DNA from: Iphione sp. A-MEVVRFRX5
Taxonomy: Eukaryota
Length of the DNA: 64,000 bases
Reading direction: 5' to 3'
Assembly: GCA_976226885.1 (NCBI GenBank)
Contig: OZ320322.1
Coordinates: 15,128,001 to 15,192,000 of the forward strand
Under the pieces are notes generated by a model. The model worked only from the letters and a program-made list of their open reading frames with translations. It made no database searches and had not been told where the DNA came from. This document shows, in pieces, positions 1 to 64,000 of this stretch. Position 1 is the first letter of the stretch. The number at the start of each line of letters is the position of its first letter. A program made the translations under genes and the position numbers.

Positions 1-946
1 CCTCACATGGTACCTCGATTTCCCTCTTCTCTTGCTGTTTCTTGATAGCATACATATGTGCATTTATGGCCTTGCTCTTCATCTTATCTATGGTCACAAT
101 GTCCTTCCACTCGACCTGGCCAATTTGCAGAGCTTCCCACAGCTCAGACACCTAGTTGGAGTTTGGAGACCACTCCAAGGCCTCAGTCTCCCCTTTCAAA
201 TGTAGTAGCAAATGCTGCTGAAGTGACTTGGCCTTATCCATAGACATTGTGATCGTACCTGCTATGCAGTGGTGGAAGGTAAGTTTCCCTAGCTCAGGCT
301 TCTCTAACTTAGGGAGGTGTACATATGCAGCTTGGGTAGCCTTCAAGGGTTTCTTACCTGCAGGTACAATCTTAGGGTACCTAGCTGCTAGTATGTCTTG
401 GATTTGGCCACCGGCTGCTCTTGGTAGTCTGGTGATGATGTTGACTCCTCGATCCTCTGTCTTATCCTCATCCTCCTCGTTCTACTGATCATCAGTCCCA
501 TCCTGCTCAGGTGCTCGGCTACTCGTGATTATCGTTGATTTCTTTTTCTTATCCTTCTTGGAGGGCTTTTTACCTTCAGAATTTTCTTCTAGGATTTGTA
601 AGTGCTTGATAATGTCCTCAAGGAATTTAGACTGTTTAGGTAATAGTGCTTCTGCCATTGTGGTGATTTGACTCTGCAGCACTCACTCTCAGAATGACAA
701 TTGGCCAGGCATGAACAGCTTAGGCAAGTCCTGATGCAGAGTCGCCCTCTGGTGTGATATGCATGAACGCTCCAGTTTTTCACCATTTGTGTGTTTTTTC
801 TTTGTGTGTGTGCATGTGTTACTGCGTGTGTATGAAACTGTTAAAGGATTCTTTTGTAATAACAGTGGAACTCCCTTGTATGGAGTGTCACAGGTTGAAA
901 ACTTAGGTGATAGGTACCGATGATGGGTGGGAATGGCATGTGTCAT
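1..946 (-). pseudogene. Degraded ~315-codon ORF running off the left edge; possible TE accessory ORF
   Basis: ORF-track pieces 689-946, 482-682 and 152-346 share one frame, which continues to base 1 (QVEWKDIVTIDKMKSKAINAH). It is broken only by stops at 689, 683, 482 and 152. Lys/Glu-rich middle segment. No known domain recognised. Confidence 0.4.
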
Positions 947-1562
947 ATATGGTAAAAGGTAGTAGTGTGTAGGTATTTACAGCAGAAATTTTAAAAGATG
1001 GTTTTATGTTTAACTGATTAAGGCCTGGTTTCCAGGCTTAAATGAGGGTGTGGGGTCTGGAGTTGACAAAAAATGATTCTACACAGTGCAACTGAGGGTA
1101 TTACAAGTGTATAAGTATAGGGTCTTGAGTCTGGAGTCTGAAGTCTTTAGTCTAGAGGTGTCTGTAGCTCAAAAACCAGGAAAATTAATTTCTTCTGTAC
1201 TTTGGAGCACCACAGATGAGTAGGATAGAGAAATGAGTAGGAGGATCACTGTCTAAGATATGTTAAGTCGTGTAGATATAATCAAATCTGCATATAATTT
1301 GCAAAAAAAAATGAGTCTACATAGATTTGGTCCAAATTTCTTGAGATCTGCACAAGCAAACTCGCTGTTTACACGGATTTGGTGAGAATTCTTCAAGATC
1401 AGCACAAAAAAGTTGCAGTTTGCACAAATAGGCCAGAATTCCTAGCAGATTAGTTATATATGCCACACATTGAAACCCACACACATAGGAGAACAGACCA
1501 CCTTTGCCTGCTCCCTGGCCCTCTGCAAAGTCCTTCTGTACAAATGGAACACCCCTCTCTGT

Positions 1563-2108
1563 TGTAACACAGTAAAGGTTGACGGTTATCGTAATGGGAC
1601 TGAATGGGAAAGGGAAAAACAGTAGTTATAATAGGGATATGAGACTGCTGTATGTAAAGTGTACAGATATACGCAATTGTAAGTAGGGCCACTCGTGGAG
1701 CCATGTCGCTTTGACTAAAAATTTTCGTGTAAATAGGATGTGATCTTTCGTGAGCTCCGCAGTTCTTCGTAATCAGCAGTAACGGTAATAGGACCTCACG
1801 GTCGTTCGGAGGCTCCTTGTTTCACACTGCGCAAAACAAGATAAGAGATACTTGGTACCAAGCGCTACCCTGGAAACGAGGTGTTAGTGACGCCAATCCG
1901 GTAGAATAATTAACGACTCATTGTATCTGAATGTAAGTTGGACATTTGACGAACGGCGTCATCCGGTCTATCGAGTATATAAGATTGGCAGTCTGACGAT
2001 TTGGGCGGACTCGCCCCGGTTGCTGTACATCGTTGACGCTGTGTTGCTGAACCTTGAAGAATAAAGGCTGAATCGAACCTGACTTGGGGTGTTGCAATTT
2101 GTGCTACA
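1563..2108 (+). repeat. 5' LTR of element A
   Basis: TG...CA termini, TATA-like GTATATAAG near 1976, AATAAA near 2060; 8 mismatches versus the 3' LTR by manual comparison. Confidence 0.97.
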
Positions 2109-2117
2109 CCCATCTTT

Positions 2118-2135
2118 TGGTGCCGTGACCAGGAT
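2118..2135 (+). promoter_or_regulatory. Primer-binding site, tRNA-His
   Basis: TGGTGCCGTGACCAGGAT is the reverse complement of a tRNA-His 3' end of the Drosophila type (ATCCTGGTCACGGCA-CCA). Confidence 0.9.
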
Positions 2136-2157
2136 CAGCCGAAGAACATCGAACTTC

Positions 2158-2836
2158 ATGTGGGCACTAACATAGCAACCCTTCGTTAGCGAGGTCGCTG
2201 AAGAGGCGAATCGGCACGTCGTCTACTCGTCATACTTCGTCAAGGGGCGAAGACCGTTATGTTCGTGGTTTAGAGGGCGACGGAGCGGACCGAAAATTAT
2301 TACGGCGTGTTGGGTCACCAAGACGGCGTACCCTGGACATCGTCCGAGAGCCCAGGCTACCCCGACGCGTCACAGAGTTGGACCTGCCAAGAGGGGTACG
2401 CCGTCTTGGTGACAAACAGCCGCTGGACTTGTCGGGATTGTCGCTGAAAGAACGAATCTCGAGTCCAAGGGCAAAGACGGTGACCGAGGGCACCAGGCGA
2501 GTGTCCCCCGATCCCCGACGGGATCGGTCAGCAGTGTCGGCAACCATTACGGAACTCGGAGGACCGGGTTGCCTGCAGCTACCCCCTGCCGAGGCAAGCA
2601 GGACGTCAGACCCGTCGCCGGAGCTGAGTCCCCAGGACCTGAGGCACACCATCACGAGGCAACGAGCAGAGAAGGCAGAGGATGCTCTCGAGCAGACGCA
2701 GCGAATTCTACGGTCCATGAACATCGGCGAAATCGCTCAAGACGAAGCCTTTGTGCTGTGGGTCGCGAATCGGGGCCGGGGACAGCCGGTGAGGAACTTG
2801 ACAGCCGTGCGAACTGGTCAATCAACGAGTGCCTGA
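2158..2836 (+). pseudogene. ORF0: extra ORF upstream of gag in element A (disrupted)
   Basis: ATG 2158 gives MWALT*QPFVSEVAEEANRH, matching MWALTHQPIISEVMEAVNQH in A2. The 2378-2836 frame has motifs PQDLRH and FVLWVA, matching PNDLRH and HFLWYA in A2. Confidence 0.6.
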
Positions 2837-2988
2837 GATCAGACTGATCCAACAACCAAGATGAAGCTGAAGCTGAAAGGTGAGCGGGAGTTTGTGAACT
2901 CTCTGCCAAGACAATAGTAGGGTCTAGAGGGCAGGGCCTTAAGAAAAAAAAAAAAAAAATTAACAAGGGTAAAAATATCCTGAGTAAC

Positions 2989-3168
2989 ATGGATTTGACC
3001 ACCTTACAGTTTGACTCCCGATCTGTCGGATATATCATAATTATGCTTCTCCTTGCCACTGTACTAATGGGGGTTCTGGGATACCTAACGTGTAGACTGG
3101 TCCCTGGGTGTGGCACCCCAGAATTAGTATTGGTGGGGAAAGAACCGGAACCATATGCACTACCGTAG
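2989..3168 (+). CDS. 59-aa single-pass membrane micro-ORF between ORF0 and gag
   Basis: MDLTTLQFDSRSVGYIIIMLLLATVLMGVLGYLTCRLVPGCGTPELVLVGKEPEPYALP*; clear hydrophobic helix; just under the ORF-track cutoff. Confidence 0.5.
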   Translation: MDLTTLQFDSRSVGYIIIMLLLATVLMGVLGYLTCRLVPGCGTPELVLVGKEPEPYALP

Positions 3169-3187
3169 GCCTATGTAAATTTCATTT

Positions 3188-4138
3188 ATGGTGGAGCCTG
3201 TAGGCCCCGCTCCTATGGAAGTAGGGCCCGACTTGCAACGTTGCTTTAGAGGAATAGACCAACATTTGGCTAAGGTAACTGAGAATTTGAGTATCCAAGG
3301 AGCAAAGCAGTCAGTGCCTAGCTTTGACGGGAAACCTAAGAGTTTCAAACCCTGGTTAAAAGCTATTGAGCATGCCACCATCGGTTACGTTGTTCAGCCG
3401 GATGGGGCTGTGCGTTTCAAGCAGCGCTTAGCTCAGCTAACCGCTGAAGGGCCGGTGGCAGATTACATCATACGCTACATTGAAGAACAAGACAATAGGC
3501 TACGGGGAGATGATCCGCAAGCAGGGGAACCACCCTTGACTGTGGTAGAATGGGAACGATTTTGAGAACAATTATCGCGCCGGTTTGGGGAAGTAATTGA
3601 CCCAGTTCATGCAAAGGGGTTGTTACGAAAATGTAAGCAACGCTCGGACGAGACCATTTATGTCTATTCGGAGCGGCTGCTTGACCTGGCCAGAGACGCC
3701 TTTACTGTTGAAGAAATGCGGCAGGCTGCCGTACAACAGCAATTCGTGGAATTCTTCACAGATGGTGTTAAGAATCCAAAGGTCGCCAGGAAAATTATCC
3801 GAGAGGGTCCGGAGGATTTTGTGGCAGCGGTAGCGTGTGCCGAAGGGGAGACGGAAGTTCTGAGACATATTTCCTTGCGGGGGAGGGACGACCACACCCC
3901 TATGGAGGTGGACGCTATCGACGCTAACCGGAAGCGGTTTCAGGGCACGTGTCACTGTTGCGGGAAGCAGGGGCACATGGCAAAGAATTGCTTTGCGGCC
4001 AAAACTAAGCTGAGGGGGCAGAAGGAGGGTGCGCCCCAGCAGCCATTGCAAAAGGTGATTAAGAAGGTCCAATGTTACGCATGTAAGAAATTTGGACATT
4101 ACCAGTCTCAATGCCCGAATAAGACTTCAGCCACATAA
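3188..4138 (+). pseudogene. gag: Gag with two CCHC zinc knuckles; one premature stop at 3563
   Basis: CHCCGKQGHMAKNC and CYACKKFGHYQSQC, VPSFDGKP capsid-like start, PMEVD motif. Confidence 0.92.
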
Positions 4139-4143
4139 CTAAA

Positions 4144-7100
4144 TTGCCAACTAGATTGTACAAAATGGATAGGCCAACGATCAAAATTAAAGTAGGCCCA
4201 TACGGGTTTCGCGCTCTGCTAGATACTGGGGCAGACGTGTCAGTAGTGAGGGAGGATATCTATCGCAGTTTGGAAAAGAGACAGCTTGCTACCCCTGCGG
4301 GGCCTCCACCTACGGCCGTCCGAGGTGTGGATGGGGGAGAATTGCGGCAGGAAGGAACAACTGTTGTCGGGTTTTCCATAATGGGAAAACATTTCTCCAC
4401 GGAGTTCCGGATTATGAGTAGTACTCGTCACACGTTTATCTTGGGATGGGATTGGTTAAGCCAACACCCCATGCAGCTCTTACCGGAGGAGGGCATCGTG
4501 CGATGCGGGTCACTGTTGGTTCCCATGATTGGGGAGCAGCAGATTGATGCCATCGTGCGCGCTGAAGCAGACACAGTGCTGCCGCCGGGCACTGTGGTGC
4601 TGGCGTTCGGGAATCGTAGACAAAAAGGGACCCTCGGAGAAGATACTGCTACCATGATAGTCCGTGGCTCCAAGCAGAGCTATTTAACGGAGGAACCGGG
4701 CGTCCTGGTGGCGAATTGCCTGACAACAATAAGGTCAGAGAAGGTACCGGTGCTCATCGTTAATACTACCACCTGTACTCTTATGGTGAGGGCGGGAAAT
4801 GTGATTGCAGAAATAGAGACCGTGGCGGATGGGAATTATGTGGAGTTGGGATTAGTACAAGCAGATGCTTCGCCTGCTCCAAGGGAGTTGAAGTCAGCAG
4901 TGGCCTCACTAGAGGAATTGTTGACAAACAATGAGGACCTATTTGCGGCCTCAGATATGGAGCTGGGATGTACCCATCTTGTCACGATGGAAATTGACAC
5001 CGGGAACCATGAGCCGATAGCGCAAAGACCGTACCACACCCCTTTATCCAGACAAGCCATGGTGGAAGAAAAGATTCAGGGCATGTTGGATGCCGGAATC
5101 ATCCGCACTAGTCGCAGTCCATGGGCCTCACCAATAGTGTTGGTAGAGAAAAAGGATGGCACTATGCGGTTTTGCGTCGATTACCGACGAGTTAACGAGG
5201 TAACGGTCAAATTTAATTGACCGTTGCCCCGCATTGATGACATCTTAGCAAAGCTTGGAGGTAGCACGTGCTTCTCGACGTTGGACTTGCGAAGTGGCTA
5301 CCATCAAGTGTCGATGGAGGAAACTTCATGACCCAAAACTGCGTTTGCTTGTCATGCCGGCTTGTTTGAGTTTAATGTCATGCCGTTCGGCTTGTGTAAC
5401 ACGCCGAGCGTCTTTTGCGAATTAATGGCTAAGGTGTTGGACGGGATTAATGGGACCTTTACCACAGCCTATATCGATGATATATTGGTTTGGTCCCCGG
5501 ACCAAGCCACACATCTCTGCCATTTGCAGACGGTGTTCGATTGATTGCGAGATGCTGGACTTAAGTTGAAGCGCAGTAAGTGTGACTTCTTCTGCCCCCA
5601 GCTGCAATATCTAGGCCATGTGATCACACCTATGGGGGTGCGACCCGACGAGGGTAAGGTTACCAGTATCTCTGAATTAGAGCCGCCTAACGACGTGAAG
5701 GGAGTGAGATCCTTTATTGGGATGGTGAGCTTCTATAGGAGGTACGTGCCATCATTTGCCCAGATTGCCGAGCCATTGATCGCAATGACACGTAAGCGAG
5801 CCAAGTTTCAGTGGACTCTGGAGTGTCAATGCGCCTTTGACACCCTTAAGGAGAAACTTACCAATCCCCCTCTGCTGGCCTTTCCTGTGTTTGACAGGGA
5901 GTTCATTTTGTACACCGATGCTAGTGACGCCTGCATCGGAGCAGTGTTAGTACAAGAGTTTGACGACGGAGAGAAACCGATCCAGTATATGTCGCACCAC
6001 CTGAGTGAGACTCAACAGAGATGGCCCGTGATTGAAAAGGAAGGGTTTGCCATCATCTCTGCCATATGTAAGTTCCGCGCTTTCCTCTACGGACACAAAT
6101 TTGTTGTCCGAACTGATCACAAACCTTTGAAATTCCTGTTTAAGTCAGAACAGAAGAATGCAAAGGTCCAACGATGGGCTATGCAGCTTTCTGAGTATGA
6201 CTGTGAAATTCAATATATTCCTGGTAGGGAGAATATCCCAGCTGATGCTTTAAGTCAGTTGTGGTCCGGTCAGACGGACCCACAAGTGGAAGCCCCCACT
6301 CAGGAGGGCCGAAATTTATGAAGGTGGAGCAATTATGGTACTATGTGAGAGAGCGTCCGGAAGCTTGCTTGTGTTTAGTAGTGCCTAAGGTGTACCGTAG
6401 TGCAGTGTTGGATCAGCAACACGATCAGATGGGGCATTTGGGAATCGATAAAACGTACGACCGAGTGCGAGTGCTGTACTACTGGAAGAATCTATTCAAG
6501 GACGTCGTCGCTCATGTACGTGCGTGTGTGATATGTAACACACGTAACTTGAAGAGGCAATTGAGGCCACTTCAGGAGATGGAGAGTATTACCTTTCCAT
6601 TTCAGAAATTGGCGGTCGATACCTGTGGACCGTACCAGGAATCCGAAGCCGGGTACGTGTATCTGCTGACCCTTATTGACATTTATTCCGGGTGGCCTGA
6701 GATGTTCCCCATGAAAAACAAACAGGCCCAGACGGTCGCGACAATTTTCCTGAATGAGGTGATTCCTCGACACGGATGTCCTGTGGTATTGTTATCCGAC
6801 AACGGGACAGAGTTCGTGAATGAGGTAGTGAAGGAACTTTGTCGACAGCTCGTGGTAGCCCGTATCACCACTAGTCCGTATCATCCTGCAGGAAACGGTA
6901 AGGTTGAACGGATGCACCGAGTGTGGAATGACGTCGTGGCAAAATTGACCCAGGGAGATATGGCGCATTGGGAGAAGGTTGTGCCCTCTGCTTTATTGGC
7001 TCTAAGGATGAGTACCAATGAGTCAACTAAGTATACCCCCTTCTACCTCCTCCATGCGAGGGGCCCAATACTGCCGCTGGACACGTTGCTCCAACCACGT

Positions 7101-7613
7101 GTGAGGTATTACGGGGAGGAGCATCATAAGCTCGCTTTACAGCGTCATCATCAGGCTATGACAGTGGTCCGCCGGAAAGTCGCCGCAGCGCGACAATGCA
7201 TGAAACGATATCATGACCAGTGAGCCATTGACGTGTCCTTTGAAGTGGGAGATCCTGTGTTTGTGCAGACCCCACTACGCCGCCATAAGTTGGATGTACG
7301 ATGGCAACCTTATGGGCGTATTGTTGAGAAACTTACTCCGGTCAATTTTATCGTTAAGGATCAGGTAACAGGGAAATTGTCGAAGGTCCATAGTGATCGT
7401 TTGCGGATGGCAAACCTGGACTTGTGGGTGCCAAAGCAACGGGATGGGCGACTGCGGCGGCGTGTTGCATTAGCTGCAGATGGGGCAACCTCCGGTTCGG
7501 AAGGGGGTTCGTCCTCGCCATCGGATGGGTCCGATGGGTTCTCTTCCACTGATGAGATTCCCTTAGCCCAGTTGTTTGGGAGAGAACGGCAGCACGAGCT
7601 TCGTGACCTGTAG
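4144..7613 (+). pseudogene. pol: Pol (protease, RT, RNase H, integrase) with premature stops and a frameshift near 6300
   Basis: ALLDTGAD protease; [20 protein letters not shown] and YIDD in RT; LYTDAS and RTDHKPL in RNase H; HHCC, SDNGTEF and GKVER in integrase; GPY/F-like tail. Confidence 0.95.
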
Positions 7614-10065
7614 AATGACCCTGATCTTCAACAGGAAGAGGGACGGGTCGAGGTGGAGGGCCCCGTCGGTGCTGACGTTCTTGATCAGGGTGCACGGACC
7701 TGATGTAGTCGAACCCGATCCAGCGGCCGAGGATTCTGGTGAAGGGTTAGGAGTGCTGCGCGACCAGCAGGTCGCCCGTGCAGTAGAGCAGCACAAGGCT
7801 GGGGAGGAGGCCGTCGCCCCAGTCAACCCGCCTGCAGCTCCTCCTATGGACGCAGAAAATAGGGAAGAAGGTGCAGTGGGAGGTCGGGAGCCGACTCCAC
7901 CGCGAGCACCTGAGACCGACGGTCAACCAGCCGTGGGGCTGGAGGACCATAGGCCACCCAGATATCACACGAGGGCAGCTGTAAAAAGAGAGCAAACGCT
8001 GCCGACTGAATTGCCACCAATGTATAAACGTCCGCGTCAATTTTGGACACGGGGACCATGGTATAAGTGGGATAGGGCCGAGCCTTACAGCCTCATACCC
8101 CCTTGGCAGATCTATGGCAACCGACCTCATGAGGAACCAGTGGCTCGGCTGATTATGAAATCACAATTAGATCGAGCGGTGATTTTACAAGCTCGAATCC
8201 AACAGGGTATTGGACGGATTGACAATATAGCTAAGCTTGGCACAGAAGAACACGCTAGACGCTTCCATGAGGAACATGTAGAGCGCCTGGATATATTCGG
8301 ATATCGCAACCGATCCCGAGCAAAGCGTAGCCCGGCCGTGTTGCTGGCCGCAGTTGGAGGTGTGGTATTAGTAGCCGGAACAGCTACTGGATTTGGGGTC
8401 CTCGGAAAGGAAATCCATGTGATTAAACAACGAGTCCATCAATTAGAGGCGCAGCAATTAGAGACTCTGACCATTATGAAGGACATGATGACTGTAATTA
8501 ATCAAACACGGCTGGACGCTCGGAGGAATCGTCAGCACATTAACGACGTGCTAAAGACATTGAAGGTGGTGGAAGTTGACCTATGGCAAGCTATTCATGT
8601 TATGAGTAATATTACAACACGGGAGATACGGCACATCCATGGTATTCTGAATGCGCAACGGTTCTATTCACGTTATGAATACCGTTTGGATGCATGGGAA
8701 ACCTCGATTGCGCGATTGGAAGCCCGTATTGACCATCTTTTAGGGGGCCGACTGACACCCGAGGTGTTGCCAGCCACTGAGTTACAAGGAATCTTGCTGA
8801 CTATCGAGCATCAGTTGCCAACTCAACTTAAGCTCCCGTATCAGGTCTCAGACGTGTGGAGCTATTATAGCGCTCTACCGGCCACCACTTTTATTTTTGA
8901 AGGACGAATCATCACTTCTATCATGATTCCGCTAGTTGACCCCGTGGCGTCCTACACCATCTACGAAGCAGTAAACATCCCTGTTCCTATGGCCGATGGG
9001 CGAGCTATTAAATTTGATTTGGAGTTTAAGTATTTTGGCATTACCCATGACAGACGTCGCTACGCCATTGTTACCCCAGAAGAGCTTATTCATTGTCGAT
9101 TGCAGGAAGACTCCTGTTTGGTATCGTCCCCAGTGTATGAATTAAATTTACACTCCTACTGCGTCCTAGCTATTTACCGACAAGAGGTAAAGAGAGTGCC
9201 TGCGTTGTGTATGCGGAGCATTCTAACCGGGCTTACTATGCCACAAGCCAAGTATTTGGATCAAGGAAGCTGGGTTGTGACTACACCCGTCACTCTATCG
9301 ATGCGTATCCAGTGCGTTAATGGTAGTACTTATCGACATAGTGTCCCGGCTCCGTTCGCCTTAGTTAAATTGCCCAATGGTTGTGGAGCCGTCGGAGATG
9401 ACATGTCATTGCCAACATATTACTACCAGTGTAATGAGTACGAAGTCGAGCAGGACCCCATTGAACTTCCCGCCAAACTGTTGGTTACTAAGCTATTGGT
9501 ATGGGTTCCGGAGCTCCCTCCAGCTCCGAACCATTCTGGCTCTCTACAGCCCTTGCCGGACTTTTCAGAAACGGATATTGAAGGTATAGTCCAGCGTTTC
9601 AATACGCTTCATGATAAGGTCGCTCGAAATCCTCTGATGCCAGGTACCTCACCGTTGTCAACAATAATGTGGGTCATTGGGGGGTTGAGCTCCGCTTTAA
9701 CACTATGTGGTTGTTGCTATTGCTGTTTTTGCAGCAAGGGACGTTGGAGACGGTTCCTAGCCAGCCGAAGGTCCGATAGCCCTGGTCCGGTTTCGGACAC
9801 GGCGTCCCAGGGATCTTCCCCTATCACCATTAATTTGGGAGGTGGTTCTAATTCTCCAACCCACTCCTCGGCTAGTGCCGGAGAAACCTTGTCCCTGCGA
9901 GCCCTGCCTTCCCCTAGTGCACCCGAACCTGCCCGTATCATGCCCGAGTGTGCAATGAAATTCAAGCAAGGTCCTAAGGAATTTGAGATATATCGCCCTA
10001 CTAATTCTAAGACTCCCACGGATTTGTACGCTCCAAATGAGCACCCCTTCTCTGTGTTCCGCTAG
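7576..10065 (+). CDS. env: Env-like class I fusion protein (baculovirus F / errantivirus Env type), intact 829-aa frame
   Basis: Furin site RSRAKR at 8311-8328 followed by a hydrophobic fusion peptide (VLLAAVGGVVLVAGTATGFGVLG), heptad repeats, GRLTPEVL motif, Cys-rich ectodomain, TM plus Cys cluster at ~9661-9732. Confidence 0.88.
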   Translation: MGENGSTSFVTCRMTLIFNRKRDGSRWRAPSVLTFLIRVHGPDVVEPDPAAEDSGEGLGVLRDQQVARAVEQHKAGEEAVAPVNPPAAPPMDAENREEGAVGGREPTPPRAPETDGQPAVGLEDHRPPRYHTRAAVKREQTLPTELPPMYKRPRQFWTRGPWYKWDRAEPYSLIPPWQIYGNRPHEEPVARLIMKSQLDRAVILQARIQQGIGRIDNIAKLGTEEHARRFHEEHVERLDIFGYRNRSRAKRSPAVLLAAVGGVVLVAGTATGFGVLGKEIHVIKQRVHQLEAQQLETLTIMKDMMTVINQTRLDARRNRQHINDVLKTLKVVEVDLWQAIHVMSNITTREIRHIHGILNAQRFYSRYEYRLDAWETSIARLEARIDHLLGGRLTPEVLPATELQGILLTIEHQLPTQLKLPYQVSDVWSYYSALPATTFIFEGRIITSIMIPLVDPVASYTIYEAVNIPVPMADGRAIKFDLEFKYFGITHDRRRYAIVTPEELIHCRLQEDSCLVSSPVYELNLHSYCVLAIYRQEVKRVPALCMRSILTGLTMPQAKYLDQGSWVVTTPVTLSMRIQCVNGSTYRHSVPAPFALVKLPNGCGAVGDDMSLPTYYYQCNEYEVEQDPIELPAKLLVTKLLVWVPELPPAPNHSGSLQPLPDFSETDIEGIVQRFNTLHDKVARNPLMPGTSPLSTIMWVIGGLSSALTLCGCCYCCFCSKGRWRRFLASRRSDSPGPVSDTASQGSSPITINLGGGSNSPTHSSASAGETLSLRALPSPSAPEPARIMPECAMKFKQGPKEFEIYRPTNSKTPTDLYAPNEHPFSVFR

Positions 10066-10529
10066 GAATCGAGTTGATAGTCACAGTCTTGGCAGAAGAG
10101 AAAGAAACTCTTGCTCAACCTGTGAATTTTGTGTGTATTCATGAATACTGTGTATCTGTCTCAATAAAAAGTTGATGTGTATGTACCTGCAGGAATTGTA
10201 TCAAACCATGTATTAAGATGTCTTGATGTAAGAAGGCTGCTTGTGTAATCAGTGTTCAAATAGCACAAGGTTCGGACACGGGTACCTCAATAATCTTGTA
10301 CATAATGTTAAGATCGGCGTGATTCAGTACCCCAGGGTGTGGAATTTTTAGGACATTGTGCTGTACATATTCGTTCCCAGAAAGTGTCACTCATGGTGTT
10401 GGCCCTTATGAGGTTGTCGTTTCAACAAGAGGTGCTTGCTTGGAAGGACACCTCATAAAAATTGGCATGAGTTTGAAATAAGAACTCTTGTCATTTCCTT
10501 CATCCTCTTCCCTTTTGGCAGCTTTCATG

Positions 10530-11256
10530 TCATTCGTGGCCACAGCAACAGACCCTGATGCTCATCCTTTTCCACATCCTGGAGGCCAGAAGATCAGGTT
10601 GGAGAATGAAAATTCTCCAATGTGATTGCCGTCCTAGGAGCTCGAGAGAGTAGGTACTCTCCAGAGCTGGGATGATCCGTGGCAGTAGGACCACACCAGT
10701 CCGTAAGTGGCAATGCCAGGGCCTGTCTGTTGGAGAGTCAGGGCTTAGGCTGTCGTCGGTGTGTCTCGATTGCTGAGTTCGTGAAAAGCCGATCTTAATG
10801 GGTGTTGTATAGTTAACTCTATGAAACGGGAGTGGGAAAATCTTAACGAAGTCCCTTAGATTTCCTGATGTATAGGTCCTTCTTGCAGGTGGGGTAGATT
10901 TCTCCACCAGGCTGATGGGTTTGACCGTCCTCTTCATCCCTCTTTTCAGTGCCGGTAACCACAGTGATATATTTCAGTGTGCCACTGACCGGTTTTCTAT
11001 CCTCATCTTCCGTGAATGTAACCAAACTCTCACGCAAGGGTCATCCAGCCACCTCTCTATCGTCTCTGTGTAAGAGACTCTGCTACCTGGTAGTACCACT
11101 CGTGGTTGGTGGGAGCGCCCAATTCCTGTTGAACTTGTCATATTGAACATGTATATTGAACCAGTTTCCTGTAAGACTTGAGTATTGACGCCTTCCGCTA
11201 ACCGTAATGCGAGCCAGGTATATTAAGATGGACATCTGGATCTTGTTGGTGTCCAT
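10530..11256 (-). pseudogene. Antisense ORF remnants in the 3' region of element A
   Basis: Frame from ATG 11256 to 10843 with two internal stops, overlapping a second frame at 10937-10530; no recognisable domain. Confidence 0.3.
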
Positions 11257-11295
11257 CGCCAGGTGTAATGACAACAATGCTGTGCATTGTTTCCC

Positions 11296-11309
11296 AAGGA
11301 GGGGAGGGA
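11296..11309 (+). promoter_or_regulatory. Polypurine tract of element A
   Basis: AAGGAGGGGAGGGA directly abutting the 3' LTR. Confidence 0.92.
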
Positions 11310-24225: not shown

Positions 24226-25584
24226 CTACAGAAGACCTTGGGGAGGGCAACTTGCCTGTCTGTGCTCATGGAGGAGGGTAGGGTATTGCTTGAGGGTGTG
24301 GCAAAGTACCTGCACCTGTCTTCCCTTCCTTAGAGGAAGAAGAGCAGAAGAAGAATCAGCAACCAGGAGGGAGACCGGTTCACATATTTTCCCGGTGGCG
24401 TCAACCTCGAATACCCCTTTGATCACCCAACGCTGGAATGGCCTCAGCTGCTCTTGGAGGAACTGGGTAACAACCAGGTGCCTGTGGAGCTGGTGGGAAA
24501 ATCCCCCCAGGATCCAGTGGCGAGACTCTGCTGATAGATCTGCACCTTCTACTAATAGCCGATGTCAATGTGAGGCAGCCTCTTTGGCGTCGGCTCAACT
24601 GGGAGGTAGAACAGAAAGCAATCAAGGCGGAACCAACTTCCGATTGGGACGAGATGCTGAAGGAATTTGGCTTATTTCTCCGAACTCAAGAGAAACAGGG
24701 GAAGTGGGTACCCAAACCATACCAGAATCCACTAGCGCCACAGAAGCCTTCCAAATCTCCGAAGTGGTCTCCTCTGCCAGAACCAAAACCATCCTCTCAC
24801 GATACAATGGAAAGGATGACAATGGGAAGGCTGGCATTCTCAGTTCGAGGAGTGGACAAGAGTGAGTGAGTGGGATGAAGAGACCAAGAAGAGCATGTTG
24901 GTATTGTTTTCAACAGGGGCAGCATGAGCATTTCACGGTAACTTAACCTCTTCAGAGACCTGTACATACCAGCAGTGCGTTCTGGCCCTGCTGGACTGAT
25001 TTGGGAAAGGCAGAGAGAAGGTCTGTGCAGTTCAGGAGAACCACTCTTTGGAGGACCAAGAGCCAAACCCCCAAGCAGCTGGTGGATGAGGTGTGCTGGT
25101 TGATGCATCAGGCCTATCCTGATATCGAAATGTGAGACTCCTTCTTGGTTGCCTTCTTCCAGGGGGCCCTCAGCAACAAGATGGAAAGTGTATGAGCGCT
25201 GATGTGAAAACTCTTGAGGAAGCAATTCAAGTGGTGAGATGGAGGAACACCCATGCCAGTCAAAAGAACATTTGGGCAGCACAGACGGAAGAGTACTCCA
25301 CAGACCAGAATAAAGTGATAAAGAAAGAGTATGAAGAGAAGTTGGCTTGGAAGAATGGTAAGCTTCCTAAGGAAACCCCAGTGAAAGAAAAGAAGATGCC
25401 TCCTAAAAACGATAAGAAAGCGGTAAAAGGAAAGAACCCTGAGGGAAAATTTGTATGTTTGCATTGTGATTTGGAGGATCATTTCAAGACAGATTGTCCA
25501 AAGTTGAAACCGAATGCTGAACCAGCTTTAACCTTGACAACTTCTGGTAAACAAGGGAGCACCACTGGCTCTGACTTCAAATAG
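24226..25584 (+). pseudogene. gag: Gag of element B
   Basis: Zinc knuckle CLHCDLEDHFKTDC; fragmented upstream capsid-like frames. Confidence 0.7.
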
Positions 25585-28453
25585 GGACAGTGACAGGATC
25601 AGGTCTATATCTCCCTGCAAAGAGGAATAACCAGAGGATCAATTGTTTGATGGATACCGGAGCTGAGATGACTATTGCAAAAGAAGAATTTGCTGTAAGT
25701 AATGCCAGCTGAACCCAGCTGCCTTTAACTAGCATCACAGGGCAGGCAATTCTGACCCTAGGTCAAAGAACCATTACGTTTAAGGTGAATGGACATAGGT
25801 ATGAGACTCCAGTGATTTGGGAAATGATTTCCTCCAAGATCCTCCTTCAATTATCCATAGAAGGAGGTAGCACTGGATAAAAATGTCCATCATTTTACCA
25901 TTAAGTCTGAAAATAGGATAGGAGAGATGAAGTTAAGAAAAGACTTGGAGTTGCCTGCCCATTTGGAAGATCTGTACCAGCATGCTCAGAAGGACTTATC
26001 GGAAGAACAGTGTTATGTAGTTAAGCAAGTTTTATTTGATTTTAAGGACACCTTTTCCACTGGAGGAACTGATATTGGAAAAACTGGTATCATCAAACAT
26101 CCGTTAGACGTGAAGGGGCACCCACCAATTAAACAGAGAGTGTGCCAACTACCTCTGGGCAAATGACAAGAAGAGCAGAAATTGGTACATGAGATGCTGA
26201 ATGCTGGAGTAATACAGGAGAGCTTAGTCCTTGGGCCAGTCCAGTGGTGATGGTGAGTAAGAAGGACAGTTCCACTAGATTTTGTGCTGATTATCAGAAA
26301 TTGAATGAAATAACCAGATAAGATGCCTATCCACTACCACTAATTGATGATTCACTCAACCCAGTGCTAGGAGCTTAGTATTTTTGTTCGTTGGATTTGG
26401 CTAGTGGATATTGGCAAGTGGAAATGGAGAAGAGGATATTCCGAAAACAGCTTTCGGAACATCCCTAGGGCTGTTTGAATGTGTGGTAATGCCCTTCGGT
26501 TTAGTAAATGCTCCAGGCACCTTTGAAAGGCTTACAGATGCGGTGTTACAAGGTTTGACTTGGGAAGAATGTCTAGTATATTTGGATGATATTTGGGTGT
26601 TCGGAAAAACCTTTGAAGACACTATCGAGAGACTTTGAAGAGTGATACAGTGCCTGATGCTTGACTGAAGCTCAAGCCAAAGAAATGTGACTTCTTCCTG
26701 AAGCATATTAACTTTCTTGGTCATATTATGATGGAAGAAGGTATCTCTACTGACCCCCAGAAAATCCAAGCTATTGAAAATTGGATTCCTCCGACTGACA
26801 TCGCTGAAGTGAGAACATTCTTGGGGATGTGCTCTTACTACAGGATGTATGTACATGAGTTTGCTACCTGCTCAGAGCCACTGCAGAAGCTGACAAAGAA
26901 AGGGCATCCCTTTGAATGGAAAGAAGAACAACAGAAGGCACTTGAAGATCTGAAGAAAGCACTGGTGAGTAGCCCTATACTGGTGTATCCTCAAATGAAA
27001 GACCAGTATTATTAAGACACCTATGCAAGTAATACCGGTATCAGAGCAGTGCTGTCTCAAGAACAAGATGGGAAAGAACGAGTGATCCAATGTAACAGCT
27101 GGTCGTTATCTGACACAGAGATGAAGTATTGCATGACCCAAAAAGAGTTGTCAGCAATAGTTCCGACCGTAAAGAAAATGCATTATTATCTGTATGGGCA
27201 AAAGGTCATTACCGAAATGCTGATGCCTTGTCTCAAGTGATACCCTGTAAGCAGTGTGGAGAACATGAGGAGAAGATGTCCATTCCAGTGGTGACAAGGG
27301 GACAGGTCAGTATTACAAGTGACCTACCAAGCAACCTCTGAGAGAAACGCCAAAAACAATTACAAGATGAAGCCATTGGACCAGTGCTCCGATTACATGA
27401 ATAACAAGATGAACTACCCATTTGGTCACAGATTAGTTGACTGCCTTAAGATTCAAAAACATTATGCAAGCAGTGGAATCAGGTGAAAGTGAAGAATGGG
27501 GTATTGTATCGAGTTTGGTATGAATTTGAAGACGAGAGTACCCGGTTGCAGGAGATTTTGTATCTTGAAGATTGGAAGACAGTGTTGTATGAAGTCCATT
27601 CTAGCCCAGCAGGTGCCCACTTCAGAGTAGACCGAACGATTGCATATATAGGTATGTTTTATTATTGGCCAAGAATGTCTGAGGACATACATACTTAAGT
27701 AGCCAAGTGCTTGTGTACCCATCTGCTAAAAACAACAACCCCCGCCAAACCCCTCCACCAATATCTAGTGGGCAAACCAATGAAACAATGGGCATTGTAT
27801 ATATTGCTGGACTGTTTCCTAAGACAATCAAGGGTAATCGATATACCTTGATGGTGGGCGACTATTTCACCAAGTGGCTTGAGGTGTTCTGCTTGCCTGA
27901 CCAACCAGCCATGACAGTGGCAGATGTATTAATTAAAGAGGTCATATGTCACTATGGTGCCTTCTGAGAATTACATTCCAACCAGGGTAGGAATTTTGAA
28001 AGCCAGCTATTCAAAGAACTCTGTGAAACATTTGAAATTTTGAAGACCAGAACGACTCCTTTACATCCACCAGAAGAACAAGGTGAAATTGATGGGACTC
28101 TATACATTGCTGGAGTACAGGAATGGATGTGAACAGCGGCGGCTGTCATTCATGAATGACTTGGAACATCTGCAGAAGTACAAAAGAAGAAATATGATCA
28201 GGGAGTTTGGAAACAGGAAATTCTGAATAACAGTCCCGTTTGGCTGGACTGTCCCCAACAATGCATGAAGAAAGTGAAATCGAGTTTCCTTTGGAGAGGG
28301 CCTTACTTGCATTTGTATGAACTGGATCAAGGAAGACATGTAGTACAGAAAACGCGTACTGGAAAGAGGACAGTAGTGCACAAGAACAGAATTTATGAGT
28401 TTCTAGGAAAGAAATTGCCGAAATGGATTAAGAAAGCTTTAAAAAAGTTATAA
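25585..28453 (+). pseudogene. pol: Pol of element B
   Basis: MDTGAE protease; MPFGLVNAPGTF and YLDD in RT; SSPILVYP in RNase H; MVGDYFTKWLEVF in integrase; WRGPY tail. Confidence 0.92.
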
Positions 28454-29032
28454 AAGGTCTCATGAACCTTGTGACACCTGGGAATGGAAGCTCTTAACAT
28501 TTCAGAGGAAAATCACTGGTCGGCCTCATCACCCAACAAAAATAGATCTGGAGAATGGCAAGTAAAGAAGGTCTCCAAGAGAAGCCCTGAAATGAGAAAA
28601 ATTGTAGAAATATGTCAATAAGCAGCCGAAACAAAGACAAAATTGAAATTTGGCAATATAAAAATTACTAAAATTACCAGCAGCGGTAATATGAACTTGC
28701 ATTTTTTTCAAGCAAGAGTTTGGAGATCAGATGACAGGCTGAAGCGAGTAAGTGGCTGTAGCAAGCAGGCGAGTACCAATGTAGCTGACAACTGAATCTT
28801 GGCAAAGTTTAAAGGTCGTTTGGAACCTGCTCTCATCTATTGAACCTGGAGGAAAATAGATCTGACCCCACCCTTGGGGAGGGATGGGGCAGGTGGAGAA
28901 ATCACAAGAGAGGCAAAACAATTCTCAAAAGTGAGAAGGGGGGAAGTTTTGAATTGCCCACCACTGAGATGATGCTATCCCAGAATGCATTGGACTGGAA
29001 CATCATTTTGCTAACAGCGTCTTTGAAGGAAA

Positions 29033-30500
29033 ATGTCTTGGAGTTGTAGCAAGTGCCAAATCACCCCGCTTTCAACTAAGTATAACCTGGATAGGCATGC
29101 TCGAGAAAAGCATAAAGATCAGATAGCCCGAGGAAGGATCCATTGGATGACGTGCCCAGACTTTCTCCTGCAACGAGACTGGGTTTGAGAATCACCTGGT
29201 GAAGAAACATCATGATGCTCTACTCTCATTTGCCAGGCAGAAGGACTTATTTATCATTTATTATTATTTATTTGCTGTCGAGCCTGCCAATTGGAAAATT
29301 CCTGCAACATCAGCGACCGACAAGAAACGCATTGAAGATACCTGTCTGATGCAGGATTGGAGGCAGCAGCCAGGGGAACCCGTCCTGCTGCGCAGGTGGA
29401 AGGTGTCAGAGGAAGGCTCCAAGACATAAGCCTCCACTTCACAACCAGCCAAGGCATCAAAGTGAGCAACCAGGTCGAAGAAAAAGCTAGAGGAAGGAGA
29501 AAATGAGGGACAGAGTTGTGCACTCGATGTTAGCGACCTAAGCCAATCTGTGTATGATACATCATCAGTGGGCGGGGCGGCTGAGGAAATCTTCCAAGCT
29601 CACCATGGCACGACCACCTCTACATCGGAAGACCAGCGCTCTGCCAAAGCAGAAGCAGGACATCAAACTTACCAGATTGCCTCTATCACCACCACAGACA
29701 CTGTCCAGGAGGCAATGTTGGAAGATGAGGCTTTGGAGGAACTAGAAAACAGACGAAGACAGAAGGATGTGCAGGTCCTCAAGGATGTAGAAGTAACCAA
29801 AGAAGTGGAAGAAGTAACCAAAGAAGTAGAGCCAGCAAGGCAGCAGCTGAATAGGGATGTTGAGCATTCTGTGGAGGAAGTCCGTGCCGATCCTCAAATG
29901 GAAGAGAAACCTCAGCGACAGCAAAAGGCAGAAGACTGACCACACACGATAAAACAGTCGGCAATCAAGGGGACAGGAAAGGTCCCAGATGCTTTTCGGA
30001 AGTGGATCCAGGCAACAGCGGACAGGCTGGTGCATCCCTTTTGTGGGGTGGCGCGAAGAACTCCCTCCAAGGCTGTGAAGGCAGCAGTAAAAATAGAAAG
30101 GCCCCTGGAGGACTGGGAGCAATAGGCTGCCAAACAGAAGTTTATCGTGTCCTTGTCGGAGGCTACTACCATCACCATGGGTACAGGGCTTCTCCCAGCT
30201 GGTGATCCATTAAAGCTGCTCTGAGATCAACCATGGCTACTCCTGCCTGGGTCATGCCAACCCGGGAACATGACCAACATGGGTTTGCCCAACGCCGATG
30301 AGAATTACAAGATGGAGCGACACAACGTGACAGTGCAACATCTTGTCATGCTGGATGAACAGCACCAAGATCCCATCACAGATACTGAATTGGAGGTCCT
30401 CCACATGATGGTGGAGGCGAAGCAGAAGGGGTCCCTCCAGGCCCAGATATGGTGGAATTCGGATCCACGAGGGGAGGTACTCTCTCTCCAAGATGTCTAG
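29033..30500 (+). pseudogene. Accessory ORF3 of element B: 2x C2H2, acidic linker, conserved C-terminal domain
   Basis: CSKC-x13-HAREKH; CPD..(frameshift)..ENHLVKKH; WKIP..WRQQPG; GDPLKLL*DQPWLLLPG..HNVT. Confidence 0.72.
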
Positions 30501-32599
30501 AACAGATGAATCGATGACAAACCTCCTATTTCTCCCCATCCATGATTGAAAGACATTAACAGAAAAATGACCCCTTCCCCGTTTGAAAAAAAATGAAAAA
30601 GGACTTATGGCTTCTACGAAGTCAAAACCTGAAAAAAAACAGAATAAAAAGAAAAAAATTACATTCTTTCAAAGGGCCCTTGGAGACAAACTTGAGCTCA
30701 AGTGTATGCGAGCTGATGTGAAAACGTAGGAAGAAGCAATCTGCGTTGTGGAAATTGAAGAGATGCTAAAATGAAGAAAGTCCACAACATTGTGACAGAG
30801 GATTCGCTAAAAGAACAAATCCAGAAGCTTAAAGAGGAAATGCAGTCAAGACCTGTGGCAGCTATGATGCCTAAGATGATAAAGGCAACAATGCCAGCTC
30901 AACCTAAAGTGAATCTACGACGAGAGAGAGCTAAAGTCAAGAGTACTGGATGGAATGCGCAAGGTAAATTTGTCTGTTGGAATTGTTTCTCAGAAGATCA
31001 TTTTAAGCAAGACTGTCCAAAATTGAAATCTGAAGACGCTGAAGTTTCTAGAAAGAAGGGAAATGCAGAAGTGCCATCATCCAGGAACAGCGAATGGGTG
31101 CAGTGTCAGGTAGAGGTCTGTACCTTCCAGCTAAGATTAAAGGAGAATCCATGGTCTGTCTCATAGATACAGGAGTAGAAGTCACTCTAGCTCAAGATAA
31201 GTTTTGCCATGAGCACCAGAAGAGTACTGAAGTAGTTCTAACAGGGATCACTGCAGAACAAATCCCTACTTCAGGCCACAGAATCCTTGAATTTCATGCT
31301 CATGGACGCATATATGAGACCCCTGCCATTTATGCTGATGTACCAGAAGATGTCATATTGGGAAGTTGTTTCTTAGAAGATCAAGGAGCTGTTTTGAATT
31401 TTCAGAGCAAAATGTCAAGTAACAGAAGTATAAACATCCTGTGAATTTCAAGCCTGAAGATAAGCCTAGTTAAGATTGTTGCAGAGTTGCCTGTTTATCT
31501 ACAGGATTTGTTTTGGTGCTCTGTCAAAGAGTTATCAGTTGATTTACATTCTATGGTTAAGGACATTTTATTAGAGTTTATGGATTCATTCTCATCAGGC
31601 TCAGGAGACATAGGATGTACTGGAGTAATAAAACACCCAATTGATGTCAAAGGACATCTGCCTATAAAGCAGTGAGTAAGACAATTACCTTTACGAAAGT
31701 AACAAGATGATCAAAAGTACAAAGATGCTCGATGCGGGTGTGATCTGTGAAACCAAAAGTTCATGGGCCAGTCCAATAGTCATGGTAAAGAAGAAAGATG
31801 GATCCACCAGATTTTGCATGGATTACAGGAGATTAAATGAGGTGACATGAAAGGATATCTATCTCTTACAACAGATTGACAACTTGTTGAATGCTGTACT
31901 AGGATCTTGTTATTTTTGCTCATTGGACTTAGCAAGTGGCTATTGGCAAGTTGAAATGGAACAAGGAGATACACCCAAAACGGTGTTTGTGAATGAGGTA
32001 CTTTGTGGATTAACATGGACAGGATGTTGGTATATTTGGATGATATCCTGATTTTTGGGAGAGATTTTGAAGAAGTTACTCAATGTCTACGCCAAGTTAT
32101 TCATTGTCTGACAGTTGCAGGATTGAAGATGAAGCCGAAAAAGTGTGCGTTATTTTTTACAGGATATTACTTTTCTTGCGCATGTAGTGACTAAAGAGGG
32201 AACATCCACAGATCCACAGAAAATTGCTGCTATCCAGAATTTGGATTCAACAACAAATCTGACTGAAGTCTGTACTTTTCTAGGTATGTGTTCCTATTAT
32301 TGAGTGTATGTACCGGATTTTGCTATGCGGTCCATGCCGCTCAGGAAGCTTACCAAGAAGCATGTTCCTTTTAAGTGGGGACCTGAACAACAACAAGCAT
32401 TTGAAGATTTAAAATCTGTGCTTACATCTAGTCCTGTACTAGGATATCCATTACCAGAAGGTCAGTATTATTTGTATACCAATGCTAATAGAACCGGAAT
32501 TGGAGCTGTGCTCTCCCAGATGCAGGATGGAAAGGAACAATTTATCGAATGTGAAATCTAGGTATTACTCTAGAGGGGGTAATGTTGTATCTCTCAATG

Positions 32600-34400
32600 G
32601 TGGCAACAGAGGGCACCACTGGTAACAAGCTGTTGGCTGAGGCTCCAACCCCACTTCACTTTGAACAGAGCTGCCGATCATGTTCAGACATTAGCGCCGT
32701 TTGTGTTCGGACATTAGCACGTCCACTTGCCATCTGGTTGAACACTAAAAGGAAACAAGTTCTTCGCTTAGGCATCCCACAGGATACTGCAGGGAAGCCC
32801 TCCTTGAACACTTGAAAGATTTCTCCGATGAGGCCTGCCACGTTCCATTGCCCCACTGTCTCACTGGAGTGGGCAATTATGGGAGGCATACAATTTTGGT
32901 TGGTTATCCCTCGATGATACAGCCTGAATTGAGTAGCTCAAGGGAAGGGCAATGCATGCCTTCCAGCACTCAGCTTCAGGGTCCAGGCCACAGGATAGGT
33001 TAGTGATATGTCCTGACTGATTATCTTCGAAGTGCAAGTAACAACCTCCACATTCTTTGCAATCTGTCTCCGCCATTCATGCCTGCCCAGTTTGATGTAC
33101 TTCCTCACTAGCCTGCCCTGGAAGGAAGTTGATGTACTTTCTCTTTTTGCGACCAAATAATGTTTTTATAATAAAGATTTCTTGAAATGTAATGTATGTT
33201 GGGACGACTCATTGGTCCATTTCCTCAGGTGGGTCGCTGTTGTTGATGGTAGCAGGTGGAGAAGGACTGAACATCTCCACCTCAGGAATCATCTCCAAGG
33301 AGGCATCGAGGACGGCAGATGGTGACGTCGGGGTTGTATTGGCCAATGTCAGGAGGGCATTGTATGCTTCAGGTCCATCCGGATGCACACTGTTGAACAT
33401 GTCTTGTGGTGACATTAACTGCATGTTAATAATTTCCTCCTCTCCCAGGGCCCCAGCTTGGGCTTTGGGAGTGCCAGGGGGAAGCACAGTAAACACAGTT
33501 TTTTTCATTGGGAGGAGGAAGTGCAACCATTTCCATCCCCAGCATATTGTACATAAAGGGCACCCATACTATGAATAATCAGTTGTCATGCAGTTGCAAA
33601 CGATGTGGTGGAGGGACAGCAGAGATTGGGGCCACAACAGCATCTTCATCAGAATTGCTGGCTGGGGAAGGAGGTGGGGTGTTGGCACTCTCCTCGAATA
33701 GTATGGGAGGAAGAAGGCAACCATGGAGGGACAGGATATACACCCTTCCCTCCAAGACTATATCCTCTGGGGCAAGGAGATAAGTTTGCCTAGCATCACT
33801 GAGTCCCCTCCTCCCCAAAACAGTCACCATAAGTGCCCCTTCATGACAGATTGGGTGCACTGTCATCTCTGGGATCCAAAAAGTGAGTGGAGGGCTTCTG
33901 TCTGGAACCCCAGAACGGTGAATGCGAGTTGAAATAGACATGGCTGCGTCTACCAAATTTACTTGGATTTCGGGCCTGAAAAGCCTTTGCATTTTTTAAT
34001 GGTCAGGCAACGGTAACAAACAATCATCCCTGAATCAGTCAGGGTTGCTATCAAACTATGAAGTGGCGAAGCCCTGCAAAGAAACGAAAAATTAAACATG
34101 AATGAAAAAAGATCCACTGAAAATTGAAGAACTTTTGGAAATCCATCAAAATAACATTCAGCATGCACCTGAAAAAGAAATATTTCAGTAAAAAAAAGAA
34201 CATACTTACATTTTTGAGTCTGGAGATGGTCTTGTTATAGGAGCAGCAGTGGTGATCTGTGTCGAAGTTTCTTCTGGAAATAGCGGAAAACAGCAGCAGC
34301 GGTTTCTTTGGCTATGGGCTAATGAACTTTGATGAGATGTGATCCACACCCCATATATACAAAGTTTGGATCTGAAATGAACATCAAAAACTGACATGAT
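32600..34400 (-). pseudogene. Antisense accessory ORF(s) of element B2, possibly spliced
   Basis: Frames 33992-33579, 33526-33209 and 33156-32656 (one internal stop); candidate intron 34074-34209 (AAAT|gtaagt ... ttttcgtttctttgcag|). Confidence 0.45.
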
Positions 34401-34572
34401 GATAGGGTTATGTTAGGTTGCATAATGTTATCCGGTGCGCTGGGTGTGGCAGTGATATTTGAATAGCCCGCCGCTGGACTGCCTCGCATGATCCGTCCCA
34501 TCATGCACTGAACAGGAACGTCTTCCCGGATTGCATCCTTTCAGATCACGCCATTTGTCTTGAAGAAACATC

Positions 34573-36000
34573 ATGGTCATGGCAAAGCATCTGTTTTGTG
34601 ACATCTGCCAAGCTTCGATCAAGGGCCAGAGCAGGCTGAATAAACATTGTGTGAATGTACATGAGATCACTGCCAGCAGCCAACTCCTGAAGATGATCTG
34701 TCTGTGGTGTTCCGACAAGAGGTGTGCACATGAGTCCAAGTCCTTGATGGATCATGTCAAGAGCCAGCATGCCAGTCACGCACACTATGCCATGAGAATA
34801 CCACCAACTATTTGCTCTAAATAACTACTGATGGGAGATCCCGTCAGATTTCGATGAGGGATCTGTGCTCACTATGGAGGCACAAAATCTAGTGTTTGCC
34901 TGGAGACAAAGACCAGGGTAAATTGTCACTCTACGTGGAAAATCCATCGTTGCTGAGGCTGAAGGTAAACCCTCAACTGCTAGCACCAAGAAACAACCCG
35001 GGACATCCCCAAAATGGACCCGTGCGAGTTCCCAATCAGAAGCCACCAAGTTGACCCAAAGGAAAAAAAAACTACAGGAGGAGATCGCTGACCTGCAAAC
35101 CAGTAAATTAAAGAAGAAGGAGGACAAACCTGAACCGGACTCTCCAACAGGGAAATTAGATATCAGCGACATCAGCCTCATCTTGACCACCCCGTCCATG
35201 GAGGCAGATATGAAGCAACTTATGGAGGAGGCAGGGCAAACTTTATTGAGCTTGTCGGACTCTGTTGATATCACAGATCTGTCTCAGACTGATTACAATG
35301 AAGAAAGGCAGTAGACAGGCGAAGTAACAGGAGAAGAGGAGAGAACTGAAGATGGTAAGGGCAAACAAAAGCAAGAAAAAAAGCAAGAACAGAAGAAGAA
35401 TGAGCAAAAGCAAGAAGAATAAAAGACAGGTGAAAAGCTAAAGACAAAGGAAACAGAGGAAGAAAAAGAAAGACAAGAGAAGGTAACATCGAACATGAAA
35501 GAAACCAAGGAAGCGCAGAAAGAGCAACCAAAGATAAAGGAAGGAGGAAAGAAGAAACAGAAAATGAAAGGAACTGAGCCACCTCCCCCTGTGAAACCTC
35601 CACCACAGCGACCTTCAACCCTCCACCAGTGGACAGCAGAAATTGTGGATAGTGTGGCTCCCCATACATGGGAACTGTATGGACCGCCCTGAAGAACAGT
35701 GTACAGCTCAACATCCATATGGAATGGCTGCCGAAGAATTGGGTAGATTGGATGCTGGAACCAAAATATCTGGCCTCCTATTCATTAGCAACCATTGAGA
35801 CACTGAAAGAAGGAAGTTGGGCACCAGGAGACCCCTTCGACCCTCTGCAGGATCAACCTTTCCTGTTGCTCCCGGGGTAGAGGAAGCCAACAGATCCCAG
35901 TTTCTGGAGTGGAAACAAGGACTTTCAGCAGCATAATGCCACCATCAAAGCCATAATGATGCTCCATAGACATGCAATGTATAAGGACATTTGGTTGACT
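34573..36000 (+). pseudogene. Accessory ORF3 of element B2: 2x C2H2, Lys/Glu linker, conserved C-terminal domain
   Basis: CDIC-x12-HCVNVH; CLWC-x14-HVKSQH; WEIP..WRQRPG; WLPKNWVDW..GDPFDPLQDQPFLLLPG..HNATI. Confidence 0.78.
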
Positions 36001-37164
36001 AACTGAGAGGGTCAGTTAGTCTTGGCCTGAGAAACCCGCCAATGACAAGAGGGCACATAACAGGCATGACTGCAAAACGAATCCGAGGCGGTGCAAGAAA
36101 CTCTCTCCTGGAAGAGATGGGCACCTAGGGAGTGAGCGGACTGTTCCTTTTAACCCTAATGGCATCCTTGATTGATCTAATATCCTGAACTGTAATTTTA
36201 CATGCCTAATGCTGTCCTTGATTATTTACAGATATCTGACCATGTCAGATATTCTGTTGTATTGTGCCTGATGCATGTATGTTATTAATTGAATCTGTTT
36301 CAGCACATGGATTGAATTCCAAAGACATTTTTATTTACGCCTTATGCTGTTTTTGATTCACTGTATTTATTTAAGCATATTTAACCAATTTGACTCATCA
36401 AAGGAGCTGTGATACCAAAAAAAGAGATTATTTCGAATTTCAGTTTTTTACGCCATTAAGTAATGAATCCATGAAAGGCAGATCCTTTTCATACTTTTTA
36501 TTTTCTTGTCACACTCCTTGTATACTATATCATATTGTCATGTACTTAATTATTAAGGAAATTCTTGGATCAGAAGGAGAGATATTTATTTCGTAATTTT
36601 ATTTTCCTCTATACCTCAGTATTTGAGATGGTGATCCATTTCATATACATTTTTTTTTTGAGGGATTACTTGTATTCCGTGTTGGCAGCTTCGGTCTTTA
36701 TTCTAAAAAAAATGCTTAACTCCCTTAAGGAGAAGAAATAAATATTATTCTGATTAGTTGAAATCTATGACTTATTTTTTAGTGCCTACCTTAATGGATT
36801 AAAGCAAAACCTGTAATTTAACTTCAAAAATAAGGACTTGGAATAGCCCAGGGAAATCTCTTATCAGACAAGTACATCTCACCCCTGAAAACGTTCATTA
36901 AAATTTAGAGTAATTTAATAAGAGAAACTTATAACCAAAGTAATTTCTAAGATGTTTTATTAATAAAGGAATTGGTTCCCACTTAAAGAAGGTGAGAATG
37001 TGGTGTGTGCATGTATGTAAGCCGAGCACTCTTGCTCAGTGAATTCGTGAAGGGTGGTTTGCGTAAGTTGATCTGTGTCAGGCATATGTCTAGACAGTAT
37101 ACTATTTTTGGTAACTATTATGTAATGCTGTGATATATAAACCTGCATGTTTTCTTAAATAAAC

Positions 37165-38149
37165 AGACCCTATCTCACGAGTCCCTTAGCATGAACTGGA
37201 TCAATCACCTCTCAAAACCTTCAGGAGAGTTGGTTGCAGAACCGCTCCCATTTAGACGGTCTTAATACTAGCTACTGCTTTTAATAACATGGCTAATACA
37301 TTAACATCCTGCAATATAAGTATAGCAACAAGAAAACGAATTACCATGTGCTATGTGTGGACCACACTGCTATATGGAAGTGAGACTTGGACTATCAGCC
37401 AAAACAGTATAAAGAAACTACAAGCATTTGAAATGTGGGTGTACAGAAAAATCATGAAAATATCTTGGACACAGAAAGTCAAAAATGAGGAGGTCTTAAA
37501 CATGATCCAAGATAAGCCCTACATATTGACCACTGTAAAAAGGAGGAAACTAGTATACTTTGGACATATGATTAGAAAAAACAACATGCAGAGACTGCTA
37601 CTGGAAGGAGGAGTGAATGGAAAACGAGGCAGAGGAAGACCTACAGCAGAATGGATTAACAACATAATGGAATGGAGTGGAATAAAGAAATATGATGACC
37701 TGATAAGGAAGGCACAAGATTGCAGAAGCTGGAGGATCATGACAGCCAACCTTCATGATGAAGACGGCACCCAATGATGATGAATACTAGCTCCACGACA
37801 ATCTGAGGATTATCTCCTCTCAATCCATCATCCTGTTCCTGTATTAGATAATGCAATCAGCCACCGGTCCTTCGACAGTTAGTTGCGCCAAATGCTGCTT
37901 AAAGCGGATACCTACCTGAGGTTGAGTCACAAATCCAAATGTATCATGCTCAATAGCTTTCATCCATGGCTTGAAATTCTTGGGCTTCCCATCAAAGCTA
38001 GGTATAACCTGCTTACCTTCCTTAATACTCAGATTTTCAGTGACTTTAGCAAGATGCCGATCAATGCCCTGGAAACACTATTATAAGTTGGGATTCTGGG
38101 GGTCAACATTCATGGGGTCTGGTGGACCTAGAGCCTCAGGATTTTCCAT
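37165..38149 (-). pseudogene. gag: Gag N-terminal half of A2
   Basis: CFQGIDRHLAKVTENLSIKEGKQVIPSFDGKPKNFKPWMKAIEH matches A gag; resumes with WERF..VIDPVHAKG after the RTE insertion. Confidence 0.85.
37274..37782 (+). mobile_element. 5'-truncated RTE-clade LINE
   Basis: RT C-terminus LLYGSETWT..AFEMWVYRKI..YFGHMIR..GKRGRGRP, (GAT)n tail, 10-bp TSD AATACTAGCT at 37264-37273 and 37783-37792. Confidence 0.93.
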
Positions 38150-39127
38150 AAGACAAGTGCTTCTAAGCTGTTTGATAAGGCAGGTGTACTTCCTTATGTG
38201 TGCTAGCAGTGTTTCCATACAGAACATAGCGAATTTACTCTTTTCTTTTATACATGATGTACTATACTCTCGTTAAAGATAGTGGTTTCGTCATGCCATC
38301 AATGTTGTAGCAAGTATTGTCAATTGCAGAATGCATTGCAGCACTGCCTCATTTCGATTGTTAAATATAGCTTACTGAGTCCATTATATATTGTTGTTGA
38401 TGCCAACGCATATTTTTAAAAATCAATGCTAAGTAGGTCACGCTATATGCCAGCTTGGGCAAGTAAAACATGTATCCGTCCATATCGTCTGGGTACGCAT
38501 ATTTGCTGACATGATGACTAATACTCGGTTTCTACCAAGAAACAACAGACGTCATTCATACACTCCTACTCTGAATTGACGCAGCACTCTTATAGACCAT
38601 TTCCATACCACGTTATCATCCTAAGCGTAAAATGTCTGTGAGTACGGCTTGCTGGTAGGAGCTGAGTTTATGCAGTTGGGGCAGGGGTAGCATTATATGC
38701 CAGATTGTTACCTTTCCACAATGATAACCCCGGTGGAGTGAAGGCACCTGTACATGTTTGTCAGCTGACTGAGCTGTGCATATTAACATGTGTTGACATC
38801 TCGGCACTTTGAGATTAGTGTGACATATTGGTTTCAAACTGCCATCTAGGTCAAGGGTAGTCAAGATAGATTGGGGGGGCATGCACATAGGGGTATGAGT
38901 CAAGTCCGTATCACGATAGTTACCACTATCATAGTCTTGAAGCTTGCATTTGCTGCTCCTATCAGTGAGCAAATGCATGAATATGTCATGGTGTGAACAA
39001 GGGTCTTTGTTCAAAGTTGTGTCAGTGAGGTCCACGGCAGTATCAAACTGAACCGTTACTGAATGGACATACCATTGTCACCCGACTCCTTCTACGGGCG
39101 TGGTGAACAGCATCCAGATAGATGCTC

Positions 39128-41735
39128 TCACACTCGTACCGTTTGAACTAGGCTGCTCTTCGGCAGCTTATCCAAATCCTTTAGTGGATCTGGCAGACTG
39201 TTCCAGATAATTGCACCTCTGTACTGGATGCTTCTCTTGAAAGTCTTTGTTTTAGGGCAGTCAGTTTTGATTCAGAGTGACTTACCAACTCGAGATTTGG
39301 TGCCTTTTGCCATTGGGAGCAGGCCTAGTCTTATCTGTCGGTGTATGGCAGATAAGGCACGTCGAGATGCCATGTCTTCCACTCTTGGTATGGACCCTAG
39401 ATCGCAGATTGTTTTGACTGTCATTCTTGGGTTGATCTGGATTCACAACCTAATACAACGGTTCAGGTGTACTTGCAGGTTCTAGATCAGTGCTTTTGAA
39501 CAGCCGAACAGCATGACAGCACCATACTCCAGATGGGGCTGGACGAGCTCCTTGAAAAGCTTCAATCTTGCGCTCCATGGCAGTAGCCTCTTTACTCTGG
39601 AGATTTTTAAGGCTGCTGCCCACATCTTTCTTTTGATGTCATTAACCGCCTTGCTGGCATTTAGTTTGGCATCAAGAGTATATCCGAGCAGCTTCACTTC
39701 TTTAGCTAGGACCAATTCTAAGCCATTGACCTTGAGGTCAAGGGGTGTCCTGGCTGCTCGTCCCAAGGGCATGTAGCAGCACTTTCCTTCCGACAGAAGT
39801 AAGCCTGCTGACTGACACCAGTTTGACACAGCGTCAACTGCCCTTTGGACGCTGCACAGGCGCAGTAGATCACGAGCACTTACTACGACCAACAGGTCAT
39901 CTGCGTACATGACGGCCCTAGCGTTATCTGGCAGGTTTGCTAGCAACTCATCAATGACCATGCAGAAGGCTATTGGGCTGAACACAGAGCCCTGTGGCAC
40001 TCAGTGCTCGGTTTGCCTTAAGGACGAGTCTTGACCCATACAGCTGATGAACTGAGTTCGATTGCTGAAATAGCTCTTGATCATTCTACAGACTCTCGCA
40101 CACCCTCCGGCTGCTTTCAAGCAACGTAGTACACTAGAGGAAGGCACTAGATCAAATGCCTTCCTCATGTCGAAAGTTAACAAGCAGCAGTACATACCTG
40201 CATTGTTGAGCTCATTGGAGGTGCCAAGGATTGACACTAGCGCAGTCTCCGTGCTTCGCCCACGACGGAATCCGTGTTGGTTCGGGCTGATGAACTGAGT
40301 CTTCTCAAGATGTTTCACTAACTCGGTCTCAAACCATTTTTCGAATAATTTCCCCAGTAGTGGCAACAACGACACAGGTCTGTAGTTGCCCAATGTGTTT
40401 CGATCACCATGTTTTTAAAGAGGGGTGATGCGAGCTGTTTTCCACTCTTCTGGATAATGTCCTGTGTCCATGATCCTGATGAAGATCCATTGTAGGAAAT
40501 CCAGGTTCAGCATCAGAAGCAGCTTGAGTATCTGTGTTGGAATGCCAGCCACTCCCGATGCCTTGCGGACATTCACCCCCTTTACCAATGGACGGAGGGA
40601 GGTTGGGGGTAGGACAATCAGATCGAACGTCCCCTGGTGGTGAGGAGAGGGATTGCAGGCCCTTGGGGGTTCTGTGTAGCTAGCGAGGCGACCCCATCGA
40701 CGAAGTAGTTGTTTAGCAACTCTGAGACAGACTCTGAAGAGTTGTTTACTGTCGCATCCTTGTCAGGCAGTATCATGGATGATTGTTTCCTGCCCATGAC
40801 ATCATTTAATACTGACCATACTCCGGAGCTGTTGCAGCCAGTTGCTTTTAATTTGGAGCTCCAGTAGCATTTTCGGTCTTGTTTGAGGGACTCGCGAACT
40901 TTTTTGTTCAAGAACTTGAAGATCCTGTATGAATCGGCACATCTGTGTGATCTCCACTTGTGGAAGAAATATTTTTTATCCGCAATTAATTCAAGAGTGC
41001 CCTCACTGGGTCGGGAGCCGTCATCTCATTTTCGAGATTTGACGGTACGTACTGGGCATATTTCGTCCAGTGCTGTCCGAGTGTAGTCAGCAAAGTGACG
41101 CCAGGATTCTTGAGGTTCATCAAGAGTGTTGACACCATGCTCCGCGACCTGTTGTTGTAATTTGTTTAGGTCAACAGGGCCCCATTTCCATATTTCCTTT
41201 GTTTGTGTAACCTGTTTGTGACAGCCTTTCTTAATTCAGTGATACCTACTCCACTGCGCTGCTTCCCCAAATAGTCAAAATTGAAGTCCCCTGCCAGGGT
41301 AACATCACAGCGTTTATGCCTCCTGACTTCTTGAAGCACATTGTCTAGTGCTCTGATTGAGTCTTTCATCCGATCATTGGGTGGTTGGTACACGGCAACT
41401 ATCAGGTGAGGTCTGCGTTTGCCAAATTTGAAGAGCAAGCCCAGAAACTCACATTCACTCCCATCAATTGGGAAGTGGATAACTTCCTTTATAGTTATGC
41501 CAGTTTGAGTGTACACTCCTAAGCCTCCACCCCTATGTTTCTTTTCACTCGTCCTATCCAGACGGGTCAGATGATAGCCATCTATATCTACCTCGCTGTC
41601 TGCATGTATATTATTCAACCATGTCTCGGTAACAATACAGACATGGGCATCTTCTCCCTGGAGATGCAGGGCAAGATCTGCCAACTTGCCCTTCAGACTT
41701 TGTATATTATACACAATCAGCTCGAAACCTCTCAT
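39128..41735 (-). pseudogene. LINE ORF2 (AP endonuclease + RT), fragmented
   Basis: YNIQSL, TETWL and GDFNF in APE; NYRPVSLLP, KAFD, PQGS and YADD in RT; C-terminus YRGAIIWNSLP, with stop at 39128 after reading through a premature TAG at 39482. Confidence 0.93.
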
Positions 41736-42600
41736 TGATTGTTATGGAAGTGTATTATGTCTAGCCATGTGCCCCTACAGCCGCGAGTCACCTGATTTTA
41801 GCTAGAAATAAGTATGTCTACTCAAGTCAATATCAGTAAAGTCAAAACGGTCCCTATCTCCTTAGCAATATTACCTTAAGTTGGGTATATTGATTGTCAC
41901 TGTCGCCAGGCTATGTACAGTCATGCTAGCACCACGTCAACACTGAGCCCCTTAGTGTTGTGTCGTATTTGGCCACTCACGTCGTACACTATCACATATG
42001 CCTTATTCTTGTGTCCTCTCTTCCATGCAATTTATATTCTACGACAGTCACTGCTATAGCTACTGGCTTTTATATGCACATTCGTACCATATTCCGATGC
42101 ATACATTACACTGCAAACTGTACTCATCCTGTACCGTCTTCATCAGTCAGTATCACTCATCATCAGGTTTTAATGTCAGCACTCGTTTACTAATCTTCCC
42201 ATAGAGATTATTAATACAATACACAGCAATAGAGATGAATCAACCGATTTTGGTCACAGAGTCATTGTTCCAGTTGTTGATACTAGTGTGATGCACTAAC
42301 CAGTCTTGTATCATATCTGCTTAGTGTTTTAGTGTGCAACTTTTGGGACCGATAAGCCGTGACAGGTAGGCAGAGACAGATAACTAGATAACAGATTCCT
42401 TCTCTATTGTGATAGATCTGATACATGAGGGGACAGTTAGTGCATTTTGGTGCAGATAACCCAAGTAAAGACCTTAAGTAAGTGAAGGGATAAGAAATTT
42501 TAATGCAATGAAACCACCAAGATTCAGTGTGAAATTAAAACCTAAGTTCAGTTGTTACCATACTAGCCTTGGCAAAATTAAGTACAACATGTAGTGTGAT

Positions 42601-42977
42601 CTGTATAGAAAGTAAGTGAAGGTTTGTTGAAACTAACTTATACACAGGTGTTGAAACATCTAGAATGTATCAAAGCCTTACAAATGCGGCCGTCATAAAA
42701 GAAGTAAGATCATGTACAACACGTGGTGTTAACTGTATATAATGTTAGTGAAGGTTTGTTAAAACTAACTTATACACCGGTGTTGAAACATCCAGAATGT
42801 ATCAAAGCCTTACAAACGCGGCCGTCATAAAAGAAGTAAGATCATGTACAACACATGGTGTTAACTGTATATAATGTAAGTGAAGGTTTGTTACAATTAA
42901 CTTATACACCGGTGTTGAAACATCAAGAACGTATCAAAGCCTTACATGCGCAGCCGTCAAAAGAAGTAAGATCATGA
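42601..42977. repeat. 132-bp tandem repeat, ~2.9 copies, in the LINE inter-ORF spacer
   Basis: Unit starts GT(A/T)AGTGAAGGTTTG at 42612, 42744 and 42876. Confidence 0.92.
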
Positions 42978-43367
42978 GTCATGAAATTTGAGTTTCACAG
43001 AGAGTGACTTCTTGAAGAAATGAGTCCTTAAACTCTAAATGGAGTTGATGCAGTATATGGCTGCCAGCCTTCATGAATTATTGGCACTTTTCATGCATGC
43101 CGTGTGAGTTGACAAGTTCTGATAGTCCAAGATCACAGGACTAGTGTCGGATATGGCACATGATACCTGAAGTACTGATTATGACAAATACCTAGAACGT
43201 TTTAAGACTGAAATTTAAGTAACTGGAGTGTCATAACTATAGTACCGATAATCAAGCTGTGCATCAATAATTACGTCAAATGTTCTATTTATGATGCGGC
43301 AAAGTCTCCCAGTCGGTCGTAACCATGTAGCGGCAATGCACTAATCATTTTACAAAAATTTACTCAT

Positions 43368-44010
43368 CTAATCTTGTTTGCCTGAGATAATGCTTGTTGC
43401 GAGGTCCTTCAGGAAGAGCGTTAGCACATGCGACCAGATTGCACTAACCACCGGAGTGACCCGCTCCTAGGTACTGACCTTTCACCGATATATGGTTGTT
43501 TATGTAGTCGTTAACGGGTAAGTCAACCCTTGGTAGCTCGATTCCATACATGCTGGCTCCCATCTTGCAGAAAATGTTGTGCGTGGAGATGAGATAATCA
43601 ACCAGTAGTTGTTCCTCTGGCCCTACGATGTCTGGTTCAAGGTGACAAAGCAGCATACCGGCCATCGGCAGACACAGCAGACCAGGTCCTGTCGCAACGG
43701 GACCGCTCGCCCATCTCCTCAGCTTCCCCACATAATAATGCAGGGTCTCCAGGTAGCGAAGTGGGCTTCGATGATGGGTAGCCCACTGTCCTGTTTCCCA
43801 TCTCATTATTTCCTGACATCCAAATGGGATGAGAACCATGTCAGAGTTGGTTACGTCGACGTAGAGGCGTTCACGCCATAGCTTTTTGTAGGAGCCCTTT
43901 GATACATGCAGCACGTGAAGAGTGATGTGGGGTAGTTCCTCCTTCACGATGTCCTCCACAGCTTGTACCATTCTGTCATCAATCACCAGTAGTATACGCA
44001 GACGATCACA
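43368..44010 (-). pseudogene. SGNH/GDSL esterase-like ORF of LINE copy 2
   Basis: RILLVIDD..SDMVLIPFGCQEIMRWETGQW aligns with copy 1 YDLIIVCIGLHDIIKKETGQW; frameshift near 43450. Confidence 0.55.
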
Positions 44011-44131
44011 GCTGCGAAAAGAATCAGTGACTTAGTGCAGAGTCAGTTCACAACAGGGGCAGGAATTGTGGCACATTTTAAAAACAAGCTACACAATCGA
44101 CAACTTTCAGGGAGGGCATAATGTGGACTAG

Positions 44132-45284
44132 CTAAGATTGATGTTTTGTTCTGATAGCACATAACACCTTCCCGATTAGGTTTCTACCCAGCATTTCAAC
44201 CGGTTTGGACCAGTCCGTTGACAGCGCTACTCCACAGCCCAACGTTTGGTCGGGGTCCACGTAGATTAAATCTTTCTTTTCTGTCTGTAGGAGAGCATCT
44301 ATATCGGCTATACCTGAAGAGAATTTTAGCTCATATAGTTTTGTCAACAGTACCTCGATATCCTGATCCCATCTTTCACAGTTCTCGATCGAATTCCCCA
44401 CTTTGTGTGCAGCATATCCGCTTTTCGTTTTTAAGATGTCCTTCACCTTCGCACCACTGTCGCAACTGTGCAATTTCAAGCACTGTAACACACTTTCCAA
44501 GTTGTCAAAGATTATCCCATCGTATACCATCGGCAGGTGCTCTGTTGGGGAAAGACCTCGTGTATCGTTGGAGAAAATATAACTTTGAACAGCATTTTAA
44601 GAGTTGGTTCCTTGTGTATTTGGAATCCATGTCCACCCCCAGCCTGATCCTGTCTGCAGCCCCTGATAGTGTTTGCACATTCGTCACTTTATCTTTCTTG
44701 ATCCCCGCTATGTCCCATATCATCTTGTGTACGAAAGATCTGGCGTTTTTCTCTTGATCCTTCATTGCTCCTTCTATGATGACCCGTTTCGACCTACCTT
44801 CTAACTCACAATGCGAGAGATCCTCATCCAGCCTTGCACATTTTACCTTTAGGGCAGCCAGTTCTTTGTACAAATTGCATTCTTGCAGCTTCGTAGTACT
44901 AGCCCTTAGCTCATCGACAATGCCTTTTAGGGACTCATTTTCCCATTTCATTGCAGCTAGCTCCTCTCGTAGGGCACTTGTTTCCTTGAAGAATGCTGAC
45001 CTCAGTCCCTTGACTTCTTGTAACAGCATTTGTTGGTCATCATTAGGAAATGAATCCTGGTCCTGTGTGATAATGGTGGGTTTGTCGGTTTGATTTGCGG
45101 CACTTAATTCTGTAATAGGATCAGGCGCGGTACCGTTGTTTACATCAGTGACACCCGTGTCACAGGCATTGACACTGACACCTTCACCCGTGTTGTTTAC
45201 TTCCTGGTTGTCATGGTTGGGCTTCATGCCCATTGGCTTGGGTTTGTTTCTATTGTTGCCCACCCCGCTTGAATCACGGCTCAA
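44132..45284 (-). pseudogene. LINE ORF1 with coiled coil and C-terminal NADAR domain; internal deletion/frameshift near 44580
   Basis: Coiled coil, ELEGRSKRVIIEG, then SYIFSNDTRGLSP..FDNLESVLQCLK..W..LKF..LLQT..DPDQTLGCG..GRNLIGKVLCAIR. Confidence 0.82.
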
Positions 45285-45549
45285 TGAGCGTGAGGATCCC
45301 CTTGGTCTCCCTCACGGACGTAGATTTATGACCTCTGGAGCCTCAGGATTTGATTAAGGTTGTAGAGACGATTTTTTGCCCATTGTGAACGCAGGTGATC
45401 ATGTATGTAGTTGGCACACGGTTATGCATGTCTCACTCGGCCACTATGTCCATATAAATTATACTTTAAAACTTCGAAGGTCCCTCTGGGATCCTACTCT
45501 CACAAATCCCAGATTATTCTGAACTTGGCAGAAAAGTGATCAGAACTCT

Positions 45550-46203
45550 GGCTCACCTTTCATTCTCATGGTTGCATAGAAATGAGGTATGTCATCCTTG
45601 TAGCCTAGTTACGTCTTGCAGGGCCACACAGTTACATGGGCAGCACAAGATTCCCACTCCAGCTGACGCTGGCATACCACAGGAAGTGTGCAACCTCCTC
45701 TGCTGGCCACTCCTTGTTGTCTGCTGGCCGCTCCTTGCTCCGTCTCTGGTTCATGACATGGCGCAGGTCATTCGGCTCCACGTCTCATGGCTGGCTGTCG
45801 TGGTTCTTTATTCCACCTGTCTCTGTAGAGGGTAACTGTGGCCAACAGGGTTCCTTGTTGCCTTTCGCGGAGATCCTTATCGCTAACTGGCCTACACAAG
45901 GTCGGCCCAGTCTTCTCCTCGCCTTCTCGATGGGTTCTGACAGGTCTAACAGCTGTTCACTGGTGGGAACACCCACTCGTGGATCTTACTGACCAACCCA
46001 TCGCACTGGATCATGATGGTCCTTTGTCACGAGCAGCAAGCATCTTTGCAGCCATCCCAGGACACCTAACATCACCCCACATCCCCTTTGGGATGGGTGT
46101 GAAGTGGCTGGTATCCCCGTTAGTGGTATGGCGCATAGGTGGTATGTTGGTTCACTGCTTCCATGACCTCACTAATAATGGGTTGGTGTGTCAGTGCCCA
46201 CAT
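45550..46203 (-). pseudogene. ORF0 of A2
   Basis: Starts MWALTHQPIISEV at ATG 46203; homologous to ORF0 of A. Confidence 0.55.
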
Positions 46204-46241
46204 CCATTTCCCACTATGCACTGAAGAACAGCTATTGGCTG

Positions 46242-46259
46242 ATCCTGGTCACAGCACCA
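46242..46259 (-). promoter_or_regulatory. Primer-binding site, tRNA-His (A2)
   Basis: TGGTGCTGTGACCAGGAT, one mismatch to the PBS of A. Confidence 0.85.
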
Positions 46260-46270
46260 AAAGAGATTGG

Positions 46271-46898
46271 TGTAGCACAAAGCCAACACCACAGCATCAG
46301 GTTTGATATCAGCCTTCTTCAGAAAATAGTACAATGAGTCAGCATCACAGCAGCATTAGGAAGGCGAGTCTGACGAGAATGCTGGTTCAGCTCTCTTAAA
46401 TACTCAATTCTACCAAAGTGACTACACAGTCATACCTCATTGACCGGACATGGTCATTAATTACATGTCAACTACACAATAGGTCTTTACGTCTTAGGTA
46501 TCATGACATCACTAGCTCCAAGCATCCAGTGCCATGTAAGAGATCACTGATAGCATCTTCATTGTTCACAAAGTGACTTGACATGAAACACAATGGCTTT
46601 ACACTGTTTTATAGGACTATATCCATTTAGTGTTGGTACAAAGAACACAAATACTTCTGATAAAAATTTTGTTTGTGCAGCTTACAGTACTTCGTATTAC
46701 CGCTTTACTTCAAGTACTTCTATCTTTACACTATAAATGAACCAATAAACCATATAGTGTAACATTCTCTCAATACTGCTTGCTTTGAAACGTTATCTGA
46801 ATATTGTGCTATAACATTATCTCACACTAATACTACTGCATGACATTATTATATTGTGTGGTGGTTACAATATTTGGTTCTAACATTACTGTGTTACA
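46271..46898 (-). repeat. 5' LTR of A2 (628 bp)
   Basis: Termini TGTAACACAGTAA and TTTGTGCTACA identical to those of the A LTR; U5 region homologous. Confidence 0.85.
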
Positions 46899-46986
46899 AC
46901 CTGCTTTTCCAAAACTCTTTTAATTTACTGACTTTCAACAAATAAATTGTCCTATGAGAAAATTAGAAATTTATAATAGAACTAAC

Positions 46987-47131
46987 CATCTTTTCCAGTG
47001 TAGTAGACATCAACAGCATCCTCTCCACCACATATTAGATTTGCATTTCCAGGGCACTGCTCAGTACAGGAATCAGACATTGGAGCTTGACCACGGTTGT
47101 GCTCTTCTCCACAGTAACACTGATTTCCTCC
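46987..47131 (-). CDS. Host gene exon: second half of WSC domain 2
   Basis: aaag|GGA acceptor, GATG|gttagt donor; GGNQCYCGEEH..CTEQCPGNANLICGGEDAVDVYYTG; phase 0 to 1. Confidence 0.9.
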
Positions 47132-47640
47132 CTTTATGCAATGACACAGAGTAACATTTAAACTTAATTTACCAATTGCTACAGTGTCAGTCACACAGTT
47201 TTAACAGACAAACTTTAACAACTTATAAACATAAATGAAACAAAAAAAATGGCTGATATCTCCCTCAATTCAGAACTCTGAGGATCAATGTATCGTCAAT
47301 GTCTTGATAGATTCTCTTCACACTTGTTAGACATATAGTTCATTTTATCATTAAAGGTGAATGATTTGCTTAATTGTTATAATCATGATGTAGTTTGTTT
47401 CCTTCATAAATATAAGCAGTTTACATCAATACAGATTTTGTTATTTACTTTCACATTCTCTAGTGAATCACTTTCCTCACAAAGTGCACATTCCAAAAGA
47501 CCCAAAGATGAGTATAGACACCTTCAGACTTGCTTAGTGATGTCCCATTGTGATAACGATGTTTAAAACAAGAATACCTTTATTTTGATTTGAAATAGCA
47601 TAGGATGATACACTTATATCTGATTATATTTACTACATAC

Positions 47641-47777
47641 CTTTATTCCAGCAAATCTATAGCCTCTATTTATACATGCTGTAGTGCATTTATCTGGTGT
47701 AGCATCTGTTCCTAATACTATGTGGTGCCCTCCAAGACTTACAAGAACAGAGGACTGGAAACATCCCATGTGTTGTT
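47641..47777 (-). CDS. Host gene exon: first half of WSC domain 2
   Basis: tttgtccag| acceptor, AAG|gtatgt donor; HMGCFQ..TPDKCTTACINRGYRFAGIK; phase 1 to 0. Confidence 0.9.
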
Positions 47778-48354
47778 CTGGACAAAGATTGATAATACTA
47801 CTGTAATAACTTGCTATCTAAAGGCCTCATTACTCAAGTATCCTTATCTTTGTATTGCAAGCATATTAACTGTGTACAGAAAAATCAATACTTCAACACC
47901 TCTTTATTACATAATCAGTTAAATCCAAGTGGCATTATAGCATGTAGAGGTTACTGCATACATGTTGGTCTGTAATTGACCCATAGATATCTACAAGCAT
48001 CCATAATAATGTGGACATGTTCTCAGAGATACATAGATGAGGATGGGCAACCCTCATAGTGCAGGGGGCTTTAAATTAGTTAGTTCAATTTTGGAATGTA
48101 CCTTGTCACATTGACATTCTTTGTAAATAATGAATCTTTTCTGTATGTAGTGTTATATCACAATCTGACTTATTCATAGACTTTGTGTTATGGATATTAT
48201 AGATTTATAGAATGATAACACCACTTTGTTTGTACTGGCCTAACAATTGTTTTTATTGAGACTTTTTTCAAAACTAATTTATCAAAGTTTGACAAAGTCC
48301 TGATTCAGTAAATCTAATGGACTTATTCATTTGATTATCATATTTTATACTCAC

Positions 48355-48508
48355 CTGTTCTGTTTCCCATGGTTAGAAAAATGTCATTTGTCATATAACT
48401 TGAACATCTCAGAGATGAATCACCGTTACATGCTTGTGGGTTGTCATGACAAGAATCGGAAGACCAATACTTTCCAAAGCGATTATCACAATAACAATCA
48501 TCTTTGTC
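48355..48508 (-). CDS. Host gene exon: second half of WSC domain 1
   Basis: cattttag| acceptor, CAG|gtgagt donor; DKDDCYCDNRFGKY..C..ACNGDSSLRC; phase 0 to 1. Confidence 0.88.
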
Positions 48509-50009
48509 CTAAAATGAGATAATATGACCCTGTACTGAACTATAAATCAACATAACATATACATTGTAAAAATATAATAGAGACATTATAGTGGTGGAAG
48601 TCAAGGGTTACCTCCCCAAGTAATCAAGTCATTAGATAGCATAGTGTGGCTGACTAGAGAAACTGTACTTTCTGTACTTAAGAATATGTGTCTGATGAAG
48701 GAAGGGAAAAGAACAATCAAAGAGATTGAGGAAGATTAGAAACATTGAGTAGGGCTGAGGGCCTGGGGTAGAGAGCATGAGAAGGTGTCTTGATAGTATG
48801 AGGGTTTGAGATTATGCTAAGGCCCAGTAAAATTCTGTGTTTCAGATAACTTGACCAACCCTTCTTTTAGTCAAAATGGAGCAATCTTTTGTTTATTTTG
48901 TTGTTGGTAAATATGTTTGCGATGATATATATAGACATATACAATACACCAGTGTGTTCCTTGCTAGGTTACTAGCTTTTATTATATCATACTAGCTTCA
49001 TCAAATTCTAAACAGTAGAAGTTATATTACCATATACATTTATTGCTTTGAGTATTAATTAACCTTGGAAAGAGACAAAAATGAAAAAAACACCAATCTA
49101 ATGTCCCTGTGTTTTGATATGTTACTTGAAACACAGATATTTGTCTTTTTGACTCAAGATGAAAAGTGAAATTGAAAAGGGGTTAACTGAGGGGAATAAA
49201 ATGCAGGATAAGCATATAGGTAAGAGTGTAAAGCCATTGGATAAGGGGACCTTAGGAACAAGCGATTGAGAGTAACATGGGGAGAGGACATGAAGGGAAA
49301 GGTGGCAAGTTGTGAAATATAGTGGAGGTCTGGTGAGAGAACGGGGCATCAGGTGCGACGGGGGATTACAAGGGAATTCTAAGGATGTGGAGCCAACCAG
49401 AGTGTTGCACACTAGTCACAAGTACTGTGAATCTTCTGGTTTAATACATCTTTGGTCACCTTTCTCACAATGGTACAATTAGAATGGCTAGCTATAGTCT
49501 CCAGGATTCCAAGGAATAGCCATGGTCCAATGAGGCACATGGGGTTCATGGGCAGGAACCAGGTATAGTGGGAAAGAGCAGAGCTGTTGTTGAGGAAGGT
49601 GCTGTTTTGGGCTACTAGGAGGTGTGAATGCTTAGAAGAGGGTGCAAAATACATTGATGGAGTAAATCAATAATTTCAAAATGAAGATTCCCTCAAGAGC
49701 TAATCAGGAGTGTGTCTTGTGCCAATTCCATATATAAGATGTTAAGAGATACAAACAAATCTTTAAAACATTAAAGTTTCCTTTATTTTGACATGTAAAA
49801 TGGATATACCTTTAATGTTCTTTCTGAGCCTGACATGATAAAACAGAGTTCTTGATATCACAAATTGATTTTTATTATTTTGTGGTGGATACACAGCAAG
49901 ATGTCTTTTATTCCCATGACAACTAATGAAAAACAGTATGCATCATTTCATGCATGTGCTTGCTCTGGTATTATGACAGAAGCTACTATAGTCATCCATC
50001 AAGACTCAC

Positions 50010-50143
50010 TTGTACTCCAGCATATTTCCTTGCCCAAATCTTGCATTTTGTCACACATAAAGCTGGTGTAAGCAAATTTTCATACCCAGTAGAAATAGTC
50101 AAATCTCTGGAATGTTTTTCCTTAAAACATCCAATTCTGACCA
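50010..50143 (-). CDS. Host gene exon: first half of WSC domain 1
   Basis: tattgcag| acceptor, CAA|gtgagt donor; RIGCFKEKHSRDL..LTPALCVTKCKIWARKYAGVQ; phase 1 to 0; upstream exon not located. Confidence 0.9.
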
Positions 50144-50538
50144 CTGCAATATAAAAATTCAGGGGCAATTAAAAGATATGAGAGTATAACATCAGCAAAG
50201 GGCTTGGCTTTTCCCAGAACAAAACATTAACAGCTGTTTCATCCAATCTTTTAAACCGATAATTTTGCCCTTACCCTTAGATTTTTAACCTGAAATGATA
50301 TATTTGCCATTGTTATACATCTTCATTCTGTTTCTGGCATAAACATTTCGTAAAATGAAAACTGAAAAGAATGCTTTCCATTTGACGGATTTCTGTTTGA
50401 TATTTTGATACAGAGATTATTTATATAGAGTGTGTGTGGTAAATGCAGGCCAACTGGACTTGAAATTCATAATACAGGTAGCTTTCAATAGGCAGAAATT
50501 GGAAGCATATTCTAGTATTCTCAAGAAAAATTAAATAC

Positions 50539-51065
50539 TGTGGAGGAGAAGGCAGGCTGCCCTGTGGGAGTGGGGACTGTACTCTGTGACCTGCTGGAAG
50601 CAGGGACCCAACCAGTATTGTTAGGGACCCAACCAGTTAGACAGGGAAACAAGCAGTGTTGGTAAGGGGCCTGTGGGGCCCAAGCAACTGGTAGGGGGAC
50701 CCAACCATTCCTGTATGGGGACCCAGATAATACATTTGATGCCTCCAGGTTTGATTGACAGATGGAACAGACAAGAGTTATGTTGTATCAACTTTATTCA
50801 ATTTTTTGATACATTGATCTGGTCACATGACATATGTATCTGCTATAAATATGGGCCCTGTGTGGCCAATAAACATGTCTGCACTTGAAGCTACCTTGTG
50901 GAACTTGTCTCTCTGGGGATGCTAAGGAACCATTAACTACTTGGAGCTACCATTAAGGGATTAAGCGGGATAACCAATCAGATTAACTGAAGGAATACTA
51001 AGCCAGGAATAGCAGCAATATAGTTGGATTATTCCAAGAAGAGTGACAACACACATTAAATTACA
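50539..51065 (+). repeat. 5' LTR of element C
   Basis: TGTGG...TTACA termini, TATAAA and AATAAA, four GGGACCC motifs; roughly low-90s percent identity to the 3' LTR by eye. Confidence 0.95.
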
Positions 51066-51066
51066 C

Positions 51067-51084
51067 TGGTGTCAGAAGTGTGAT
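51067..51084 (+). promoter_or_regulatory. Primer-binding site, tRNA-Leu
   Basis: TGGTGTCAGAAGTGTGAT, one mismatch to the canonical Leu PBS. Confidence 0.88.
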
Positions 51085-51095
51085 CCTCTGACAAG

Positions 51096-51720
51096 ATGGC
51101 CACAAGGTATGAGGTAGTGGATGATGAGGTGCAGATTTGGGTGCCCAGTCTGGTGCCGGAAGAGGAAGAGGATCACTTTGAGATTGCTCCGGAACAACTG
51201 TTGAAGATGAACACCCTCAAGCTGGAGAGATTTGATGGGAAGACCATGGACTGGGACAGCTGGATTGCCCAGTTCACAGAATGGGCTGATGCTTGCTGGT
51301 GGGGAGAAGACACCAAGTGCTCCACCCTGACATTGTCCCTCACAGGAATGGCACGGATGTACTATGGGGACCTGCCCACAGATGAGAAAAAGGATTACGT
51401 GACTTGAGTGGCTGCCTTGGAGCAGTGCTTCGGATGGTGTAGGGATTGGATTGTTGCCATGCAGAAGCTTTCCAGCACGAGATGTCAGAAGGATGAGGAT
51501 GTACGGGACTTAGTGGACAGAGTCCAGCGCATGGTCCATACTGCATATCCTGATGTGATGGGAGATACCCGGGAGCATGCAGCCATGGCCGCCTTTCAAC
51601 AAGCTCTTGCAGACACACTGCAAGTGTCTGGAGGCGAAATGCACCACCTTGGATGAAGCTATTCAGGTGGTCAAGACACAAGGGCATTTCTGGGCCAAGA
51701 GATCTCCTTTGGGCCCGTGA
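51096..51720 (+). pseudogene. gag: Gag of element C (truncated)
   Basis: KLERFDGKTMDWDSWIAQF..LSLTGMARMYY capsid-like motif. Confidence 0.82.
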
Positions 51721-51893
51721 ATGGAAGACCGCCCGACCAAAGGGAAAGTATCAAGTTGAGCTTAACTCATGATCTGACACTCACGGCGGGGGAGGGGCTG
51801 GCAGCCCCTCTAATTCCCTCAGGGGGCACCCCCATCCTCGTGGAGGGAGTAGGAGAGGAACAGATGTAGAGGGGCATCTTTGGAATTTGATGC

Positions 51894-54800
51894 GTGGTCA
51901 GGGTCACCCTGCCACTGTGGAACCTGGGGCAGACAGAGGTGGTAGTGAAACATGGGACCGTGCCTGCCAAGGGCCACCCTGTACTGGTGGGGGAACCCTC
52001 ACCAATACCCTTGACCCCTAGACTCCAGAACATTTGGCAGGAAGCAGAAGGGGTAGTGGAAGAGCTGCTAAGACAAACTAAGGCCCTGCTTAGCAAGGGG
52101 GAACTTGGAGCCCTTGAGGACATGCTTAGAAGACATGAGGCAGTGTTTGCATGGTCTAAGGGGGACCTTGGTCAAACAGACCTGGTCCAACATCGCAAAA
52201 AACACTACCGACGGGGATTTGTTTTTACTACCAACGTCATGTTCCCCAGTTCGCTAGTGTGGCAGTTCCACTGAACTGCCTCACCAGCACCTGCGTGAAG
52301 TTCATGTGGGGCCCAGAGGAAGAGGCCACCTTCCAGAAGTTTAAGGAGGCCCTAAGCACCAGCCCCATCTTGGGCTATCCGCATCCCAAGGGGAGGTACT
52401 ATTTAGACACAAACGCCAGCAATGTTGGTATAGGGGTGGTCCTAGCCCAGGAACAGGAGGGCCAAGAAGCCGTCTTAGCCTACTATAGTAGAAGCCTCAG
52501 CAAAGCCAAGGGGTGGTATTGCATGATGCGGCAGGAGCTGCTGGCAGTGGTGGCGGCCCTTAACCCTTTAACGACCAGGAAAAATTAGGTTTTTGCCTCT
52601 GGAAATAGAGGTAGAAGCTTATCTGTGTTCCTAACAGGAGTATAGAGATAGACCTGATATTGTGTCATACATCGTTGTAAACCTTGGGAATTGTACTTTG
52701 ATTGAACATCAATTTTGTTCCTATAATTTAGTTGTCATGGTAACAGGATAGCCCTGAGTATAGGCGATTTTTTCTGAAAAAAATGAGAAATTTACACTTA
52801 TTCAATTATATAAGTTATAAATATTGGTTTTAGAGAAAAACTTACTATTGAGCAAATGTTCAGGAAGTGATTTGCAATCTTTTGATACCTCATTTTTTGC
52901 TCTCTATTAATCAAATACATTGTATCATGAGCTGCCATTTTGTATCTATCATGCAAAAAATGTAAAATCCTATGCATCAGCTGCATCATTGATATTGCAT
53001 GAGCAGTCTTTAGGTGTTACCATGGTAACAAATTGAATAATTGATAAATCATATCAATTAGATCTAAATGCTTATTAGTCAGTCTAACTCTTTATATGTA
53101 ATTTTGGTAGGAAACATAACATATCTTCAACAGATTTGGCAAATATAATATGTGTGCCTATTGCAAAACACTATGTAATGCATCACATGATATATATGCC
53201 CATTGCTAGTAAAATGCAACTGACATTTGTCTGTTGTATTCTATCTAACTGAATAAAGAAGAGGACAAACTATGAAAAAGTTGCTCAAAATAAATCATAA
53301 ACTCAAATTCTATGGTATGATTTAAAAATATATTGCAATTCTACTAATTGCTTGAACTGTAAAAGAGTTTACTTTCATCATAGTACATATGTATAGTGGT
53401 AAAAATAGCTGCTGACTGTAATTTATGCAAATGAGGAAAGTCATGTGATCAGTTTTAAAGGCTTTCCTCTTAAAACAGTGCATTTTTCCATAACACCTAA
53501 GGAGAACACCATATTTTTGTCTTATTTTTACAGAAATAGAGAGAATATCTTCAAAATTCATGTTTTTAAATCATCACGAAGTTGCATCGGACAAAAATGT
53601 CTGATTTTACCATTGTTGGTCATTGAAGGGTTAAGCACTTCCACTTTTACCTCTACAGACAAGAAGTTATAGTGCGGACAGACAATGGGGCTGTCAGCTG
53701 GCTGAGTAAAATCAAGGACCTGGAAGGCCAGCTGGCTTGTTGCCTCGAATGGATCAGACAGTACCGCCTGTAGCTGGTACAATGGGCCGGGTGACTTAAC
53801 GCAAACGCCGATGCCTTGTACTGGCACACTTGCCGCCAGTGCAAACAACCACACCTGGAGGAGCTGCACCTGGAGGAGGAAGAGATGGAGGCACCCCCTG
53901 TAAGAGTAGACACCAGGAGCCAAACCGTCCCAGCCCAGTCATGAGAACTGCAACAGGCACAGTTGCAGGACAAATCCATCGGTCTGATACTGCCCCTTTG
54001 AGAGGACTGCGTGGATCAGCCCGCTTGGGAGGATGTGTCAGCATTGCGCACCGCTGCCAAAGCCCTCTGGTGGTAATGGGACCGGCTGGTGGTTAATGAG
54101 GGCCAGCTCCAATGGTGATGGTATGGATTGGGGGTGGAGCTATCCTGACTGCAGGTGGTGGTCCCCATTGAACATCGGGAACAGTCCATCCAGGAGGCTC
54201 ATGGAGGACAGAATGGGGCCCACCTAGCCGCTGGATGCATGGCTTACCTGGTTTCACTAGCATACTATTGGCCAGGAATGCAGAAGGATATAGAGGCCTA
54301 CTGCCAACGCTGCCACTGTGCACTTCTCAACTGATCACCAACGACCCCAAACCCCTACCTGACCTACCTGTTGGGGGAGCCGAAGGAGAGGTGGTCAATG
54401 GATGTGGCAGGCCCCTTTCCCTCAACATCACGGGGAAATCACTATGTCCTGATGGTCGGGGACCACTTCACCAAGTGGCTAGAGGCCTTTGTGATGCCAG
54501 ACCAGAAAGCTGAATGGGTAGCTACCATATTAGCAGAGGAAGTGATAGCACGTTACAGGTGTTTCCTGAAACTGCATAGTGACCAAGGCACCAATTTCTG
54601 TAGCGAGGTCCTCACTGCGCTCTGCACTTTCTTGGACATCAAGAAGACTCTGACCACCCCCAGACACCCGCAGAGTGACAGGTTTGTTGAGAGAAGTTTC
54701 TGGATCATGGGAAGAATGATCAAAGCCCACTGTCATGAGACTGGAGACAAATGAGATGAAGCGCCGCCGTACCTGCTTATGGCATATCGGGCGTCCCCAC

Positions 54801-55350
54801 AAGCTAGCACTGGCTACACTCCCAATTACCTGATGTTTGGTAGGGAAGTGGTACTCCCAGTACACGCCTTAGTCCGGGTTTCCTCAGCAGCTGGCAGATG
54901 CCAGGCCACTCCTCGAAAAGGTGGCGGACACCACATGACACCTACAGGAGGCCTACAAGAGGGCAAGGCATCACCTGCAATGTGCGGCCCGTACACAGGC
55001 AAGGGCACAAGACTGCTGGATGGCGGGACACCCCCTCCAGGAGGGAGATGTGGCTTGGTTACATGAAGCACAGCCCCTGAAAGACAGGAGCCCCAAGACG
55101 CACTTTCCCAGGACGGGACCGTGGCTGGTTGTGAAAAGACTGGACGATGATCGAATGGTCATGCAGAGGATGCATCAGGGAAAGGCTAAAGTCGTACACC
55201 ACAACAGGTTGTGAGAATACAAAGGAAGAGACCCACCTCGTTGGATCAATTCTTGGGAGAGATGCCAAGCGGAGCAGTCTGATATGGCGAGGGAATCTAT
55301 GGTAGCAGGAGCAGGGAAGTTGGCATAGTGGAAGATGGCTGTTGCGCAAT
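51894..55350 (+). pseudogene. pol: Pol remnant of element C (RNase H and integrase), split by a MITE
   Basis: SPILGYP, YLDTNAS, LAYYSRSL; MDVAGPFP, VGDHFTKWLEAF, HSDQGTNF, TGPW; no YxDD present. Confidence 0.9.
52564..53630. mobile_element. Non-autonomous piggyBac-type MITE (1067 bp)
   Basis: TTAA TSD at 52560-52563 and 53631-53634; TIRs CCCTTTAACGACCA and CCCTTCAATGACCA; removal restores VAALKHFHFYLY in RNase H. Confidence 0.93.
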
Positions 55351-55399
55351 AGTTCATGGGGCAAGGCGGGAAGCTCGGACTTGGAGAAGGACTCAAAGG

Positions 55400-57370
55400 A
55401 CCTGCGTCGGCTTAATGGGTGGCCGGAAGGCAAAGAAGAGCCTGAGAATGAGCCCATGAGGAGACGTGGACAACCGGGAGGCACTCAAAAATCTGGAGGT
55501 ATTGGGAAGCACCTGGAGGCACTTACCTTGGAAGCTTCGGTAGGAGGATGGCCATCTTGGAGCAGTAAGAAGGCCAGGGAGGGAGGACAAGCATCCTGGG
55601 GTTGCCTTGAAATTTCCAGGAGAAGATGAACCTCCTGGAGCACGCCAAAAATGTTTACAATAGGGCTGGCAGATGCCCTGGAGGGGACACTTTGAAAATG
55701 ATTCGCAGTACGTGACGCAGGCTTGCGGCGAGACGAAATGCGTAAGGGCGACCGAGTTGTGGTCCATTTCCTCTGGTAGTTGCATCCCTCTGGAAAACCC
55801 AAGCCTAGTCGTGACTCCTTTTCCTCTAGAAGATGATGGGGGGCCAAGATGCAGTCCCTGTCCTCTGGATGGAATATAGCCAGGTATCGGCAGATTACAT
55901 CCGATGAGAAGCGTAGCTGAGGCAGAACTGGAAGGGGGGGTTAGGATACCAGTGAAAATGAGCACCCCCCTAGCGTTTCAGCATACTACCTACCTGTTAC
56001 CTGAAGAACCATTCCCTGTGAAGAAGATGAGGCTGGAAGTAGAAGAGACAACAGAACATTTATTACAGATATGTATAAGGGGAATGGAGGCAAGTGATCC
56101 GCTGCATGGTAAGTCCTAGGGACAGCAGCTACTCCAACAGAATGGGGAGGCAGGCAAGATCACCCAACCAGTCTGCAATGCCCTCCACCAAGGCTCACCC
56201 TAGGAGAGGCCCGGTCTCTGACGACCTGACCAGGGTGGGGCGGGAGGGCGTATCTCTCATTGACACTGACTCCGGCAATGGGGACCTTGTAGGTGAAGAT
56301 TCAGCTGAGCTGCTAGAGGAACTGCTGGAGCTCAGAGTGGGGAACCAGTCTGGCGAGGCGGCCCTAGGCGGTGTTCGGGCTGGGAAGAGCCCAGATGACT
56401 CATCCTCTGAAGATGTCCCATAGTGAGGGCTCCATGGGTCGAGCTGCTCAGTGGTCCATGAACCCAGCGACCAAGAGCGGTCACTGACTGGTGACGGAGA
56501 ACGATGCACGGCTGGGCCCTCCAGCCTGGCAAGGCAGACTCCTACTGACCGGAGGCTCTGCTCTGGGGAGAGTGTTTCCGCCTGGACAGAATAGCGAGGC
56601 GAGGTGGGAGGTACAGGCGGCATCATTGGGCTGTGGGGACACAGCACAGAGGGCTCCATCAGATAGATACTGATTTCCACCTGGTGATGGGGGCCATAGA
56701 GGTGAACATGGCCTGGAGCTGGGATGTAGAGTGGCTTGGTTAAGACGGGATACAGGTCATAAACCCGGATCATGGGTCCTGGAGTGCCGATGTTGATCGA
56801 GCAATAGTAGGTGTCTGGGGGACAACTCCTGCAAGCAACAAAGTGGGAAGAGCGTGAGCAGTAGCATGGAACATTAACAGTGGCATGGAAGGTGAGGAAA
56901 AGGAGAAGGGGCTAAAAAAAAAAGGAGAGCCTTACCAGGTCAGCCTCTTGAGGGTAGACAACAAGCAAGAAGTCACGAAACAACTGAGGAACCTCCAACT
57001 GCATGGTAACAGGTTACTGGTCCTTGGAACAACCCTACCTGTCATCAACCAGGGGGTACCCCACCAGCTCACAAGCAAGGGCCTTGAGGTCAGGGGAGCC
57101 ACAAGGAAGGTCAGCTGGAAAGCACATCCTACAAGGAAGAGAAGAACACTATCCTTAGGTGACAGTCTGGACTGGTTAACCTTCCCCCCTCCCTGTTCAA
57201 ACCTCCAAGTTCACTGTAAGAGCCAGGAGGTAAAAGTAGGGAATCCCTGTGACCAATAGGAAAGAATGATCCTCCCCTGTCAAACACTGCATGACCATCC
57301 GGTATCCCAGGCAAGTAAAACCCGTGTTGGGAAAGGCCTGTGAGGTAGGATGGTATCTCCATGGTCACAA
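55400..57370 (-). pseudogene. Antisense accessory ORF(s) of element C, possibly spliced
   Basis: ORF 56195-56773 extends in frame to an acceptor at 56829; candidate intron 56829-56935 (CTG|gtaagg ... ttgcttgcag|); second acceptor near 57131. Confidence 0.45.
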
Positions 57371-58497
57371 GCAGGGGTGTGTGTACACTCCGACGTCACC
57401 GCGAAGACTAGCGAAGCGGCGAACCGCGCCGACTTTTATATGTTGCAGTGCGGGACATCCCGATCGGGGTGCCCTGAGCAAATTGTACAGAGACCCGAAG
57501 GATTTTTTTCACTAAAAAGAGGTGCAAATGCAGCCAGGAGGGGCCCCAAGTGCAAACATAGGAGCTTGAAAACAGTTGAGAGACCACGAAACAGGGGGGG
57601 ATATAAAGGCTTTGTCTCAATTTCTCAACAGGGACCCAACCAAAGCAGTGACCGGGGAATCCCTCGGGGAACTCCGAGCAGAACTGGAGCTTCGTTCTTG
57701 TGTTTGGCCCTGAAAATCGAAGCTTAGTATAAAACTGGGTGAATAAGAATAGGGAAAATGAGCATAGGGACCCGAGACGGAGTAAGAAGAACATTTTACC
57801 TGATGATCCCCACAGGGAGGGACCTGACACAAGGATACCCACATGGACTGGCCGATTTTATCCGCCAGGGGGGGGGGACCCAAAGTGAAAACACACTTTT
57901 AGGCTGGTCAAAGTTCGCCATTTAGGGGGGGGGGGTAGGAGTAATATATGCTCTGGGGGACCCATGCAGACAGCCAGAGGCTCGTTTTCGGATCATGGAG
58001 ATGAATGTCGTTCGCGCTGAAGATATTTTGAAGAAAACAGGGAGAAACATGTGAAGATACTAGCAGAGACATGGAGATAGGGGAGAGGGACCCATCAGGG
58101 CTACAGAGAAGCCAGCGACAAGCGTGGAAACCCACTAGACAGGCCTAAGAGTGACCTCGATCAAAGACGTCGCACGGATGGGACCCAAAGGGATTCTCCC
58201 AAAGGCGTAAGTGCAGCAACTTTCATTAGGGGACCCGAATTGAGCTGATACAAAGAAACTTTTTGTGGGTGACCTGTAAAGACTCTCACCCGGTACCCCG
58301 GACGAATGTTACTCAGCAGGGGGGGACCCGACTGACTGCCATTACAAGAAGGGGTATGCCAGCTGGGTGCCATCCAGTGCCCCAAGGAGGGGACCCGACC
58401 AGTTGTCGGAGGGAGGCACTGAGAGGGGAGGACCCCCCGAGGGAACCACTGCAGTCGTGGGTCATCCATCACCCTGAGAATCAAGGATGCCACGCAA

Positions 58498-59640
58498 ATG
58501 GGTGGCATAGCCCAAGCTCAAGAAGCGGGTGCTCAAGAAGGATTACCCCCTCCCCCTGGCACCGAGCTTTGTCCCAAGTGTGTTACCCGTTGGCCGTTTT
58601 ACCCGGGAACGTCCATAGAGCGGCACGACGATGCGGTGCATAAGGGGAAGCGGAGGAGGGGCCTGTATTGTCTATATTACCCTTCCATCATTAGTGATGT
58701 GCACTCCTGGACTGCCCATGTGCATAAGTTCTACCCATAAGCAGCCAAGATGGGGCTGGTTAAAAAGCCATACAGAGGACTGTATGATGTCACCCCAACA
58801 GAAGAGGCCCAAGGAGATGTCCTGGACGACACCCATGCAGAGGTCATCCTTTGCGCCCGAGCTCTAAGAAGGGAAGACTGGTCCATGAGCCAGGAGGAGG
58901 CTGAGGCAATACTGTTGAGTGCTGCGCCATGTGCTACACTGGCCAAGACGCGTCGATGGGACATGCCGACCCTGCCCGACACTGCCCTCTGACCACCAGA
59001 CATGGCAGGTGGGGTGGGGAACGCCACCGCTCTGAGGTCAACCAGGAAGCTGAAAGACGTGATGGCCGGCACCCGTGTGGCTAGCAAGGCTGAAGCAGCA
59101 ACTTCAAGCTATCAGCTGCCAGCACTGCTGGCCCAATCCTGCTCGTCAACCAATGACTTGAAGGTGGGCATCCGGAGTACCCCTCGACGGACCCGTTCGT
59201 TGGCAGGAATTGGTGGACTCCTGTTGTGCCAAGGGGACTGTGCATCCAGAGCCTCCCCGAGACTCTGCAGTGGCCCCCTAAAGGCTGGTCCACCTGGTCG
59301 CCAGCTAAGAGGCTAATGGTGAGTGCCTCTGTGGCTTGGGTGGCCCACTTGGCTGAGAGGAACCCCACTGCCCCACGATCCCTGCTGGCCCCCATCCATA
59401 AGAGGCCCTGGCTACTACTACCATGACTGCGCCTCCCACAGCCCGAGGACTGGGGAGATCTGGAGGCCACCTATGGGTGTCATAACCGCACCATAGATGC
59501 CGCAGAGTGGCTAGTGAAAGACTTTCAGCCCGGTTTAGGCTGGGTGGAAGGCCCTCAGGTCGACGAGGCTCTGTGGCAAGGGGAGGCGGCCCTCAACCAT
59601 AACCGATGAGAGGAGCGTGACTCCCTCATGGCTGATGTGT
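58498..59640 (+). pseudogene. Accessory ORF3 of element C: 2x C2H2 and conserved C-terminal domain
   Basis: CPKC-x14-HDDAVH; degenerate CLY(Y)..HVHKF(Y); WPPKGWSTW..SASVA..PWLLLP..HNRTI. Confidence 0.72.
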
Positions 59641-60711
59641 GTCGCAGTGCTCCCCCGTGACAAGCCCGGTTGGGGCTGTATGACATTTGGCTGAGAGACA
59701 AGATAGCAGCCCCTCACCTGCCTCTGCCTCTGGGCAGCACTACCGTGGTGGTCCACATGACCAAGTTATAGATGGTTGGGGCATTACCTGTGGGGCATTT
59801 TCTTGTAGAGGGGGGGCAACAGGGAAGAGTCACCCCAATGACACAACTATGATTATCCCCGAATTTGTAACCTTACCTGTTTCGATTGTGTTGTTATCCA
59901 CTCCACCGGTAGGTTGTGCTAGATAGGCTGTTCTAGGATACACCCAGGGGACTGTACCCCACAAAAATAGTGATGACTGTATAACTCTGTGATTCAAGGA
60001 TGGTATGTCAACTTAACACTGTATGGTGTGGGTATGAGTATTCCTGAGATTGAGACCTTACCTGTATCAATGATGCTTTTACCTAGTTAACAGGAAAGTT
60101 GTGCCAGACGAGCTGTTACTAGGTGACTCAGTACGCTCGCTGCCCCAGTTGTTATCGCTAAAGATAAGAAAAGGTTTGTGGAAAAGAAAAAACGGGGGCC
60201 TGTACGCCAACAAAAAGGATGATTACCATTGTGAGTTGTGGACTGTTGTTGTGGTGCCCTGATTCCGTACTTACCTTGTGATGTGTCGTGCTTGTTACTC
60301 AAGGTGTGTGGTAAGACCAGAAGTTAAGAAGAATTCATGAAAGGGGACTGTACCCACAAAAAGAGTAATGATTGTACCACACTATGATTCTGAGGATTGC
60401 GCTTGATAAGTGCTTTGTTGTTTAAAAGCATAATTAACTGTTATGATCTGGGACGTTACAGTGATCAAGTGCCCTGTTGTTACGATTTGAGCATCTAGCA
60501 TAACCATAGCCAGTATGGTCCGTAGTGTTACCTTTATCAGGTGCCTTGTTGTTTTGATCTGACATGAGAAACTAATCAAGTGCTGCAAAGGATGTTACTG
60601 AGGAGTATGATAGTCCTGTTATGATCTATATACTGTTGACATCAAGTGTCTTTAACAGTGTGAGTTTCCCAGCTGTCCCTGAAGGGGGAGCCTATTTTAA
60701 GCAGGGGAGAG

Positions 60712-61232
60712 TGTGGAGGAGAAGGCAGGCTGCCCTGTGGGAGTGCGGACTGTACTCTGTGACCTGCTGGAAGCAGGGACCCAACCAGTATTGTAAGGGA
60801 CCCAACCAGTTAGACAGGGAAACAAGCAATGTTGGCAAGGGGTCTGTGGGACCCAAGCAACTGGTAGGGGGACCCAACCATTATTGTATGGGGACCCAGA
60901 TAATACACTTTATGCCCCCAGCTTTGATTGACAGATGGAACAGACAAGAATTATGTTGTATCAACTTTATTCAATTTTTTGATACATCAATCTGGTCACA
61001 TGATATGTGTATCTACTATAAATATGGGTCCTTTGTGGCCAATAAACCAGTCTGCACTTGGACTACCTTGTGGAACTTGTCTCTCTGCTAAGGAACCATG
61101 AACTACTTGGAGCTACCATTAAGGGACTAAGTGGGATAACCAATCGGATTAACTGAAGGAATATTAAGCCAGGAATAGCAGCACTATAGTTGGATTATTT
61201 CCAAGTAGAGCGACAACATGCATTAAATTACA
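60712..61232 (+). repeat. 3' LTR of element C
   Basis: Copy of 50539-51065 with five GGGACCC motifs, followed by TSD ATAC. Confidence 0.95.
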
Positions 61233-64000
61233 ATACCCTCCATCTATTTCAATAAGGAGCATTAATCCACTACAACTGAGATGGCAATTCTTAAAACCTA
61301 AGGAGGGTAAGGATAATACTGCAGATGGTGCAGTAGTAGTTTACTTGCCTCCTCAGCAGCCAGTTGGGGAGCATTATATAAGGGCCACTGGCAAGCCTCA
61401 GTCGCTCAGCTACTGCATGCCTAGCTGTATTAGATACACACTTACGTGGGCTAACTGACCACACACTCATCGGGGATGAGCAGAAGTAAAGCAAGGAAAT
61501 AAAGGGATCTACCACTCAGATGAGGGCAGCTAAGACAGTATCTGGTGAGTCAAGTGGTCTGCAACTCAAAATAACCATCACCACCAGGAGGCCAGGATGA
61601 TGCAGAGGATGAAGAATTCAGGTCTTAGTACCCTCCCCCAGACTAACTGAGAGACCTTGCCAATGACCGAATCGAACAGCTCTTGTATTCAATTTACCCA
61701 GAACTGCTCTCTTTCATGGACATGTTTCACCTGCCCTGTTTGAGTACTAGTCTGGTAAGCCAGGTATCACCACCATGTCAGCTTTTCAGTATATAAGTGG
61801 ACTATTCAATATGTACAGAATGGATTCATTACCATTTGATATAGCCAAGAAAGACATTATAGTACAAGTGAAGAAAATCTCATATGAGGCATTATACCAG
61901 CCATGCATCACCAAGGAAGTTGTGGGTGAAGTGTGGGATAGTGTCACTATGAAAAGACTTGTTCTGTCAGACAATTACACAACTCAGCTAGCATAAGGCC
62001 AAGTAATTAATGAGTAGTTCCAGGGCACAGTGGCAGCAGCAGCTACTCAGCCCTTTATTTGTTATCCTGAGTGGTTGCAGGGAAAACGCAAAAGAGATAC
62101 TTACAACCACATGGGAGAGTACCTAGTGTCGTGTGTGCATGTTTGATTGTGTTCTGTTTAGGCGATCCACATCATGGGATCTGTTTCAAATCTGACACAG
62201 ATTATACTATGCAGATAGGTATTGCATAATAAGGTAACTATGACATATATGTATATATAACACAACAGGAGTTTTGTAGCTACATTAAGAATGGATTACA
62301 CATTCTCCTCCAGTCCAAACATATGCCTAGACAGAATGTCTATTTTTTGCTACTATTATGTAGTCATGTAGTATATAAGTGTACATGTTTTCCTGAATAA
62401 ACCCTTTCTCCTTGACCTCCTGAGAGAGACCACCCCTCGCACAACTATTTCATGTCTTTGGAGTGAACCAGATTCTTTATTTTGTTATTTGTTCAAATCT
62501 ACTATCTGCCAATGCTCTCCTAGACTAAGACATGTTACACAATTTTCTCTAGCATGTCCATGCATCTATTATTTCACCATTTACAAGAATCTAGACCACT
62601 AGCTGGAGGCCTGGAGGAAGAGGAGACACCTGATAAAGGAGGACAATGGGCAGTGCATCATCAAAGATGATGGACCAAGCACCTCAGCCATAGTGGGATA
62701 CCCAGAAGCAGCAAGATGGTTCGCAGGATTAGTTGAATCTGACTACAATGACCTACTAAGCCATCCTCCTTAATGAACTGTCCAAATAGATCCCCGATAT
62801 CAATTATTTTTCAGAATTCCCTCCAAACCAGGATAGCAATGTATCATGTTTTGTGTAACTTCCCCCTCCCATCTTGAATTGCTGTAAAGGAGGGAGGCAA
62901 AAATTTATTGTGTGGTTAGGATGAGAGAGAGCCATAATATGTTAGAAGCAAGAGTACCTGTATAGACCACACCAAATCTTCCAGCATGGCAGGAACTGTT
63001 ATCACCTCTTTACCCTATTTACCCTTCATAAAATAAGTGAATTTTGTGTAACTATCTGAAATATGGTTTCTGCATTGGGCCTGAGATTTGTGCCTGAACC
63101 AACAGTGTGTCAGCAGCAGAATATCCCCAGCATGTTACCCACTATATTGAATTGAATTGAATTGAGTGAAATTTTATTTCTGACAATCGCCACCTAAAGG
63201 CGGTATAGTTTGTACAGAAACATTGAAGTTATACAATTACATACAATGGCAGTAAGTCAAACAAAAGTAAATTTTAATATTTATGTGGAGATACATTTGG
63301 AAGATACACTCAAATCAGTAGTTGATTGACAGTTTTTTAGTAACACATCAAGTTTATTCCATACATCGTACCTGTTGTAGATTGAAGACATTTTTTAATT
63401 CAAACCTGAGTGTTATTTGTTTGAAATGTTTGTCATCTTGATGATGTAACATCGTGTTTTTTACTGATGGCAATAGACTAAGACTAACCATTTTGTGTAA
63501 TAGTTCAATAGTGAATAGATCCATTCTCCTTTTACACTCATTTTTTCATATTTCAAATGTCAATTTTGTACAAATAAATTGTCAAATACAAGATTCTAGT
63601 CATGTGTACATTCCATTTTTAAATAATAGTTCAAAATCTATTTTGTATTCTTTGAGGCTGTTCACGTTCTCTCCGATTATAAAAAGATAAGAAGGTGATT
63701 GAATGATCTTAGTGTGGGCGTACACAGCATTTATACAGTAATAAACAATCTCATGGTCTCAAGTAAGTTCTAACCTTGTTAAGAACATACAGCTTTTTGT
63801 TGTAAGTAATTTTAATTTGAGCCAATTCACCATCAAACTTCAATTTTGAGTCAATCATTATACCTAACTACTGAAGCTGCTGGTATAATGAACTTCTTCA
63901 TTAAGCATATATATTGGTTCCTTTAGGATGTTATTCTTTTCCGTACCAGGCCATACTGTTAAGATGTTACTGTTTTTCGATTTTTTAGACAACACCATCA

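Follow-up and report, generated by a model that had tools for sequence, protein, structure and literature searches.

How animal retrotransposons escape DNA methylation and heterochromatin is largely open, and C2H2 zinc fingers are known chiefly as a host weapon against them. A stretch of 64,000 nucleotides on contig OZ320322.1 of Iphione sp. A-MEVVRFRX5 (here called the window) raises the question why three of its retrotransposons, the elements B, B2 and C, encode a zinc-finger protein of their own after pol, where Gypsy retroviruses such as element A in the same window carry a baculovirus F-like env. We consider it likely that this protein, referred to as ORF3, binds a short DNA word peculiar to the family of its own element and would thereby keep the element transcribed in a methylating host.

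All three elements lie on the forward strand. Element B begins with a decayed 5′ LTR (23776..24165; blastn with the LTR of the intact relative L101, 79-82%), followed by the primer-binding site (24168). Its gag (24189-25533) and pol (25578-28429), located by tblastn with intact relatives, are both broken and carry internal deletions, and ORF3 extends over 29033..30497 (finger domain 29033-29402, C-domain 29988-30497). Element B has no 3′ LTR and continues into the 5′-truncated B2 (30658..32549), which retains the last part of gag, and pol as far as RNase H, with integrase missing, and whose ORF3 lies at 34573..36135 (finger domain 34588-34951, C-domain 35662-36108). Element C comprises a 5′ LTR (50539..51063) with four copies of GGGACCC, a primer-binding site (51067), gag and pol broken by deletions and one insertion (51084..55316), ORF3 at 58498..59696 (finger domain 58558-58920, C-domain 59253-59696) and a 3′ LTR (60712..61230) that matches the 5′ LTR at 94-95% and carries five GGGACCC before a TATA box.

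The initial annotation had placed a zinc-finger ORF after pol in each element. Such a coding region is present in sense orientation in all three, and its boundaries were right for B; the region of B2 is somewhat longer than described, and that of C, starting at 58498, ends at about 59700. However, none of the three copies has an open frame: B contains five stops in the main frame and a frameshift within finger 2, B2 frameshifts and stops, and C one frameshift and stops. The proposed motifs P-[WF]-L-L-L-P, H-N-x-T-[IV] and S-x-S-x-A were directly seen in B, B2 and C, as was W-x-I-P ... W-R-Q-x-P-G in B and B2; a tryptophan motif exists too, but its family form is W-P-P-x-x-W rather than the one given, and it is lost in B. 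A C-domain profile built from intact relatives and searched against the six frames of the window matched only the three ORF3 places (E 1e-30, 2.9e-25 and 1.8e-33; next match E 3.9), and an N-domain profile found the same three; since near relatives of the window copies are part of both profiles, these values show family membership and not independence.

B, B2 and C are members of an abundant env-less Ty3/gypsy group with the hallmarks of such elements, i.e., a TG...CA LTR pair, primer-binding site and polypurine tract, gag with a CCHC knuckle and the pol order PR-RT-RH-INT (Pfam on L066, L084 and L101). In one subfamily, 17 of the 28 top loci have an ORF3 frame of at least 580 codons. Among 16 elements that had been picked for open ORF3, LTR pairs are 98.6-100% identical in 13, and an antisense frame (224-365 codons) is present in 14. 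Subfamilies with open ORF3 are young and numerous, their open frames are of many lengths, and ORF3 is kept open in copies without most of pol (L070, L103, L140, L143). An intact element on the metagenome contig L124, a second host, shows the same gag-pol-ORF3 layout as the Iphione elements; there, as in B, B2 and C, ORF3 is a separate gene 600-3000 bases 3′ of pol. Mytilus proteins share the ORF3 architecture and, judging from the gene model P0018, which is joined to integrase, from P0032 and from contig L124, probably sit in LTR elements. The Mytilus-type C-domain of P0033, used as query, was not found in the Iphione genome or in metagenomes, and no match was obtained in the viral contigs searched. 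Our own RT tree of 11 rows did not resolve B, B2, C, D and L124. Given the Mytilus relatives, the mollusc and annelid Gypsy clades C-clade, Cigr-1, MolGy and MolAn are the likely kind; the main texts of PMC6238403 and PMC8556966 contain neither 'ORF' nor 'zinc'. No earlier description of ORF3 appeared in the literature searched; Repbase, Dfam and subscription journals lay outside this search, and the elements may be catalogued there.

In the ORF3 protein, a variable linker connects two C2H2 fingers to an orphan C-domain that is helical. Seven of the eight ligands C-x2-C ... H-x3-5-H in the two fingers are invariant and the eighth is present in 13 of 14 proteins. B, B2 and C have atypical fingers, with a tryptophan in helix 2, long loops and acidic helices, which depart from the classical spacing. 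Pfam scores one finger across four ORF3 proteins, under the cut-off (20.6 versus 27 bits), and the finger of Mytilus P0007 likewise falls below its own cut-off (21.9 versus 25.2). Whereas the gene of element A matches Baculo_F (E 1.6e-6) and has hydrophobic segments, ORF3 has neither: no env family was matched in Pfam, and the highest 19-residue hydropathy is 0.70-1.57 in 17/17 ORF3 proteins compared to 2.07 for the env of A. ORF3 carries basic clusters. A spliced, env-like ORF3 mRNA was considered and rejected, a clear acceptor before the ATG being seen in L124 and inconsistently across the Iphione families.

The C-domain had been reported as unrecognised, and this was borne out. It has no Pfam match, the best E-value against PDB sequences is 0.54, and a single-sequence search with the C-domain of B gave no matches. 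Structure prediction yielded models with pLDDT 67 and 74, for which Foldseek against PDB and viral models returned no E below 0.001; the best VIA-align hits had Z 3.7 (rmsd 3.7, 62 aligned) and 3.5 (rmsd 5.9, 80 aligned), none reaching a Z of 5, and the best ESM Atlas value of 0.79 is a lead only. The profile searched against 1.84 billion proteins gave five matches, none of them a named plant protein; the top one, P0004, was rejected as a repeat artefact. This lack of matches does not prove a new fold. Of 59 pairs, 15 have unsaturated dS; purifying selection is evident in these (dN/dS 0.01-0.16 for the finger domain, 0.05-0.23 for the C-domain, 0.10-0.38 for the linker) and, together with the open copies in young elements, supports the earlier proposal of a functional accessory protein.

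The initial annotation had overlooked an antisense gene between pol and the zinc-finger gene in B2 and C. In B2 it is broken (33197..34084, minus strand; 57-64% identity to the open gene of intact relatives) and has a predicted GT-AG intron (34074..34209, minus strand), splicing of which would complete the start codon AT|G; the same is predicted for the intact L080, L101, L102 and L105. In C the gene occupies 56150..56851 on the minus strand (55-59% identity to that of L066), with a donor-like GTAAG at 56935; in the C families, the best phase offers no in-frame ATG within the exon that precedes the intron. The gene was not detected in window copy B, and L124 is without it. Its protein has no Pfam match, it is under purifying selection (dN/dS 0.05-0.49 in 27 pairs), and it too tracks the backbone. 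This second, antisense gene, head to head with ORF3 and apparently intron-bearing, is new here. In C the spacer between the two genes (56936..58497) is a predicted internal promoter.

Each family has its private word. The words of the C families form dyads in the LTR and the internal promoter; those of B and B2 run through coding DNA. The C-b dyad TCG[TG]GG-NN-CC[AC]CGA occurs 9-12 times in the spacer, 5-10 times per complete LTR and never in gag-pol (5/5 elements). The C-a word GGGCCC[AG]A was counted 14 times versus 0.2 expected, and GGGACCC of window C 9 and 5 times versus 0.9 and 0.1, the nine lying in the spacer at 57631-58390 (0/200 shuffles). For C-c, a different word had been foretold from its different finger helix before C-c DNA was inspected, and was then found as 23-25 copies of CTTGGG-N4-CCCAAG. 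Its GGG-N4-CCC core resembles an NF-kB site; NF-kB was set aside as its reader because the flanks of the dyad are conserved and sister families use other spacings. LTR and internal promoter share the same words in C-a, C-b, C-c, window C and family D.

For coding DNA, an unbiased test against synonymous-codon shuffles was used. CTCCGA was the top hexamer in 6/6 B elements (23-33 versus 4.5-6.8, z 7.5-10) and [AG]TCCG-type words were top in 4/4 B2 elements, each family being without the word of the other; in the env-bearing element A, the single control element tested that lacks ORF3, hexamers peaked at z 3.2. Over the 400 bases preceding the start codon, B and B2 share 7-mers with their own LTR at no more than shuffle level (z -1.6 to 1.6). 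No coding-DNA hexamer exceeded z 3.2 in L124; a candidate, GGACA (LTR 9 versus 1.9), was chosen after looking and is not enriched before ORF3.

The words change along with the finger helices. Helix residues are constant within a family, and ORF3 DNA is down to 53-62% identity on backbones that are 96-99% identical. Family D, a neighbouring family with two fingers and no antisense gene, has the helices R-1/N3/R6 and R-1/D3/R6, which the C2H2 code (PMC12264921) translates into GCG-GAG; the D LTR plus spacer has GCGGAG and its complement as its highest-ranking hexamers (4 versus 0.08; 14 versus 0.63; pol 2 versus 4.0), the word having been seen before the code was applied. The words of B, B2 and C fit the code only post hoc and with a free one-base gap, and since the six or seven families are related, the agreement of helices and words is not independent. 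True membership of D in the ORF3 group was tested and not supported, its C-domain showing no detectable relation to that of B, B2 and C (2% probability). The earlier suggestion of an element-encoded DNA-binding regulator or anti-silencing factor is supported by family-specific words that track the finger helices, from which we infer the binding itself.

CpG decay is visible: observed/expected CpG is 0.14-0.28 in the host, 0.64-0.86 in young elements and 0.34-0.38 in the window copies. Between paired LTRs, transitions affected 26 of 233 CpG sites versus 26 of 2322 other sites, a tenfold excess; in 27 young C-a copies they were only 1.5-1.8 times as frequent at CpG as at other sites. The CpG-depleted host and the tenfold excess in LTRs are new here.

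As each family has its own word scattered in its DNA, the ORF3 protein likely binds its own element. The best reading, in which we infer binding, expression and direction of effect, is an element-encoded, sequence-specific activator or anti-silencing factor that would act in the manner of Tas in foamy viruses or VANC in plants. The internal promoter between pol and 3′ LTR would drive ORF3 and, the opposite way, the spliced antisense gene; the protein, with basic clusters and no membrane segment, would enter the nucleus, where its fingers would recognise the family word, dyad words being bound by a dimer. Occupancy of the LTR and of the protein's own promoter would set up a positive loop; on B and B2 elements the protein would form a coat over their full length. 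Linker and orphan C-domain may then recruit activating machinery or keep DNA methylation off; of all parts of the model, this effector step and the effect's direction have the least support.

Known systems offer partial parallels. According to PMC5735166, VANC of the Arabidopsis VANDAL elements (Mutator-like) is likewise element-encoded, combines conserved domains with a variable region and has short family-specific words that differ between related families and accumulate in non-coding regions and tandem repeats of elements that the host methylates, as the Iphione host presumably does. VANC, however, belongs to a plant DNA transposon, whereas here an animal LTR retrotransposon encodes a C2H2 pair with an orphan domain; the B and B2 words lie in coding DNA, and loss of methylation is a proposed effect here. 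Tas/Bel1 of foamy viruses (PMC517496) is also an accessory gene ahead of the 3′ LTR and, as in the C families and D, its LTR sites recur in an internal promoter; Bet, a further accessory gene, lies alongside (PMC13220597), the second gene in Iphione being antisense. Foamy viruses are Retroviridae with env, the abstract of PMC517496 names no zinc fingers, and LTR activation is known for Tas and proposed for ORF3. CERV of C. elegans Cer1 (PMC10309623) is another extra nuclear protein of an animal Gypsy-type element, but it derives from a spliced mRNA and exports genomic RNA, private DNA dyads being unmentioned in that abstract. Retand/Tat elements (TRP28 domain) have a long region between pol and 3′ LTR with a conserved, presumably regulatory antisense gene (PMC11963269); those are plant elements, whereas here the antisense protein has no Pfam match and is paired with a sense zinc-finger gene.

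All support for binding is blind to direction, and ORF3 might instead bind the words and repress, for copy control or to restrict its family to a single cell type, the antisense gene then being its counterpart. A silencing coat, too, would be compatible with words across the B and B2 coding DNA, and the heat-shock-element-like arrays in B LTRs could give host-supplied activation. Yet the subfamilies with open genes are young and numerous, Pfam recognises no repressor domain in ORF3, and both analogues described with such a cis layout act positively (PMC5735166, PMC517496); we regard repression as unlikely.

Slightly less probable still is that host factors or the antisense protein read the words, and that ORF3 acts on RNA in export or packaging of the unspliced genome, like CERV for Cer1. 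C2H2 pairs are able to bind RNA or protein, and the ORF3 fingers are atypical. The antisense protein could be the reader in B, B2 and C: its gene is under selection, and L124, which lacks it, also lacks a clear word; family D, however, is without this gene and still has words, with the code matching its fingers. Host factors could hardly cover the different dyads and different spacings of closely related families within one host, and the B and B2 words occur about equally on both strands (17/38 and 24/40), which suits double-stranded DNA as target.

It is quite improbable that the module serves to tether cDNA or integration complexes of the element itself, for nuclear entry or target choice, in place of regulating transcription. 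The words do sit in the element's own DNA, and the D fingers share one open frame of 2101 codons with pol, like an integrase extension; but the D stretch from integrase to fingers is promoter-like (TATA, 13-14 words, own ATG), ORF3 is a separate gene in B, B2, C and L124, and words cluster ahead of TATA boxes and of start codons rather than at the tips that integrase binds. Functionless decay of a zinc-finger gene once captured from the host, the case named by the initial annotation against its own proposal, would suit the three broken window copies, but is refuted, unless the pairs are artefactual, by dN/dS values far under 1 across all unsaturated pairs and by the matching layout of the element from the second host, and is opposed by open frames of many lengths and by the lack of any match of ORF3 proteins to a named host gene family.

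The preferred reading, activation or anti-silencing by ORF3, describes an element that appears equipped with fingers of its own directed at its own DNA, and several related families with differing helices and words in one genome make the idea directly testable. Mussel genome annotations list ORF3-type genes among the ordinary host proteins, under 'C2H2-type' or 'golgin-like', and so count too many zinc-finger genes for the host. The C-domain, without known relative, could be a new chromatin effector. More tentatively, and with the odds somewhat against it, these elements may represent a widespread class of animal LTR retrotransposons with an anti-silencing two-finger factor that co-evolves with a private, mostly CpG-bearing word in LTR, internal promoter and even synonymous codons and shields its family from methylation, an old cassette swapped between backbones and accompanied by an antisense partner that gains its start codon only through splicing. 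If true, animals would have their own equivalent of VANC/VANDAL, equipped with a new effector domain.

The initial annotation described a zinc-finger gene, here called ORF3, in sense orientation behind pol in the three Gypsy elements B, B2 and C of the window (G000:C22:15128001-15192000 in a genome of 1.18 Gb). Translation confirmed three plus-strand coding regions that encode two C2H2 fingers apiece, then a low-complexity middle part and a common C-terminal block (C-domain), and profiles built from intact relatives matched nowhere else in the window (E for the C-domain 1e-25 to 1e-33). The coding regions thus stand as described; the open frames also claimed for them do not, as all three carry stops and frameshifts. 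Element B has a 5′ LTR, lacks the 3′ LTR and continues into B2, from which the 5′ part and the integrase are missing; in C both LTRs are present and 94-95% identical. The nearby element A (1563-11609), a young Gypsy element with 99% identical LTRs and some stops in gag-pol, carries a true env-like gene in place of ORF3 (Baculo_F, E 1.6e-6), open over 832 codons (7567-10065) and baculovirus-F-like. Long minus-strand frames at 19210-23692 and 39482-45311 belong to other elements, and the latter stretch, in which endonuclease- and RT-like motifs occur, resembles a non-LTR element. At 42574-42969 a 132-base unit is present three times in tandem.

Genome searches with the three window C-domains yielded 4758, 4920 and 4258 first-look candidates, which overlap between searches and are not copy numbers; 150 were scored per search. 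An open frame of at least 580 codons was present at 17 of the 28 top loci of one subfamily. Sixteen elements, selected for an open ORF3, were fetched for study; 13 have LTR pairs 98.6-100% identical. They contain primer-binding sites that resemble tRNA-Leu ends, and gag and pol in Gypsy order, and a search for env in them found none. Counted from the ATG, the ORF3 protein has 449-665 residues (689 in the metagenome contig L124) and basic clusters; no membrane segment was found in it. Fourteen diverse copies could be aligned over two blocks: the finger domain and, at ~170 residues, the C-domain. For the dN/dS check proposed at the outset, 44 of 59 pairs were saturated in dS; the other 15 gave 0.01-0.16 for the fingers, 0.05-0.23 for the C-domain and 0.10-0.38 for the linker. 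We judge ORF3 to be a real, functional, new protein family. Four young copies (L070, L103, L140, L143) have lost most of pol and kept gag and an open ORF3.

As first suspected, the C-domain is unfamiliar: profile, solved-structure and fold searches returned no family, solved relative or fold, and two predicted models (pLDDT 67 and 74), mostly helical, had no fold match. Against 1.84 billion proteins, its profile gave five matches: a repeat artefact, which was discarded, and four proteins, two from Mytilus and two unnamed. A search started from a Mytilus protein recovered 20 relatives, of which 12 are named and belong to four Mytilus species; these relatives combine the same pair of fingers with an additional middle domain and the C-domain, and one gene model is fused to integrase. 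The extra domain behind the fingers is conserved in P0007, P0030, P0031 and P0033 and absent from the copies of this genome. P0082, a Mytilus coruscus gene model, combines a partial C-domain with ankyrin repeats and a STAND NTPase, and may be an annotation merge. The element on L124 is intact, from the LTR through gag, pol and ORF3 to the purine tract, and has the primer-binding site of family C. KRAB-zinc-finger retroviruses are known from a caecilian. No earlier description of the present elements was found in the literature searched, Repbase and Dfam lying outside that search. In the available part of one account, Tat and fungal chromoviruses alone are credited with additional genes (PMC2774666), and the terms "ORF" and "zinc" are absent from the accessible main text of mollusc and annelid LTR element surveys (PMC6238403, PMC8556966).

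An antisense frame of 224-365 codons lies between pol and ORF3 in 14 of the 16 elements. Window B2 and C have it too, in broken or partly open form, and it was not found in L124. It is under purifying selection (0.05-0.49 over 27 pairs) and had no match in Pfam. A short GT-AG intron marks the start of the gene; it was detected in 9 of 14 by a scan restricted to GTAAG. In four of these nine (B and B2) the AT|G start codon would be completed by the predicted splicing, and the five outside the nine have AT followed by GTGAG or GTAGG. Window B2 retains its AT|GTAAG site. The antisense gene and ORF3 diverge from a spacer of 300-400 bases in B and B2 or 800-1600 in C, an arrangement that implies an internal two-way promoter.

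Each family also has short DNA words private to it. In all five C-b elements, TCG[TG]GG-NN-CC[AC]CGA is absent from gag-pol, whereas the spacer holds 9-12 copies and each complete LTR 5-10; the dyad is common to the spacers compared although these are just 70-74% identical. The C-a word is GGGCCC[AG]A and that of window C GGGACCC. These words were first spotted by eye; three tests were independent of this. For C-c, whose finger helix differs, a different word was predicted beforehand, and an unbiased dyad scan ranked first CTTGGG-N4-CCCAAG, present 23-25 times with varied spacer bases. Against synonymous-codon shuffles, the top coding hexamer was CTCCGA in all six B elements (z 7.5-10), and in all four B2 elements [AG]TCCG-type words ranked highest (z 5.0-5.7). 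Neither family has the word of the other; C elements, L124 and A, the single control, reached z ≤4. The B elements share a backbone, yet the excess persists in five diverged B ORF3s taken alone (37 vs 9.9). B-family LTRs (e.g., L101:8383-8891) also contain 3-5 matches each to GAA-nn-TTC-nn-GAA, the heat-shock-element pattern, which was not found in C and B2 LTRs; they are possibly stress-inducible. One B-family copy sits within a Polinton-like element (L123:1-8840, G000:C23) with integrase, packaging ATPase and DNA-polymerase-like frames by eye. An uninterrupted 712-codon frame resembling, by eye, a class C G-protein-coupled receptor lies at 10713-12848 of the joined L121/L122.

The third test concerns family D. 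This neighbouring Gypsy family (L158:1018-9627 and L160:3068-9374, G000:C1; young elements, 1767 first-look candidates) joins pol, a word-rich spacer and a gene with two classical-looking fingers in one 2101-codon frame, without an antisense gene; a 1350-codon form lacks RT and keeps the fingers. CTCCGCAC occurs in its LTR, leader and the spacer ahead of the finger ATG. According to the portion of PMC12264921 available, Arg specifies G, Asn A and Asp unmodified C; on the D helices this code reads GCG-GAG, and the most frequent hexamer in D LTR, leader and spacer is GCGGAG, counted together with its complement. As the word was known before the code was applied, and the C-domain differs from that of ORF3 without detectable kinship, D serves as an analogue.

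CpG observed/expected ratios were 0.14-0.28 in the host (three non-element stretches), 0.64-0.86 in young elements and 0.34-0.38 in the window copies. Transitions between LTRs (six pairs) affected 26 of 233 CpG sites vs 26 of 2322 others, an excess that makes germ-line methylation of inserted copies likely. In 27 young C-a copies the excess was just 1.5-1.8-fold. Window B holds 29 deaminated and 5 intact forms of its word, window B2 42 and 1 of its own.

Taken together, we favour, with fair but not strong confidence, a model in which ORF3 protein made from the internal promoter would bind the word of its own family and sustain transcription of its own gene and of the LTR, through activation or by keeping methylation off. 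Such a way of working would resemble those of VANC (PMC5735166) and foamy Tas (PMC517496) as far as the available texts describe them, a likeness short of established membership; CERV (PMC10309623) and the Retand antisense genes (PMC11963269), in the parts accessible, are looser parallels. Binding of the same words followed by repression is conceivable, at a clearly lower probability. Against the word reading count the atypical fingers of B, B2 and C, the weak word of L124, chosen after the fact, the lack of LTR-promoter sharing in B and B2, and the use of a single control. That ORF3 works on RNA and something else reads the words is slightly less probable than repression. A tether for the integration complex is improbable, and neutral capture is scarcely credible beside the dN/dS values.

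The cassette itself is mosaic. In 6 of 7 B and C-b pairs, pol, the antisense gene and the LTR are 93-100% identical and ORF3 DNA only 53-62%, while the finger helices are nearly constant despite this divergence. Near-identical backbones with strongly diverged ORF3 cassettes were seen among L101, L102 and L142 and among L072, L076 and L134. Judged from these comparisons, ORF3 behaves as an old, exchangeable cassette with a fixed predicted DNA specificity, and we would guess that its variety may be maintained because it helps to evade small RNAs or sensors of the host.

Follow-up and report, generated by a model that had tools for sequence, protein, structure and literature searches.

This locus raises the question of why a single seven-base word, GGGACCC, should be repeated many times between two divergent genes of a decayed retrotransposon and again in both of its long terminal repeats (LTRs). 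LTR retrotransposons are usually held to borrow the transcription factors of their host, and zinc fingers are known as a host weapon against them. The elements described here apparently carry a finger of their own, in a gene that we call ORF3. The original prediction, made on the 64,000-nucleotide stretch of DNA that we refer to as the window, was that the array forms part of a bidirectional internal promoter, and that the element's own zinc-finger protein, or a host factor, binds both this promoter and the LTR. Comparison with relatives in the same genome leads us to the view that the copies in the array are probably sites where the element's own ORF3 protein binds; acting as a dimer, this protein would switch on both promoters, LTR and internal, within its own family.

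Element C, at 50539-61232, belongs to the Ty3/Gypsy LTR retrotransposons and has decayed. It has the hallmarks of that group, namely TG...CA LTRs, a primer-binding site, a polypurine tract and a target duplication, and the order of its genes, gag followed by pol with protease, reverse transcriptase (RT), RNase H and integrase, was read from the translations of intact relatives together with the remnants in element C. The 5' LTR (50539..51065) and the 3' LTR (60712..61232), both on the plus strand, are 92% identical, and the element is flanked by a 4-bp duplication, ATAC (50535-50538 and 61233-61236). The primer-binding site (51067..51084, plus strand) we take to be of the tRNA-Leu type, and the polypurine tract lies at 60702..60711 on the same strand. 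The gag and pol genes (51096..55316, plus strand) are broken; protease and RT are mostly deleted, and remnants of RNase H and integrase remain. An unrelated, non-coding, AT-rich insertion in pol (52564..53630, unstranded), with CCC...GGG ends and a TTAA duplication, is presumably piggyBac-like. Downstream of pol lies ORF4 (56150..57362, minus strand), an antisense gene, predicted to be spliced, for a protein of unknown kind; its first exon runs from an ATG at 57362 to a donor at 56935, and a T-rich intron separates it from a large last exon (approximately 56828-56150, minus strand). This last predicted intron (56829-56935) is tiny and contains a long T-run, as it does in the young families that were read. 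ORF3 (58487..59690, plus strand) encodes a basic N-terminus, two C2H2 fingers, a helical subdomain, a low-complexity linker and a C-terminal domain of approximately 200 aa, and it too is broken.

All nine internal copies of GGGACCC first described (57631, 57767, 57875, 57957, 58087, 58180, 58230, 58323 and 58390; array 57631..58396) are present, every one on the plus strand, and they lie, as proposed, between the antisense ORF and the zinc-finger ORF, in a spacer of approximately 1050 bp separating ORF4 from ORF3. The copies noted in the LTRs are present too. The U3 region of the 5' LTR holds four exact copies (starting at 50603-50718) and one GGGGCCC on the plus strand (array 50603..50724), with 122 bp between its final site and the TATA box that follows in the LTR (50844), and the 3' LTR holds five exact copies (starting at 60776-60891 and covering 60776-60897). 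In the whole window GGGACCC occurs 20 times against 6.8 expected, and none of 100 shuffles reached at least 20; locally (57400-58450) the expectation is 0.39 copies, and no more than five arose in any of 3000 Markov simulations. The commonest 7-mer of any identity in the local interval reached at most six copies in 1000 simulations, so that a post hoc choice of the best word cannot account for nine. A longer form, GGGACCC(G/A)A, gives 14 matches against 0.76 expected. A decayed tandem repeat was considered as the source of the internal array and ruled out, since TRF detects no tandem repeats across the internal interval and the flanks of the spacer sites are mostly non-repetitive, in keeping with the context originally described. 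Two details of that description need revision. The irregular spacing applies to the spacer, where the gaps show no helical phasing, and not to the LTRs, where the copies follow steps of approximately 21 bp; and the left edge of the array lies further out, with 14-bp dyad-type sites (unstranded) at 57464..57477 and 57664-57677 and with two further sites, at 57490 and 57819, that are decayed in element C and exact in relatives.

The evidence for a bidirectional promoter in this spacer is stronger for one direction than for the other. A TATA box on the minus strand at the left edge of the spacer (57433..57440 in element C) is present in 21 of 25 elements and is followed shortly by the conserved first coding exon of ORF4, which supports a predicted antisense promoter at this edge. 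The dyad-type site at 57464 is approximately 38 bp from this box, and in 13 of the 16 lineages with a located TATA the first site of the lineage's own class lies 31-41 bp from it. On the plus strand no conserved TATA box was found in the spacer (four of 25 elements have one, at no fixed place), and inspection by eye revealed no obvious splice acceptor upstream of ORF3. The sole support for the sense half is the element GCCTCGTT, which does not depend on word class and may be a TATA-less initiator of ORF3. Of 20 lineage spacers 14 contain it, and in most of these it lies 230-285 bp right of the antisense TATA; in element C this candidate lies at 57687..57700 on the plus strand, with a second copy at 57977-57990.

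When the 1.18-Gb genome was searched with the finger region, at least 150 scored matches were obtained from 961 candidates, many of them in open frames of 550-700 codons. The first ten copies retrieved all have the same layout, in which gag-pol is followed by an antisense gene that carries splice signals, by a CpG-rich spacer and by ORF3; nine of the ten have paired LTRs. The N-domain of ORF3 (approximately 145 aa) is conserved and comprises the two C2H2 fingers and helices; it is modelled as a pair of C2H2 fingers in tandem (pLDDT 82), and all eight zinc ligands, in the form CxxC...HxxxH, are invariant in 25 of 25 intact sequences. A fold search with this model returned mostly C2H2 arrays as top matches, all of them weak and none at E <=0.001. 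Sequence and model together thus identify the N-domain as a tandem finger pair with predicted DNA-binding function. The linker varies and is often acidic, with many Pro, Ser and Ala residues; the C-domain (approximately 200 aa) is conserved, with an unreliable fold model (pLDDT 45). ORF3 is under purifying selection: dN/dS among relatives is 0.02-0.16 (finger domain) and 0.04-0.12 (C-domain). The last exon of ORF4 gives 0.10-0.11 in two pairs of relatives, all figures coming from the pairs that give a value, dS being saturated in most distant pairs.

We found no homologs outside this genome for the ORF3 N-domain, for the C-domain profile (searched against longer proteins only) or for ORF4. Four proteins, including ORF3 and the last exon of ORF4, matched no Pfam family; a profile search of 1.84 billion representatives gave 17 matches, none at E <=1e-10, and the seven inspected were generic C2H2-type proteins; the Atlas gave no usable match for the C-domain, and a PDB sequence search gave a single, spurious one. 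Transposon ORFs are frequently left uncalled in databases, and these blank searches are consequently no proof of absence.

The relatives also supplied the check that had been asked for, namely whether the motif is specific to families. U3 and spacer of a given family carry repeated copies of one word peculiar to that family, and this word is seldom found elsewhere in the same element. Five word classes form a 14-bp dyad, built as half-site, NN and half-site around GG-NN-CC; the word of F667 is GGGCCC, and that of the element C group is GGGACCC with one constrained flank. Hexamer profiles of U3, built with no motif assumed, were closest to a spacer of their own word class in every one of the 20 lineages, against 5.1 expected. 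Sites of a lineage's own class occur at 7-19 per kb in both U3 and spacer, against off-class densities that are mostly 0 and at most 4.7. The two regions are non-homologous, the longest local match between them being 34 bp. U3 arrays lie in tandem units and expand by tandem duplication, and the spacing of their sites follows a period of 10.3-10.4 bp (R 0.68, p ~3e-4 over 18 distinct gaps). The sites are under purifying selection: among 18 young copies, shared changes affect 3 of 139 motif columns and 55 of 675 columns in the rest of the spacer (p 0.01). Linkage may carry U3 and ORF3 together, yet it cannot give two non-homologous regions one word.

Some copies have a composite history. L045 and L046 are 95% identical to L141-L152 in R-U5 and differ from them in U3 words and in fingers, which suggests that spacer, ORF3 and U3 may move as a single module. 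L077 (G000:C5:4731500-4741400) and L105 are chimeric, with a 5' part from the family of element C, a U3 fragment of another family, and a third family as the source of spacer, ORF3 and 3' LTR. L077 had first been classed by its 5' part; it fell out of the finger tree, and its membership of G11 was rejected on account of its divergent finger and of its own word in spacer and 3' LTR.

The word follows the recognition helix of finger 2. We scanned 538 three-residue windows of the finger domain, C-domain, integrase and ORF4 in 27 lineages; L075, in which the spacer is partly deleted, was omitted from the covariation analyses and kept an assumed label in the bootstrap trees. The finger-2 window 70-72 ranked first of the 538, with an AMI of 1.0 with grouped residues and 0.91 ungrouped (next 0.82), the merging of classes and the residue groups having been picked after the data were seen. 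Ranked by single columns, integrase and ORF4 columns stand above finger columns, and the finger is not singled out. Read from helix position -1 to +3, with the half-site given on its GG strand, DEQ(S/T) goes with TCGTGG, DVH(S/A) with T(T/C)GGGG, DEHY with CTG(T/C)GG, DEYY with CTACGG and HEQ(S/A) with TGGCGG; the helix of element C, DVHS, agrees with its constrained half-site. Position +3 corresponds to base 1, -1 to base 2, +2 to base 3 and +1 to base 4; the first three are in the canonical C2H2 register, and +1 lies outside the canonical contacts. The finger-base pairings Asp-C and His-G have been published (PMC12264921, available part); two of the present classes, by contrast, combine Asp at -1 with T instead of C.

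An advance prediction of the word, made from helix positions +1 to +3 only, was scored on 20 new copies, of which 8 matched, 11 failed and one had decayed too far for a score. Wherever a new copy repeated a -1 to +3 helix known from the earlier set, the predicted word was present (8 of 8). The 11 failing copies have EQS/A at +1 to +3, yet carry the word CCGCCA in both regions, and they differ at -1, a position invariant until then; the rule for -1 is post hoc, as this position was added after the failures.

The part of the original prediction in which the element's own protein binds both LTR and internal region thus finds strong support in the comparison, through the family-specific words, the non-homology of U3 and spacer and the tracking by finger 2. 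That ORF3 binds the words is, on this evidence, very likely, and its binding would be sequence-specific; we are less sure that it activates, rather than counteracts silencing or represses. In each half-site, taken on its GG strand, the invariant GG would be contacted by finger 1 and the four bases outside it by finger 2; two ORF3 monomers would span the 14-bp dyad. The element C group and F667 would use a shortened dyad with one dominant half-site, which would explain why all sites of element C lie on one strand. ORF3 residues 78 and 123 (P0001 numbering) distinguish the five lineages with short spacing from those with 14-bp dyads, and may be what sets the geometry of the dimer. The basal activity of the CpG-rich spacer would yield some ORF3, which would feed back on the spacer, and hence on antisense ORF4 and on ORF3 itself, and would then drive genomic RNA from the LTR. 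With each family confined to its own word and finger, families would therefore not cross-activate. Less favourable to this scheme is a distant clade of the same layout, which has 5-7 half-sites in U3 and only 1-2 in the spacer.

Element C cannot run such a circuit itself, because its ORF3 contains frameshifts and stops and its finger 2 has lost two zinc ligands. The nearest finger relatives with the word of element C (L073, L074 and L076) are broken too, so that the family looks extinct, and element C would be a fossil of the proposed circuit.

Of the other readings, the one that survives best keeps the same sites and the same protein, and has ORF3 act chiefly on chromatin, as an anti-silencing factor like VANC, or in repression and copy-number control, and not as a direct activator. 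All the evidence for binding applies to it equally, and a second cluster of sites lies directly before the start of ORF3, where binding could repress. Tandem growth of the U3 arrays resembles that of VANC targets, as described in the available part of PMC5735166. CpG is decaying in this genome, singleton transitions being approximately three times higher at CpG than at other C/G; the spacers are CpG-island-like (CpG o/e 0.8-1.3; gag-pol 0.6-0.75), and CpG is part of several words. However, the CpG singleton rate in 18 young copies is 0.23 in the spacer and 0.20 in ORF3 (one family group, small counts), and since the spacer rate is not below that of ORF3 there is no footprint of lasting CpG protection. 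Furthermore, phased sites upstream of TATA boxes fit an activator. We therefore consider a mainly chromatin-based or repressive role rather unlikely, and direct activation by ORF3 the better reading.

A host factor, which the original prediction had allowed for, is a highly improbable explanation. Here the two promoters of each family would be tuned to a different host transcription factor, and the correlation with the finger would reflect shared descent. Several words do resemble what we take to be host sites: NF-kB for GGGGTACCCC, RUNX for TGTGGT/ACCACA and the Hes N-box for CACGAG. The structure of ZBTB7A has been solved on GGACCC (PDB 7n5w, entry consulted in part). In addition, word classes are close to clades, and the independent word changes consequently number only four. 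Against this, unrelated host factors would not be expected to share the single GG-NN-CC dyad geometry of the five words, and the word changes map in order onto the contact residues of a conserved finger encoded by the element. Moreover, a branch that sets the CCACGA class apart is recovered in 86% of bootstraps of the finger tree and in 0% of those of gag, integrase and ORF4 (C-domain 6%, RT 57%), and the neighbouring element A, which has no ORF3, has no motif array of this type. Still less credible is that the words are RNA-level signals for dimerisation or packaging, or passive relics of tandem duplication and copying: the dyads are self-complementary, palindromic dimer signals are known among retroelements and the U3 arrays lie in tandem units, but a period of 10.3 bp is characteristic of duplex DNA, the sites of element C are one-sided, those of the spacer lie in mostly non-repetitive flanks non-homologous to U3, the sites are under selection, and neither version explains the covariation with the finger.

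Binding by the element's own ORF3 has counterparts in known systems. Tas (Bel-1) of foamy viruses, a DNA-binding protein encoded in the 3' region, acts on the U3 promoter and on an internal promoter of its own gene (PMC7390438, available part). The analogy with Tas originally drawn holds, at the level of sequence, for a predicted DNA-binding protein encoded in the 3' region with targets in LTR and internal region; it does not extend to the targets themselves, which in Tas share little sequence, according to the same partial source, and in the ORF3 elements are one repeated word. Furthermore, the hosts of ORF3 are Gypsy elements, the intact relatives lacking an env ORF, spumaretroviral or other; the protein is of C2H2 type and matches no Pfam family, the internal region also serves an antisense gene, and activation, which in the available account has been shown for Tas, is for ORF3 a proposal. 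VANC proteins of Arabidopsis VANDAL elements, which are Mutator-like, co-evolve with family-specific arrays of short motifs in non-coding regions that grow in tandem (PMC5735166, seen in part), features shared by the arrays described here, and VANC has been structurally linked to MAIN (PMC13547354, in the portion available). VANC differs in belonging to plant DNA transposons, in its oriented, non-palindromic motifs and in the demethylation shown for it, as far as these partial accounts go, whereas the ORF3 system belongs to an animal Gypsy retrotransposon, with C2H2 fingers, dyads, no Pfam or database homolog and no methylation footprint in the CpG-decay test.

Three further systems are similar in part. 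Spm TnpA and transposase-borne activators provide sequence-specific activation of cognate copies (bioRxiv 10.64898/2026.08.24.746577), like the role proposed for ORF3, but in DNA transposons and with a helix-turn-helix domain derived from transposase; the words 'retrotransposon' and 'zinc finger' have no occurrence in the available part of that preprint. The plant Gypsy elements Retand and Grande have a similar layout, with a long region from pol to LTR, an antisense TRP28 ORF and family-specific repeats of suspected regulatory role (PMC11963269); however, TRP28 (PF04195) was not matched by ORF3 or by the last exon of ORF4 in Pfam, and neither a sense ORF with a recognised domain nor a protein-motif link is described in the available part of that report. 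The Tor elements of Oikopleura are animal LTR elements that likewise have an internal promoter after pol (PMC4402516); it drives env, and no element-encoded regulator is apparent in the available text. In the full-text literature we found no description of an element like those reported here, whose ORFs may be catalogued in subscription journals, supplements or repeat databases. Most likely, the ORF3 system resembles Tas and VANC, is unrelated to them, and represents a new form of element-encoded, sequence-specific regulation.

A large group of animal Gypsy retrotransposons carries an extra two-finger gene, and each family is likely to have its own private transcription switch. If binding is confirmed, this would be an animal retrotransposon counterpart of Tas and VANC, independently reached. 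A broader proposal, which we regard as evenly balanced, is that these families constitute orthogonal transcription-factor systems, in which single changes in the helix of a dimeric two-finger protein, together with the rewriting of dozens of sites across both promoters, create insulated regulatory channels. If so, many families could coexist, and perhaps speciate, in one genome; their fingers would provide a natural and readable recognition code; and thousands of LTR binding-site arrays would have been spread that could couple host genes to the activity of the elements. Since five natural pairs of protein and word coexist, the joint change in specificity of a regulator and its many sites is directly testable, and a word common to U3 and 3' spacer is a simple handle in the search for such systems elsewhere.

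The window contains other elements. Element A (1563-11856) is a young Gypsy element with LTRs 98.5% identical and an ORF of 832 aa that by eye looks env-like. A relic at 33579-35964 (relatives L085-L104) belongs to a second clade of the same layout, with an antisense ORF, two fingers and a related C-domain; a first look at the genome gave 3117 candidates of this clade, TCCG(C/T)GA half-sites recur in its LTRs and are consistent, post hoc, with Glu at -1 and Ser at +3, and its spacer has TATA-like boxes on both strands and few sites. The interval 29000-30500 holds the relic of a third, more distant ORF with fingers and a C-domain, within another decayed Gypsy element. Two LINE-like remnants on the minus strand (19210-23692 and 39482-45311) contain pieces that by eye are endonuclease- or RT-like, and both are preceded by extra ORFs of unknown kind. 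A 132-bp tandem repeat in three copies (42574-42976) lies between LINE-like ORF remnants.
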